From the NCBI GenBank assembly GCA_963720265.1, contig CAVRET010000001.1, positions 521,113 to 567,794 on the forward strand: DNA of 46,682 nt, read 5' to 3'. Shown here piece by piece: positions 1 through 46,682 of the stretch. Positions within the stretch are counted from its first letter, which is position 1. Each line of letters opens with the position of its first letter. Under the pieces are notes generated by a model. That model made no database searches. It saw only the letters and a list, made by a program, of their open reading frames with translations, and was not told where the DNA came from. The position numbers were made by a program, and so were the translations under genes. Source of the DNA: an uncultured bacterium (lineage in GTDB: Bacteria > Patescibacteriota > Saccharimonadia > UBA4664).

Positions 1-253
1 CGTTGCACCACGCGCCGCCATTGTTTGTCGGCGGAATATTGGGGCCGGTAATGGTGTCGACAACCTTGTAGTTACTGCCCTCATGCCAAATGGGCATCAC
101 ATTTTCTGCGCTGCTGGCGGGAACTTTGTGGCTGTCATATTGGTAAACCGCGAAGCCACTGGCTGCAAGTACGACCGCGACTCCCGCCAGCGCAAGCACA
201 TGACCGATGCCAGCCTGGCTTGATAGAGTTACTAAAAATCTCTTAAAAATCAC
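1..253 (-). CDS. Partial CDS (N-terminal part only; gene runs off the window start): secreted or membrane-anchored protein of unknown function
   Basis: Hand translation of the minus strand from GTG at 251-253 stays open to position 1: MIFKRFLVTLSSQAGIGHVLALAGVAVVLAASGFAVYQYDSHKVPASSAENVMPIWHEGSNYKVVDTITGPNIPPTNNGGAWCN. It has a hydrophobic signal-anchor segment. It is absent from the ORF track because there is no stop inside the window. Confidence 0.35.
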   Translation of the reverse strand, partial: MIFKRFLVTLSSQAGIGHVLALAGVAVVLAASGFAVYQYDSHKVPASSAENVMPIWHEGSNYKVVDTITGPNIPPTNNGGAWCN

Positions 254-440
254 AAATTATCCTTATTTTTGTTAATTTAACTACAGTATTGTGCTTATGC
301 TTGACGTTTGTCAACTTGCGGGTTGGATGGTCTGTTTGGCTGGCGCGGTACCCCTCAGGTGGAACCAGATTTGGCCGAGCTTGAGGGATACATACGTTAG
401 ACTGAAAGAATTGGAAGAGATAGGGCGTTTGCTCGAATGA

Positions 441-1010
441 TTAAACAGACTCGAACTTTACTTCCTTCGGATAAAGAAGCATGAAAGGATAACCCACAAA
501 ATTTCTCTCAATTTTGCCGCAGCCTATTTGTTTTAAGAATTTGACCATGTCATCGGTAACCTTTTTCGGATCCCTCTCAGCGGCCACTTTGTATTCAATC
601 TCGACAAAATCGCCCAGCCCGGTTATTTGATCAAGCGCTATCTCATAGTCTTGGTACTTCCAAGTCTCCCGAGTTTTTTCGACAGTGATGATTGGTCTAA
701 TGTTGAGTACCGTGAATATCTTGCGCATTTGGTCCGCGTCACCTATTGGTGTTTCGTACTCATCGCAATATTGGCTCTTGCCGTCAGCGTCATAATGCCA
801 ATTCTTGTAGGTAATTGCGTTCTTGTCGGACTCGCGAAGACGTAGCCACTCGGCGACAGGTTTAACGCTCACAAAGTCGCGATGTGCAGGAGTAAAGTAT
901 TCATCTTTTTGATAGTTTTTTCCTACAAAATTTGCCTTCTCTTTAAGGAATACCTGCAGCCTGGACCTTTCACTGATTCGTACTTGGATCTCAATTTCAA
1001 CATCTTTCAT
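441..1010 (-). CDS. CYTH-domain protein (class IV adenylate cyclase / triphosphatase-like)
   Basis: ORF 441..1082. The likely start is internal M25 (ATG at 1008-1010), giving MKDVEIEIQVRI, an ExExK-like N-terminal strand. A later GDFVEIEY motif and a length of about 190 aa are typical of the CyaB/CYTH fold. Confidence 0.65.
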   Translation of the reverse strand: MKDVEIEIQVRISERSRLQVFLKEKANFVGKNYQKDEYFTPAHRDFVSVKPVAEWLRLRESDKNAITYKNWHYDADGKSQYCDEYETPIGDADQMRKIFTVLNIRPIITVEKTRETWKYQDYEIALDQITGLGDFVEIEYKVAAERDPKKVTDDMVKFLKQIGCGKIERNFVGYPFMLLYPKEVKFESV

Positions 1011-1255
1011 ATATATGTAGCATAGCAGAAAGGAGTGCAGACCTGATGGGGTTAGAACTCGATCAACAGATGGCAGACTCAAAGCAAAGTAAAAAGTCGA
1101 ACCAAATTGATCGACTTCTTATCTGTAACAATGTTCCAGAGATACTGGCTGGGGAGATCGTTCCTAGTCCAAACTTCGGACGAGAAGGACGAACACAGCC
1201 AAGAATTAGAGCAACAAATTGAAGCGACCCGTAAAATCTTAGAGGATATTCTATA

Positions 1256-2077
1256 ATGACGTATATGAATGATGAACTTCTGACAAAAGCCCTTGAAGTA
1301 GCCAAGCAGGCTGCTAAAGAAACAGGGCGCATGCTTTTACCCCACTATGGAAATATTAAAGCTAAAGTCGAGAGTGATAAGGCAGGAGACAGCATCGCAG
1401 GCGTCTTTACGGAACTTGACGAGAACGCAGAAAGGTTACTGCAAGAGCGTCTCGAAAAATTTGGCAATGAAACAGGGTTAGACATTGGCTTTACCGGTGA
1501 GCAATACGGCGAGCAACATGTCGCTGATATCTCCTGGCTGGTTGACCCCGTTGATGGCACTACTCATTTTATTCGTGGCTTACCAATGTGTACGGTCATG
1601 ATTGCACTCATAGAGAAAGGCGAAGTGCTATTGGCTGTCATCCATGACATTGCCAATCAGGAGACATACTGGGCTGCGCGGGGTCAGGGCGCTTTCCGCG
1701 ATGGAGAAAAGCTCATGGTGAGTCAGCGTGGCCTAAAGAAAAGTTTAGTTTGCTTTGAGTCGAAATTGGAAAACCCTGAAAACCTGAAAAAGTATATGCA
1801 AATCAGGCAAAATACGGTGACAATGGTCGGGCTTTGCAGCGGGTATGAGTTTATAATGATTGCTTCGGGCAAACTGGATGGTAAGGTCTGCATTGAGCCG
1901 TATGGCAAAGATTGGGACTTTGCGCCGGGCTCATTGTTAGTGCAAGAAGCCGGAGGAGTGGCGACTAACATTGGCCGAACCGATTACAATTATCACAATC
2001 ACGATATAATCATTGCTAGTGAGACGCTATATCGAGAATTGACTAATGGACCAGAGGCTATATTTCCGGTTGAATAG
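1256..2077 (+). CDS. Inositol monophosphatase family protein (SuhB/IMPase-like)
   Basis: Contains WLVDPVDGTTHFIRGLP (the IMPase metal-binding WxxDPxDGT motif) and a later KDWDFAPG motif. Length is 273 aa. Confidence 0.8.
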   Translation: MTYMNDELLTKALEVAKQAAKETGRMLLPHYGNIKAKVESDKAGDSIAGVFTELDENAERLLQERLEKFGNETGLDIGFTGEQYGEQHVADISWLVDPVDGTTHFIRGLPMCTVMIALIEKGEVLLAVIHDIANQETYWAARGQGAFRDGEKLMVSQRGLKKSLVCFESKLENPENLKKYMQIRQNTVTMVGLCSGYEFIMIASGKLDGKVCIEPYGKDWDFAPGSLLVQEAGGVATNIGRTDYNYHNHDIIIASETLYRELTNGPEAIFPVE

Positions 2078-2453
2078 TGGTTTCCTGTCTCGGCTAGATA
2101 TCACTGTACTTTTTCGATTGATCAACAAAGTTTGGACGACATATTTCCCCTACTCAAAGTCCAAACCAAAAACTACTCCTTTTTCAGAGGTGATTCGAGT
2201 TCAAATACTATGGCTGACCATTATGGCCAGTGTTAAACACTGTCTACTTAGCTCGACTCAGGTCGAATCTTACCTTTCTTAAGCGAGAATCCCCTATCTC
2301 CTAAGGGCGATTCCTATATTGTTTTGACCTCGGGCGGGGGGGGGTATGCGTTTGCCGCGAAGTTGTGCGACATGTTAAACCCAAAAATTTTTCCGATTTT
2401 TGCAAAATGACCGTTTTGTAATAGGTTAGAATGTCAGTAACTAAGGGACGAGT

Positions 2454-3233
2454 ATGGGCTTTAGAATACGTAAATCAATCAAACTTGGTGGCGGTGTCCG
2501 GCTTAATTTGAGCAAGAGCGGGATCGGAATGAGCGCCGGCGTCAAAGGGATGCGCCTAGGCATCAACAGCAAGGGGCAACGATACACAAACGCCAGTATC
2601 CCGGGAACGGGTTTGTCGTATCGAACTGGCTCATCGCGAGGGACTGCCAAAAAGCAAGCCGTAGCCTCCGCTGCGACTTTTGAGCAACAGGCTAAGGTCG
2701 CGCTGCTTGAAGGTGCCAAAGCAGCTAAGAACAAAGATTTTACTGCCACCCTGAAGTTTGCAAGACAAGCCGAGGCGCTCGATCCTAGTAACTCGCAAGT
2801 TGATTTGATGCTCGCCGCGAGTCTAGGTAGCTTGCAGCACTGGACTGAAGCAGCGCGATACTACAATCGCTACCTTGCGGTAGACCCAACCAACAGAGTG
2901 CACGTAATGGCGCTTGCCGCCTGCTATCTCCAGCTCCACAAGTATGATCAGGCAATTCAAACTATCAAAACGATTCCGGAACCAGACTGGACGCTCAGCA
3001 ACAGACGGCTCTTGGCCGACTGCTACGGCGGGGGCCAAGATTATCCTGCCGCAATTGCAGTACTTCGAGCTGCCTCCATTAATACTCCCAATCCAGACCA
3101 CGATACACTGAAAACGATCTTCACCTTGGGCAAGATGTTTAAGCAAACCGGCGACCAAAATCATGCGCGCAGGTGCTTTGAACGTGTCCACGAGTTTGAG
3201 CCAGAATTTCCTGGTCTGGCATCGGAGCTTTAA
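2454..3233 (+). CDS. DUF4236-like N-terminal domain fused to TPR repeats
   Basis: The N-terminus MGFRIRKSIKLGGGVRLNLSKSGIGMSAGVKGMRLGINSKGQRYTNASIPGTGLSYRT matches the glycine-rich DUF4236 pattern. The C-terminal half has TPR-like helical repeats (ARYYNRYLAVDPTN, ALAACYLQLHKYDQA). Confidence 0.6.
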   Translation: MGFRIRKSIKLGGGVRLNLSKSGIGMSAGVKGMRLGINSKGQRYTNASIPGTGLSYRTGSSRGTAKKQAVASAATFEQQAKVALLEGAKAAKNKDFTATLKFARQAEALDPSNSQVDLMLAASLGSLQHWTEAARYYNRYLAVDPTNRVHVMALAACYLQLHKYDQAIQTIKTIPEPDWTLSNRRLLADCYGGGQDYPAAIAVLRAASINTPNPDHDTLKTIFTLGKMFKQTGDQNHARRCFERVHEFEPEFPGLASEL

Positions 3234-3307
3234 GGTTTAGATCTGAAGACACATTCGAACCTTAAGATATGCTTGCATTTAGCTGAAATTATGGTATTCT
3301 GTGCGGG

Positions 3308-4006
3308 ATGGAAGACATTCGCCCTAATCGGCCACAAAAACCCTCGGACCAAGTTCACCGCCGGCCAATGCATGCTGCCGCTACAGCGAATCATCCCGTA
3401 GAGGCCACTCCGGTAAGCCACATTCAAGACAGTCGCCCGGTGTCAACGGGTCGTCTAGTGTTGTACTTTGCTGGCCCTATAATTGGGATTGTTGCCAGCA
3501 CAATCTTATTTGCTATCGTCTCGTTTGTCGTCAACTCTAGCGGCTCAATGCAGGGAGGGGTGTTTCAAACAGTCAGTGACACGCTTGTATTCTTGCTCGG
3601 CGGAGTGTGCGTCATTCTGATACCGGTTGGAATCGTCCTCGGTACAATGGGGGTATCTCGCAATAACCGCGCTGCTGCTGGTGCTCAGGCCGTCGTTAAG
3701 ACCGCAGAGAACACCCTCGAAGCGAGCAAAGGGTGGAACTGGGGCGCATTCTTGTTTACTTGGATATGGGGTGTCGCCAATGGTGTGCCAAAGAGCCTTT
3801 GGGCATTGATACCAATCTGGAACATTGTATACGCCTTTATTCTTGGTGCGAAAGGTAATCAGTGGGCCTGGGAAGGTCGTGACTGGACCAGCGTAGAGGA
3901 TTTTCGTGCCAGCCAACACAAATGGGCTATCTGGGGGCTCATCATCTACGGAATCATATTCGTGCTCTACCTGATTGGAGCAGTCTCCGGTAATAACAAC
4001 AGCTAG
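3308..4006 (+). CDS. Hypothetical multi-pass membrane protein
   Basis: Disordered N-terminus, then several hydrophobic spans. C-terminal WNWGAFLFTWIWGVANGV ... GAKGNQWAWEGRDW is a motif seen in small uncharacterised membrane proteins. Confidence 0.4.
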   Translation: MEDIRPNRPQKPSDQVHRRPMHAAATANHPVEATPVSHIQDSRPVSTGRLVLYFAGPIIGIVASTILFAIVSFVVNSSGSMQGGVFQTVSDTLVFLLGGVCVILIPVGIVLGTMGVSRNNRAAAGAQAVVKTAENTLEASKGWNWGAFLFTWIWGVANGVPKSLWALIPIWNIVYAFILGAKGNQWAWEGRDWTSVEDFRASQHKWAIWGLIIYGIIFVLYLIGAVSGNNNS

Positions 4007-4083
4007 TTTTCGTGCCGCTTATGGTGGTTTCGTATCTGGGCTAAGCCTATAATGGTTACCCTAATAAGATGGAGCGTGCTTAA

Positions 4084-5253
4084 GTGGCACAACGTCAGCG
4101 AAACAAACTAGGCCGAAACGACCCCTGCTTTTGTGGCAGTGGTCTCAAGTACAAAAAGTGCTGCCTACCTAAGGGTGAACGACCGTGGCGGCCGAGTGAT
4201 GATGTGCCCCCGGAAGTCCTCCAGGCCTATTACGAGGCAAACCGCGAACGCGTTGACCTCCAGGCGAAGGGTATTTACATTAACTTGCCTAATACTGATA
4301 CGTTCCAGGGCAAGTCGTTTATGGCGGTTGGTAGCCGATTAATGTATGAGAACCGGCCAAACGTGCCGAATCATGAAATGCTGCTCTTGCACCTACAACG
4401 GGTGCTTGGCAAGGAGTGGTGGGAGGCAGAGACTGCCAAACCTATCGAACAGCAACACTTTATCCGGCGGTGCTTTAGTGAGGTCAGCGCCCATCCCTTC
4501 ACAGCCGAGCAGGATTTGCGGCAAGAGACACCCGATTTGCGGTCGTTTTTACCCACCGGCAACCTCCAAGCTCTGATGAGTTTGGCATTTGACGTGTACT
4601 TGCTTGAGCACAAAGCGAGCTTACCCGATGACTGGCTACGCCGGCTGCGACACCGCGACCAGTATCAAGGCGTGAGGCATGAGATTGCCGTGGCCTCAAT
4701 CTTTATTCGGATTGGTTGCCGACTCGAGTTTTACCCGGACGCGGGTGCCACGGTCAAACACCCGGAGTTTGCAGCCATACATGATGAGACCGCCAACAAG
4801 GTGGCGGTCGAGGTAAAAAGTCGGCACCGGCGGGGCGTTATCAATAGGCCCGGCCAGCCAGACCTAAAAAAGGCCGCGCTCGGTGACGTTGAACACCTAT
4901 TTGACGCCGCCTTGGAGAAAGAGACTGACGGCCTGCCGTTTATGGTATTCATTGATGTGAACGCTCCCTCGGCCAAGGACCAGCCGACAGCGGAAACCCA
5001 GTGGTTTGCCGATATCAAACAGATGATCGAAGCTAAAGGCACAAACTCACCCGCGCACCCCGAACCCTACAATGCGCTCTGGGCTACCAACTATTCACCC
5101 CACTACGATGGCAACGATGTTACCTATAGCGGCGGCTACGCCGTCGTTGCTAATACTCATGTTCAGCATTCGATTAATGGTGGCTTGCAGGGCGAGTTCA
5201 TGAATCGACTCATGCAGGCTGTCGCGAGCTATGGCTTTGTCCCAAAACTTTAA
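4084..5253 (+). CDS. SEC-C motif protein with a C-terminal PD-(D/E)xK nuclease-like motif
   Basis: GTG start. The N-terminus has NDPCFCGSGLKYKKCC (SEC-C metal-binding motif). The C-terminal region has HEIAVAS ... HPEFAAIHDETANKVAVEVKSRH, which fits the E ... PE ... ExK spacing of restriction-endonuclease-like folds. The nuclease assignment is inference. Confidence 0.5.
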   Translation: MAQRQRNKLGRNDPCFCGSGLKYKKCCLPKGERPWRPSDDVPPEVLQAYYEANRERVDLQAKGIYINLPNTDTFQGKSFMAVGSRLMYENRPNVPNHEMLLLHLQRVLGKEWWEAETAKPIEQQHFIRRCFSEVSAHPFTAEQDLRQETPDLRSFLPTGNLQALMSLAFDVYLLEHKASLPDDWLRRLRHRDQYQGVRHEIAVASIFIRIGCRLEFYPDAGATVKHPEFAAIHDETANKVAVEVKSRHRRGVINRPGQPDLKKAALGDVEHLFDAALEKETDGLPFMVFIDVNAPSAKDQPTAETQWFADIKQMIEAKGTNSPAHPEPYNALWATNYSPHYDGNDVTYSGGYAVVANTHVQHSINGGLQGEFMNRLMQAVASYGFVPKL

Positions 5254-5323
5254 GCATAAGCGTGTTACATGAGATGTCTCGTACCCCCCGACTGGGACGG
5301 GGCTACGGGACGTTACCCGAACC
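5254..5323 (+). repeat. Intergenic repeat family copy E (long form)
   Basis: Sequence is gcataagcgtgttacatgagatgtctcgtaccccccgactgggacggggctacgggacgttacccgaacc. The 3-prime 34 nt match copy B (38523-38556) at about 27/34 positions, and tttaagcataag is shared with copy B. It lies between convergent genes. Confidence 0.55.
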
Positions 5324-5362
5324 GATTGAGCTTGCCCTTGACTAATTATTCCCCGGTTTTCG

Positions 5363-6094
5363 CTAGACGAGGCCCGGTAGGATTGCGCTAACGTAACGAT
5401 TGAAGCTTGGGGCTTTGCCGTCCCCAATTAACTTGAGGATCATGCCATCGGTAATATGGGCAACGATCATCTCTACTTCGTCTGTATGCTTATCATATTT
5501 TTTGCCGACTAACTGGAGAATGTTTGATACTTCGGGTGCTGGATGCAAAAAGGTCGCTTCAGGTGAGATTGTAGCCAAGTCATAGCCTAAAGAGTCTTGG
5601 ATGAACTTGAATGATAGCTTGCTGTCAATCGCTTCAAATAGACCAGGCATTGAAAGCATCCAGGCCTCGGTTTCCATCTCTGCATACGAAAATTGAACCC
5701 TGCCCTTGGGGTCGGCATCTTCTGACTGTTTTGCGGCGCTTTCTCGATACACCTCATTTAAGGATAGGTCTAGCTTGCCGCCGCTCAGTCGCAAATAGTC
5801 GCTTCCGTATAGATCTTTGAGCCCAACCACAACCTCAGAGCCCCTAAAGAGGAGCCCTTCGAGACGATCTTTTAGAGACGACAGAACACTACCGTCGCCA
5901 GGTGCAATGAAGATGTTGTAGTAATTGGAGGCAGAAGAGTTTGTACTAAAACTCCTAAGCGGTTTTCCTGCTCCGCTTGACTTGGACAATGCGATTATGT
6001 CTACGTATAAATCACCCAGCGGGATGCTTTGCTCAAGTAGAGCGCGTGTAAATATCGCTTCCGTTTGGCCCTCTACAAAGATGGCCGCTTTCAC
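5363..6094 (-). CDS. Toprim-like / DUF4276-like protein, partner of the upstream ATPase
   Basis: The N-terminus MKAAIFVEGQTEAIF has a Toprim/DUF4276-type hVEGxTE acidic motif. A later acidic cluster is YAEMETEAWML. Its start lies 2 nt after the stop of ORF 6097..7215 on the same strand. Confidence 0.55.
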   Translation of the reverse strand: MKAAIFVEGQTEAIFTRALLEQSIPLGDLYVDIIALSKSSGAGKPLRSFSTNSSASNYYNIFIAPGDGSVLSSLKDRLEGLLFRGSEVVVGLKDLYGSDYLRLSGGKLDLSLNEVYRESAAKQSEDADPKGRVQFSYAEMETEAWMLSMPGLFEAIDSKLSFKFIQDSLGYDLATISPEATFLHPAPEVSNILQLVGKKYDKHTDEVEMIVAHITDGMILKLIGDGKAPSFNRYVSAILPGLV

Positions 6095-6096
6095 CG

Positions 6097-7215
6097 TTAG
6101 CTCTTTTCTAGATAATCAGACGAGAAAAGATCGAAATTACTTAGTCCAGTTAGGCGAAACTTGTCAAAGGCTTCCTTTTTGTTTGTGTAGTTTGCGGCCT
6201 TTACTTCCCCGTGAGCTCTGGAGAGTATATTCCATTTTTCTATGTCCACTCCGTTCATAAGCACTCTGCTATTCGTGGCCGCAATCAGCTGAACATTTGG
6301 TAGCGCCAGTTTTTCAAAAACAAGTTTTGACAGTCTGTTAGCTCGGTCATAATCTAGGCCTTCATCCAGGTCGTCAATTAAGACCAGGTTCTCGGCGCCC
6401 TTCTTTTTACTCCTGATGTACTCAACTAGAATTAGGAGCGAAAGTGCTCTCACCAAACCCGTTGAAAGTTCTATCTGGGCAATTGGGAGGTCTTGCCCCT
6501 CGGGTTTGACGTTGAGCATCTTTATGTCTAGCCCCAGGCCTAATTCTGGGTTTGTGGCCATTGAAACATTCTCGAGTTGATATCCGATATGATTCATATT
6601 GCTAATTACGTTTTTTACATCCGCATCATCTAGGTCAGCCAGCAACGGACCCGCCGCCTGAAGGCCGATGTTCCCCAGAAGTTGATCTGCTGACTCAGGA
6701 GTCTTTATCAAGTTAACTAAGTTGTTTGCATTAACATCTGCAAAACCGACTCGCAAGGTGTTTGAAGCCCAGTTGTTAAGACTAACAAAATAGGGGTATT
6801 CAAATTCGTCCGCTCGAGACTGCATAACAAGCTTATCGGCAGGAGGTTGAATGTCTTCATCCTGTTTAGATTTTTCACTGAATAGTTTCGTGCCTTGCTT
6901 GGTCCGAGTTAGCTTAACCGATCCTGACACTGAAAGCTTTTCCTCGACAATAGTTTTGTCGATAGCTACCTTTAATTTGTACATAATTTCCGTGCCGTCG
7001 CGTTCGAATGTCGCGTCCCAGCTACCGGGAGATAGAGTCCTTTTTCCGGTCAACATTTGAGAGAAGTTAGATATCAGATTAAGCAGGCGTGTCTTTCCTA
7101 CCGCATTCATTCCGACAACGAGATTCTGATCTTGTAAGACTACCCCGCTAATAGACCAAGGATTGCGGCCAAGTTGGCGTAGGTCTTCTGAGTAATTAAA
7201 TGCTTTGAGCTTCAT
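6097..7215 (-). CDS. ABC-type (AAA_15/AAA_21-like) ATPase
   Basis: Walker A is GMNAVGKT, the signature-like motif is ELSTGLVRAL, and Walker B is LVLIDDLDEGLD followed by QLIAATNS. There are no transmembrane segments. It forms an operon with 5363..6094. Confidence 0.7.
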   Translation of the reverse strand: MKLKAFNYSEDLRQLGRNPWSISGVVLQDQNLVVGMNAVGKTRLLNLISNFSQMLTGKRTLSPGSWDATFERDGTEIMYKLKVAIDKTIVEEKLSVSGSVKLTRTKQGTKLFSEKSKQDEDIQPPADKLVMQSRADEFEYPYFVSLNNWASNTLRVGFADVNANNLVNLIKTPESADQLLGNIGLQAAGPLLADLDDADVKNVISNMNHIGYQLENVSMATNPELGLGLDIKMLNVKPEGQDLPIAQIELSTGLVRALSLLILVEYIRSKKKGAENLVLIDDLDEGLDYDRANRLSKLVFEKLALPNVQLIAATNSRVLMNGVDIEKWNILSRAHGEVKAANYTNKKEAFDKFRLTGLSNFDLFSSDYLEKS

Positions 7216-7371
7216 ATCGAGTAGAGTATACCAAAATACGCTAACTAAATCCTGCTCATGGGGCTTAATGGGCTAACATCCATTAGTCTCTGCGCGTTGA
7301 TTCCGCGCCTAATAGGCATTCGTGTTGGTTAGTTATAATGAGTTACGGAATATACTTGGAGATCAATAAGG

Positions 7372-7974
7372 ATGGATCCAACTCAAAAACAATTGGCTGA
7401 GCTTGCCGTACAGCTTGGAGAGGTGACCGTCAGGAATACGGCGGGGGCAATTTTAGATAAAGTTCGTGCGGCTAAAGTCAGAAAGAATGACAAAGAAACA
7501 ATCAGTCAGCTTGAAGAAATAATAAGTAGCTTGATATCGGATAAAAACGATTTAGTTCAAATTGCTCAGACGTATGAACAAGAATTTGCAGCTCAGAGAA
7601 TCTCAAAAGAAGACATTAATTATATTACTGAAAAATTTGTGCCTACTTTGCGAGAGCTACTGAAGAAGCTTCCTAACAGTGACAGCAGTACGGCAAATAT
7701 GGAGCAAACTTTTGATGTCTTGAAGCCTATAATGTCGGTTGAAACGCTTACGATTCTTCAGCTGTTAGGATTCAATTTTAAACGAGGTATTGGTGAGCCC
7801 CTAACAGTACTCCTTCAGAAGTTTATTCTGTCGAAGGCACCTTCTGAACAGTCATCAGATCTGGAGTTGAGTAAGCTGATTGCTGCGCAGAACACCGAGT
7901 TCTTAAAGTTGGCGCAAGATAAAGAGTCCTCCAAAAGGTATCAGGTTCTAAATGGAAGTGCTGTTAAAAAATAG
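7372..7974 (+). CDS. Hypothetical all-helical protein
   Basis: 200-aa ORF with RBS aagga upstream of the ATG. No motif recognised. It is divergent from the ATPase operon. Confidence 0.35.
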   Translation: MDPTQKQLAELAVQLGEVTVRNTAGAILDKVRAAKVRKNDKETISQLEEIISSLISDKNDLVQIAQTYEQEFAAQRISKEDINYITEKFVPTLRELLKKLPNSDSSTANMEQTFDVLKPIMSVETLTILQLLGFNFKRGIGEPLTVLLQKFILSKAPSEQSSDLELSKLIAAQNTEFLKLAQDKESSKRYQVLNGSAVKK

Positions 7975-8121
7975 CTGCCTTGGATGGCCGATACGACCTA
8001 GCTGGGCCTTACTTAAGGCGGGTCCCTCTCAGATAGCCCAAACGATACGAAATGTCATCGGTAGTGAGCCGCCAATCGGTGCATTTGAGTGTTTTTTCGA
8101 CCAGTTTCTTGAGTATGGCCC

Positions 8122-8733
8122 CTACGTGCATGTCCCAGGGGACTCCCCTGCGGCATTCGGCGTGCAGCCGCCAGTGGAGTTGAATAAGTTGCCCTGGATG
8201 ATTAGCACGTAGAAAAGGTACCCAACGATTAACGCTAAGATGACATACCAAAAGATCTTCTTGGCCTGAGCGTTATTGTTATCGCGTATTTCCGCTCGTA
8301 GTTTCTCTAGTTCGTTCCGGTGCTTTTGTTCCACTTCTTCCAAAGTCTCGGCGCCCAGAATGTGAGAGTAGACGGCTTTATTTTCCTTGTCCACCCGGTC
8401 AACAATTTCAACAACAGGATTTTTTAGCTCAAGACCCGACAGCCCTGGAGCGTCCTTGTATTTGCTGTATGGCCTTCTAACTCCTATCAGTCCGCGGAAT
8501 ATGTAGGACTGTCCAGTCTTCAGCCTGCCGCGCATTTGTAAATCATGGTCCCAGATGACGTGGAACGACCCTGTTTTGTCACTTATGTAACATTCTGTAC
8601 CGCTGCCGACTCCATCCCCATCAAATGTAGTCAAGTGCAAGTTGGTAGTGCCCATTAAGGCCACGGGCTTGCCAGGGATGGGGTTATTGCAAGCGGAGAT
8701 GCTAATTATTGGAGTTTTGATTATCTTCGGCAT
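8122..8733 (-). CDS. Hypothetical protein with a coiled-coil segment and a C-terminal transmembrane helix
   Basis: 203-aa ORF with a beta-rich N-terminal half, a helical ETLEEVEQKHRNELEKLRAEIRD segment, and a TM helix IFWYVILALIVGYLFYVLII. Confidence 0.35.
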   Translation of the reverse strand: MPKIIKTPIISISACNNPIPGKPVALMGTTNLHLTTFDGDGVGSGTECYISDKTGSFHVIWDHDLQMRGRLKTGQSYIFRGLIGVRRPYSKYKDAPGLSGLELKNPVVEIVDRVDKENKAVYSHILGAETLEEVEQKHRNELEKLRAEIRDNNNAQAKKIFWYVILALIVGYLFYVLIIQGNLFNSTGGCTPNAAGESPGTCT

Positions 8734-8910
8734 TAACTCTATGCCCTATTTTAATGAGAGTGTACGTCTTATAGCACTGGCTAAGCAATTTATCGTATGC
8801 TCACCCGGATTTTCACTTATTGAGTTCTGAACTGAAGGCCGAATATGATAAGGTTAGAACCTCAAATTATGGCTCTGTTGAGGAAGAAACTGCCGCTATT
8901 GCGGGTATAA

Positions 8911-8945
8911 AAACACAATGGCTGGGGTGGCCGGATTCGAACCAC
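8911..8945 (+). repeat. Repeat family copy F1; reads as a tRNA 3-prime end remnant on the minus strand
   Basis: Sequence is aaacacaatggctggggtggccggattcgaaccac. The reverse complement of 8919-8943 is GGTTCGAATCCGGCCACCCCAGCCA: T-loop, 3-prime T-stem, acceptor strand, discriminator and CCA. No matching 5-prime half follows, so it is a fragment and not a gene. Confidence 0.6.
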
Positions 8946-8956
8946 TGGTTGAAGTG

Positions 8957-8985
8957 TTGACACTAGTGTACAAGATCTATACAAT
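8957..8985 (+). promoter_or_regulatory. Sigma-70-like promoter for the RHH/PIN cassette
   Basis: TTGACA (8957-8962), a 17-nt spacer, then TACAAT (8980-8985). RBS gaggagcagagg precedes the ATG at 9012. Confidence 0.55.
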
Positions 8986-9011
8986 ACTTGTTAGTATGAG
9001 GAGCAGAGGTT

Positions 9012-9263
9012 ATGGCTACAAAGACACTCAATATCGCCCTCGATGAGAGGCTTATCAAGGACATAGACGAGGCTGTTAAAAGCGATATGGGTAGCCGGAG
9101 TGAGTATTTCCGCCGACTTGCGATGAAGGACTTGGAGCGTCGACGCGAGTGGAGGCAAGTGCTTGATGCAGCCAACGAAAAAGGCCGCAAGATGGGTATA
9201 ACAAGCGAGCAGCAGGTATACGATATCATAGCGGAGTATAAGCGTGACAAACGCGGTAAGTAG
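9012..9263 (+). CDS. Ribbon-helix-helix (CopG-like) antitoxin
   Basis: 83 aa. The N-terminus KTLNIALDERLIKDIDEAV...SRSEYFRRLA has the RHH pattern. It overlaps the downstream PIN gene by 20 nt. Confidence 0.7.
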   Translation: MATKTLNIALDERLIKDIDEAVKSDMGSRSEYFRRLAMKDLERRREWRQVLDAANEKGRKMGITSEQQVYDIIAEYKRDKRGK

Positions 9264-9666
9264 TGCTCGTGTCGTAATAGATACAAATATTTTCGTCTCG
9301 TCTATTGTGTTTGGAGGTAAGCCGCGCCGCGTGTTGGATGCAGTGGCAGATGATACCATCACACTTGTTACGGCAGAGGAGTTAGTTACCGAAATTCGGC
9401 GCGTGATCTTAACTAAATTCCCGGATTTTTTACGAGATCTCAAGAAGGTAGAGAAGTTAATCGAGTCAGATGCAACCTGGGTAAAGCTGGGTTTACTTTC
9501 ACTATCAGTAAGCCGAGATCCTGATGATGATAAATTTATTGAAGCCGCACTTATTGGAGATGCTAAATATATTGTGAGTGGAGATAGAGATTTACTGGAT
9601 CTAGGGGCATACAAGGCGATTAGGTTTGTGACACCCGATGAGCTCCTGAAGCATTTCGCAAAATAG
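9244..9666 (+). CDS. PIN-domain toxin (PIN_3 / TIGR00305-like)
   Basis: 140 aa. Contains VVIDTNIFVSS (first acidic PIN motif), DDDKFIEAAL, and YIVSGDRDLL near the C-terminus. Confidence 0.7.
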   Translation: MTNAVSSARVVIDTNIFVSSIVFGGKPRRVLDAVADDTITLVTAEELVTEIRRVILTKFPDFLRDLKKVEKLIESDATWVKLGLLSLSVSRDPDDDKFIEAALIGDAKYIVSGDRDLLDLGAYKAIRFVTPDELLKHFAK

Positions 9667-9674
9667 CGAGCCGC

Positions 9675-9710
9675 AGGCTCAATGGCTGGGGCGATTGGCT
9701 TCGAGCCAGA
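9675..9710 (+). repeat. Repeat family copy F2; degenerate tRNA-3-prime-end-like
   Basis: Sequence is aggctcaatggctggggcgattggcttcgagccaga. It shares aatggctgggg (11/11) with F1, and 15/17 of tgRctggggcgatWgg with copy C. The reverse complement is GGCTCGAAGCCAATCGCCCCAGCCA. Confidence 0.55.
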
Positions 9711-9893
9711 ATAGTGAACAACGTAGGTTTTGCCTGATGCCCAATAGGGAATTAATTGCTTACAGTACGTTAAGGTATAGTCGCCGATTTCGCGGACGCG
9801 GAAAACGCCTCCTTTCGTAGGCGCTCCGGTCGGTGTGGATCTCGGAGGGTGCCTAAAGGAGGCGTGGCGGCCGCTAGGGGCGGCCGGTTGCGG

Positions 9894-10478
9894 TCAGGTG
9901 CCGATGGCGTGCACGGCCTGGGCGGCTTCGTCCCGGCCGGCGGCCAGGAGGTGGTGCTCCAGCTCCAGGCCGGTGTCGGCAAGGTAGCGCCGGCCAACCA
10001 CGGTCCAGAGCAGGACCGCGTAGAGGGCCGGCAGCTGCTCGTGCAGCGCCTCGATCTGCCTCTGGGTCTCTCGCATGTCTTCGCCTTGAACCAGGGTGGC
10101 TTCGAGCGCGTAGATCTGCTGCCAGACTTCTGCGATGTCGGCACGGTCGCCGGCTTCGGTGCCGTCCAGGTCCCAGCGGTGGCCCCCGACGGGCTGATGG
10201 TTGTGGTCGAGCACTTCAGCGCTGACCTCAACGGAGTAGGCCCGCAGGTGGCTCTGCCCGGGATCAACACCGTCGATGGGCGGGAAGCCAGGGACAGCGG
10301 TGATGGTCTCGGTTGGAATGCTTGAATGGAGCAGTGCCCCGGCGGTCACGTGATGCGGCGTGTCTCCCGGACACACATCCGGCATCAGAGCAACCACCGT
10401 GAGCCCGTTAACGTCCCCGGTCTGGTAGGCCGCTACGTTGACGGTCATCGTACGCGAGTAATAGGGGCCATGATGCAT
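9894..10478 (-). CDS. Hypothetical protein in a high-GC island
   Basis: 194-aa ORF. It is the most plausible of three overlapping frames because it has an ATG start and ordinary amino-acid composition. The local line 9841-9900 is 44/60 G+C. Confidence 0.35.
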   Translation of the reverse strand: MHHGPYYSRTMTVNVAAYQTGDVNGLTVVALMPDVCPGDTPHHVTAGALLHSSIPTETITAVPGFPPIDGVDPGQSHLRAYSVEVSAEVLDHNHQPVGGHRWDLDGTEAGDRADIAEVWQQIYALEATLVQGEDMRETQRQIEALHEQLPALYAVLLWTVVGRRYLADTGLELEHHLLAAGRDEAAQAVHAIGT

Positions 10479-10550
10479 GGCAAATCCTCTTCTCGTATCT
10501 AAATCGCGGATTTCCTACTCGTATATTATCGCATGTATTTGGTTTTTTGT

Positions 10551-11018
10551 CTATACTTCGGTGGTGCTTAGTATGCGTAGCAGCAAATCTTTGAGCTGGC
10601 CTTGTTCGGCCTCAGTTAGGCGGTCGAGCCGGTCGGAGCGATAGGCCACGATACCTTCAACCAGCTTATCGCGCAGCGCAACGCCCTCAGGCGTAAGCGC
10701 CACCATTTTTACCCGGCGATCGGTCGGACTTTCCTGGCGCTCGGTGTAGTGCTGCGAAAACAAGCGATCAATTATACCGGTGACGTTGGACGGATCGCAG
10801 TTAAGCAAGTTTGCAATGTCTTTCATAGGCATAGGCTGGCCCGGCTCGAGCGAGCACAGCGCATACAGCTGCACGACGGTTAAACCGTGCTCATCGGCAA
10901 TCTTAATGAAGCCCTTCTTGGCCCGGAATGAGGCCTGCATAAACAGCCAGTACAGATTATCTTGTAAGCTCATGCTTTTCATGGTTTTATTATACTCCAC
11001 ATGTGCAATAGTTGACAA
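10551..11018 (-). CDS. MarR family transcriptional regulator
   Basis: 155 aa. Winged-helix region LTVVQLYALCSL...MPMKDIANLLNCDPSNVTGIIDRL...RQESPTDRRVKMVALTPEG. It is divergent from the MFS gene. Confidence 0.8.
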   Translation of the reverse strand: MSTIAHVEYNKTMKSMSLQDNLYWLFMQASFRAKKGFIKIADEHGLTVVQLYALCSLEPGQPMPMKDIANLLNCDPSNVTGIIDRLFSQHYTERQESPTDRRVKMVALTPEGVALRDKLVEGIVAYRSDRLDRLTEAEQGQLKDLLLRILSTTEV

Positions 11019-11041
11019 CCTAAACTATTGAGGAATACAAT
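11006..11041 (+). promoter_or_regulatory. Promoter plus palindromic operator for the MFS gene (probable MarR site)
   Basis: Perfect inverted repeat caatagtt (11006-11013) / aactattg (11023-11030). It overlaps TTGACA (11012-11017), an 18-nt spacer and TACAAT (11036-11041). Confidence 0.5.
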
Positions 11042-11087
11042 GGTTTATATGAATAACATTTCTCATACAAACGACAAGGAGGTGAAC

Positions 11088-12542
11088 ATGCGGTCTCGGT
11101 GGCTCATTTTTGTGCTGGTGGCGATTGCCCAATTTATGGTTGTGCTTGATGCTGCCATTACCAACGTGGCACTGCCCACGATAAAAGCGCAGCTTGGTTT
11201 TACCGACAGCACCCTGCAATGGGTGGTGACGGCCTACGCATTAACGTTTGGCGGATTTCTACTGCTCGGCGGACGGGCGGCGGATTTGTTTGGCAGGCGG
11301 CGCACGCTGCTCGCCGGCATGGCGGCATTCACCGTGTTTTCGTTTTTGATCGGCGTTACCCATTCGGTTGTTCTGCTGATCAGTTTACGGGCACTGCAAG
11401 GAATGGCGGCGGCGTTCATGTCGCCTTCGGCGCTGTCGATTGTGCTGACCACGTTTCGCGACGGGCCGGCCAGAAACCGGGCGCTGGCGTTTTGGACACT
11501 CGTTGCCACCGCGGGTGCGGCCGTCGGGCTGTTGCTGGGCGGCGTGCTGACGCAATACGTGGGCTGGCGCTGGGACTTCTTTATTAACGTGCCGGTTGGG
11601 ATCATTATGACGATTTTGATTTCACGGCTGGTGCCGGTACAAGCACGCAACGAAAATGCGTCCGGGCTGGACCTACCCGGGGCGGCGCTTATTACCAGCA
11701 GCCTGATGCTCATTGTGCTGGCGTTGAGCGAGGCGGCAAGCTGGGGCTGGACGAATATGAAAACACTCGGAGTGTTGGGCGTGGCCGCGGCACTGGCGCT
11801 CACGTTTGTGGCCAACGAAGCTCGGGCCAAACACCCGCTCGTACCGCTTAAGATCTTTAAGATTCGCAACGTGACAGGGGCGAATCTCATGATGGCGCCG
11901 ATGTACGGCACGATGATGGGCCTGTTCTTTATCGTGACGCTCTATGCCCAAACGATTCTCAAGTTCTCGCCGGTCGCAACGGGACTCGCGTTTTTGCCCA
12001 TGCCGGTGGTGCTCGCCGTCATGTCTTCTCGGATGCCAAAACTCGTGGCCAGGTATGGCTTTAAGCGGTTTTTGATCGCGGGACCGCTGCTCGTGGCAGT
12101 GGGGCTGTTGTTGCTATCACGGATGCCGGTGGGTGGAAGCTATATTTCGGCGCTCTTGCCGGCGCTGATCGTGATTCCGGCCGGTATTGGCATGACGTTT
12201 ATGCCAATCATTGCGGCGGCGACGTCGGGCGTACCGGCTAACCACTCGGGGCTGGCATCTGGCCTAATTACCACTTCGCAACAGATGGGCGGAGCTGTGG
12301 GACTGGCCGTCTTGAGCGGAGTGGCGGCGTCGGTGACGACAGCGTCGGTTAGCTTGGGTTCGGCGCAGGCACTGGTACATGGATTTGACGAGGCCATGCT
12401 CGTGGCAGTGGGCTTTATGGTAGTGGCTGCGACCTTGGCTATAGCTGTGATCCGACAGCCGAAGCCGTCACTTAACCCTGAGCCTAAGATTGAGCAGCCA
12501 CGGCGCCGGCGGCCGCTCGTGATTGATATCCGGCCGCTATAA
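11088..12542 (+). CDS. MFS transporter, DHA2 (EmrB/QacA-like, 14-TM) family
   Basis: ORF 11028..12542. The preferred start is ATG 11088, preceded by aaggagg. The N-terminus has LIFVLVAIAQFMVVLDAAITNVALPTI, and LGGRAADLFGRRR is the MFS motif A. Confidence 0.8.
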   Translation: MRSRWLIFVLVAIAQFMVVLDAAITNVALPTIKAQLGFTDSTLQWVVTAYALTFGGFLLLGGRAADLFGRRRTLLAGMAAFTVFSFLIGVTHSVVLLISLRALQGMAAAFMSPSALSIVLTTFRDGPARNRALAFWTLVATAGAAVGLLLGGVLTQYVGWRWDFFINVPVGIIMTILISRLVPVQARNENASGLDLPGAALITSSLMLIVLALSEAASWGWTNMKTLGVLGVAAALALTFVANEARAKHPLVPLKIFKIRNVTGANLMMAPMYGTMMGLFFIVTLYAQTILKFSPVATGLAFLPMPVVLAVMSSRMPKLVARYGFKRFLIAGPLLVAVGLLLLSRMPVGGSYISALLPALIVIPAGIGMTFMPIIAAATSGVPANHSGLASGLITTSQQMGGAVGLAVLSGVAASVTTASVSLGSAQALVHGFDEAMLVAVGFMVVAATLAIAVIRQPKPSLNPEPKIEQPRRRRPLVIDIRPL

Positions 12543-12633
12543 GACGCGGGGTGCCAACCCCAGGTGCTGGTCGGTTTGGTAAAGCTCGACTATAATTGTC
12601 TCGTCTAACCGACGAACTAAGGGGTGAGTAGCG

Positions 12634-13494
12634 TTGACAATTGGACTAGATGTATTCGTTGACGAAGCCAGTGGCCACAGGTTCCTCACAATCGGCAGAG
12701 GAGCCTATTGTGAGGTCCTGGAAGTGTCGGGGCCTGATTTGGACCGGCACGCGCTCAAAGTAATACGAGACGACCTTTCGCCTTTGGTGACCTGCGCCGC
12801 CGAAGGGCATCTCTTGAATGAGCTCGGCGTGCTGGCTCGGATCAGCGAGCGCATAACCGGCATCCCGCGCTATCTTTGCGGCTTTCCAGGGGCTCCCGAA
12901 CTTCATCTTGAGCTCATACCTGGGCTCAGCCTTGACAGGCTGCAGGTTGACGGGCGGCCGACAAGTGTCAGCTCGGTTCGTTCCGTTGGGATTCAGGTTG
13001 CCCTCACCCTGGCTGGGATGCATGGCTACGCCGTCATTCACGGCGATGTCAAACCCGCCAATGTGATGGTGGACCCGGACAGAAAGTGCATGGTCATCGA
13101 CTTCGGCGCGAGCCTCGTCCACGGGAGCAGCGAGCTTCAGCGAATGCGGCGGGTACCACCATTGCGCCCCAGTGCAGCCAAGCGATTCTTGGGAACGCCG
13201 GCGTATGTTAGCCCCGAACATTTTCAGCGGATCGCGATTGGTCCGTGGTCTGATGTTTACTCGCTCGGCGCCATGTTGTATGAGCTGGCCTGCGGCCAAG
13301 TGGTGTTTCCGGGCGAGGATCCGGACGAAGTGTCAGCTCAGCATGTTAGTGAGCCACCGCGGCCCATTTCCGAGCTTGTGGGCCTACCGCACGGTATGGC
13401 CGGCGTCATCATGCAGTGCCTGGCAAAGAAATGCCAGGACCGGCCGCGGGCTATTGAGGTAGCGCGGGCACTGTCCGCAGTCTCCTCATCGTGA
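12634..13494 (+). CDS. Hanks-type Ser/Thr protein kinase, catalytic domain only
   Basis: Contains ALKVIR (VAIK-like), HGDVKPANVMV (catalytic loop), DFG and GTPAYVSPE (APE). At 286 aa it has no sensor or TM extension. The start is TTG. Confidence 0.8.
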   Translation: MTIGLDVFVDEASGHRFLTIGRGAYCEVLEVSGPDLDRHALKVIRDDLSPLVTCAAEGHLLNELGVLARISERITGIPRYLCGFPGAPELHLELIPGLSLDRLQVDGRPTSVSSVRSVGIQVALTLAGMHGYAVIHGDVKPANVMVDPDRKCMVIDFGASLVHGSSELQRMRRVPPLRPSAAKRFLGTPAYVSPEHFQRIAIGPWSDVYSLGAMLYELACGQVVFPGEDPDEVSAQHVSEPPRPISELVGLPHGMAGVIMQCLAKKCQDRPRAIEVARALSAVSSS

Positions 13495-13525
13495 TTGATG
13501 CCCGCAATGGCTATCCGGCGGAATA

Positions 13526-13561
13526 AACGGCCGGGTCAAGTGATTACTTGATCCGGCCGTT
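13526..13561 (+). terminator. Stem-loop after the kinase gene
   Basis: aacggccgggtcaagt gatt acttgatccggccgtt forms a 16-bp stem (one G-U) with a 4-nt loop. There is no clear U-tract. Confidence 0.45.
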
Positions 13562-14141
13562 GGCATGTCCTTGCGTTTCGTTTCGTCGACTCTTTGCATT
13601 ACACTTGGAGTTACGAGGGAGTGTACCGGTGGAGTTTGTTGGGGTATGGTTTCACAACCTGCGACCGAGAACGCGCGGGGCAGTGCGTTATGTCGCGGCC
13701 GCAGTATTTACGATTGCCTTTCTAGCTGGTTACCTGCTGACCTTTGGCGCCGGATTCCCCTACCTGGTGGGACTGTTCCCGGTCATTGTGTGTGCGGTAC
13801 TGTTGTGTACCGGCTCCGGGCTGCTTTCGCTTGTACTTACCGTGGCATACATTAGCCGGTACGAAGCTAAACCGCAGAGCATGCTTGTGCATAGCTTGGC
13901 GTTGTTGTTTTTGGTTGTTGAAGGTTTGATCGTAATTTGGATCGCTGAGAGGCGCCGCAAGGCGCAGACCCAGTTAGCAGCGGCACTGCGGCAGCGCAGC
14001 CGCGAGCTTCAAGCACTGCAAAAAGCACACGGCAGACTGTCTCATGCCGCACGCAGCCAAGGCCAGTCGATAGAAGAGCTTAAGAAGTCGAATAAGGTCA
14101 TGCTTGATACGCTCGAGCGGATTTTGGATACGCCCAGTTAG
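13548..14141 (+). CDS. Membrane protein (DUF4118-like 3-4 TM block) with a C-terminal coiled coil
   Basis: The ORF-track start lies inside the 13526-13561 hairpin. A more likely start is GTG near 13629, after gaggga. TM spans are AAAVFTIAFLAGYLLTF, LVGLFPVIVCAVLLC and LALLFLVVEGLIVIWI, followed by a helical tail RRRKAQTQLAAALRQRSRELQALQKAH. Confidence 0.4.
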   Translation: MIRPLACPCVSFRRLFALHLELRGSVPVEFVGVWFHNLRPRTRGAVRYVAAAVFTIAFLAGYLLTFGAGFPYLVGLFPVIVCAVLLCTGSGLLSLVLTVAYISRYEAKPQSMLVHSLALLFLVVEGLIVIWIAERRRKAQTQLAAALRQRSRELQALQKAHGRLSHAARSQGQSIEELKKSNKVMLDTLERILDTPS

Positions 14142-14190
14142 CAGGCCATTTCTTTATTTAGACGGCAAGAATCCCTGATATATTAAGGTT

Positions 14191-14838
14191 ATGTTTCAAG
14201 CGCTGGGAATATTCTCGGGTCTACTGACTGCAATCAGCTATGTGCCGTACATCCGGGATATCGTGAAACGCGAGGCAGACGGTGCCGGCCTATCCTCGAC
14301 CTGGCTGACCACCGGCCTGTATATCAGCAAAAGTGCTAAGCCGGCCAGAACGGCCTGGTTTATTTGGACGCTGGCCGCAACTATCGCGTTTTTCACTCAG
14401 CGGCAACTGGGCTCAAGTTCATCACTGTGGTTTACCGGCGCTGATGCCTGCGGTTGTGCTGTGGTTTTTCTATTGTCGCTGAAATACGGTTACGGCGGGT
14501 TTATGAAGCGCGATGTCTTCGGCCTTATTATCGTGGCCGCGAGTGTGGTGGCGTGGCGCGTCATGGATGCGCCGTTTTACGCGCTACTGCTGGCGATTGC
14601 GGCCGAGGCCGTGAGTGCTGCGCTAACCATTTGGAAGACCATTGAACACCCAAATAATGAGACGTACCCGGCCTGGATTCTGCAGTGTATTGCCGGCCTA
14701 CTGGCCGTAGTGTCGGTGGGGACGCTGAATGCCTCGCAGGTTGCTTATGCGGGCTACGAGTTTTTGTTTACCGGCGCAATTATGGCCTCCATCTTCTTTG
14801 GCCGTTTGCACCGGTCGAAGTGGGCGAACGTGGAATAG
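14191..14838 (+). CDS. Hypothetical multi-pass membrane protein
   Basis: 215 aa with about 6 hydrophobic spans. No catalytic motif recognised. Confidence 0.35.
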   Translation: MFQALGIFSGLLTAISYVPYIRDIVKREADGAGLSSTWLTTGLYISKSAKPARTAWFIWTLAATIAFFTQRQLGSSSSLWFTGADACGCAVVFLLSLKYGYGGFMKRDVFGLIIVAASVVAWRVMDAPFYALLLAIAAEAVSAALTIWKTIEHPNNETYPAWILQCIAGLLAVVSVGTLNASQVAYAGYEFLFTGAIMASIFFGRLHRSKWANVE

Positions 14839-14864
14839 ATCGGAACCGGTTGTTGCGACAATGG

Positions 14865-15821
14865 CTACCCGAAGGTCAGACACAAGACCTGAATGCCCGG
14901 CTCAAGGAACTCAATTTCAAAGCGGCGGTCACGGATAGGGGCGGGCTGTCGGATGAGTTGGTAGGTTCGCTGGCGATCAGCCCGGCCTTGGCCGTCCGGG
15001 CTGATATCGCTACCATTGGCGCCGGCTAGCGGCTTGCCGTCAAGGGTGATGCGAAACGGTATCACGTCCCCGCGATTTAGCGGTCCCATGACCAGGTTAA
15101 GGTCTCTGGCGTGGAAACGGGTGACGAGGCGGCCGCCGCCGACCCCAATGCTCGCTTCTGGCGTTATGGTCCAGGAACCTGCCAGCGCCCATTCATTGCG
15201 CTCAAGACTGGGAGGGATGATATAGCGGTGCGGGCGATCTAGGGCCACTTCTTCCGGCGACGCGAAGCCGTTCGTGCGCTGGTACCCGAGGTAGTTTTCA
15301 TACGAGCGTACATTATCAAAATCGGCCGGCACTTCAAGGCCCTCGGGGCGCACGGTAACCAGGTCATCTGGAACGTTGCTTGCAGCAGCTTCGAGCAATA
15401 GGCGTTGAATCATTCGCTCTGTTTCCTCATATCCGCCTTCGCCGTACCAGTGATGGCGGATGTGGCCTTTTTGATCTGCCAGATACAGCGCCGGCCAGTA
15501 GTGGTTGGCAAAAGCCTGCCAGACGGCGTAATCGTTATCGACCGCAATCGGCCACGTGACGCCCATGGCCTTGGCAGCAGCGCGCACGTTATCCAGGTCG
15601 TGCTCGAATGAAAATTCGGGCGTATGCACGCCTACGACAACAAGCCCAAGGCGCTCGTATTTTTGCCACCAGGCGCGCCGGTACGGCAGCGTGCGCAGCC
15701 AGTTGATACAGGTGTAGGTCCAGAAATCGGCCAGAACGAGGCGGGCGCGCAGGCCGTCCGGACTTAAGTCCTTAGAGTTAAGCCAGGCAGTGGCACCGGT
15801 GAATGGTGGCAAACGAGTCAT
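14865..15821 (-). CDS. Redoxin/thioredoxin-fold protein, DipZ C-terminal-domain-like
   Basis: Contains LADFWTYTCINWLRTLPY, VVGVHTPEFSFEHD and WPALYLAD, followed by a beta-rich C-terminal domain. The usual CxxC reads CINW here. Confidence 0.6.
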   Translation of the reverse strand: MTRLPPFTGATAWLNSKDLSPDGLRARLVLADFWTYTCINWLRTLPYRRAWWQKYERLGLVVVGVHTPEFSFEHDLDNVRAAAKAMGVTWPIAVDNDYAVWQAFANHYWPALYLADQKGHIRHHWYGEGGYEETERMIQRLLLEAAASNVPDDLVTVRPEGLEVPADFDNVRSYENYLGYQRTNGFASPEEVALDRPHRYIIPPSLERNEWALAGSWTITPEASIGVGGGRLVTRFHARDLNLVMGPLNRGDVIPFRITLDGKPLAGANGSDISPDGQGRADRQRTYQLIRQPAPIRDRRFEIEFLEPGIQVLCLTFG

Positions 15822-15830
15822 AGCATAATC

Positions 15831-17012
15831 CTAGCGCAGCGGCTTAAAGGCTTTGCGCAGTTCGCTGGCAAATAACGTGGGCTCTTCCCAGGCCGCGAAG
15901 TGGCCGCCCTTGTTGACCTGATTGTAATACGTAACATTTGGATAGGCCTGCTCAACCCAGCTGCGCGGCGTTACCCAGATCTCGCCCGGAAAGGCGGTGA
16001 ACGCAAACGGCAGCACGACCTTCGCCGGGGTTTTGCCGGCCGAGGCCTCGGCAGCCTGGGTGTTCTCCCAATACGAGCGGGCGGCTGAGGCGCCGGTGGC
16101 GGTGAGCCAATAGAGCGTAACGTTATCTAAGATGTGGTCGCGGGTAAGGTTGCCTGAGGGCTGGCGCTCGACGAAGGCGCGGGCAATTTTGTAGTAGGCG
16201 TCGGTGTCGTGGTCAAAGATCCAGGCCGCCAGCGCTATGGGCGAATCCAATAGCGCATAGCCTACGGTTTGGGGCCGCGTGTTTTGCTCAATGAAGTAGC
16301 CTTTGCCGCTCGTGTTGAAGGTTTTGATTTGCTCTAGGGCTGCCTTCTCCTCTTCGGTATCGGATGGAAATTGGCCGCCGCCCAAGGCTGGCACGAACAG
16401 GTTGGTATGGATACCGAGCAGGCCTTTGGGCGTCTGGCGGCCCATGGCATCCGTGACCGCAGCACCCACATCACCGCCTTGGGCGACATAGTGGGTGTAG
16501 CCGAGTCGGTACATGAGCTCGGCCCAGGCTGTGGCGATGCGGCCGACGTTCCAGCCGAGCTCGGTCGGAATGCTCGAAAAGCCATAGCCGGGTATTGAAG
16601 GCAACACGAGGTCGAAGGCGTCTTCGGCTTTGCCGCCGTGTTTTTCGGGTTCGGTGAGCGGGCCGATGGCCTCGAGCATCTCGATGATGGAGCCGGGCCA
16701 GCCGTGCGTCATGATGAGGGGAAGCGCATGCTTGTGTGGTGACTTAACGTGGATGAAGTGCACGTCGACGCCGTCGATGGTGGTTTTGAATTGCGACAGC
16801 GCATTTAGCTGGGCCTCGACACGGCGCCAGTCGTAATCGTCGGACCAATAACGGGCGACCTCCTGCATGGCAGCGAGCTGCACCCCTTGCTCGCGGTCAG
16901 CTACGAGCTCAACGGTGGGCCAGCGGGTAGCGGCGATGCGGGCGCGCAGGAGGTCCAGCATAGGTTGCGGCACATCGATTTTGAATTCTCTGATTTCGGT
17001 ATTGTTTGCCAT
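15831..17012 (-). CDS. Epoxide hydrolase (microsomal EH-like, EHN N-terminal domain plus alpha/beta hydrolase)
   Basis: ORF 15831..17111. The likely start is M34 (ATG 17010-17012). Contains IREFKIDVPQPMLDLLRARIAATRWP (EHN domain), HGWPGS (oxyanion motif) and GGDVGA (nucleophile elbow). Confidence 0.75.
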   Translation of the reverse strand: MANNTEIREFKIDVPQPMLDLLRARIAATRWPTVELVADREQGVQLAAMQEVARYWSDDYDWRRVEAQLNALSQFKTTIDGVDVHFIHVKSPHKHALPLIMTHGWPGSIIEMLEAIGPLTEPEKHGGKAEDAFDLVLPSIPGYGFSSIPTELGWNVGRIATAWAELMYRLGYTHYVAQGGDVGAAVTDAMGRQTPKGLLGIHTNLFVPALGGGQFPSDTEEEKAALEQIKTFNTSGKGYFIEQNTRPQTVGYALLDSPIALAAWIFDHDTDAYYKIARAFVERQPSGNLTRDHILDNVTLYWLTATGASAARSYWENTQAAEASAGKTPAKVVLPFAFTAFPGEIWVTPRSWVEQAYPNVTYYNQVNKGGHFAAWEEPTLFASELRKAFKPLR

Positions 17013-17165
17013 GCCTGTCCCCTCAATTATTTTCTTTAGCGTAGTCAAAAGCGGAGCACGAGTAATGGGGCGAAGTGCCAAACATCGGCAAATGCTTGGA
17101 GGATAGACCATTGTTCCATTACCCAGGTGAGCCCATGCTCGCTTTACGTTAAGGGGAGTGCAGCC

Positions 17166-18086
17166 ATGGGATACATCACAGTGGACAAAGAGAATTCGAC
17201 CGAGATTAAGCTATATTACGAGGATCATGGCAAGGGGCAGCCGGTGGTGTTGATTCATGGTTTTCCAATGAACGGCGAGGCCTGGGAAAAACAGAAGGTA
17301 GCCCTGCTTGCGGCCGGTTTTAGGACCATAACGTATGACCGCCGCGGGTTTGGCAGATCCGACAAGCCGGCCTTTGGCTACGATTATGATACTTTTGTGC
17401 GCGACCTGGAGAAGATTATGAACGAGCTAGATTTGCACGATGCGGTGCTGGTGGGACATTCCATGGGAACCGGAGAGGTCGTGCATTACCTGGGAACAAA
17501 GGGGTCGAAGCGAGTGGCGCGGGCGGTGTTGTTATCCGCGCTGCAGCCGTTTTTGCTTAAGACGGACGCCAATCCGGAAGGCGTGGACGGAAGCGTGTTT
17601 GACGGTACTAAGGAGCAGATTCTGGCGGACCGGCCGGCCTATATCGCTGCTTTTTTCCGTGATTTCTACAATTTGGATGAAAATTTGGGCACGCGCGTAA
17701 GCCAAGAGGTGGTCAATGCCAACTGGAACGTGGGCGTTGAGGCGTCCCCCAAGGGCACGCATGACTGCGTGGACGCGTGGCTAACAGATTTCCGGCCGGA
17801 TTTGCCAAACATTGACGTGCCAGTGCTGATCATACATGGGGACGCCGACCGCATTTTGCCGTATGAAGTGACGGCGGCCAGACTACAGCCTCTTATTAAA
17901 GGCAGCCGGCTTGTCACACTGCACGGTGCGCCGCACGGTATTCCATGGACGTTTGCTTCTGACGTGAATCGCGAGATGCTGGGATTTTTGGCCGAACAGG
18001 CGCCGGCTGATGCACGGGCCGAACGGACGGCGCCGATGCGGACGCAGCCCGCGTTTGGCGAGAAGTTAGATAAGCAGGAAGATTAA
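17166..18086 (+). CDS. Alpha/beta hydrolase, non-haem haloperoxidase / arylesterase-like
   Basis: ORF 17127..18086. The likely start is ATG 17166. The sequence reads MGYITVDKENSTEIKLYYEDHGKGQPVVLIHGFP...YDRRGFGRSDKP...GHSMGTGEV...HGDADRILP. It has an Ala/Arg-rich C-terminal tail. Confidence 0.75.
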   Translation: MGYITVDKENSTEIKLYYEDHGKGQPVVLIHGFPMNGEAWEKQKVALLAAGFRTITYDRRGFGRSDKPAFGYDYDTFVRDLEKIMNELDLHDAVLVGHSMGTGEVVHYLGTKGSKRVARAVLLSALQPFLLKTDANPEGVDGSVFDGTKEQILADRPAYIAAFFRDFYNLDENLGTRVSQEVVNANWNVGVEASPKGTHDCVDAWLTDFRPDLPNIDVPVLIIHGDADRILPYEVTAARLQPLIKGSRLVTLHGAPHGIPWTFASDVNREMLGFLAEQAPADARAERTAPMRTQPAFGEKLDKQED

Positions 18087-18352
18087 CGGGCGGGGCCCAA
18101 ATAGTAGCCCCTGCGCAGTGAGGGCAAGAGTACAGAGCATTTGCGGCAGTGCTTGGTTCTTGCGCGCCCCGCATCGAACTGCTACTCATGGCGGGGAGAA
18201 CAAGGAGTGCAATGGTTATGGGCGGCTGACGATTTTTATATATGGCCCCAGTCTCAATACAATTCATATATACTACTAAATAGATACCGGTTATGTTTTC
18301 AATGAGAGTGCATTTTTAGCTTGTGCAGGTAATGTTGTGCAGTTGACGCCCC

Positions 18353-19507
18353 ATGAATGACCATTCCAGCTCTAACACTGGCCAGCCAATCCCCGGCCAG
18401 GCTTCCGCACCGTCGCCGCACCCAGGTGCGGTTTTGGTCGTGCCGCCTCAAGCGGCTGCGGTCGCGCAACCAGTAATCGGCCAGACTGCCACAGCGACAA
18501 ACGCAGTCCCTGTTGCGCCAGCGGCAGGCCAGTTGGTACCTCCCGAGCCGAACCTGCCGCCTGCGCCGCCACCCCAACCGGTGATTGCGGTAGAAATAAA
18601 GAATCTGCATAAGAATTTCGGAACAAATACGGCTGTGAACGATCTTTCACTCAACATATTTCAGGGTGAGGTGTGTGGTCTTTTGGGGCCAAACGGTTCA
18701 GGTAAGACCACGATTTTGAACATGATCAGTGGTCTAAGCGCTCCATCGAGCGGCGAAGTTACGGTTATGGGCCAAAACATAACACGGAATCCGCGGTTGG
18801 TTCGAAGTGTTTTAGGTTTCATACCACAAGAAACCGCGCTGTATGAAGAGTTATCGGCGTGGAGGAACATGGACTTTCATGCGGATTTATTCAGTATTCC
18901 GCGCAATGAAAAGGCTCAGAGGATTACAGATTTACTGCAACTCGTCCAGTTACTTGACCATAAAGACAGTATTGTGAGGACTTTTTCCGGTGGCATGAAA
19001 CGGCGGCTCGCGATCGCCCGCTCATTGTTGCATGACCCTAAACTTATCTATCTCGACGAGCCGTCTCTCGGAGTTGATGTGCAGGCGAGAAGAGTTATAT
19101 GGGATTACATTCTTGCACTTCGAAGCCAAGGCAAGACCATCCTCATTACCACCAACTACTTAGAAGAAGCAGAAGCCCTGTGCGACCGCTTGGCAATAAT
19201 TGACCGCGGCCGTCTCATTACCCTAGATACCATGGCGCGCCTGAAAGCACTCTACGGCGGCAGTGTATTAGACATTGATACGGTCGACCCAAAATTAGCT
19301 ATGAGCGCCTTGGGGCGACTCATGGCCACCATTACGATCGAGCAAAATGGGACCATGCTGAGGATATCTACCAAAGGCCGAGACGATTTGGTGGCTTTAA
19401 TTATTAACATAGTCTCGAGACAGGGCGGGATTCGCAGGATTTCAATGCGCGGGTCAAACCTCGATGACATATTCTTAAAGTTAACAGGTAATGCCCTGCG
19501 TGATTAA
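18353..19507 (+). CDS. ABC transporter ATP-binding protein (ABC-2 exporter type) with a Pro/Ala-rich N-terminal extension
   Basis: Walker A is GPNGSGKTT, the signature is FSGGMKRRL, and Walker B is LIYLDEPSLGVD. The first ~80 aa are low complexity (QPIPGQASAPSPHPG...PPAPPPQP). Confidence 0.8.
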   Translation: MNDHSSSNTGQPIPGQASAPSPHPGAVLVVPPQAAAVAQPVIGQTATATNAVPVAPAAGQLVPPEPNLPPAPPPQPVIAVEIKNLHKNFGTNTAVNDLSLNIFQGEVCGLLGPNGSGKTTILNMISGLSAPSSGEVTVMGQNITRNPRLVRSVLGFIPQETALYEELSAWRNMDFHADLFSIPRNEKAQRITDLLQLVQLLDHKDSIVRTFSGGMKRRLAIARSLLHDPKLIYLDEPSLGVDVQARRVIWDYILALRSQGKTILITTNYLEEAEALCDRLAIIDRGRLITLDTMARLKALYGGSVLDIDTVDPKLAMSALGRLMATITIEQNGTMLRISTKGRDDLVALIINIVSRQGGIRRISMRGSNLDDIFLKLTGNALRD

Positions 19508-19524
19508 CGTAGTGAGAGCTGTGC

Positions 19525-20631
19525 ATGCCAATACTTGAAGATAATTTAAGAATTATGTGGGCATGCGCAAAAAAAGACCTTTTTACAAGTTTTACGGAAC
19601 GGATCTTCTTAATTACGTTATTTGTGATTCCGCTTCAATATCTGTTCCTCTTTATCATTTTCGTGCTGCCCTCGGACCATGCCCCGACCGCGGTAGTTAT
19701 GCTTGACCGCAGCCACCACGCCCGACAGCTGTACCAAGCCATGGAGCACGCAAATTCTTTCAAATTAGTGCAGACGAGCGCGCCGGAGGCGAATCGATTA
19801 CTGGCGGCGGGCAAAATCGTAGCAGTCGTTACCATTCCACAGCAGTTTGATGCGAGCGTTGATACCCACAAGCCCATTGCGATACCGGTTCAAATAAACA
19901 ACCTTAATACGGACTTTACGGACGATATACGGCGCGCCATCCCGACGTCAATTACCCTGTTTTATGCTCAAGCGGAACCTGCAGCCGTCACTGTTGTGCC
20001 CAGTGAGAAGGATTGGTATGCCCATGACACGGGTTATATTTCATATATCGGAGTGTCAATTCTGGTTTTGGCAATCGCGTTGAGCGGCGCCATCCAAAGC
20101 GGTACTTCGTGGGCCAGAGAGTGGGAGCTCGGCACAATGAAGGAACTGCTCCTTTCGCCGGCGTCGCGTTGGTCGATCATTGCAGGAAAGCTGATAGGAG
20201 CATTCTTTCTGGCTCTCGCATCTGCGTGTGTTGTCATGCTTGCGTTAATCTTTCCGCTGCATTCTCCACCCATACATATTGGTGAGATGCTCTTATATAT
20301 TGTGCTGACGCTGTTAATATTTTGTTCGCTCGGTACTCTCATTGGAACGATTGTCAGGCAGCGGCGGCTCGTTACGACGGTCGTGCTGGGGTCATCGTTG
20401 TTTATCTTTTTTGTGAGCGGACCCTTGGGTCCGCCATCGTTTAGTACGCCGGTCATAGACTTCATCTCAAGATTCTCCCCGCTTGCGTACGCCATTGCCG
20501 GCGAGCAACATGCGTTTCACAATTTCAGTACGAATACAGCCGGCGGCTATAACGCAGTCATCTTGGTATTGTTTGCAATAGCGTTTATCTGCAGCGCAAT
20601 TTATGTTTTGCATAAGCGAGTTGCAGCCTAA
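19525..20631 (+). CDS. ABC-2 family transporter permease
   Basis: 368 aa. One N-terminal TM, a large extracytoplasmic loop, then about 5 C-terminal TMs. It directly follows the ATPase gene. Confidence 0.7.
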   Translation: MPILEDNLRIMWACAKKDLFTSFTERIFLITLFVIPLQYLFLFIIFVLPSDHAPTAVVMLDRSHHARQLYQAMEHANSFKLVQTSAPEANRLLAAGKIVAVVTIPQQFDASVDTHKPIAIPVQINNLNTDFTDDIRRAIPTSITLFYAQAEPAAVTVVPSEKDWYAHDTGYISYIGVSILVLAIALSGAIQSGTSWAREWELGTMKELLLSPASRWSIIAGKLIGAFFLALASACVVMLALIFPLHSPPIHIGEMLLYIVLTLLIFCSLGTLIGTIVRQRRLVTTVVLGSSLFIFFVSGPLGPPSFSTPVIDFISRFSPLAYAIAGEQHAFHNFSTNTAGGYNAVILVLFAIAFICSAIYVLHKRVAA

Positions 20632-21761
20632 TGGTCACGAATAGAGACGTAGAAATTGCCATCCGACCAATCTGGGCCATATGCCGCAATACCTTGAGTG
20701 TCTGGCTGCGCAACCGGGCCTTAATCGCAGCTTCGTTACTCCCTCCGGTAGCGTTTTTGGCGGCTGGTTTTTTAGCCGCTGCGTCGGTCTCCCATAGCTG
20801 GGTGGCCTTAGTCAATCTTGACCAAGGTTACCAAGGAGAACGTCTAGCTCAAGCCATTCACCAGTCAGATGTATTTCGCGTGATCGATGCAAATCAGGCG
20901 CAGGCGGATACCTTGATCCATGGTCTTAAGGTAGCGGCCGTTATTACCATTCCGGCTGATTTCACCGATAATTTTTATAAGCATGTTAGGACACCGGTGA
21001 CGTTTGAAGTTAATAACCTAAATTTAGATTTTACGAATGACATTAGACGCTCGGTACCAACTGCGATTACCCAGTTTTACAAAACCCAAGGCGCCATGGA
21101 CCCGATACAGGTGTCGATGCAAGAGCAAGACTTGCGGCGGCAAGATATCCAGTTGTATCAGTATGAGGTTGTGCCAATATTGCTACTCATGGTACTTATT
21201 GCAGGGCTTGTGAATACCGCCGTTAGCACGGCTCGGGAGTATGAATCAAGAACTATTAAGGAAATACTCGTCGCGCCAGTTAGTGACGTGCAAATAGCGT
21301 TAGGCATCGTACTGGCAGGTTTAATCATCGGGGTTGGCTCAGGCTTATTGGTGGCGTTTATCTGTATATTATTTAAATGGCTAAGCTTGCCGGCATGGAA
21401 TTATTCACTCATAGCGCTCATGGTTCTCTTTTTTACCGCCCTACTGGCGTCGACCACCGGACTCATGGTCGGCGTAGGCCTTAAAAGAATTCAGGCGGCT
21501 CACGCTTTTTCGACGAATACCGCCCTACCATTATTTTTTCTGGCCGGAGGCGTTGGGGTTCTCGCCTTTGAGCCCCAGTGGCTGCAAACTATTGCGGCCT
21601 TCGTGCCGTTGTCATACGCGAATCACGCGCTGCAAATGGCAGTTTTCTATTCATCTTCCGACCAACTCGCGCGTGATCTCGCAGTACTCCTAGGAGTAAA
21701 TCTGGCTGCAGCTATGTTTGCCTTGATGCTGTTAAAGAAATCCAGGTCACGTGTCATGTAA
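20631..21761 (+). CDS. ABC-2 family transporter permease (second subunit, paralog of 19525..20631)
   Basis: Same topology as the first permease, with shared motifs (VAVVTIPQQFD / AAVITIPADFT; NNLNTDFTDDIRRAIPTSIT / NNLNLDFTNDIRRSVPTAIT). Its start overlaps the previous stop. Confidence 0.7.
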   Translation: MVTNRDVEIAIRPIWAICRNTLSVWLRNRALIAASLLPPVAFLAAGFLAAASVSHSWVALVNLDQGYQGERLAQAIHQSDVFRVIDANQAQADTLIHGLKVAAVITIPADFTDNFYKHVRTPVTFEVNNLNLDFTNDIRRSVPTAITQFYKTQGAMDPIQVSMQEQDLRRQDIQLYQYEVVPILLLMVLIAGLVNTAVSTAREYESRTIKEILVAPVSDVQIALGIVLAGLIIGVGSGLLVAFICILFKWLSLPAWNYSLIALMVLFFTALLASTTGLMVGVGLKRIQAAHAFSTNTALPLFFLAGGVGVLAFEPQWLQTIAAFVPLSYANHALQMAVFYSSSDQLARDLAVLLGVNLAAAMFALMLLKKSRSRVM

Positions 21762-21776
21762 GGATTACGGCGAAGA

Positions 21777-22763
21777 CTATGCGTAACGGTCGATTACTGC
21801 AGCCGCCAGTCGCATTTCTTCTTGGGTGCCAATTGCAATTCTGACAAAATTCATTCCTAACCCGGCATTTCTACCATCACCACCATGACGGACTACAAAG
21901 TTGTCATCAGTTAAATGGTGTGCAAAATCAGTTGCCAATTTTGTGCTGGGAAATTTAATTAAAGCTGCATTGATCAGACTCGGAAGCACCTCATGGCCTT
22001 TGCTTTTAAGAAAGGCCGTGAACTCATCGCGCGTTTGTCTTACTTCATCGATGGCTGCTTTAAAGTATGGCTCGTGATCCAAAGCCGCTAGTGCTGCCCC
22101 GACCGATAGATAGGATACACTGGAGAGCTGTGATTTCCGCTTAATTTTATCGATTATGTGGGGGCTGGCTATAACGTATCCAATACGGTTTCCGGCCATA
22201 CCGAAACCTTTTGAAAAGCTGCGCAAAATGACTAAGTGATGGTTTTCAGATAGCTCACTCATCACAGATAGATCCGGCGCAAAACTCTCATATACTTCGT
22301 CTACGACGACGATTGCATGTGGGTTATGTTTAATCAATTCCACTACTTTATCTTTCGGTGTAAATCCAAATGGATTGTTGGGGTTAGCAAGATAAATTAG
22401 TGTCGCATCGTCAATACTGGCAGAGCTTATTACATATTCACCGTGGTGCAGCGCACTGACCGGATGGATGGTAGCGCCAAAATCCGCGGCGTTCTGATAG
22501 CCAATATATGTCGGTGTGAAATAGTACGTGCTAGCACCATATGCCAAAGCTAACATCTGGATTGCTTCGTCGGCCCCAGCGGTCAGGTAAATCATATTGC
22601 TGGGTACATTGCACCTTTCGGCGAGCCGGTCAATTAAGACCTGGGGCTGCGGTCGGTAGGTGTTGGCATCTTTTGAGAAATCACGGAGCCCGTCATAGAT
22701 GAAACCCGGTAGCGGGACATTTAAGACTGTGTAGTACAAAGAGATTTTTTTGGTTTCATCCAT
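21777..22763 (-). CDS. PLP-dependent class I/II aminotransferase (HisC/CobD-like)
   Basis: Contains YLANPNNPFG and SFSKGFGMAGNRIGY (PLP lysine motif). Length is 328 aa. Confidence 0.7.
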   Translation of the reverse strand: MDETKKISLYYTVLNVPLPGFIYDGLRDFSKDANTYRPQPQVLIDRLAERCNVPSNMIYLTAGADEAIQMLALAYGASTYYFTPTYIGYQNAADFGATIHPVSALHHGEYVISSASIDDATLIYLANPNNPFGFTPKDKVVELIKHNPHAIVVVDEVYESFAPDLSVMSELSENHHLVILRSFSKGFGMAGNRIGYVIASPHIIDKIKRKSQLSSVSYLSVGAALAALDHEPYFKAAIDEVRQTRDEFTAFLKSKGHEVLPSLINAALIKFPSTKLATDFAHHLTDDNFVVRHGGDGRNAGLGMNFVRIAIGTQEEMRLAAAVIDRYA

Positions 22764-22869
22764 ACCGAGATTGTAGCATTTGTAATGCCTATATGAACCT
22801 GCGACCTCGCGAGATAACCTGAAATTGCGAAAGGCGCATGATGTTCATTATGCCGCCGTAGACGCAGAA

Positions 22870-22911
22870 ACCCGCCGACCGCGCGGCCGCGGGCCTCTGC
22901 GGTTGGCGGGT
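22870..22911 (-). terminator. GC-rich hairpin downstream of 22937..23362
   Basis: acccgccgaccgc (22870-22882) pairs with gcggttggcgggt (22899-22911): 13 bp with one G-U. On the minus strand the stem is followed by UUUCUGCG. Confidence 0.5.
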
Positions 22912-22936
22912 GGTGGGCACCGGCCAGTTTCGTTGT

Positions 22937-23362
22937 TTAACCCTCACTGCCGGGGGTCGTCTGCGCCGGTGTCTCCCTGGCCGGCACATCGATGGAGACT
23001 TCTTGAATGTGGATGCCGGGAATCGGCGCGTCCTGGCTGCCGTCAAGCAACAGGACGATGTCGTCTGGGCTGATGGTCGCGATTGTGCCTTTGTAGACGG
23101 ACTGCCTGGGCCCGTTCAGTGAAACTACGCCCAGCGGCACACAGATCAACATCGTTGACGCCGCGGCGTCCTGCACTGAGGCTTCAACCACCCGTATGTG
23201 CCGGGCGCCTCCGCGCTTCATGTTGAGCTCATCGTCTACGATCTCGACGATGAACCAATTGCCGCTGCGGGAGACGAACTTCAGCCTGGTTCCGGCAACC
23301 AGCTGCTGGTACGGAAGGCCAATCGTTTTCACAAACACGTGCCGCTCCCTCTTGGGTCGCAT
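22937..23362 (-). CDS. Hypothetical small protein, paralog of 26207..26602 (high-GC island)
   Basis: 141 aa. It shares an ordered motif series with the 131-aa ORF: RPxRE, GTxLxF, IVEI, GARxhxVhEA, LCVPxG, TISxxDxIxLL, IxEhxhxhP. Confidence 0.45.
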   Translation of the reverse strand: MRPKRERHVFVKTIGLPYQQLVAGTRLKFVSRSGNWFIVEIVDDELNMKRGGARHIRVVEASVQDAAASTMLICVPLGVVSLNGPRQSVYKGTIATISPDDIVLLLDGSQDAPIPGIHIQEVSIDVPARETPAQTTPGSEG

Positions 23363-23465
23363 TTGAGGTACAGTTTTGTTATATTAACATTTTTTGTGAT
23401 AGTTGCAAGGCCAATCATGTGACTGAGCCGTAAATGCTTATGCTAAACTTAAGGGGAAGTGAGGG

Positions 23466-26084
23466 GTGGCGGTTATCCGGCGAATACGATTGGTTAAACA
23501 ACCTTATCTTGGGTATGTGCAGGCAGCACTGGTTGTTTTTGTCGTGGTGCTATTGGGCTATTTTGTGGTGCGTTCGCACGCTTCGACGCTGGTGGGCGAT
23601 TTGAACAACGACGGGGTGGTGAACGTATTTGACCTGTCGATCATGCTCAGCGACTGGGGCACGAACAATGCAATTGCAGATCTGAATGGTGATGGTGTTG
23701 TGAATGTGTTTGATTTGTCGATACTCTTATCGCACTGGGGCGATACCGGGACGCTGACGAGTATTAGCATTGACGGTACGAGCAGCGGCCAGGTGTTTGA
23801 CGGGATTGGCGCGATTTCTGGCGGCGGGGGCAATTCGCGTTATATCAGCGATTATCCAACGAGTCAGCAGTCGCAAATGATGAACCTCATGTTTAAGCCA
23901 GATTATGGTGCATCGCTGCAGATTTTGAAGGTGGAGATTGGCGGCGATACCAACTCGACGGACGGGGCTGAATCCAGCGTTGAACATACGCAAGGTACTA
24001 TTAACTGCAATGCCGGGTATGAGTGGCAAATGATGCAAGCCGCCAAGGCGCTGAATCCCAATATTAAGCTGTACGGCCTGGCATGGGGCGCACCTGGGTG
24101 GATCCCCAGCCATACCTTTAATTCGTCCGGCACCATTAGTTACTTGATCGATTGGCTCAATTGCGCCAAGCAAAAAGGGTTGACCATAGATTACCTAGGC
24201 GGGCAGAACGAGAAGGCGTATAGCGATAGTTGGTACGAGAGCTTACGCACGGCGCTGAATGCGGCCGGCTTTACTTCGACGCAAATTGTGGCCGCGGACC
24301 AGTTTGGGGGCAATGGATCGAGCGGAGCGGCAGCCTTTAGCGTAGCGAACGATATGGCGTCTGATTCGACGCTGAAGAGTGACATTGGGGTCGTGGGCGC
24401 GCACGACGTGTGTGATTATCCCACGGACGGGCTTGAGTGCTACAGCACGGCGACGGCCGAGGGCTTGGGCGTGCCTCTGTGGATTAGCGAAGCCGGGCAT
24501 ATGGACGGTAATACCGGTGCGGCTGACATTGCCCGCACCTTTAACCGCGGCTACCAGGACGCAGGGCTGACCGGCTACATTCAGTGGCCGCTGCTCGACG
24601 CTATGCCGCCCGGCATGCCGCATGAGAATTACGGCCTTATTACGGCCGATGAGCCGTGGAGCGGTTACTTTACGGCTAACCACCAGATTTGGGCGTTTGC
24701 CCACACCACGCAGTTTACGGAGCCGGGGTGGTATTACGTGGATTCAGGCACCGGCTTTTTGGGCGGCGACCGCACGAACGGCAGTTATGTCACGTATAAG
24801 TCCCCGGATAATTCGGATTGGAGTATGGTGGCGGAAACGTCCACGGCTACGCAGGACCAGACGATTAGTGCCAATATCACCGGGGGCTTGAGCACCGGCA
24901 TGGTGCACGTATGGGCGAGCAACCTAAATTCGACCGATCCTAATCAATGGTTCCAACAACAAGCCGACATAACGCCCGCCGGCGGATCGTTTACCTATAC
25001 GTTGCAGCCGGGTTACATCTACACGTTTACTACGACTACGGGACAGAGCAAGGGCAGTGCCGGCACGATACCGGCAGCGGGCACGCTTAAGCTCCCCTAC
25101 TCTGACACGCTTTCCAGTATGGATAGCTCAAATGAAGCCAAGTACCTGGCCACGATGAGCGGCGCGTTTGAAGGCGCTGCTTGCGCCGGCGGGGTGTCCG
25201 GTACCTGTTTGCAGCAAAACGTTCCGACCGATCCGATTGACTGGAACTCAACGTCGCCGCCGTATGCGATTATTGGCGATAACACCTGGCAGGATTACAC
25301 AGTGAGTACGAGCATTTTATTCAAGAATGCCGGCTCGTCGGCCGGCGTGATTGGGCGGTTTGGCGACCAGGCCGGCAGTGTTACAAACTTTAACGGTTAT
25401 TTGCTGCAAGTGAACGATACTGGTACGTGGAACATCTATAAGAACAATAACGGTGGGTCACCCACTTCACTTGCTTCCGGCACCGTGACGGCGCTGGGGA
25501 CGAATAGCTGGCATACGGTGTCACTCGCACTTTCCGGTTCGAGTCTCACGGCCTCGATTGACGGGCACGTGGTGGGGAGTGCTAGCGACAGCTCGTACGC
25601 CTACGGGCCGGCCGGGATTGATGCCGGTATGTTTGCCAATGCTTGGCCGATTGTGCAGTACCGCAACTTTTCGGTGACCGGCAGCAATGCGGCTGGGTTT
25701 GTGGGGCCGGTGTATGCCGGCCAAATCGATAAGTGCCTCGATAATTACCAGGGCGCAGCCACGAACGGCAACAAAACCGATCTGTATTCATGTAATTACA
25801 CCGATGCCCAGCGCTGGCAGATTATGAGCGACGGAACGCTTAGGACACCGGCGGGCAAATGCATGGAGATTGTAGGATCCGGCACGGCAGACGGGAGTTT
25901 AATTGACATTAATACCTGCACCGGCGGCGCCAATCGGGTGTGGCAGTCGGTGAATGATACGCTGGTAAACCCGGCCACGGGCAAGTGTCTGGACGATCCC
26001 AGTAGTTCGACCACGAACGGTACCCAGCTCGATATCGCGACCTGTGATGGGTCGGTTGGGCAATATTGGACGCTGCCGCAATAG
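23466..26084 (+). CDS. Secreted/anchored glycoside hydrolase family 59-like (galactosylceramidase-like) with two N-terminal dockerin-type repeats and a C-terminal ricin-B (CBM13-like) lectin
   Basis: Signal-anchor AALVVFVVVLLGYFVV. Repeats DLNNDGVVNVFDLSIMLSDWG and DLNGDGVVNVFDLSILLSHWG. GGGNSRYISDYP...LMFKPDYGASLQILKVEIGGDTNSTDGAESSVEH closely follows the GALC/GH59 catalytic-domain signature. The C-terminus has three QxW repeats (AQRWQI, NRVWQS, GQYWTL). Confidence 0.7.
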   Translation: MAVIRRIRLVKQPYLGYVQAALVVFVVVLLGYFVVRSHASTLVGDLNNDGVVNVFDLSIMLSDWGTNNAIADLNGDGVVNVFDLSILLSHWGDTGTLTSISIDGTSSGQVFDGIGAISGGGGNSRYISDYPTSQQSQMMNLMFKPDYGASLQILKVEIGGDTNSTDGAESSVEHTQGTINCNAGYEWQMMQAAKALNPNIKLYGLAWGAPGWIPSHTFNSSGTISYLIDWLNCAKQKGLTIDYLGGQNEKAYSDSWYESLRTALNAAGFTSTQIVAADQFGGNGSSGAAAFSVANDMASDSTLKSDIGVVGAHDVCDYPTDGLECYSTATAEGLGVPLWISEAGHMDGNTGAADIARTFNRGYQDAGLTGYIQWPLLDAMPPGMPHENYGLITADEPWSGYFTANHQIWAFAHTTQFTEPGWYYVDSGTGFLGGDRTNGSYVTYKSPDNSDWSMVAETSTATQDQTISANITGGLSTGMVHVWASNLNSTDPNQWFQQQADITPAGGSFTYTLQPGYIYTFTTTTGQSKGSAGTIPAAGTLKLPYSDTLSSMDSSNEAKYLATMSGAFEGAACAGGVSGTCLQQNVPTDPIDWNSTSPPYAIIGDNTWQDYTVSTSILFKNAGSSAGVIGRFGDQAGSVTNFNGYLLQVNDTGTWNIYKNNNGGSPTSLASGTVTALGTNSWHTVSLALSGSSLTASIDGHVVGSASDSSYAYGPAGIDAGMFANAWPIVQYRNFSVTGSNAAGFVGPVYAGQIDKCLDNYQGAATNGNKTDLYSCNYTDAQRWQIMSDGTLRTPAGKCMEIVGSGTADGSLIDINTCTGGANRVWQSVNDTLVNPATGKCLDDPSSSTTNGTQLDIATCDGSVGQYWTLPQ

Positions 26085-26105
26085 GCCTATGAAGGCCGAT
26101 TAACA

Positions 26106-26175
26106 CCTATAACATGCGATCGCCCCGCCCACCAGTTCGGCGAGCAAGGTGTTCGCATGATCTGGCGGGCGGGGC
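26106..26175. repeat. Inverted pair of repeat-family-like arms forming a long hairpin between convergent genes
   Basis: gccccgcccacca (26122-26134) pairs with tggcgggcggggc (26163-26175), with one mismatch in 13. The left arm context ataacatgcgatcgcccc resembles the reverse complement of copy C (ataacgtcctatcgcccc). It could act as a bidirectional terminator. Confidence 0.4.
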
Positions 26176-26206
26176 ATTGGTTGTGGGGGCCGGTCATGTA
26201 AGTTTT

Positions 26207-26602
26207 TCAGCCGGGAAGCTCCACCTGCATCTCCTCAATCTCGAAGTACGGTGGCAGCTGTGCCCCATCGTAGACATCTGTGAGAAGGAAGATGGTGTCC
26301 CCCACACTAATGGTCGGCATGGCGGCACAGTAGGCGTAAGCCATCGTTGGTACATAGGTACCGGTGGGGACGCAGAGCAGGTGGGTCGGCTGCATCGAGT
26401 CGGCCGACCGGTGAGGCGCCTCAAGCACTTTCACCTGGCGGGCGCTGCCGTAGCTTCGGTTCATGAACCCACCGAAGATCTCGACGACGATCCGATCGCC
26501 CTGGGTGGTCCGAAAGGTCAGAAACGTCCCCAAGGGCAGGGCGTGATAGTTGATTGGGCCGTTCTCGGACACGGACAAATCCTCTCGATGTGGACGGTAC
26601 AA
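26207..26602 (-). CDS. Hypothetical small protein, paralog of 22937..23362 (high-GC island)
   Basis: 131 aa with a TTG start. See the motif series listed for 22937..23362. Confidence 0.45.
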   Translation of the reverse strand: MYRPHREDLSVSENGPINYHALPLGTFLTFRTTQGDRIVVEIFGGFMNRSYGSARQVKVLEAPHRSADSMQPTHLLCVPTGTYVPTMAYAYCAAMPTISVGDTIFLLTDVYDGAQLPPYFEIEEMQVELPG

Positions 26603-26688
26603 CTGTTGTATATTATATCATATATATATAAATATTGCAATAATAGTGGCCCGGGACTTGCAAAGACGGCGCCTGATACAATGCTGCC

Positions 26689-27261
26689 ATGGCCCAAATA
26701 CCGAAAAGTCAGATCGCGGAGTTTCGCGCGTCCACGCCTAGTGTGATGAAGTTGCGCCTGGAGGAGCTGGAGGTGACGCAATACTTTGGCGTAATTTTTT
26801 CGCAGCGGGCAATTCCTACCATGACCAAGCAGGATATGACCGGGTTTTTGAGCTTTCGGCAGAATAAGCGCTGGCGGGAGATTAGCCGTGAAGATGTGAC
26901 GGCGGATATGCCGAGGCTGCGCAAAGCGATAGCCTGTCTGGTCGACGAGTCGCGGCCGATTAGCGCGCGAATGGACCAGCTTGAACCCGGGCGCGGGGAA
27001 CTGGCAGTGCCACATCTGGGCAAGGCCAAGTTGACACCAATATTACTCGTGAGCCACCCGAAGCAGTATGGCGTATGGAATGATTACTCGGAACGGGCGC
27101 TGCAGGGAATGGGCGTGTTTCCGGAGTTTGCGGCTCATTGGCATCTTGGCGAACAATACACGGCCGTCAACCAGGTGTTGGCCGGGGTGGCGGCCGAATA
27201 CAACGTGAGCTTGTGGTGGCTGGATGTTATTTTGGAGCGAATCGCGCGGCTCGTGCGATAG
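26689..27261 (+). CDS. Hypothetical protein
   Basis: 190-aa ORF. TACAAT ends 6 nt before the ATG and there is no SD, so the transcript may be leaderless. No motif recognised. Confidence 0.35.
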   Translation: MAQIPKSQIAEFRASTPSVMKLRLEELEVTQYFGVIFSQRAIPTMTKQDMTGFLSFRQNKRWREISREDVTADMPRLRKAIACLVDESRPISARMDQLEPGRGELAVPHLGKAKLTPILLVSHPKQYGVWNDYSERALQGMGVFPEFAAHWHLGEQYTAVNQVLAGVAAEYNVSLWWLDVILERIARLVR

Positions 27262-27310
27262 ACGAGGTCGTTGTAGGCTTTGGCCAATATGTTGACTGGA
27301 TGTATGTGTG

Positions 27311-27802
27311 TTACTGGCCCAACAGTAACGACCGCAGGGTCTCCAGATCACCGCGGATGCGAGCTTCGGCGACGGCTTCGATCACCGGCCGGGCGAGGTT
27401 AAAGACGGCTTTCGAGAACATGAGGTGTGCGTTGCAAACTAAGCGACAGCGATCGCCATCGATTTCGATGATGTTGTACTTGGTCAGAAATGATACCAAA
27501 CCGGTTTGGCTTTCCAGCACAATTAAGTGCGACGGAACGAATTCCCTGACCGTAATTTCGGACCGATTGACCCGGCCTAGCATGTGGGTCTCGGTTATAA
27601 ACATCAGGCCGGGGTGCATTCATTCGGTAGTTGATACGTATACCATGTCATGAGCCCAATCTGGGAAGCGGCCCAAATCTGACATGGCGTCGAATACCAC
27701 CTGCGCCGAACATGGAAACTCAACTGCGATGGAAAGCTGATAGATCACCTCGTTAATGTAATGGATTGGGGCGTGATGGTACAACGGCAAGGCTTTGCGC
27801 AT
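27311..27802 (-). pseudogene. SRPBCC (polyketide cyclase/START-like) gene interrupted by one in-frame TGA
   Basis: ORFs 27620..27802 (60 aa, ...LGRFPDWAHDMVYVSTTE) and 27311..27619 (102 aa, MHPGLMFITETHMLGRVNRSEITVREF...) are in the same frame. They are separated only by TGA at 27620-27622. Together they make about 162 aa, the size of one SRPBCC domain. Confidence 0.55.
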
Positions 27803-27889
27803 GCGTTAGGAAACCGGGATTATGATTTATAAAGACTTGCGTCAGTGTTTCTGGACGGACCACGTGCGGTCCGCCCAGAAACATCTGGC

Positions 27890-28852
27890 TTATGCTGCAA
27901 CCAGCTCCTCTCTGGTCGCAGAAGTGGTGTAGCGCAGCTTGACACGGCGTCTGAGAGCGGCGGTTTTGCGCCGGTCGATGTTGTCGCCGGGGCGGCGCAA
28001 CAGGGTGGCGGTAGCGGCGGCAACTCCGTCAACGCCAGCATCCAAGGTGTCGCTGCCATGCATGAGTGCCTGAGTACACGCGGCATCGAACGCGTCGCCG
28101 GCTCCGCGCCGGGACAGGATCCGCCATTTACGCGGCGGATCACAGGCGAGGTGCCAGAGGCGGCAGATACCGCTTGAGACCTCGCACATTATTGTTCCGT
28201 CGGGTCCAAGCGTAAAAGCCGCGATACCGGCCTCGGGTAGGAATCCGGCGGCGGTCTTGAGTAGGTCCAGATAGCTTGTGGTATCTACACCAGGAGCCGC
28301 CCGGAGCAACTCACGCCGGTTAAGCTTTATAACCCTAGCCAGCGGGACCGCTGGCATGACGAATTCGGGCGGCCCATCCAAAAACACCTGGGCACCCAGA
28401 CGGACCGCGCATTCAGCCAGGCGAACGTAGGCGGCTGCATCGAGACCTTGCGGCAGGCTGCCCGACAGGATGGCCCAGTCCCCGGGATGGATGGTATCCG
28501 TTGCCAGATCGCAGATCTGCTGGACGTACCAATCCCGGTCGAGGTGATCCAGGCTGAAACCGTGACGCGTGAGCTTTGGGTGGTCGTACGTCTCGTCAGC
28601 TCTATATGTGAGGACGCGGGTCAGGCCAGGCACCGGCACGAATAGGGCCTCAATGCCGCGTGAGGTCAGCGCGTCGGTGAAGAAGGACAAGTCGGGCTCG
28701 CCCACCAGGCCGATGGCTTTGGCACCGGCTCCGAACGTCAGGGCGGCATTGACTCCGCCGCCGGCTGGCACCAGGAGGTTCGGTGGAACCAGCTCATCCA
28801 AAGCCGTGTTCGGCGTAAAGCTTACCGCGCTTGGTTCGAAGGGCCGCATCAT
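27890..28852 (-). CDS. PfkB-family sugar/sugar-phosphate kinase (1-phosphofructokinase/tagatose-6-P kinase-like)
   Basis: ORF 27890..28897. The likely start is M16 (28852), after gagagaggggg. Contains VPAGGGVNAAL (the GG motif region) and SRRGAGDAFDAA (PfkB signature 2). GC is high. Confidence 0.65.
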   Translation of the reverse strand: MMRPFEPSAVSFTPNTALDELVPPNLLVPAGGGVNAALTFGAGAKAIGLVGEPDLSFFTDALTSRGIEALFVPVPGLTRVLTYRADETYDHPKLTRHGFSLDHLDRDWYVQQICDLATDTIHPGDWAILSGSLPQGLDAAAYVRLAECAVRLGAQVFLDGPPEFVMPAVPLARVIKLNRRELLRAAPGVDTTSYLDLLKTAAGFLPEAGIAAFTLGPDGTIMCEVSSGICRLWHLACDPPRKWRILSRRGAGDAFDAACTQALMHGSDTLDAGVDGVAAATATLLRRPGDNIDRRKTAALRRRVKLRYTTSATREELVAA

Positions 28853-29103
28853 TGGCTTGCCCCCTCTCTCATTGTCGAAGAACCTTATGGACCGCATAAG
28901 CGCGGCTTTATCGTGAGCCTGGCAGTTGAATATGTCAATGTTTATAAATATTGGGTGGTCTTATTAGGATTTCGTGGGTGGTTTGGCCAATGCGATTGCA
29001 GAGTGGCCCACCCAGCTTGTAAAAAATGCTATACTGAGCTGTCGCTTTTGATCTCCAAAAAGCCGACAAAAACCAGCACCCCCAGTTCACCTACAGGTAA
29101 GGA

Positions 29104-29721
29104 ATGCCCATGTCGCGACGTTCCAGATACACAAACCAAGACCGGCGGCGGGCCAAGCGAGGTCTGCCCCCGCTTGGCGGACAAAGATCTCACGAAGTCG
29201 TGCCGGAAGCTGAGGCGACTGTGGACGAGGCACCGGCTGTGCCTGAGGCCTATGCCGAGGCTGTACCGACTCTCGAACAGCGCTTGGTTGCGGCCCGGCA
29301 GGTGCTCGAAGCCGAAGACCTTGTTTTCTACGTCTACGGCGACGCCGAACGGCTCCTGGGGCTTGGTCTGGTCGGTGTTTTCGTGACGCAGGGTTACACG
29401 CTAGCAGAGGCCGAACGGGCGACCATCGTCCTCGAGAGGATGGCGAAAAATCCTGCGGCCGCCCGGACGAGTGGACAATCTGGGTTCGCTAACTCCGCTC
29501 GCGGCCGGCGCAGGTGGATCGACAGAGCCAATCGGCGCCTGCATGCCGCCCGGCAAACATACGCCGCGTTCGCCGGCGAGTTTGCGGTCGATGACAAGCT
29601 GCTGGCCCGCTACATCGAGGGTCCTGACCTGAACACCCAGTCGAGCGCGGGGCACATCGTCGAGGTGCTGAAGGCTATCGACCGCGTCAACGCCATAGCG
29701 CGCCTCGATCCTGTTCAGTAA
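29104..29721 (+). CDS. Hypothetical protein with an Arg-rich N-terminus (high-GC island)
   Basis: 205-aa ORF. It is followed by a perfect 12-bp hairpin. No motif recognised. Confidence 0.35.
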   Translation: MPMSRRSRYTNQDRRRAKRGLPPLGGQRSHEVVPEAEATVDEAPAVPEAYAEAVPTLEQRLVAARQVLEAEDLVFYVYGDAERLLGLGLVGVFVTQGYTLAEAERATIVLERMAKNPAAARTSGQSGFANSARGRRRWIDRANRRLHAARQTYAAFAGEFAVDDKLLARYIEGPDLNTQSSAGHIVEVLKAIDRVNAIARLDPVQ

Positions 29722-29743
29722 CCGGTGGCGCAGGTGAATGCTC

Positions 29744-29777
29744 CCCCGGGCCCGGGCGTTTCGCACCGGGCCCGGGG
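29744..29777 (+). terminator. Perfect GC hairpin after 29104..29721
   Basis: ccccgggcccgg (29744-29755), loop gcgtttcgca, then ccgggcccgggg (29766-29777). The stem is 12 bp and there is no U-tract. Confidence 0.5.
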
Positions 29778-29953
29778 AAACCTGGACTTTCGTTATTATC
29801 CGTTAAAGACCGAAGACGTTGACGCGGGTTGGTATAAAGAAATGCATTGATATTTGAGTGAGCTAGCTTCAATCTAAGTATTCCTGTTTAGCACCCGGTT
29901 TACGTTCCTACGAAATAAGGCGGTTTTTGGATGAGGCTGACGGCGGCCAGAGG

Positions 29954-30448
29954 CTATGAAACAGTTTTGACCCAGGAGTCGTATAGCCGCTGGGACAATG
30001 ACTTGGGTCGTCCGATTGGATCGATCTTAATTGTAATGAGGCCGGAACGGTTTGCACCCACAATGTCGTTGATGATGCGGTCTCCTATCATAGCTACTTC
30101 GTTTGGGTGACAACCTGTGGTTTTAATAAGTCGATTGAAGTATCGCTTCAGGGGTTTGCGTGAGAATAGCGTTGCCGGAACAATGGTTGCGTCTAACGAT
30201 ACTGCCAGGCTCGAGATATCGTGGAGTGTGTTACTGGCCAATACGAGTTTAAAGCCGGCTCTTCTTAGTGCCGCGAGATATTCCACATATTCGGGATTTA
30301 TTTGTCGCGTCCTGCCGGGCGCGAGCGTATGGTCAAGATCGAAAGCGAGCACTTTAACGCCTCGTGATTGTAGCTTCTTCACTGGCAAATGCATCAAGTC
30401 GGCCAGGAAATCGGGATAAAGCATGAGGATTAGTCTTCGCATTGGCAT
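29954..30448 (-). CDS. YqeG-family HAD-IIIA phosphatase
   Basis: ORF 29954..30688, but homology begins near M81/M89 (starts at 30448, 30442 or 30424). Contains VLAFDLDHTL (HAD motif I), LASNT (motif II) and MIGDRIINDIVGANRSG (motif IV). Confidence 0.65.
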   Translation of the reverse strand: MPMRRLILMLYPDFLADLMHLPVKKLQSRGVKVLAFDLDHTLAPGRTRQINPEYVEYLAALRRAGFKLVLASNTLHDISSLAVSLDATIVPATLFSRKPLKRYFNRLIKTTGCHPNEVAMIGDRIINDIVGANRSGLITIKIDPIGRPKSLSQRLYDSWVKTVS

Positions 30449-30479
30449 TACGTTGATTGCATAGTATAGCGGGGACAGT

Positions 30480-31832
30480 GTGAACACAGTTAATATCGCA
30501 TACATTCGCGTCTTGAGCATCGTTGCATTTGTGCTGTTCTTGGCGGTTTTTGCGGTGGGCCTGCATCTTGCGATTAAGAATCTTGGTCTGGTGGCATTGT
30601 ATGTCGTCGCCTTGGCGGTCGGGCCGGTTGGCGGGTGGCTGATGCTCGCAAAGCGCGGCCTGGCATGGGCGATCGGTGTGATTCTCATTTCAGTCGCAGC
30701 ACTATTGTTTGTCGTGGCGACTTGGGTGTTTTTGACAAAACCCGGGAATGCGGCGAGGTTCTTGCTACTTGCTGGACTGGTCGTGGTCTATATTGCGCTG
30801 GTCGGGGTGATTGCACGCAAGTATTGGCAAGTCAGGCGTCGCCGCTCGCGTGGCCTGACAGCGCCGGCGGTAGCGGCGCCGCTGCACAAGGCCGTGCTGA
30901 TTATTAACCCAAAATCCGGGGATGGTCGGGCTGTAAAGGCGCATATCGCTGAGAGAGCCCGTGCCATGGGTATATCCGTTGCGATGATGGGGCGCGGCCA
31001 GGATATGGTTGCGCTTGCCCGAGCCGCCGTGGAGCAAGACGTGGAGCTACTCGGTGTGTCTGGCGGAGACGGCAGCTTGGGGGCGGTGGCCGGGGTGGCG
31101 ATTGAGCATAACGTCCCGTTAGTGGTTTTGCCCGGCGGCACGCGGTGTCATTTTGCTCGCGATATTGGTATGGATCCTGCCCGAATCGCGGATGCGCTGG
31201 AGGCTTTCCGGGGTGTTGAGCGTCGAGTGGATGTGGGCAAGATAAGCGACCGCGTTTTTCTTAATAACGCGTCCTTCGGCCTGTATGCCGAGACTATTAG
31301 CATGCCGGAATATCGTGACCATAAGTTGGACACAACGCTAAAAGTAGCCCGCGAGTTAATTTCGGCAGATGAACCATATTATCCGATTAAGTTTCACGAC
31401 AGTCAGGGACGCGAGTGGGATCGTGCCGCCCAGGTGCTGGTTGGCGTTAACCGTTACGAAACCACACATTTGGGAGAACTTGGAGAACGGAAACTGCTTG
31501 ACGAAGGTGTTTTGCAAGTAATTGCGATGCAAGCCATGAATGAACAAATGTTACGACACTTGGCGCGTAACGTTCGCATCGATTCGGACTCGATCGGGCC
31601 AGTTAGGCAATGGACCACGCAAGCTTTTACTGTCTCACACCCTAGCGGCCAGGTGCGTGTGGGTGTGGATGGAGAAAGCCTCGTTATGGCGTCACCGGTC
31701 CAGATGAAGATATTGCCTGGAGGCCTTACGGTGTTGGTCCCGCCGGAGGGTGTTCGATCGAGGCCGATTAGGCCTTTGTCGATCAAGGGGGCAAGGACTT
31801 TACTTGGCTTGGGCCTGGGCAAAAACGCCTAG
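30480..31832 (+). CDS. Diacylglycerol-kinase-family lipid kinase (DAGK_cat/YegS-like) with an N-terminal 4-TM region
   Basis: GTG start and about 130 aa of hydrophobic spans. Then AVLIINPKSGDG, LLGVSGGDGSLGAV and PLVVLPGGTRCHFARD, which are DAGK catalytic-domain motifs. Confidence 0.7.
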   Translation: MNTVNIAYIRVLSIVAFVLFLAVFAVGLHLAIKNLGLVALYVVALAVGPVGGWLMLAKRGLAWAIGVILISVAALLFVVATWVFLTKPGNAARFLLLAGLVVVYIALVGVIARKYWQVRRRRSRGLTAPAVAAPLHKAVLIINPKSGDGRAVKAHIAERARAMGISVAMMGRGQDMVALARAAVEQDVELLGVSGGDGSLGAVAGVAIEHNVPLVVLPGGTRCHFARDIGMDPARIADALEAFRGVERRVDVGKISDRVFLNNASFGLYAETISMPEYRDHKLDTTLKVARELISADEPYYPIKFHDSQGREWDRAAQVLVGVNRYETTHLGELGERKLLDEGVLQVIAMQAMNEQMLRHLARNVRIDSDSIGPVRQWTTQAFTVSHPSGQVRVGVDGESLVMASPVQMKILPGGLTVLVPPEGVRSRPIRPLSIKGARTLLGLGLGKNA

Positions 31833-31936
31833 TTTTTAGGCTAGTTTGTGTAGGATCTACCATAGCGGCCATTTCGACGGTAGGTTTAGCATTTCGCTAA
31901 GGACATACGATTTGGCCTGCCAAAGGAGGTGTAAGG

Positions 31937-33661
31937 ATGCTGCAGCGACTTCCAGGGATTCGAACTTTAACCGGGTATAAATTGCCTTGGCTGAGTCAAG
32001 ACCTTGTGGCCGGGATTGTCCTTACGACACTACTGGTGCCACAGGGCATGGCATACGCTGAACTCGCCGGGTTGCCGGTGATAACGGGTCTGTATACCAC
32101 GGTTCTTTGCTTGGTCGGGTATGCGATATTTGGCCCGTCACGAATTCTGGTGCTTGGCCCGGACTCGTCGCTGGGTCCAATGATTGCGGCTACGATCCTG
32201 CCGATAGTTGGAGCGGATGGAAATCCGGAAAAAGCTGTGGCGCTTGCTTCGATGCTGGCGGTCATTACCGGCGTTATCATGATCGTCTCTGGGGTGGCGA
32301 AGCTCGGGTTTGTGGCCGATCTTTTATCCAAGCCGACGCAGATTGGCTACATGAACGGACTGGCGCTGACGATTTTGGTAGGCCAATTGCCGAAACTGTT
32401 TGGATTTTCTGTGAGTGCGACCGGACTCCTGGGGGAAGTCGGCGCGTTTATTCATGGAATTTCAGCCGGTGAGGCTGTTGCGGCCGCAGTCGCGATTGGC
32501 CTCACGAGTCTAGCGCTGATCATCGTGCTTGGACGCTGGCTGCCAAGGATTCCCGGTGTACTTATGGCAGTGGTATTTGCGATTGGAGCGTCGGCCGTGT
32601 TTAATTTGGCCAGTCACGGCGTGTCGCTGGTTGGAACCTTGCCGAAAGGATTTCCACCCTTCACGCTTCCGGCTGTCAGCGACCTGCCTTTGCTGATTGC
32701 CGGCGCAATCGGTATAGCGCTGGTGGCACTTACCGATACTATCTCAACAGCTTCAGCATTTGCAGCTCGGAGCGGCCAGGAGCTTGACGGTAACGGCGAG
32801 ATGATCGGGATTGGCGCGGCCAACGTAGCGGCCGGCTTCTTTCAGGGGTTCCCGGTTAGCACAAGCGGGTCGCGGACAGCCGTAGCGGAGCAGGCGGGGG
32901 CAAAAACTCAGGTGACCGGCCTGGTAGGTGCCGCTGCAATAGTATTGATGCTCTTATTTGTGCCCGGTCTGCTGCGCAATCTGCCGCAGCCCACGCTGGC
33001 GGCGGTGGTAATAGCGGCTTCTGTATCTTTGGCAGACATTCCAGGGGTGGTCCGGCTATGGCGGCAGCGTCGTACGGAGTTTTTAATTTGTATGGCAGCC
33101 TTTTTTGGTGTGGCATTTTTCGGGGTGCTGCAAGGAATTGCGGTGGCGGTGGCGCTATCGATTGGGAATATTTTTCGGCGAGCCTGGTGGCCGTATCAGA
33201 CGACCCTCGGTATGGTTCCCAAACTGCGGGGGTACCATGACCGCCAGAGCTATCCTAAGGCACTCGTAATGCCCGGGCTCGTGATCTTTCGGTTTGACGG
33301 GCCGCTGTTTTTCGCGAACGCCCGGACTTTTCGCGACCAGATTCGACGATATGCCTCGGCTAAGCCCAAGCCCCGCTGGATTCTGATTGCGGCGCAGCCG
33401 ATGACGGATATCGATACGTCGGCCGCGGATATGCTAGATGACCTTGACGTGACGCTGAATAAGCGCGGCATCTCGCTGGCATTTGCAGAGCTTAAGGATC
33501 CCGTTCGCGCCAAGCTCGAGCGCTACAAACTTATTGGCACGTTAGATCCGAACCATTTCTTTTCGACCCTTGATGAAGCAATCGAAACGTTTATTAAAGA
33601 AACTGGTGCCCATTGGGATCAGCCAGGGCACGAGCACGAAACCACAAAGGAGGAACCATGA
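31937..33661 (+). CDS. SulP family anion (sulfate/bicarbonate) permease with a C-terminal STAS domain
   Basis: Contains DLVAGIVLTTLLVPQGMAYAELAGLP (the SulP N-terminal signature). The C-terminus has VIFRFDGPLFFANARTF...DIDTSAADML (STAS). Confidence 0.8.
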   Translation: MLQRLPGIRTLTGYKLPWLSQDLVAGIVLTTLLVPQGMAYAELAGLPVITGLYTTVLCLVGYAIFGPSRILVLGPDSSLGPMIAATILPIVGADGNPEKAVALASMLAVITGVIMIVSGVAKLGFVADLLSKPTQIGYMNGLALTILVGQLPKLFGFSVSATGLLGEVGAFIHGISAGEAVAAAVAIGLTSLALIIVLGRWLPRIPGVLMAVVFAIGASAVFNLASHGVSLVGTLPKGFPPFTLPAVSDLPLLIAGAIGIALVALTDTISTASAFAARSGQELDGNGEMIGIGAANVAAGFFQGFPVSTSGSRTAVAEQAGAKTQVTGLVGAAAIVLMLLFVPGLLRNLPQPTLAAVVIAASVSLADIPGVVRLWRQRRTEFLICMAAFFGVAFFGVLQGIAVAVALSIGNIFRRAWWPYQTTLGMVPKLRGYHDRQSYPKALVMPGLVIFRFDGPLFFANARTFRDQIRRYASAKPKPRWILIAAQPMTDIDTSAADMLDDLDVTLNKRGISLAFAELKDPVRAKLERYKLIGTLDPNHFFSTLDEAIETFIKETGAHWDQPGHEHETTKEEP

Positions 33662-35253
33662 GCGAACAGGTCATCACAGCCCAAGCGAAATCAGCAGGAG
33701 ATAACCAACGGCTAGCCATACTCTTGTCTATGGCCATGTTTGTACTCGTTGTTGATACATCGTTGATGAATGTTTCAATTGCTTCAGTAGTACGAGACCT
33801 CCACACAACGGTTAGCGGAGTTCAGTCGGCGATTGCGCTGGAGGCGTTGGTGTCCGCTGCTTTCATCCTTATTGGTAGCAAATTGGGTGATTTAATGGGG
33901 CGTAAGCGCGCCTACGTAATTGGGCTGCTTGGTTACGCCGCTGGCGCTTTATCTATGACGGTCGCGCAAAATCTGCAGCTCATCATCATTTTCTGGGCAA
34001 TCGTGGGAGGACTTGGTGCTTCCTTGATGCTGCCGGCCATGCAATCGCTCGTCCATGGCAACTTTGAGGGAGCTGCCCGCAGACGGGCGTATGCGCTCGT
34101 CGGTGCCGCTGCAGCGATTGCCGCGGCAGTCGGACCACTGCTGGGCGGATTCATCACTACCTACTTGTCGTGGCGCGTCGGGTTTTTACTTGAGGTCGTA
34201 ATTATTGCGATTGTGCTGCTGAATATAAAGCTCGTCAAGGATGTTGCATATACGGGAGAACGGAAGATCGACGTGGTTGGAGCAGTGCTTTCGGCGGTTG
34301 GTATGGGGGGTATCGTACTGAGCATTCTCATATGGCAAGAAGGCGGCGAGGCGGTGGCCGAGTTACTGACTATCGGGTGCGTAGCCCTGGTGGCATTAGG
34401 ATTTTGGCTTCTGCAGCGTAAAAAACATGACAAGCCGGTACTTATTGACCCGCAATTGTTTCAGTACAAGATGTTCAGGCTCGGCATATCCGGGCAATTG
34501 TTCCAGCAAATTAGCTTGGGCGGTTTAATGATTGTGCTTCCGATCTACTTGCAAATGGTGTTCGAGTACAGCGCAATGGAAGCGGGTTTGTCGTTGGCTC
34601 CATTGTCGCTCAGTATGTTTGCGGCGGCACTCATTGCCGGCAAGAAAGCCGGCAAGCGGCGTCCGAGCCGCATTATCCAGCTGGGGTTTGGCTTGGTGAG
34701 TCTCGGGGTCTTGGCCCTGATACCGCTGGTACCTCGAGTAGACTCTGGGTGGTATCTGGTAATCCCGCTATTGGTGGCGGGCTCAGGCTTGGGCCTGCTC
34801 GTATCTCAACTTAACAACTACACGTTGTCGCCAGTGCCAGAGGAGCGAGCCAGCGAGGCGGCCGGCGTAAATTCGGCCGGTGGTTCGTTTGGCCTGTCGT
34901 TTGGCTTGGCGTTTGCCGGTGCCATTTTACTTGCGGTATTGTCGTTAAGCTTTACCAACCAGGCCAAGTCCAGCACTGTTCTTTCGCCCTCACAACAGCA
35001 GCAAGTTTCTAAGACACTCGAACATGACGCGGAGATTATGGGTAACACGCAGCTGGCGGAGCAGCTGGCGGGCCAACCGGCCGACGTGCAGCAAGAGATC
35101 CTTAGCATTAACACTACTGCCCGCCACCACGCTCTTCAGGTCGCACTATTGATACCACTCATTGCTAGCCTTATCGGGCTGGGAAATTCCTTCAGAATGG
35201 CTCGCCTGCCAGATCCCAAACCCAGCGACGCCGAAGGGATGGTTGCGGGCTGA
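33658..35253 (+). CDS. MFS transporter, DHA2 family
   Basis: ORF 33613..35253. The likely start is ATG 33658 (ggaggaaccATGA, overlapping the SulP stop). Contains FVLVVDTSLMNVSI and GSKLGDLMGRKRAY (motif A), with about 14 TMs. Confidence 0.75.
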   Translation: MSEQVITAQAKSAGDNQRLAILLSMAMFVLVVDTSLMNVSIASVVRDLHTTVSGVQSAIALEALVSAAFILIGSKLGDLMGRKRAYVIGLLGYAAGALSMTVAQNLQLIIIFWAIVGGLGASLMLPAMQSLVHGNFEGAARRRAYALVGAAAAIAAAVGPLLGGFITTYLSWRVGFLLEVVIIAIVLLNIKLVKDVAYTGERKIDVVGAVLSAVGMGGIVLSILIWQEGGEAVAELLTIGCVALVALGFWLLQRKKHDKPVLIDPQLFQYKMFRLGISGQLFQQISLGGLMIVLPIYLQMVFEYSAMEAGLSLAPLSLSMFAAALIAGKKAGKRRPSRIIQLGFGLVSLGVLALIPLVPRVDSGWYLVIPLLVAGSGLGLLVSQLNNYTLSPVPEERASEAAGVNSAGGSFGLSFGLAFAGAILLAVLSLSFTNQAKSSTVLSPSQQQQVSKTLEHDAEIMGNTQLAEQLAGQPADVQQEILSINTTARHHALQVALLIPLIASLIGLGNSFRMARLPDPKPSDAEGMVAG

Positions 35254-35427
35254 TAGCTATGGTTTTGCTACGGGATGGATCCTGATTAAACCTCTTTTAC
35301 AATGAATTGTTCAGCGAAATACGCGGCAGCAGGTACCCTGAACGGCTAGCTTGACATCTGAATGGCCAGGGGCGCTTTAGACCCACTTGAGTGTAAGGGC
35401 AACTAGGTGCGTAGATTTGGAATGATA

Positions 35428-35451
35428 TGGATACGAGACGTTATCCGTACC
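35428..35451 (+). repeat. Repeat family copy A (short, GTTATCC part)
   Basis: tggatacgagacgttatccgtacc. The stretch tacgagacgttatccgtac matches copy E tacgggacgttacccgaac at 16/19. Confidence 0.4.
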
Positions 35452-35475
35452 ACCTACTGCTTTTAGATCGGGGAC

Positions 35476-35854
35476 TCATTTCTTGTTCGCCGCAATCGCC
35501 TCAAGAATTAGCGCCTGTAAGGCAGCTGTATCTATACTCGAGTTTTCGTAAAAGTCTATGGCCCGTACTGTCGAGCCGCGCGTTGAAGAGCTTGTTGGGA
35601 TCACGGAGCTGGATGCCCTTTGGAAACGTCAAGCGAACTGCGTGTTTTAGGATATCTGCCATACTTAGGTTGCCGGTTTGTGACCAAGCGGCAACGCCTT
35701 CGGGTCGGGAGGGTTTCTTCCACTTTACCTCTTCAACGATGTCGGGGCCTGCGCCCATGATTGCGACTCTAAGTTGTGACAGCATCTCGCCGCGCCAATC
35801 ATTCGTTTTCTTGATGATGTCGTCTATTTGCTGTGAAGGGGATTTTTCTTCCAT
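35476..35854 (-). pseudogene. DUF1801 (YdhG-like) gene with a C-terminal frameshift
   Basis: ORF 35501..35854 ends ...FNARLDSTGHRLLRKLEYRYSCLTGANS. Shifting one nucleotide at the ggccc run (about 35560-35565) gives ...AIDFYENSSIDTAALQALILEAIAANKK with a stop at 35476-35478. That is the usual DUF1801 C-terminus. Confidence 0.55.
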
Positions 35855-35898
35855 CGGGATCTAAGCCTCCTTTGTTACAGATCCTGGCGGGCAGTTTG

Positions 35899-36399
35899 CT
35901 AGTCGGGCGGAAATTCATCTAATAGTTTCGGATGTTCAAAGCGATAGGCAACTTTACTGCCAACTATCTTGAGATGGGCAAGGGCCGCCTCAAGCTCCTC
36001 TTCGACGGCCTTGCGCATTGTGATATCCCTAAGCACCAAAATATAGGCTGACTCCCCTGCAAACTTGGCAAGTTTGCCTTCGGCGTAAAAGATATTGCCA
36101 TTGGCTCTTCGCCCGATGAATCCATTCTTGCCATGCAATTCCGCTGAGCGCTCGCTAGAAGCGTTAAGTGCTGAAATGATGTTGTCCAGGCGGGCGCGTT
36201 TATTCTTAGGGACGAGCGTTTTGATAGTCGCTTGCGCTAATCGCTTGGCATCTGCGCCGAAGATATCCCCGGCGGCCGCGTTGGCATAGGCTATTTTCCC
36301 ATCGTGGCCAAATACCAAAACGGCATCATCAATAGAATCTAAAACCCGTTGCAGGAGATATTCATGATGCCCTTCAAATAAGTCTGGGAAGACCTTCAA
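35899..36399 (-). CDS. Stand-alone PAS-domain protein
   Basis: 166 aa with a TTG start. LLQRVLDSIDDAVLVFGHDGKIAYANAAAGDIFG...GNIFYAEGKLAKF...YILVLRDITMRKAVEEEL is the PAS fold pattern. There is no output domain. Confidence 0.6.
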   Translation of the reverse strand: MKVFPDLFEGHHEYLLQRVLDSIDDAVLVFGHDGKIAYANAAAGDIFGADAKRLAQATIKTLVPKNKRARLDNIISALNASSERSAELHGKNGFIGRRANGNIFYAEGKLAKFAGESAYILVLRDITMRKAVEEELEAALAHLKIVGSKVAYRFEHPKLLDEFPPD

Positions 36400-36656
36400 T
36401 CTCAGATCCTTTTCTTTGCGCTCCTATGGCTTAGCCCTTGACCAGCTCTTCCATAAGCCGGATTATCACGCTGAAATCTCCATTATGCAACCCGCGGGCC
36501 ATTCCGATGGCAGCAATCTGTCAATCTCTGGGAGTTTATCGCAAGCTCCATAGTAAAAGCCGGCACCGCCCCGCAAGTTTGTAAATTTCAATCATGCATG
36601 CAACCGTTCAACCAGTCTAATATGCGTGTGACGAGCATTAAAGGGGAGACAATGTC

Positions 36657-37211
36657 ATGGCCACACTAATACTAGGTGCATTCCAAAATCAGTCCGATGC
36701 AAATAACGCCATAGTAGAACTGGAAAAGATGGGGGCGTCGAGTGATGACTTTTCACTCATCATGCCCGACAAATCTGACCGCACAAACAATTTTCGCGAG
36801 ACACTGACTGAAACTGGCCCGGCTCGCGTCGCGACTGAAGTCGCCGCTGGTGGCGCCGCTATTGGGGGACTGGCCGGGCTCATCGGAGGTGCGATCGCGG
36901 CCGCAGGCCTGTTCGTTGCGGGACCGGTCGTGTTGCTAGCGGGCCTTGGATGGGTCGCGCTTGCCACAGTTGCGGGCGGAGCGGTCGGTGCGGCTGCCGG
37001 CGGGATCGTTGGTGCGCTCATTGGTCTGGGGGTGCCTGAGGATGCCGCAAGACGTCACGAAGCCGTTATCAAAAAGGGAGGGGCTATTCTGGGGGTCCAA
37101 GACAATGCAATCAGCAAGTCCCAGGCACGCGATGTGCTTGAAGAGAATGGCGCTGAGGAAGTTGTTGATATTGCCCATAGCCCGCTGCCGGCAAAGTTGG
37201 CTGCCACCTAA
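36657..37211 (+). CDS. Glycine-zipper membrane protein with a general-stress-protein-17M/YflT-like N-terminal domain
   Basis: The N-terminus is ILGAFQNQSDANNAIVELEKMG. The central region is a Gly/Ala-rich TM region (GGAAIGGLAGLIGGAIAAAGLFVAG...). The C-terminus has GVPEDAARRHEAVIKKGGAILGV. Confidence 0.5.
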   Translation: MATLILGAFQNQSDANNAIVELEKMGASSDDFSLIMPDKSDRTNNFRETLTETGPARVATEVAAGGAAIGGLAGLIGGAIAAAGLFVAGPVVLLAGLGWVALATVAGGAVGAAAGGIVGALIGLGVPEDAARRHEAVIKKGGAILGVQDNAISKSQARDVLEENGAEEVVDIAHSPLPAKLAAT

Positions 37212-37293
37212 CTGGGTGCAAATTTGTGAGTCGTTCATGAAAATAGGGCTTTAACTAAGCCCTATTTTATTTGCGGGAGCTATAATCGGTTAT

Positions 37294-37881
37294 ATGGGTG
37301 TGGCTAATAGTAAAACGCGTTGTCCCTGGGTTGGCACGAGCCCACTGTCTATTGACTATCATGACAACGAGTGGGGCGTGCCGGTCCATGACGATACCAA
37401 GCTATTCGAGTTTTTAGTCTTGGAAGGAGCCCAAGCTGGGCTGTCGTGGCTGACCATTTTAAAAAGGCGCGAGGGCTACCGTAAAGCTTTCGCTCGTTTT
37501 GACCCATCGGTCGTTGCAGGCTTTGACGAGCGTGACCAGCGAAGATTGCTCGAAGATGAGGGCATTATACGGAATCGACTGAAGGTGCACGCGGCCGTGA
37601 TAAATGCCCAAAAGTTTGTGCGTATACAGCAGGAGTACGGCTCGTTCGATGTGTACCAATGGCGGTTTGTAGATGGCGAGCCGCTGCAGAACAGCTGGCG
37701 TGCGCTGTCCGAATTACCGGCTATCTCGCCGCAAGCGATGGCTTTTAGCAATGATTTGAAGCAGCGGGGTTTTACATTTGTGGGGCCAACGATTATCTAC
37801 GCCCATATGCAAGCTGTCGGGATGGTGAATGATCATATCGTTGACTGTTTTCGATATGATGAAATTCGAAAACTAGTGTAG
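37294..37881 (+). CDS. tag: DNA-3-methyladenine glycosylase I
   Basis: RCPWVGTSPLSIDYHDNEWGVPVHDDTKLFEFLVLEGAQAGLSWLTILKRREGYRKAF is the canonical Tag N-terminal signature. Length is 195 aa. Confidence 0.85.
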   Translation: MGVANSKTRCPWVGTSPLSIDYHDNEWGVPVHDDTKLFEFLVLEGAQAGLSWLTILKRREGYRKAFARFDPSVVAGFDERDQRRLLEDEGIIRNRLKVHAAVINAQKFVRIQQEYGSFDVYQWRFVDGEPLQNSWRALSELPAISPQAMAFSNDLKQRGFTFVGPTIIYAHMQAVGMVNDHIVDCFRYDEIRKLV

Positions 37882-37884
37882 TTT

Positions 37885-37908
37885 CATGGCTGGCCATTAT
37901 CGCCGAAG
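37885..37908 (+). repeat. Repeat family copy L (compact form)
   Basis: catggctggccattatcgccgaag. It contains atggctgg plus ttatc..cgaa in the family order. It lies between tag and the disrupted kinase-like gene. Confidence 0.35.
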
Positions 37909-37952
37909 TTAAAACCATCTTATGGGCTTTAACTCAATGGGCGAACTAGTAT

Positions 37953-38448
37953 TTAGCGCGTTTTTGTATGATTCAGAAGATCGTCAGCTATACTTTCAAC
38001 TGGTTTTGTAGCATCAAGCCTGAACGCCCTGGGGTCGATAGCTGCGCTCATTTCTTTATGCACAGAGAGTATTAGCTGCCTTTCACTGGCGGATTTACCA
38101 TATTCCTTGCTTCTCGTATCAAGCCGTTCATTCAATACATCAAGAGGAATAGCCATCCAGATGTACTCGTCGGCAGCAGCCTTCACCTCCTCGAGATTAT
38201 CAGGATTACCAAGCAAGAAAATATCCTTAGTGCTTGATTGTTCCTTGAGTTTTCTTAGTGATTTTGTAGGGAATACCCAATTATAACCTTCAGCTTTAGC
38301 TTTCGTAATCTAAGGGCTCTCCGTTTATTTTTGACTGCCTAACGCATTCAGTATCGGTATCGTGTGCTTCCTTACCTCGATTGCGAAGTTCGTTCATAAG
38401 AGTAGTCTTGCCGGTGCCGGATGCTGCAGATATGAAATATAATGCCAT
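37953..38448 (-). pseudogene. P-loop NTPase / small kinase-like gene with a frameshift
   Basis: Hand translation from ATG 38446-38448 gives MALYFISAASGTGKTTLMNELRNRGKEAHDTDTECVRQSKINGEPLDYES* (Walker A is SGTGKT). Removing one A from the AAA run (plus-strand ttt at 38301-38303) joins it to ...AKAEGYNWVFPTKSLRKLKEQSSTKDIFLLGNPDNLEE..., the frame of ORF 37953..38216. Confidence 0.55.
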
Positions 38449-38510
38449 GCAAGAATTTTACCATCTTACATTCGCCTGTATTAACGCGAAAAGACCTCTG
38501 AAGAAGTCTC

Positions 38511-38556
38511 TTTAAGCATAAGAGTTTTGGCCGGGGCTATGGGGCGTTATCCGAAC
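38511..38556 (+). repeat. Repeat family copy B (full form)
   Basis: tttaagcataagagttttggccggggctatggggcgttatccgaac. It aligns along its length with copy D2 (41764-41803) and with the ends of copy E. Confidence 0.55.
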
Positions 38557-38704
38557 AATTCGTACTTAAACGTCTAGATATGATGTGAAGCTGAGTACAG
38601 TGCAAGGTTACGCGGTGCGCTCGATATTTATAAGGGCGGCACTAGCTAATTTCGGGAATTGTAGTCTTTTTGGACTTCCAAATTACATCAGAGGATCTTC
38701 ACTG

Positions 38705-39280
38705 CTATACGTTGGCAGGTGTGCCTGCGAATTTTTTTAGTGTCGCCGCTGAGAGATCATCGATACTCGCGTTTGATTGCTTAAGAGTGGAATAAAGGGC
38801 GTTAAATAGTTGATTTTGATGAGTCCAGCCTTTTGTTGGGATCTGCGCTTGTGCTCCCATTTGGTCGAGAACAACGAATACCGCAGGTAAATAAATGGGT
38901 ATAAAACCGCTGCCAGATGCTGACGAGACTTTGAATCGAGACGGTTTGTATACGCAACTTTTTAAGCTCGATAAGTCGACAGCTGAAGCTACAGGAGCGC
39001 CGTTGGGTGCATATGCGAGCTGGGTACCGTAGGCATTCAACCGTCCAAATCCATATCTTGATAATCCATATGAAAGGTAGGTGAGGAAGGCAGATATTGC
39101 ATATAAGAGACAGACTACATACACCACGGCGACAGCCTGATATTTAAATAGTCCGAATGCTCCGAACAAAATTGCCAGGACAATCATTACAGCCAGAACA
39201 GAACCGCTAATCTGGACTGGCTTCATCCACCGAAAACTCATCGTTGGTTCATTGGTTGGGGAGGAATGTCGTTGATCCAT
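38705..39280 (-). CDS. Hypothetical membrane protein
   Basis: 191 aa with two or three N-terminal TM spans (VLAVMIVLAILFGAFGLF, AVAVVYVVCLLYAISAFLTYL). No motif recognised. Confidence 0.35.
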   Translation of the reverse strand: MDQRHSSPTNEPTMSFRWMKPVQISGSVLAVMIVLAILFGAFGLFKYQAVAVVYVVCLLYAISAFLTYLSYGLSRYGFGRLNAYGTQLAYAPNGAPVASAVDLSSLKSCVYKPSRFKVSSASGSGFIPIYLPAVFVVLDQMGAQAQIPTKGWTHQNQLFNALYSTLKQSNASIDDLSAATLKKFAGTPANV

Positions 39281-39351
39281 TTTTTAGCTGGCCCTTTTAT
39301 TTATATCCGGATAGCCTTGAGGATTTACGTGAACTTGGTACGCCAAGAGGG

Positions 39352-39978
39352 CTAGTGGGCGATTGGAGTTGGTGTATATGCCTTCTTCCCGCGGTGGATA
39401 AACCAACGTACGAACAGCGTAGCAACGGTTGCGATTAGCACCAGTACCCAGATTAGAGTGTTATTTGTCTGCGCTCCAAGTAGGCTACAAATGAGCGAAA
39501 GTACAATGAAAATAAAAATTCCAAGCATAAACCATAGGACAAACCCCCACATTAGTGAAATTATCCTTGGGTTAGGATCACCAGACGTTTTGAAATGCTG
39601 CGATAGGGCCGTTTTCCATTGTGCGTCAGTCAGCGCTCCAGCCATTTGCCGACCGGCCCAGTAGCCTTGACCGGCGCGGCCCATTAGCCCGAAACCCACT
39701 GTGCCTGGATTATAGAACGCGATTTCCGTAACTTTGCCAGTTTTTGGGTGAACTCGCATCCACCCATACGCGAACTGGATGAAGTCGACATCAGCCGGCG
39801 TATATTTCATGAGGGCCACCCCGTCTGCACCGGTAAACGTAAGTGCAGTACTGTCAAAGCTCAAGGTGCCTTTGCGTGTGCCGAAACCGTACATACGGCC
39901 ACCAAGCCAAGCCGGGGACTGTGCTGGCATAGGCGCGGCAGGATGCTGAGGTAATGGACTCTGTGTTTCGGGGTTCAT
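39352..39978 (-). CDS. Hypothetical protein with a soluble N-terminal domain and a C-terminal 2-TM anchor
   Basis: 208 aa. The N-terminus is Pro/Gln-rich. C-terminal TMs are LMWGFVLWFMLGIFIFIVLSLI and LIWVLVLIATVATLFV. Confidence 0.35.
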   Translation of the reverse strand: MNPETQSPLPQHPAAPMPAQSPAWLGGRMYGFGTRKGTLSFDSTALTFTGADGVALMKYTPADVDFIQFAYGWMRVHPKTGKVTEIAFYNPGTVGFGLMGRAGQGYWAGRQMAGALTDAQWKTALSQHFKTSGDPNPRIISLMWGFVLWFMLGIFIFIVLSLICSLLGAQTNNTLIWVLVLIATVATLFVRWFIHRGKKAYTPTPIAH

Positions 39979-40207
39979 GCGTTTTACGTTGTTTCCTTAC
40001 GCAAAGCATAGATTAGTTCGAGCATAAGCACAATACAGCTTCTAGTAGCTAACAAATGTAACGGAGCCTAAGCTTCATCAGCTGGATGTTGCCGGTGCGT
40101 GGTCAAAATTACGAGATATGAGTGGCGACTGTGTACTTTTGCTTTCAGCATTTTTCCTACGCGGACGATTAATGTAGAGTATGCATAATAATTAGTTAGG
40201 CTTATTA

Positions 40208-40939
40208 ATGAGCGCAAATATCCCGGGCGGAAAAACAAATGAATTGGGCCAAATAGTTGTAACAGTAGGGTCGCAAACTATTGTCGTTCCCCAGCAAATC
40301 ATTGATGCGCAGCGCAAGGTCCGCTACCCTTTTGTGTATCTCATAATTGTTACTCCGCTCATTGCCCTATGTACCTATCTCGTTATTTTGAGCGAAGGAA
40401 GTGAAGCGAGATTAGCAGCGCAGATAAAGCAAAATTTAGTTGCAACAACTGCTACCGCTACCGTGGTTACTACCCCGGAGCGGGGTGCGGCCCGTTATAC
40501 CATGACTTATACCTTTTCCGTTCCAGGGAGCAATCAAAAATTTGTCAACACTGATTATTCTACCGACGCAGCGAGTTCCTTGAATACGGAGGAATTTAAC
40601 CGTCTCTCCACCAAATTAGGTCTGGGGATAAACCTCAACGCGCAAAATGGCTACCGCAACACAGGCCCCATTTCCATCATGTACGACAGCCAAGACCCTG
40701 CTAAAAACCTCACGCAATTTGATATAAAAACCTTGAGAGCCCCCAAAACATTTGCGAAAGAAGCCGTCATCAATGTCTTTTTGTTTTGGCTATTCCTTTT
40801 CGTGCCGTTGGGATTTTTGATTCGCATGATTATCAGGCAAAATGTCTGGTTTAAATATCAAGGCCAGGTTTTGTTACAGCTGCGGAAGGCCAGGCTGCAA
40901 CAGAAAGCCGAAACCGTCGAACCTGCGACAAGTAAATAA
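40208..40939 (+). CDS. DUF3592-like membrane protein
   Basis: A TM, then a beta-rich region (ATATVVTTPERGAARYTMTYTFSVPGS ... ISIMYDSQDPAKN), then a TM. This matches the DUF3592 layout and its V.YDP.NP-like motif. Confidence 0.45.
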   Translation: MSANIPGGKTNELGQIVVTVGSQTIVVPQQIIDAQRKVRYPFVYLIIVTPLIALCTYLVILSEGSEARLAAQIKQNLVATTATATVVTTPERGAARYTMTYTFSVPGSNQKFVNTDYSTDAASSLNTEEFNRLSTKLGLGINLNAQNGYRNTGPISIMYDSQDPAKNLTQFDIKTLRAPKTFAKEAVINVFLFWLFLFVPLGFLIRMIIRQNVWFKYQGQVLLQLRKARLQQKAETVEPATSK

Positions 40940-41150
40940 GTCATTTCCCGGTTAGGTCCATATGTAGCCAATCTGCTACGCATTGCTGGGAGGGCTTATT
41001 AGCTGTGTCATCAACGCGTGCAAAGCCGCACGGTTTCCTAATAGGGATTGCGAAAAATAAGCCGCGCGATAGAGCTAAGGATAGAGATTCTTCAAGCTAT
41101 TCCCGGCAGATATAAATTGCTACAAAAAAGACCGTTTATGGAACACGATC

Positions 41151-41186
41151 CTTACTATGACTGGGGCGATAGGACGTTATCCTAAC
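41151..41186 (+). repeat. Repeat family copy C
   Basis: cttactatgactggggcgataggacgttatcctaac. It contains the hairpin tagga-cgtta-tccta. The reverse complement is GGATAACGTCCTATCGCCCCAGTCA, with the same layout as F1 and F2. Confidence 0.5.
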
Positions 41187-41318
41187 TTAAGCCATTGCGT
41201 GAGGCGGCGTAGAAGTGAAATAGTCACTATCTGTCTTGCCCGAATATTCATTGTTCCTATTCAAAGCGAGCGCGTAAAATAATTTATATATGCAGCGACT
41301 AATGAACGGGAGTCGAGT

Positions 41319-41540
41319 GTGAGTAAATCATACAAATCATGGACAATATATAGCGTTGGGCTTTTTGTAGTCTGGGTGCTTATTTTTCTGGCTAGATGGA
41401 AGCTTAAGGGAACTCCTGGTCTGGATACAATAGCCTTAATTTTCTTTGGATATTTTGTTGGCTGGTTATCGGCAACGATAAAGTTCGTTCTGATAAGCAA
41501 AGGGATTTTCGGTCTTACGTCGTTCAAGTCTGGAAAATAA
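41319..41540 (+). CDS. Small two-TM membrane protein
   Basis: 73 aa with a GTG start. TMs are IYSVGLFVVWVLIFLA and IALIFFGYFVGWLSATI. It is preferred over the overlapping antisense ORF 41261..41527. Confidence 0.35.
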   Translation: MSKSYKSWTIYSVGLFVVWVLIFLARWKLKGTPGLDTIALIFFGYFVGWLSATIKFVLISKGIFGLTSFKSGK

Positions 41541-41730
41541 TTGCGGTAATGATTCCATTTCTTGTTGAGGCGGGATCGATCAAGCGTGTCGGCTTTTTTG
41601 TTGGTGCTGTAGTACGCCGAGTACAGTAAATTCCGATATTGCCACCGTTTTGGGGAGCGATAATGGAAGCCGATGAATCGTTGACAGACCTACAGTTGAG
41701 TTCCAGAGCCTGCTATCACCACCCCCTTGA

Positions 41731-41803
41731 GCGCGGTCGTTATCCTAGCCGCACTTCCCGTTGAATAAGCGCGGGCTGGGACTGGGGGGAGTTATCAGAT
41801 GCC
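41731..41803 (+). repeat. Repeat family copies D and D2 (tandem partial plus full form)
   Basis: gcgcggtcgttatcctagcc ... aataagcgcgggctgggactggggggagttatcagatgcc. D2 parallels copy B position by position (ataag..gg.c.ggg.ct..gggg.gttatc.ga). It ends 3 nt before the stop of 41807..42268. Confidence 0.5.
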
Positions 41804-41806
41804 ATT

Positions 41807-42268
41807 TCAATCCGGCCGATAGCGCGAAAACACTTGTTGCTCTTTTAATATCTTCACAATGATGTGGCCGCTCGCAACTACCCTACCGTACATGGCCCCT
41901 GCCAGTAGCGAGAGGCTAATTGCGGGCACCGCTTCGCTGTGGGTAAAAATATGCACCAAATGCCCTCGCGAAAGGTCGAAAACAATATATAGCACGAGGA
42001 CCACGGCCCCATAGATGTCTATGTTACTCGTGACATGCTCCGCGTCTTTGTCCCAAGAGATTTTATACATGCGAGCAAAGATTGCACCGCATAGAATTCC
42101 AACTAGCAGACCCAAGATTATCTGCCAAACGGTCGCACGATAGTGTAGGGCCTCATAAATGACCGCAGCCAGAAGAATCACTGAGATGATGAAATACAAC
42201 CTCAGGCTGCGTTGTAATTTCGGGTTCACATGAGAACGCGCGTGGTCTCGCAGTGCTTTTCGGTCCAT
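41807..42268 (-). CDS. Hypothetical 4-TM membrane protein
   Basis: 153 aa with four hydrophobic spans. No motif recognised. Confidence 0.35.
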   Translation of the reverse strand: MDRKALRDHARSHVNPKLQRSLRLYFIISVILLAAVIYEALHYRATVWQIILGLLVGILCGAIFARMYKISWDKDAEHVTSNIDIYGAVVLVLYIVFDLSRGHLVHIFTHSEAVPAISLSLLAGAMYGRVVASGHIIVKILKEQQVFSRYRPD

Positions 42269-42284
42269 GTCGGGACTATATCAT

Positions 42285-42314
42285 AAACATAAGTGCTTTG
42301 GCTGGGACTGGCAG
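42285..42314 (+). repeat. Repeat family copy G
   Basis: aaacataagtgctttggctgggactggcag. It is very close to D2 (ataagcgcgggctgggactgg) and to B (cataagagttttggccggggct). It runs directly into the 42308-42355 hairpin. Confidence 0.5.
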
Positions 42315-42355
42315 CCGGACGGCACGGGGTTGTCCCGTTGCCGCCCGGCTGCCAG
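42308..42355. terminator. Long imperfect GC hairpin between 41807..42268 and 42374..42913
   Basis: In ctggcagccggacggcacggggttgtcccgttgccgcccggctgccag, the pairing is 11 bp, a 1x1 mismatch, 5 bp, a bulged T, 4 bp and a 5-nt loop. It lies 19 nt downstream of the stop of the 179-aa ORF. Confidence 0.5.
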
Positions 42356-42373
42356 CGGAAGTGGGCGCCTGGG

Positions 42374-42913
42374 TTAGCTTACGGGGCGGAAGACCCCGAG
42401 CATGTTTGCGAGCGCAATCCTGAGCGGCGCCCTGACCCTGGCATGCGGGTCGTTGCTCAGAACTAGCGAAAGCCCGATGGCCAGCTCGTCCGGAGCCTCG
42501 CCTGCCATGAAGCGCACGGCCTTGATTGCGCAGGCATGGGCGCCGGACGGCAGCGGGACCTCGTCGGCGTACCTGAGGTCTGCGCCGGTGACGAGTACCA
42601 ATGGCTCGTCTAGCAGGGCGACAAGGCTGTCGCGGACGTCCGTGATGAGCCGCCGGAGTTGCATCCGCGTTTCCTGGACCTCGTTCCAGAGGGCAGCAGC
42701 GCGCCGGGCAACACTCGTCAGCCGCGGGTTGTCCGTAAAGGTTAGCTCGCCGCCGGGCGAGTCGGCTCGTGCCGTGCTTATTACCACGTCTTCTGTCAGG
42801 CTGTAATGCTTGGCGATGGTGAGCGGGCCTTCACAGCTCTCAATGCGCTCGGTGACGAAGATGTGGGCGGTGGTGTCTAGCCCAACGTAGTCGCCGGTTG
42901 CCGTTTCCGTCAC
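42374..42913 (-). CDS. Hypothetical protein (high-GC island), second gene of a two-gene operon
   Basis: 179 aa with a GTG start 10 nt after the stop of 42924..43121. No motif recognised. Confidence 0.35.
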   Translation of the reverse strand: MTETATGDYVGLDTTAHIFVTERIESCEGPLTIAKHYSLTEDVVISTARADSPGGELTFTDNPRLTSVARRAAALWNEVQETRMQLRRLITDVRDSLVALLDEPLVLVTGADLRYADEVPLPSGAHACAIKAVRFMAGEAPDELAIGLSLVLSNDPHARVRAPLRIALANMLGVFRPVS

Positions 42914-42923
42914 CGACGTGGTG

Positions 42924-43121
42924 TCAAATGTAACGTTCTCCAGAACGGATCATCGCGAGCGGGTCGAGCGACATGTGCAGGGCCACCGCGCTGTCCAGGT
43001 CGTCCAGCAACCTGGACAAGCCGCCGGTAAGCGTCCGGAGCATGGCCTGGCCTGAGGCCCACTCCTCCAGTACGGCTTTGACCACCGGCCGGCCGGCCGG
43101 CGTGCGTATTGGTGTGTCCAC
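42924..43121 (-). CDS. Hypothetical small helical protein (high-GC island), first gene of a two-gene operon
   Basis: 65 aa. The GTG start is preceded by a strong SD (aggagg, 5-nt spacing). Confidence 0.4.
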   Translation of the reverse strand: MDTPIRTPAGRPVVKAVLEEWASGQAMLRTLTGGLSRLLDDLDSAVALHMSLDPLAMIRSGERYI

Positions 43122-43164
43122 TAAAGCCTCCTAGCTGGCTTTGGGTAAGACGGAACGACCTCCT

Positions 43165-43178
43165 AATGGCTTGGCAGG
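43165..43178 (+). repeat. Repeat family copy I (short)
   Basis: aatggcttggcagg. Compare aatggctgggg in F1/F2 and ggctgggactggcag in G. It lies at the right edge of the 42.3-43.1 kb high-GC island. Confidence 0.3.
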
Positions 43179-43237
43179 TCTGACATATTAAAACATATTA
43201 TCGCGGCACGGCCAAGAATGTTCGCGCCGTATCGGCC

Positions 43238-45256
43238 TTAACCAAATAGCTTTTGTAAGGCCTGTTCGTCCAGTTTGGTTGTACCAAGCTTATCCGCTTT
43301 GGCCAATTTGGAGGCGCCGGGAGAGTCGCCCACAATGAGATAGGTGGTATCCTTTCCCACCGAGTTTTGCTCCTTGGCGCCGAGGGCTATGAGGCGGGCC
43401 GCTACTTCGTCGCGGGTGCCTGATTCGAGTGTGCCGGTGATGACGAATTTGACGCCCGAGAGTTGACCACGGACGCGCTCATACGCCCGGGGATGGACGT
43501 CTGCCTGTGCGAATTTATGCAGGAGGTCTTGGGTGTCTTCTGCGGCGAAGAAGGCGAGCACGGATTCGGCCACCACGGTGCCGATGCCTTCAACGGCTTC
43601 GAGGCTTTCGAGCGTGGCATGTTCGAGGTCTTCGAGTGATCCAAAGGCTTCGGCCAGGTCAACGGCGGTTTGCTCGCCGATATGGCGGATGCCTAAGGCA
43701 TAGATGAAGCGCGGAAGCTCGGGGGTTTTGGACGCCTGGATGGCGTCGATGAGTTTGCCGGCACTGATATCGGCAAAGCGGTCTAATTTGAGCAGGTCGT
43801 CTTTCGTGAGCTTGTAGAGATCCGCCGGCTCTTCAACGAGACCGGCATCGACGAGGGCGACGACGTTTTTTTCACCGAGTGTATCGATATCGAGGGCGGC
43901 TTTACTGGCATAGTGCTCGACGGCTTTTTTGAGCAAGAGCGGGGCGGTGGCGCCTTTCACGCGATATACCACTTCCCCTTCCGGGCGTTCAAATTCGAGC
44001 TCGGGGTATTGGCGCGCGAGCTCTGCTTCCATGTTGAAGGGCTTTGAGTTTTTGGGCCGGAGTTTGGGCAGGGATTGCAGCACCTTAGGAATAATGTCGC
44101 CGGCCTTATAAATAATGACCGTGTCCCCCACCCGCACATCGAGGCGGGCGATTTCGTCCTGGTTGTGTAAACTTGCGTGCTGGACCGTGGTGCCGGCAAC
44201 CACCACAGGATCGAAGGTGGCGATGGGGGTGGCTGCACCGGTGCGGCCGATACTGATCACGATGTCTTTCACAATCGTGGTGGCTTCTTCGGCCGGGTAC
44301 TTGTAAGCGACGGCGCCACGGGGGGCTTTGCCGACAATACCGAGCTGGGCAAAGACGGCCCGATCATTGACTTTGATGACCGAGCCGTCGGTGTTAAACG
44401 GCAGTGTTGCGCGCATCTCTTCCCAGGTATCAATGAAGTTCATGAGGGCATCGAGGGTCATAAATGTATTGGCATGCCTGTTGGCAGCAAGACCCAAGTG
44501 GCGGATAGTGTCGTAGGCGAAGGAATTGGTGGGCACTTGAGCCGGGTCATCTCGGAGCAGGTCGTAGCCGCGGAAGGTTAGTGGCCGGGCGGCCACGAGC
44601 GCGGGATCGAGCTGCCGAATGGTGCCGGCGGCGGTGTTGCGCGGGTTTGCGAACAACGGCAGGCCGAGCTCGGCTTGGCGGGCGTTGAGCGCCTCAAAGT
44701 CTTTTTTGAGCATTACGACTTCGCCGCGGATTTCGGTGCGGCCCTGCAAGAATTCCGGATGCTCAGGCCAGCGGCGGAGTTTAAGCGGTACGGATTCGAT
44801 AGTGCGGACGTTCATAGTAACGTCTTCCCCGACTTGCCCATCGCCGCGGGTGACAGCCTGGGTGAGCGCACCGTCTTGGTAAATCAGGGCGCAAGCGAGC
44901 CCGTCCATTTTGGTATCGGCAAACAGTTCGGTGGCGGCGCCGGGGGTTAGCTTATTGATGCGATCCGCCCAGGCCTCGACCTCCTCGCGCGAAAACACAT
45001 CGTTGAGCGAAATCATGGGTACGGAGTGGCGGACTTTTTTGAACTTCTCGGACGCCTTACCGGCTACGCGCTGGGTTGGCGAATCTGGAGTGATGAGATC
45101 AGGATACTGCTCTTCGAGTTGGCTAAGTTCGTGCTTGAGCTGGTCGGCCGCCGCTTCTGGCATGGTCGATTCATCAAGCACATGATAGTGGTAACGATAA
45201 TCATTGATCTGGTCGCGCAGTTTGGCGATGCGCTCGGTTGCCTGTTGCTTGGTCAT
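43238..45256 (-). CDS. ligA: NAD-dependent DNA ligase
   Basis: 672 aa. Contains KMDGLA (adenylation lysine motif), EIRGEV, the OB and HhH regions, and a C-terminal BRCT (FVITGTLESGTRDEVAARLIALGAKEQNSVGKDTTYLIVGDSPGSKLAKA). Confidence 0.9.
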   Translation of the reverse strand: MTKQQATERIAKLRDQINDYRYHYHVLDESTMPEAAADQLKHELSQLEEQYPDLITPDSPTQRVAGKASEKFKKVRHSVPMISLNDVFSREEVEAWADRINKLTPGAATELFADTKMDGLACALIYQDGALTQAVTRGDGQVGEDVTMNVRTIESVPLKLRRWPEHPEFLQGRTEIRGEVVMLKKDFEALNARQAELGLPLFANPRNTAAGTIRQLDPALVAARPLTFRGYDLLRDDPAQVPTNSFAYDTIRHLGLAANRHANTFMTLDALMNFIDTWEEMRATLPFNTDGSVIKVNDRAVFAQLGIVGKAPRGAVAYKYPAEEATTIVKDIVISIGRTGAATPIATFDPVVVAGTTVQHASLHNQDEIARLDVRVGDTVIIYKAGDIIPKVLQSLPKLRPKNSKPFNMEAELARQYPELEFERPEGEVVYRVKGATAPLLLKKAVEHYASKAALDIDTLGEKNVVALVDAGLVEEPADLYKLTKDDLLKLDRFADISAGKLIDAIQASKTPELPRFIYALGIRHIGEQTAVDLAEAFGSLEDLEHATLESLEAVEGIGTVVAESVLAFFAAEDTQDLLHKFAQADVHPRAYERVRGQLSGVKFVITGTLESGTRDEVAARLIALGAKEQNSVGKDTTYLIVGDSPGASKLAKADKLGTTKLDEQALQKLFG

Positions 45257-45263
45257 GGAGTAA

Positions 45264-45527
45264 TTATACCCTGCGTGCTGACCTTAAACACACGGAAGCC
45301 ACCTTGCGGCGACTTACCGTGTGTCGAAACAAGGTGGCTATTGAGTTGTGAGAATGTAACCGCCAGACGATCCAAGATGCCGACGGTACAGACTCATTCT
45401 CGCGCAGTTGATCGGAGGCAGTAAACCACTGGCGAACCGGCACGCCGGCGATAGCACAGTAGCATATCCACATCAACAGAAGGAAAGCGAACGTGCCGAC
45501 GCCGGCGGCTATCCATGACATTGCCAT
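45264..45527 (-). CDS. Small membrane protein (one TM); the 3-prime part overlaps structured RNA-like repeats
   Basis: 87 aa. The ATG is preceded by aaggaag. The TM is IAAGVGTFAFLLLMWICYCAIAG. Confidence 0.4.
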   Translation of the reverse strand: MAMSWIAAGVGTFAFLLLMWICYCAIAGVPVRQWFTASDQLRENESVPSASWIVWRLHSHNSIATLFRHTVSRRKVASVCLRSARRV

Positions 45528-45550
45528 AGAGACTTCCTTACTTCGAGCAC

Positions 45551-45571
45551 ATATAGTGCCTGGGCCTAGAC
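45551..45571 (+). repeat. Repeat family copy J
   Basis: atatagtgcctgggcctagac, compared with G ataagtgctttggctgggactgg. It lies at the left edge of the terminal high-GC block. Confidence 0.35.
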
Positions 45572-45739
45572 TGCGAAGTCTTACTAAGATGACATGAGTA
45601 AATTAGTTCGTCAACTTGATTGCATATGGGCCTATGTACGGATATTTGCACTTCTTTGTTTTTTGTTCTATGGTTTGGCTTCGGACACCACCCATGGGCG
45701 AGCATCGGTGCTCGTTTTTGACATGTGAGGAGCAGTGCA

Positions 45740-46402
45740 ATGAACGGCGAACTGTTGAGGCTCGGCGATACCGAACCGGGCGCCCGGACGGACCCGCCGA
45801 GAATTCGCCTGGTCGGCCGGAATCATCCGTCGGACCGCGGAATAGTGCCCGCACTTGATATCCGGGTGGTGGTGCCGACTGCCGGTTCGCCGGTTGGCGT
45901 CTACTCCACCAGCGAGACCGTGTCGCTGCACCTGGTCCACTCGGGCTGCAACATCACCAATCCTTCGATCGATTTGGCAACCCTCGCGTGCGGCTTCTCG
46001 GTTGCACTCATGAGCGGCGACGACTTCGACTGGGGTTTCACCCTCATGCGCATCTTGGATGTGCTGGGTGAGTGCGAGGCGCTCACCGGGCTGCTCAAGG
46101 CCATGCAAGAGTTCGGCCAGCGGGTTACACAGGGCGAGCGCGGGAGTACGTTCGATGAAACGTGGGAGTTCGATGACACCGCGGACTACTACGAACTAGC
46201 GCTTATCCTGCTCGCAGCGGTCAGACGCCGCGACCATCAGGTTATACCCGAACGCAGCATAGCGCTGCGATCATACGACCTGTGGTGGGCCCAGCAGCCC
46301 TTGCCGGCTGACAGCGATGTGAGCCGGGAGGCCGTCGTGACACGGTTCTTCATCGAGATGAACCGGCGAACCATCGCCGACATGCTCGCACGAGCGGCTT
46401 AG
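45740..46402 (+). CDS. Hypothetical protein (high-GC block)
   Basis: ORF 45725..46402. The preferred start is ATG 45740 after gaggag. No motif recognised. Confidence 0.35.
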   Translation: MNGELLRLGDTEPGARTDPPRIRLVGRNHPSDRGIVPALDIRVVVPTAGSPVGVYSTSETVSLHLVHSGCNITNPSIDLATLACGFSVALMSGDDFDWGFTLMRILDVLGECEALTGLLKAMQEFGQRVTQGERGSTFDETWEFDDTADYYELALILLAAVRRRDHQVIPERSIALRSYDLWWAQQPLPADSDVSREAVVTRFFIEMNRRTIADMLARAA

Positions 46403-46621
46403 CCCGGCGCCTCCGGGTGCCAGCCCGTTACATCCCGCTTACCGCCCGGCAGCGACCCCACGGCCGCCCATGCAGGGTCGTCGGCGGGGTCGCTTGTTTT
46501 TATGTTGGTCCACGCATGGGCTAATTATCGCTTTTATGTCCTAGGCGTTGTATAGTAGCGTCTACCCAGTCCAATCCGGAACGGGCGTAGTGTCCGTTTC
46601 CCTCTCCGTAAGGAGCAGTGC

Positions 46622-46682
46622 ATGACGGACGAGATTCTCCATTTCAAATCGGTCGAGTGGCCCGAGGGCACTCCACTGCGAC
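46622..46682 (+). CDS. Partial CDS (first 20 codons), hypothetical
   Basis: taaggagcagtgcATG, then MTDEILHFKSVEWPEGTPLR, open to the window end. It has the same aggagcagtgc leader as the ORF at 45740. Confidence 0.3.
   Translation, partial: MTDEILHFKSVEWPEGTPLR

Follow-up and report, generated by a model that had tools for sequence, protein, structure and literature searches.

The short repeats dispersed through the 46 682 nt stretch of DNA analysed here (the window) form a genuine family, and sequence comparison traces its copies to the 3′ end of a tRNA-Gln gene together with the DNA flanking it downstream. The copies are putative attachment sites, which probably bound small inserted gene blocks that lack an integrase. 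A test profile was built from eight copies, all from other genomes and none from the window, and searched against the window with nhmmer. Copies B, C, E and G were significant, F2, F1 and A gave borderline E-values (0.11, 0.15 and 0.17, respectively), and D1 and D2 were weak and non-significant. We count about seven real members in the window (B, C, E, G, F1, F2 and A), with D1 and D2 as possible degenerate copies. The copies, and the block and segments that they delimit, are as follows.

38509-38562, minus strand (nhmmer match 38511-38562): B, the best full copy (E=2.4e-14); minus-strand order: arm (GTTCGGATAACGCCCCATA), core (GCCCCGGCCA) and flank (AAACTCTTATGCTTAAAG).
41151-41189, minus strand (nhmmer match 41151-41186): C, arm and core GTTAGGATAACGTCCTATCGCCCCAGTCA (E=1.8e-6).
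5250-5327, minus strand: E, with its arm at 5299-5327 (E=3e-4 for the arm).
42281-42311, minus strand (nhmmer match 42281-42308): G, core and flank CCCAGCCAAAGCACTTATGTTTATGA (E=1.8e-3).
8916-8943, minus strand: F1, a tRNA-Gln 3′ fragment from the T-loop to CCA plus TTG (GGTTCGAATCCGGCCACCCCAGCCATTG).
9680-9707, minus strand: F2, a second tRNA-Gln 3′ fragment (GGCTCGAAGCCAATCGCCCCAGCCATTG) and a direct repeat of F1.
35436-35450, minus strand: A, an arm fragment alone (GTACGGATAACGTCT; E=0.17).
41735-41749, minus strand: D1, arm-like, a possible decayed copy (E=7).
41763-41803, minus strand: D2, a degenerate arm-core-flank, a possible decayed copy (E=50).
8957-9666, plus strand: the block between F1 and F2, with a promoter, an RHH/HicB-like antitoxin and a PIN toxin.
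5324-9710, no strand: low-GC segment 1 (45-46 % GC); E, F1 and F2 mark its bounds and divide it internally.
35452-42284, no strand: low-GC segment 2 (43-50 % GC); A, B, C, D and G divide it into blocks.

These results partly confirm the original prediction, which had listed at least 12 copies. The sequences described were all present at their positions, and the hand-checked pairwise similarities were reproduced (B/E 24/28, F2/C 15/17, G/D2 19/23, F1/F2 23/29). About seven of the listed copies stood as members and D1 and D2 as possible ones, but L, I, J and the inverted pair at 26106-26175, about a third of the list, had no match to the external-copy profile and are not members. None of the copies is inverted. 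The best seven nhmmer matches all lay on the minus strand and outside called genes, in a window with a coding fraction of 85 %, in agreement with the single orientation and intergenic placement that had been described; the supported copies are confined to two low-GC stretches. The family also withstood a shuffled-sequence control, in which the core TGGCTGGG occurred six times against 1.9 expected, a count reached by none of 100 shuffles. The motif CGTTATCCGAAC was found four times with at most one mismatch, always intergenic and on the plus strand, against about 0.2 such matches expected by simple arithmetic.

Read on the minus strand, the full element has the form GTTCGGATAACGnCCCATA-GCCCCAGCCA-TTGCnCTTATGCTTA and spans about 56 bases. 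The arm, (AATTT)GTTCGGATAACGnCCCATA, comprises about 27 bases of non-tRNA sequence. The core, GCCCCAGCCA(T), is the 3′ strand of the acceptor stem, the discriminator base and the CCA of tRNA-Gln, whilst the flank, TGCnCTTATGCTTA, matches over about 15-18 bases the DNA immediately downstream of the tRNA-Gln gene. Real tRNA-Gln genes at the related loci L030 and L017 end in GCCCCAGCCA, followed by TAGTACTTATGCTAAAA or TTGCACTTATGCTTATTGA, which is the core and flank of the element. The resemblance of the reverse complement to a tRNA acceptor-CCA end, already remarked on, is thus a match to the 3′ end of tRNA-Gln, and because the copies derive from that end and its flank, the family is not the unrecognised class it had been taken for.

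At the level of individual copies, core and flank agreed with those of tRNA-Gln at 20/25 bases in B and 21/25 in G, and C matched the 3′ part of the tRNA-Gln(ctg) of L030 at 21/28. F1 was identical to the tRNA-Gln(ttg) of L017 at 25/28 positions, and F2 matched the T-loop-to-CCA plus TTG segment of tRNA-Gln at 23/28; the best of 30 shuffles reached 20/28. Together F1 and F2 constitute repeat family D3, with the block CCCCAGCCATTG common to both. Direct repeats of partial tRNAs are a well-known footprint of elements integrating into tRNA genes. In E, CCCGTCCCAGTC, which resembles the core, comes after the arm, and about 29 inserted nucleotides separate it from the flank CTTATGCTTAA (5250-5262), which overlaps the stop codon of the gene at 4084-5253; the flank 13-mer CTTATGCTTAAAG is identical in E and B. 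In C, unrelated sequence comes after the core. G is without an arm and leads into a TATAGT box and the start codon (ATG) of the gene at 41807-42268. A shows one mismatch to CGTTATCCGAAC and is found downstream of the DUF1801 gene at 35501-35854, 50 nt away from it, and D2, compared by eye, has CCCAGCC..GCGCTTAT in common with copy L012a, besides the 19/23 bases it shares with G.

Left and right halves were joined in every combination around the 8-base core CCCAGCCA, the counterpart of TGGCTGGG above; the five forms are tRNA-core-flank, arm-core-flank, arm-core-other, other-core-flank and tRNA-like-core-other. Their breakpoints cluster at both edges of the core, and such mixing of halves is the pattern expected of site-specific recombination. 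It also bears on the idea of a self-spreading short repeat, either a tRNA-Gln-derived miniature element or a transposed or retro-copied fragment, with ordinary variable genes in between. We regard this as decidedly unlikely. The repeats measure just 30-56 nt, are present in multiple copies, occur only in a narrow lineage and keep to intergenic DNA, some arrays are distant from tRNA genes, and strict single orientation is also a property of single-strand transposons. Truncations at the core edges, however, are non-random, and the copies include chromosomal DNA flanking the tRNA gene, a part that would be missing from anything copied from RNA. Copies that are co-directional downstream of tRNA-Gln likewise speak against self-spreading, as does the lack of a nearby transposase and of terminal inverted repeats, a hairpin or target duplication.

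For B, C, E and the copy L012b, single-strand DNA fold z-scores on either strand lay between −0.7 and +0.8, and the short hairpins ascribed to the copies were not borne out. This lack of hairpin folding excludes the copies from the REP, MITE and attC families, in keeping with the original prediction, which recognised none of these families. A REP has a palindromic sequence, and a MITE carries terminal inverted repeats plus target duplications; the present repeats are likewise short, multicopy and intergenic, but palindrome, terminal inverted repeats and target duplication are all absent, there is no internal inverted repeat and all copies share one orientation. In attC sites, an imperfect palindrome with RYYYAAC/GTTRRRY ends folds in single-stranded form. 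An attC or integron site was rejected on the lack of a palindrome or fold and of an IntI-like gene (Pfam), with the RYYYAAC/GTTRRRY ends checked by eye. Comparison by eye revealed no inverted arm symmetry, and the dif/Xer-like site and DnaA box were therefore dropped. No whole tRNA gene was identified in the window by ARAGORN and no Rfam family matched it at the gathering threshold, with nothing relevant at E≤10 around F1 and F2; a tRNA gene or structured RNA family was rejected accordingly.

It is highly improbable that the repeats are a selected cis feature, such as a promoter or operator, a minus-strand 3′-end signal, an antisense RNA start or a plus-strand short ORF (MAGAMGRYPN). In G, L012a and L012d and at the true tRNA-Gln, start codons and good −10 boxes do adjoin the flank, every copy in the window is found downstream of a minus-strand gene or ORF at a distance of 4-180 nt, and 10/15 substitutions fall at third positions of the forward frame (manual count). 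Convergent, tandem and divergent gene arrangements were nonetheless all found, and there was no terminator-like or promoter-like enrichment, stable fold or Rfam match. Consensus scans without enrichment led us to reject a terminator or promoter family and, together with the lack of a fold, lend no support to the terminator or processing-site role that had been suggested. The frame runs for 13, 19, >23 or 63 codons depending on the copy, and a short conserved peptide or gene start was rejected because frame length is not conserved despite the third-codon-position lean.

The copies had been placed at GC-composition breakpoints, and this held: the segments they bound have 43-50 % GC versus 55-59 % in the backbone. 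Low-GC segment 1 carries an AAA_21 and DUF4276 two-gene module resembling a phage-defence system (Pfam), two genes without known relatives and one toxin-antitoxin pair. In the block between F1 and F2, the promoter (TTGACA-17-TACAAT) scored 11/12 in a promoter scan, the antitoxin (9012-9263) had weak Pfam HicB_lk/RHH matches and the toxin (9244-9666) matched Pfam PIN_3 (9.9e-22). Blocks in segment 2 measure 0.5-3 kb, and most of their genes are without a Pfam or PHROG match; overall, block sizes range from 0.4 to 3 kb. Exact look-ups of LigA and three gene-block proteins returned no match. The core gene ligA is located just beyond copy G. The relative L001, which has an 88 % identical LigA, carries a G-like copy 85 nt downstream of ligA, and comparison of the ligA flanks of the window with the ligA neighbourhoods of relatives revealed no synteny and no shared genes. 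The bounded DNA is variable accessory DNA, as evident from the lack of shared ligA-flank genes, the GC contrast and the variable side of tRNA-Gln described below.

In related metagenome genomes, copies were found downstream of, and co-directional with, tRNA-Gln (L031/L017 and L030). In L031, tRNA-Gln occupies 9904-9830 with copies at 6121-6069 and 3176-3124, and in L030 tRNA-Gln at 205-279 is followed by copies at 617-646 and 2082-2132. One side of tRNA-Gln is syntenic across L031-L035 (AI-2E, CysS, RecR ... DnaB), whereas the copy-bearing side differs in each genome. One contig terminates within tRNA-Gln, at ...GCCCC. Two paralogous gene blocks of a single genome (L012 1297-1824 and L017 4489-5213) are 82-85 % identical, and their similarity ends exactly at ...CCAGCCAT. 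Between copy B and the copies in L012, L028, L030 and L031, all in unrelated surroundings, identity was 85-93 % over 31-53 nt. Arrays are dense, with four copies in 3.8 kb of L012/L036 and at least three in 1.8 kb of L028. No tRNA gene was present within 11 kb of the L012/L036 array, and since the window also lacks one, these two arrays are not simple accretions beside tRNA-Gln.

A public genome scan returned 18 stretches, of which 16 were single matches in unrelated phyla, with about 35 expected by chance (arithmetic); CAVRJJ01 was the only metagenome-assembled genome with several matches. The metagenome scan gave three true members and two chance matches. Three pattern scans of viral contigs gave no match, and a viral origin of the element was rejected.

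Neither the genes of the window nor about 100 kb at related loci yielded an integrase or other recombinase (Pfam, PHROGs), and no integrase was found in either extended CAVRJJ01 array or at four other tRNA-Gln loci. The lack of a recombinase by the bounded segments fits decayed or cis-/trans-mobilized remnants rather than an intact element. Integrase-less blocks that keep their flanking att sites are known as cis-mobilizable elements (CIMEs). If the copies are attachment sites, a site-specific recombinase would join a site-bearing DNA circle to tRNA-Gln or to an existing copy, with the crossover falling within the core. Each integration would add one more direct repeat, and repeated events could build same-direction arrays of small gene blocks, from which later deletion may have removed the recombinase genes and eroded some copies. 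A recombinase as the agent and the exact crossover position are inferred, and the system may or may not still be active. Scattered partial tRNAs, tandem integration and integrase-less att-flanked remnants have been described in other systems (10.1101/2020.12.28.424599; PMC5704250). Against the attachment-site reading, arrays contain several full arm-core-flank copies, where the simplest accretion model predicts one. The tiny blocks (0.4-3 kb) and the core gene ligA just past G were also counted against it, as was the left end of the paralogous L012/L017 block, which is without a core copy, and as were the missing recombinase at the loci covered and the missing tRNA gene at two arrays. Neither an excision product nor an empty site was observed.

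The copies might instead be the working sites, not the scars, of an integron-like platform, in which a recombinase encoded elsewhere in the genome shuffles single-gene cassettes via 56-base sites, inserting and excising them at tRNA-Gln and its secondary copies. We consider this unlikely. The non-tRNA arm is 29-30/30 identical among copies of one genome and conserved in at least five genomes with unrelated flanks, which would suit such a platform. So would the dense arrays of L012/L036 and L028, mostly with one to three genes per block, arrays away from any tRNA gene, blocks that contain no integrase, and the toxin-antitoxin block enclosed by two copies, an arrangement shared with large integron arrays. 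Yet the window and about 100 kb at related loci yielded no recombinase, genes in L012 do not all face the same way with respect to the site, the sites are without attC-like folding, no cassette was seen in two contexts across genomes, and the many degenerate window copies suggest decay rather than maintenance. It is equally doubtful that soil Saccharibacteria possess an active system, integron-like in function but of different construction, with hairpin-less sites of about 56 bases that derive from the tRNA-Gln 3′ end, served by a trans-acting recombinase and carrying cassettes of one to three genes, in which the site may overlap the start of the MAGAMGRYPN frame.

Taken as attachment sites, the copies have parallels in known systems. 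Like integron attC sites and CALINs, they form same-orientation arrays in which short sites separate accessory cassettes that mostly hold one gene and few promoters, toxin-antitoxin cassettes among them, and no integrase is present within the array; unlike attC, they have no inverted symmetry or stable fold and are tRNA gene-derived. As in CIMEs, integration and transfer genes would have been lost and flanking att sites retained. Known CIMEs, however, adjoin an ICE or IME with an integrase and their mobility has been tested experimentally, whereas here there are arrays of many very small units and a putative helper element. The islands and tycheposons of Prochlorococcus (Hackl et al., 10.1101/2020.12.28.424599) also have a duplicated 3′ part of a tRNA, co-directional and downstream of the tRNA, with several copies scattered in a variable accessory region of a small, streamlined genome; newer insertions there are thought to displace older ones outward (10.1101/2020.12.28.424599). 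In contrast to tycheposons, the loci here showed no element with an integrase, the blocks measure only 0.4-3 kb, the copies add a conserved non-tRNA arm and the downstream flank of the tRNA, two arrays have no adjacent tRNA gene, and the host is a bacterium of the Candidate Phyla Radiation (CPR).

On this reading the feature is of a known kind, and its occurrence in Saccharibacteria is new; literature searches returned no report of tRNA-linked integration sites for Saccharibacteria or CPR. For annotation, it explains a puzzling repeat and flags spurious ORFs antisense to tRNA-like sequence. The host belongs to the soil Saccharibacteria (TM7), and CPR genomes are tiny, with gene gain in them little understood. 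In this lineage, tRNA-Gln and its secondary 3′-end copies represent a hotspot that collects toxin-antitoxin, defence-like and unknown genes, and the 56-base site offers a concrete metagenome probe for the responsible recombinase and mobile elements.

The repeat family described in the original prediction proved genuine, but its membership is smaller than was listed. Each listed sequence was present where it had been placed and the reported pairwise similarities were upheld on re-checking. The 8-base core TGGCTGGG occurred six times in the window against 1.9 expected, a count reached in 0 of 100 shuffles, whilst the motif CGTTATCCGAAC (≤1 mismatch) occurred four times, always intergenic and on the plus strand. 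As an independent test, an nhmmer profile built only from copies in other genomes was run on the window.

Matches of window copies to the external profile
Copy B (38509-38562): E=2.4e-14
Copy C (41151-41189): E=1.8e-6
Copy E (5250-5327): E=3e-4
Copy G (42281-42311): E=1.8e-3
Copy F2 (9680-9707): E=0.11
Copy F1 (8916-8943): E=0.15
Copy A (35436-35450): E=0.17
Copy D1: E=7
Copy D2: E=50

The best seven matches lay on one strand throughout and none fell inside genes, although coding sequence makes up 85 % of the window, consistent with the same-strand, intergenic placement first proposed. No match to this profile was obtained in the window for copies L, I and J or the inverted pair at 26106-26175. 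The latter is unrelated to the family; 26119-26175 is a separate GC-rich 14-base inverted repeat (GCCCCGCCCACCAG ... CTGGCGGGCGGGGC) overlapping the start of ORF 26114-26746. The copies divide the window into segments, with 43-50 % GC at 5.3-9.7 kb and 35.4-42.3 kb and 55-59 % in the remainder.

Scanning one genome per species for GGGGCNNNNGGNCGTTAYCCNAAC returned mostly single chance matches in unrelated phyla. The metagenome-assembled genome CAVRJJ010000001.1 (CAVRJJ01) contained four exact matches plus near matches; its copies were much cleaner than those of the window and displayed a 30-base block, ATGGCTGGGGCTATGGGnCGTTATCCGAAC, often preceded by TTAAGCATAAGnGCA. Three further members (loci L027, L028 and L030) came from the metagenome scan. 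L030 carries a real tRNA-Gln(ctg) with the 3' end ...GGTTCGAATCCTAGCGCCCCAGCCA, followed by TAGTACTTATGCTAAAATC, and the CAVRJJ01 locus L017 a tRNA-Gln(ttg) whose 3' end ...GCCCCAGCCA runs into TTGCACTTATGCTTATTGA. In reverse complement, the repeat is (AATTT)GTTCGGATAACGnCCCATA-GCCCCAGCCA-TTGCnCTTATGCTTA. Parts two and three match these tRNA-Gln ends and flanks and therefore copy tRNA-Gln sequence, comprising the acceptor-stem 3' strand, discriminator base and CCA plus ~15-18 bases of the adjoining chromosome; the arm, which makes up part one, is non-tRNA sequence. The earlier remark on a likeness to tRNA acceptor-CCA ends was correct, the core TGGCTGGG being the reverse complement of CCCAGCCA.

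Identity of window copies to tRNA-Gln sequence (30 shuffles of the window gave a maximum of 20/28 for the 28-base tRNA query)
F1, against the L017 tRNA T-loop-to-CCA+TTG segment: 25/28
F2, against the same segment: 23/28
G, against tRNA-Gln core plus flank: 21/25
B, against tRNA-Gln core plus flank: 20/25
C, against the L030 tRNA 3' part: 21/28

The tRNA-Gln gene of CAVRJJ01 (L031 9904-9830) is followed by co-directional copies at 6121-6069 and 3176-3124, and that of L030 (205-279) by copies at 617-646 and 2082-2132. Synteny held in five genomes on one side of tRNA-Gln (AI-2E transporter, CysS, RecR ... DnaB), and the other side was different in every one of them. Assembly breaks also coincided with sites: locus L034 (1-175) ends within tRNA-Gln, at the core (...GCCCC), and the CAVRJJ01 contig start (the end of L036) lies ~1.8 kb past the last copy of a four-copy array. 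When all copies were aligned on the core, their left and right halves were found in five combinations, and content between copies was variable.

Combinations of halves (L-numbered copies are from other genomes)
tRNA-core-flank: real tRNA-Gln genes
arm-core-flank: B, L012a, L012b, L012d, L028
arm-core-unrelated: C, L012c, L017, L031, L027, L030
unrelated-core-flank: G, L028, L030, and L001 just downstream of ligA (LigA 88 % identical)
tRNA-like-core-unrelated: F1, F2

The breakpoints cluster at both edges of the short common core, a signature of site-specific recombination at the core. A self-spreading mini-element is disfavoured, as the copies have neither inverted ends nor target duplications, their truncation points are non-random and chromosomal flank is also part of the copy. 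The best-supported reading is that the family represents attachment-site copies, derived from the tRNA-Gln 3' end, that bound small integrase-less gene blocks. Circular DNA carrying arm-core-X would recombine with tRNA-Gln or a pre-existing copy, one direct repeat would be gained per event and arrays of small blocks would accumulate; later deletion would remove the recombinase genes and degrade some copies. The tRNA-Gln origin, the mixed halves and the variable content are observed directly, while the involvement of a recombinase, the precise crossover point and any current activity are inferred. This reading agrees with Prochlorococcus islands, which likewise display scattered partial tRNAs and successive integrations (10.1101/2020.12.28.424599), and with streptococcal elements, where integrase-less att-flanked CIMEs and tandem accretion are described (PMC5704250).

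The blocks between copies are very small, a weak point of the attachment-site reading. CAVRJJ01 carries one high-GC gene block twice (L012 1297-1824 and L017 4489-5213; 82-85 % identity), with identity stopping exactly at ...CCAGCCAT. Its layout comprises a promoter (GATATAATATCATATTA), one gene (172 aa in one copy, cut to 93 aa in the other), two hairpins and then arm-core; no core copy was found at its left end, a further weak point. The window arrays, with ligA just past copy G, and the L012/L036 array have no adjacent tRNA gene, so that the attachment-site reading has to call on secondary sites or on rearrangements between copies. Searches for a recombinase in the window and in ~100 kb of related loci were negative, which likewise weighs against this reading. 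A less probable alternative, an active platform resembling an integron and served by a recombinase in trans, would account for arrays distant from tRNA genes and for a non-tRNA arm that stays strongly conserved between genomes whose flanks are unrelated. In L001, the relative with the 88 %-identical LigA, a core+flank copy (12102-12134) lies 85 nt downstream of ligA, with a plasmid-type Replic_Relax gene (15372-16010) 3 kb beyond it; this spot thus seems to be a recurrent insertion position in this lineage.

The window belongs to a Saccharibacteria (TM7) genome. The minus-strand gene at 43238-45256 encodes an NAD-dependent DNA ligase that shares 79-80 % identity with proteins labelled Candidatus Saccharimonadia and up to 88 % with its closest relatives. 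Pfam annotation revealed an accessory-rich chromosomal region of transporters, hydrolases, a GH59 glycosidase, a toxin-antitoxin pair and a defence-like ATPase module; together with a tRNA search it identified no recombinase, transposase or tRNA gene in the window.

Two-gene modules next to copies E, F1 and F2
6097-7215, minus strand: AAA_21 ATPase, first gene of the module at 5363-7215
5363-6094, minus strand: DUF4276/OLD-like TOPRIM, second gene of that module
9012-9263: RHH/HicB-like antitoxin of a VapBC-like pair
9244-9666: PIN_3 toxin of that pair

F1 and F2 flank the toxin-antitoxin pair, a self-contained unit (8957-9666) with its own strong, near-consensus promoter (TTGACA-17-TACAAT). 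A longer minus-strand ORF antisense to it (8991-9614), of 207 aa with a TTG start and no family assignment, is spurious, and is the reason why F1 had appeared to lie downstream of a minus-strand gene. The module at 5363-7215 resembles an anti-phage defence pair and directly adjoins copy E, on whose opposite side lies a SEC-C-motif protein (4084-5253). A secreted-looking 872-aa protein (23466-26084) combines dockerin, GH59 (galactocerebrosidase-like) and ricin-type lectin domains, uncommon cargo in a reduced Saccharibacteria genome. Between L and B, a 50-aa ORF (38296-38448) comprises just the N-terminus of a P-loop NTPase, with weak matches to AAA_22/AAA_18, and is probably a gene fragment within the array. 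At 42315-42357, between copy G and the stop codon of gene 42374-42913, a perfectly paired 11-bp GC stem (CTGGCAGCCGG ... CCGGCTGCCAG) with another stem inside it probably serves as the terminator of that gene.

Substitutions in arm and core, for example in window 38527-38556 and L012 4451-4479, fell mostly at every third base, corresponding to third codon positions in the frame ATG GCT GGG GCT ATG GGN CGT TAT CCG AAC. In this forward frame, MAGAMGRYPN, the share was 10/15 by hand count, marginal at roughly p = 0.01-0.02 and drawn from copies retrieved without codon-shaped patterns. This frame is not conserved among copies past codon 10. The evidence disfavours a role as a regulatory element, RNA or peptide, since frame length varies between copies, their position relative to genes is inconsistent and they have neither an Rfam match nor a stable fold. 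The bulged hairpins initially described are not a real feature, as no tested copy folded better than shuffled sequence (z -0.7 to +0.8).

A literature search found no published report of such tRNA-Gln-derived attachment-site copies in Saccharibacteria; attachment-site copies bounding integrase-less blocks are themselves a known kind of feature, and this reading explains the nature of the repeat family. The minus-strand ORF at L030 242-538, ending ...MAGALGFEPRIF, is spurious, being no more than the tRNA-Gln 3' end translated in antisense, and MAGAxGFEP-type peptides are a marker for spurious ORF calls of this kind.

What the first reader, a model, noticed from the sequence alone, without database searches (positions are those of the whole stretch)
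5363..7215. Two-gene ABC-type ATPase plus Toprim-like (DUF4276-like) operon with split-OLD / PARIS-like architecture
The 372-aa protein has Walker A GMNAVGKT, an ABC-signature-like LSTGL and Walker B LVLIDDLDEGLD, with no membrane domain. Its stop (6097-6099) lies 2 nt from the start of a 243-aa protein. That protein opens with MKAAIFVEGQTE (a Toprim-type acidic motif) and has a second acidic cluster, AEMETEAW. A soluble ABC/AAA ATPase coupled to a Toprim nuclease-like partner is the logic of OLD-family nucleases, Gabija GajA and PARIS AriA/AriB. I cannot assign this pair to a named system from sequence alone. It sits in a low-GC block with other conflict-type genes, so it is my best candidate for an uncharacterised defence module.
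Basis: partly seen in the sequence, partly recalled or inferred. Interest (0 to 1): 0.72.

Follow-up and report, generated by a model that had tools for sequence, protein, structure and literature searches.

The report
Split OLD-like ATPase–Toprim nuclease gene pair
Two tightly coupled genes encode a soluble ABC-type ATPase and a DUF4276 (Toprim-like) nuclease partner, forming a mobile two-gene module of a type already catalogued as a candidate anti-phage defence (HEC-01, MADS3-4, AbiL, PARIS); it is a real but fairly ordinary new clade of that group.

Summary
Both ORFs exist on the minus strand (ATPase 6097-7215, partner 5363-6094), 2 nt apart, with every quoted motif. Pfam places them in AAA_21 and DUF4276, both above gathering score. 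The pairing is not chance. In 80/80 reference-genome loci and 23/24 viral-contig loci, the same ATPase family lies directly upstream of the partner. The two proteins co-diverge (r = 0.85), and no third gene is conserved. The partner keeps E8, E12, D94, E141, E143 and K202 in at least 113 of 115 relatives. This matches the published two-metal site of Burkholderia OLD residue for residue, except that DxD is DxY. Foldseek found no Toprim structure in PDB; the best viral match is an RloB-like (AbiLii-type) protein. The pair is not PARIS, AbiL or MADS. It is a distinct clade closest to the PADLOC candidate HEC-01, which has one negative and one positive phage test. Its ATPase is unusual: Asp replaces the catalytic Glu and Asn replaces the H-loop His. 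The most likely function is an ATPase-controlled nuclease defending against phages or mobile elements, but this is untested. It is a new member of a known kind, of moderate-to-low interest.

The parts
6097..7215 (-). Gene for a 372-aa soluble ABC-type (SMC/Rad50/RecF-like) ATPase. Walker A is at residues 35-42, the signature LSTGL at 250-254, Walker B plus D-loop LIDDLDEGLD at 279-288, and Q309...N315 sits at the H-loop position.
   Evidence: ORF. Pfam AAA_21 36.5 bits, above cutoff 27. Invariant N37 G40 K41 S251 G253 R256 D281 D282 E285 G286 L287 D288 Q309 N315 in 77/77 homologues. AF2 model pLDDT 91.6. Best PDB matches are PtuA, SMC and Rad50 heads, E about 1e-11, TM about 0.5.
5363..6094 (-). 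Gene for a 243-aa DUF4276 protein. It has an N-terminal Toprim-like alpha/beta domain (about residues 1-139) and a C-terminal helical domain (about 140-243). The putative metal-binding and catalytic residues are E8, E12, D94, E141, E143 and K202.
   Evidence: ORF. Pfam DUF4276 34.0 bits, above cutoff 30.2; OLD-like_TOPRIM 18.6 bits, below cutoff, residues 2-45. 115/115 relatives hit DUF4276 and 103/115 hit OLD-like_TOPRIM. Column conservation. AF2 model pLDDT 91. Top BFVD match is an RloB-like protein, TM 0.46/0.51.
6095..6108 (-). Gene junction. The ATPase stop TAA (6099-6097) is followed by 2 nt and then the partner's GTG (6094-6092). A Shine-Dalgarno-like GAAAAGAG lies at 6108-6101, inside the end of the ATPase gene. 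This is the layout expected for translational coupling.
   Evidence: Sequence read. In 80 genome loci the partner starts mostly 0-30 nt after the ATPase ORF.
7216..7371 (-). A 156-nt intergenic region upstream of the ATPase gene, divergent from the + strand ORF at 7372-7974. It is the presumed promoter region of the two-gene operon. No promoter was identified.
   Evidence: ORF map. The consensus promoter scan found nothing here and was not above shuffled expectation. No Rfam family was found in the window.

Best explanation
This is a self-contained, horizontally mobile two-gene operon. The first gene encodes a soluble ABC ATPase of the SMC/Rad50/RecF-like AAA_15/21 group. The second gene is translationally coupled to it and encodes a DUF4276 protein. 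That protein is the equivalent of the catalytic C-terminal region of OLD-family nucleases: a Toprim-like domain followed by a helical domain. Together these appear to build a two-metal nuclease site from E8, E12, D94, E141, E143 and K202. By analogy with PARIS, Gabija, OLD, AbiL and HEC-01, the ATPase most likely forms a complex with the nuclease and keeps it inactive. It would then release or activate the nuclease on sensing an invading phage or mobile-element cue, and the nuclease would cut DNA or RNA to abort the infection. In this ATPase family an Asp replaces the catalytic Glu after Walker B, and an Asn replaces the H-loop His. I infer from this that ATP binding acts more as a conformational switch than as fuel for fast hydrolysis. 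Shown here: the gene structure, family membership, strict pairing and co-divergence, motif conservation, mobility, and the ABC fold of the ATPase model. Inferred: the Toprim fold in detail, nuclease activity, complex formation, the defence role, the trigger and the substrate.
For: Family membership: AAA_21 and DUF4276 are both above Pfam gathering scores. Obligate partnership: 80/80 genome loci and 23/24 viral-contig loci have the family ATPase immediately upstream on the same strand. No third gene is conserved; the largest flank cluster covers 11/80 loci at variable positions. In L004 the flanking gaps are only 31 and 17 nt, which excludes a conserved flanking RNA. Co-divergence gives r = 0.85, with 0/2000 permutations reaching it. 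Nuclease site: E8 114/115, E12 114/115, D94 115/115, E141 113/115, E143 115/115, Y200 114/115, K202 115/115. These correspond in order and secondary-structure position to BpOLD E400, E404, D455, T506, E508 and K562, which were shown by mutagenesis to form the two-metal nuclease site (PMC6755086). hhalign places AIFVEGQTE on P2 Old LLVEGKTET. 103/115 members hit OLD-like_TOPRIM. The top BFVD match is an RloB-like protein over the full length, and AbiLii/RloB superimposes on OLD PDB 6NJV (PMC13064643). DUF4276 is published as a Toprim member (PMC12065111). Mobility: the pair occurs in unrelated contexts, namely a serine-recombinase element, next to ligA, and next to rpsB-tsf. It occurs in many phyla, on plasmids and on IMG/VR contigs. 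It sits in the lowest-GC part of the region. In a relative with 76% identical LigA it lies at a different locus. Defence link: 113/115 partners hit HEC-01B models and 27 hit mad4. ATPases hit AbiLi (77/77) and HEC-01A (62/77). A HEC-01 representative protected E. coli against at least one of T4, T5 and T7.
Against: Foldseek of a confident model (pLDDT 91) against PDB gave no match at E <= 0.001 and no Toprim protein in the top 50. A profile search of PDB sequences found nothing. The canonical second Asp of the Toprim DxD is absent: the position is Y, F or H in 108/115 sequences. The only other tested HEC-01 gave no protection. The window proteins match HEC-01 models only weakly: A at 4.8e-07, B at 8.4e-04 over the N-terminus only. 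Immediate neighbours in 80 genomes are mostly housekeeping genes, with only a handful from defence systems, so defence-island association is weak. No relative was found in 50,697 deposited phage genomes. An archaeal OLD-family ATPase has a non-defence role in the cell cycle (PMC12796447, abstract). No experiment exists for this clade.
Confidence: 0.65

Rival explanations
1. The pair is primarily a selfish toxin-antitoxin-like addiction module. The nuclease is the toxin and the ATPase its protein antitoxin. The module stabilises the mobile elements or islands that carry it, without a dedicated anti-phage role.
For: It has a two-gene, translationally coupled architecture and strict co-inheritance. 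It is carried on a serine-recombinase element and on plasmids. It neighbours an RHH-PIN TA cassette. PARIS itself behaves as a type II TA, according to the review read. Association with defence islands is weak.
Against: Related ATPase-Toprim pairs that have been tested (PARIS, AbiL, one HEC-01) do protect against phage. Many copies sit in ordinary chromosomal contexts with no mobile-element genes nearby. The two roles are not mutually exclusive.
Confidence: 0.15
2. The pair has a cellular nucleic-acid housekeeping role, such as repair, recombination or the cell cycle. It would be analogous to RecF (ABC ATPase) with RecR (a Toprim protein), or to the archaeal OLD-family ATPase Cran1.
For: The ATPase's Walker B and D-loop read IDDLxEGLD, and its best structural matches are SMC, Rad50 and PtuA heads. 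There is a weak RecF model hit over the signature to D-loop region. Many loci are flanked by housekeeping genes. In Bacteroides finegoldii the pair lies inside a capsule operon. Cran1 sets a precedent (PMC12796447).
Against: Distribution is patchy and crosses phyla, with at most 38% identity to any species-representative genome. The genomic position differs between relatives whose LigA is 76% identical. The pair has low GC and occurs on plasmids and viral contigs. Some copies are pseudogenised, as in L013 and L048. The RecF score is 25.5 bits against a cutoff of 172.
Confidence: 0.08
3. The pair is simply a member of an already named system: PARIS (AriA/AriB), AbiL (AbiLi/AbiLii), or a detached Mad3-Mad4 fragment of MADS.
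For: The ATPase's best PADLOC hits are AbiLi (4.5e-16) and an AriA model (1.7e-14). 27/115 partners hit mad4 and 8/115 hit AbiLii. The top BFVD structural match is RloB-like.
Against: The partner has no DUF4435 hit. RloB is hit by only 1/115 members. The window partner hits only HEC-01B in PADLOC. The 'AriA' hit is to a 304-position model spanning the same positions as Pfam AAA_21. The NCBIfam MADS3 model scores 23 bits against a cutoff of 420, and the partner has no NCBIfam hit at all. No methyltransferase or other mad gene is nearby.
Confidence: 0.05
4. The pair is an inactive relic, intact in reading frame but no longer functional.
For: It lies in a region with decayed integration scars, namely tRNA-3'-like repeats without a tRNA. 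No promoter was detected. The nearly invariant R135 of the ATPase (74/77) is Ala in the window protein.
Against: Both ORFs are full length, and every invariant catalytic residue is retained. The start matches the family N-terminus. Truly decayed copies elsewhere show split ORFs (L013, L048), and this one does not.
Confidence: 0.03

Closest known systems
HEC-01 (PADLOC 'Hma-embedded candidate 01': ABC ATPase HEC-01A + TOPRIM protein HEC-01B; Payne et al., bioRxiv 10.1101/2024.01.29.577857)
   Same: Both are two-gene systems with the order ATPase then Toprim-like partner. 113/115 partners of this family hit HEC-01B models (best about 1e-11 to 2e-12), and 62/77 ATPases hit HEC-01A models (best 9e-17). 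A bona fide HEC-01B found in L054 carries the same motif set: VEGKTE, VDFF, HEFEAL and YHK.
   Different: The matches are weak. For the window proteins, A scores 4.8e-07 and B scores 8.4e-04 over the N-terminus only. The family profile finds the L054 HEC-01B at only 17 bits. The L054 HEC-01A has the canonical IIIDEPELGLHP and ISTQS, whereas this ATPase has IDDLxEGLD and TSN(D/S). The pair here is not embedded in an Hma system. In L054 the two kinds of pair sit side by side as separate systems.
OLD-family nucleases (P2 Old, Burkholderia/Xanthomonas class 2 OLD, Thermus class 1 OLD)
   Same: Both combine an ABC ATPase with a Toprim-plus-helical-domain nuclease. The catalytic constellation corresponds: ExxxE, D after beta3, (T/E)xE at the start of the helical domain, and a helical-domain Lys. 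The VEGxTE motif aligns with P2 Old 397-402.
   Different: Here the two halves are separate polypeptides. DxD is DxY/F/H. The ATPase lacks the OLD-type DEPE..LHP and STHS motifs. OLD-like_TOPRIM is hit only below Pfam's cutoff. Foldseek did not retrieve OLD structures.
PARIS (AriA ABC ATPase + AriB DUF4435 Toprim nuclease)
   Same: It is a split two-gene ABC ATPase and Toprim effector whose genes co-evolve without partner swapping (compared). PARIS is the mechanistic model in which an ATPase sensor sequesters and then releases the nuclease.
   Different: The partner here is DUF4276, not DUF4435. The ATPase is 372 aa, against about 55 kDa for AriA, whose coiled-coil insertions build a hexamer. 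AriA is not among the top 50 structural matches. The trigger and substrate are unknown here.
AbiL (AbiLi ATPase + AbiLii RloB-like Toprim protein)
   Same: AbiLi is the best-scoring PADLOC family for the ATPase (77/77 members, best 7e-24). An RloB-like phage protein is the best structural match of the partner model.
   Different: The partner does not belong to Pfam RloB (1/115 members at E <= 1). Only 8/115 hit AbiLii. The AbiLi match covers only profile positions 80-244 of 326.
MADS Mad3-Mad4 (AAA ATPase + DUF4276 within the eight-gene methylation-associated defence system)
   Same: It has the same Pfam pairing, AAA_15/21 plus DUF4276, listed as an ABC ATPase and TOPRIM pair. 27/115 partners hit mad4 and 24/77 ATPases hit mad3.
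   Different: The NCBIfam MADS3 model scores 23 bits against a cutoff of 420, and the partner has no NCBIfam hit. No methyltransferase or other mad gene accompanies the pair here or as a conserved neighbour elsewhere.

Membership tests
Pfam AAA_21 / AAA_15 ABC-type ATPases | Score at or above the Pfam gathering threshold | tested here: met
   AAA_21 scores 36.5 bits against a cutoff of 27, over residues 31-320 and profile positions 2-303 of 304. AAA_15 scores 30.8, just under its cutoff of 32.1.
ABC (SMC/Rad50-like) ATPase fold | Walker A, signature motif, Walker B and D-loop are conserved, and the model matches ABC heads | tested here: met
   G40, K41, S251, G253, D281 and D288 are invariant in 77/77 sequences. 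The AF2 model has pLDDT 91.6. Foldseek finds PtuA, SMC and Rad50 at E about 1e-11, probability 1.00, TM about 0.5. The catalytic Glu is Asp (D282) and the H-loop His is Asn (N315).
Pfam DUF4276 | Score at or above the Pfam gathering threshold | tested here: met
   The protein scores 34.0 bits against a cutoff of 30.2, over residues 7-209. 115/115 relatives also match.
Toprim superfamily | Conserved Glu in the beta1-alpha1 loop | tested here: met
   E8 follows strand 2-7 and precedes helix 10-23. It is conserved in 114/115 sequences. It aligns with the P2 Old VEGKTE motif.
Toprim superfamily | DxD motif after beta3 | tested here: not met
   D94 ends strand 88-94 and is invariant (115/115). The +2 position is Y 79, F 19 or H 10 of 115 and is never Asp. 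A bona fide HEC-01B shows the same D-x-aromatic pattern.
Toprim superfamily | Four-stranded parallel sheet (order 2-1-3-4) between helices, recognisable by structure comparison | tested here: inconclusive
   The secondary-structure order is compatible, with an extra hairpin at 29-48. Foldseek against PDB gave no Toprim hit. The top BFVD hit is an RloB-like protein, TM 0.46/0.51, E 1.3e-3.
OLD-family nuclease catalytic region | Two-metal site: E, E(+4), DxD, TxE at the start of the helical domain, and a helical-domain Lys (BpOLD E400, E404, D455, D457, T506, E508, K562) | tested here: inconclusive
   Six of seven positions have conserved counterparts in the same order: E8, E12, D94, E141, E143 and K202. 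The D457 equivalent is missing. The correspondence rests on sequence and secondary structure only. OLD-like_TOPRIM scores 18.6 bits, below its cutoff of 23.2.
OLD-family nuclease | ATPase and Toprim on one polypeptide | tested here: not met
   There are two separate ORFs. All of the best 150 relatives of the partner are 223-302 aa stand-alone proteins.
PARIS | Partner is AriB, with a DUF4435 Toprim domain | tested here: not met
   The window protein has no DUF4435 match. DUF4435 is not among the 25 families most often matched by the 115 relatives. It has no AriB hit in PADLOC.
AbiL | Partner is AbiLii (RloB family) | tested here: not met
   The window partner has no RloB or AbiLii hit at E <= 1. 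Only 1/115 members hit RloB and 8/115 hit AbiLii.
MADS | Mad3 and Mad4 equivalogs together with the methyltransferase and other mad genes | tested here: not met
   The MADS3 model scores 23 bits against a cutoff of 420, and the partner has no NCBIfam hit. No methyltransferase lies nearby.
HEC-01 (PADLOC candidate) | Adjacent genes matching HEC-01A and HEC-01B models | tested here: inconclusive
   HEC-01A scores 4.8e-07 over nearly the full length. HEC-01B scores 8.4e-04 over residues 3-41 only. The family as a whole does hit HEC-01B (113/115) and HEC-01A (62/77), but weakly. PADLOC itself, with its own thresholds, could not be run.
Anti-phage defence system (functional class) | Protection against phage or mobile elements on expression | not testable with these tools
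   Only indirect evidence exists. One HEC-01 test was negative and one was positive. No member of this clade has been tested.

The most novel reading that the evidence does not exclude
This clade has at least 1,472 clusters at 50% identity and is always a stand-alone pair. It could be a mechanistically distinct defence family rather than just a divergent HEC-01. In that reading, an ABC ATPase whose catalytic Glu and H-loop His are replaced (D282, N315) acts as a non-hydrolysing or very slow ATP-gated switch. It would control a split OLD-type nuclease with a DxY active site, responding to a trigger and cutting a substrate that differ from those of PARIS, Gabija and OLD. A more exotic version is suggested by copies embedded in a Bacteroides capsule operon and in housekeeping contexts: a non-defence role in nucleic-acid metabolism.
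Probability: 0.2. Interest if true: 0.55.

Novelty: new member of a known kind. Interest (0 to 1): 0.35.

Why it matters
ABC-ATPase plus Toprim modules (OLD, Gabija, PARIS, AbiL, HEC-01, MADS3-4) are among the most widespread bacterial immune architectures. The DUF4276 branch, however, has no solved structure, no known trigger and no known substrate, and the experimental results for it conflict. This work defines a coherent and abundant clade of that branch. It gives explicit residue-level predictions for the nuclease site (E8, E12, D94, E141, E143, K202). It also identifies an unusual ATPase catalytic set (D282, N315). These features make the clade a clean target for mutagenesis and structural work. 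For annotation, the result shows that current PADLOC and NCBIfam models do not capture this clade well. It does not open a new category of biology.

Tried and rejected
1. Foldseek of the partner model against PDB gave no hit at E <= 0.001 and no Toprim protein in the top 50. A profile search of PDB sequences gave zero hits.
2. I spent the last large homology search on the Toprim half of P2 Old, to build an OLD-Toprim profile for hhalign. It returned only 5 near-identical fragments, so no profile-profile test was possible. hhalign against the single P2 Old sequence aligned the right motif, but at probability 3%.
3. The source organism could not be identified. The window protein is not on record, and housekeeping proteins are unnamed singletons.
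4. The promoter and terminator scan found nothing above shuffled expectation. Rfam and ARAGORN found no RNA gene.
5. A conserved third gene or flanking RNA was rejected.
6. Defence-island enrichment was checked. Immediate neighbours in 80 genomes are mostly housekeeping genes and only a few belong to defence systems. No proper background rate was available, so I make no enrichment claim.
7. The window's neighbours as system components were rejected. They have no PADLOC matches beyond the SEC-C zinc motif, and they are not shared with the closest homologous loci.
8. Phage carriage was checked. There is no match in deposited phage genomes. 24 IMG/VR contigs carry the pair, but I could not confirm that they are viral.
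9. The capsule-operon context seen in B. finegoldii is not general; only 2 other loci share any of those genes.
10. PARIS, AbiL and MADS membership were each tested and rejected (see the membership table).
Full report
OBSERVATION. The ATPase gene is 6097-7215 (372 aa, ATG start). The partner gene is 5363-6094 (243 aa, GTG start). The ATPase stop TAA (6099-6097) is separated by 2 nt from the partner's GTG. A purine-rich GAAAAGAG lies 6-13 nt upstream of that GTG, which is the layout of translationally coupled genes. All quoted motifs are present. The genes sit in the lowest-GC part of the left end of the window: 0.42-0.49 over 5-9 kb, against 0.52-0.61 further right. They are real genes. Homologues reach E = 7.5e-184 for the ATPase and 3e-99 for the partner.

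FAMILY ASSIGNMENT. Pfam places the ATPase in AAA_21 (36.5 bits, cutoff 27). It places the partner in DUF4276 (34.0 bits, cutoff 30.2). The partner also has a sub-threshold OLD-like_TOPRIM hit on residues 2-45. That hit is not a one-off. Among 115 relatives scanned one by one, 115 match DUF4276 and 103 match OLD-like_TOPRIM. An exhaustive profile search found 1,472 clusters at 50% identity at E <= 1e-3 and 686 at E <= 1e-30. The best 150 are all stand-alone proteins of 223-302 aa.

IS THE PAIR A UNIT? Yes.
- The closest homologues lie in three unrelated contexts, always as ATPase then partner: a serine-recombinase mobile element, downstream of ligA, and next to rpsB-tsf in Candidatus Magnetomonas.
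- In 80 of 80 loci from species-representative genomes, an ATPase of this same family lies immediately upstream on the same strand, mostly 0-30 nt away. These genomes are mostly Bacteroidota, but also include Firmicutes, Planctomycetota, Cyanobacteria, Desulfobacterales and Saccharibacteria.
- The same holds for 23 of 24 IMG/VR contigs; the exception is cut at the contig end.
- No third gene is conserved. The largest cluster of flanking proteins covers 11 of 80 loci at variable positions.
- In L004 only 31 and 17 nt flank the pair, which excludes a conserved flanking RNA.
- Pairwise identities of the two proteins across 80 non-redundant loci correlate at r = 0.85, with 0 of 2,000 permutations reaching this value. 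The correlation is still r = 0.76 among pairs below 50% ATPase identity. The two proteins therefore co-diverge without partner swapping, as published for AriA and AriB.

MOBILITY. An organism whose LigA is 76% identical to the window's carries a 62%/53% identical pair directly after ligA. In the window, ligA is 36 kb away from the pair. None of the other L004 neighbours occurs in the window. Copies also occur on a Bacteroides finegoldii replicon and on a Paraburkholderia symbiosis plasmid, where they are annotated 'AAA family ATPase' and 'DUF4276 family protein'.

THE PARTNER PROTEIN. The AF2 model is confident (pLDDT 91, pTM 0.89). Residues 1-139 form an alpha/beta domain: strands 2-7, 57-63, 88-94 and 133-138 alternate with helices, and there is an extra hairpin at 29-48. 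Residues 140-243 form a helical domain. Across 115 relatives, E8, E12, D94, E141, E143, Y200 and K202 are each conserved in at least 113 sequences.

The Burkholderia OLD paper (PMC6755086) showed that the OLD catalytic region is a Toprim domain plus a helical domain. Its two-metal site is built from E400, E404 (ExxxE), D455 and D457 (DxD), T506 and E508 at the start of the first helical-domain helix, and K562 in the helical domain. The family here has counterparts in the same order and the same secondary-structure positions:
- E8 and E12, also spaced ExxxE.
- D94 at the end of beta3.
- E141 and E143 at the start of the helix after beta4.
- An invariant K202 in the helical domain.
The one missing element is the second Asp of DxD, which is always aromatic here (Y, F or H). 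hhalign places AIFVEGQTE on P2 Old LLVEGKTET (residues 394-402), although this is not statistically significant against a single sequence.

Against all this, Foldseek of the model against PDB found no significant match and no Toprim protein in the top 50. Against BFVD, the top match is a phage 'RloB-like protein' aligned over the full length (probability 1.00, TM 0.46/0.51, E 1.3e-3). RloB/AbiLii has been superimposed on OLD PDB 6NJV in the literature. DUF4276 has been published as a Toprim superfamily member. I therefore treat the OLD-like Toprim-plus-helical nuclease reading as well supported by sequence and literature, but not confirmed by my own structure comparison.

THE ATPase. The AF2 model is confident (pLDDT 91.6). 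It is an ABC head. Its best PDB matches are PtuA of Septu and of retron systems, SMC heads and Rad50 (E about 1e-11, TM about 0.5). AriA and GajA are not in the top 50. Walker A (N37, G40, K41), the signature motif (S251, G253, R256), Walker B with the D-loop (D281, D282, E285, G286, L287, D288), Q309 and N315 are invariant in 77/77 sequences.

Compared with P2 Old (IDEPELYLHP, ISTHS) and with a bona fide HEC-01A (IIIDEPELGLHP, ISTQS), this family differs at two sites. It has Asp where the catalytic Glu normally follows the Walker B Asp, and Asn at the H-loop His position. I infer from this slow hydrolysis, or switch-like use of ATP. This is inference only.

RELATION TO NAMED SYSTEMS.
- PARIS is excluded, because the partner is not DUF4435.
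- AbiL is excluded, because the partner is not RloB/AbiLii, even though AbiLi is the ATPase's best PADLOC hit.
- MADS is excluded. The MADS3 model scores 23 bits against a cutoff of 420, the partner has no NCBIfam hit, and no methyltransferase lies nearby.
- The closest catalogued class is PADLOC's HEC-01 (ABC ATPase plus TOPRIM). 113/115 partners and 62/77 ATPases hit HEC-01 models, but weakly: best about 1e-12 and 9e-17, against within-family E-values of 1e-46 to 1e-184 for the ATPase hits listed.
- The window proteins themselves score only 4.8e-07 (A) and 8.4e-04 (B, N-terminus only).
- In L054 a bona fide HEC-01 pair sits in tandem with a pair of this family. Its B protein has the same motif set (VEGKTE, VDFF, HEFEAL, YHK). 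Its ATPase shares only the P-loop region with the window's.
This is therefore a distinct clade within the known theme of an AAA_15/21 ATPase paired with a DUF4276 Toprim protein. The PARIS paper already lists that theme ('AbiL and MADS3-4') beside OLD, Gabija and PARIS.

FUNCTION. There is no experiment on this clade. One HEC-01 gave no protection in E. coli. A cold-seep HEC-01 protected against at least one of T4, T5 and T7. Several features argue for an accessory conflict module: patchy cross-phylum distribution, low GC, variable location, carriage on mobile elements, and occasional pseudogenised copies such as L013 and L048. Defence-island association is weak, however. Immediate neighbours in 80 genomes are mostly housekeeping genes, with only a few from other defence systems. 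In the window, only the RHH-PIN pair is a recognisable conflict gene. An archaeal OLD-family ATPase with a cell-cycle role is a reminder that the architecture does not guarantee defence.

My best estimate is as follows. That this is a co-evolving ABC ATPase plus OLD-like DUF4276 nuclease module: about 0.9. That it works as an ATPase-gated nuclease in phage or mobile-element defence: about 0.6-0.65.

VERDICT. The novelty is modest. This is a new and well-delimited clade of an already catalogued kind. It has two noteworthy but unexplored deviations: the DxY nuclease motif, which it shares with at least one HEC-01B, and the Asp and Asn substitutions in the ATPase. Interest 0.35.

Noticed in passing
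window 8916-8944 and 9680-9708: A 29-nt direct repeat (79% identical). Read on the minus strand it is the 3' part of a tRNA (TGGTTCGAATCCGGCCACCCCAGCCA: T-loop, 3' T-stem, 3' acceptor strand and CCA) without the 5' half. ARAGORN and Rfam find no tRNA. The two copies bracket the RHH-PIN cassette, like decayed att-type integration scars.
   Followed up: partly
window 9012-9263 (+) and 9244-9666 (+): An overlapping RHH/HicB-like antitoxin gene and PIN_3 toxin gene (PIN_3 E = 1e-21). This is a type II toxin-antitoxin pair about 1.8 kb from the ATPase-Toprim operon.
   Followed up: partly
window 4084-5253 (+): A 389-aa protein convergent with the pair. It has an N-terminal SEC-C zinc motif, and the remaining ~360 residues have no family match. 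A D...EVK-type stretch (VAVEVKSR) hints at a PD-(D/E)xK nuclease. This was not tested.
   Followed up: no
window 2454-3233 (+) and 3308-4006 (+); 7372-7974 (+) and 8122-8733 (-): The low-GC block also holds a DUF4236+TPR protein, a multi-pass membrane protein and two proteins with no Pfam or PADLOC match. None of them is conserved next to the pair elsewhere.
   Followed up: partly
L113 (Bacteroides finegoldii NZ_OY725969.1) 4932-6723: The pair lies inside a capsular-polysaccharide operon on the same strand. It sits between the tyrosine kinase and the flippase, downstream of a UpxY antiterminator. Only 2 other fetched loci (L043, L051) share any of these flanking genes.
   Followed up: partly
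L054 3085-4808 and 4904-6708: Two different ATPase and Toprim-like pairs sit in tandem in a Saprospiraceae genome. A bona fide HEC-01 pair, with the canonical DEPE..LHP ATPase, lies directly upstream of a pair of this family.
   Followed up: partly
L013 4923-5992, L048 4752-5986, L046 about 4965-5294: In these loci the ATPase gene is split or truncated while the partner is intact. This suggests occasional decay of the module.
   Followed up: no
window 38000-42900, next to ligA (43238-45256, -): A second low-GC stretch (0.44-0.49) downstream of ligA has several ORFs without Pfam matches. In a relative with 76% identical LigA, the ATPase-DUF4276 pair occupies the position right after ligA. That site may therefore be a hotspot for variable genes in this lineage.
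   Followed up: partly
window ATPase residue 135 (codon at 6811-6813, - strand): Arg135 is present in 74 of 77 family ATPases, next to the invariant D136. It is Ala in the window protein. The significance is unknown.
   Followed up: no
L089-L105 (IMG/VR contigs, many from sample 3300045988): About 17 viral-classified contigs carry an almost identical pair. Similar pairs occur in Bacteroides (L008, L010) and in Firmicutes genomes (L009, L022). This suggests recent cross-phylum spread on one element. The viral nature of the contigs could not be confirmed.
   Followed up: partly
window 23466-26084 (+): An 872-aa secreted-type protein combines a dockerin, a GH59 galactocerebrosidase-like catalytic domain and a ricin-B lectin domain. 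This is an unusual combination and is unrelated to the finding.
   Followed up: no
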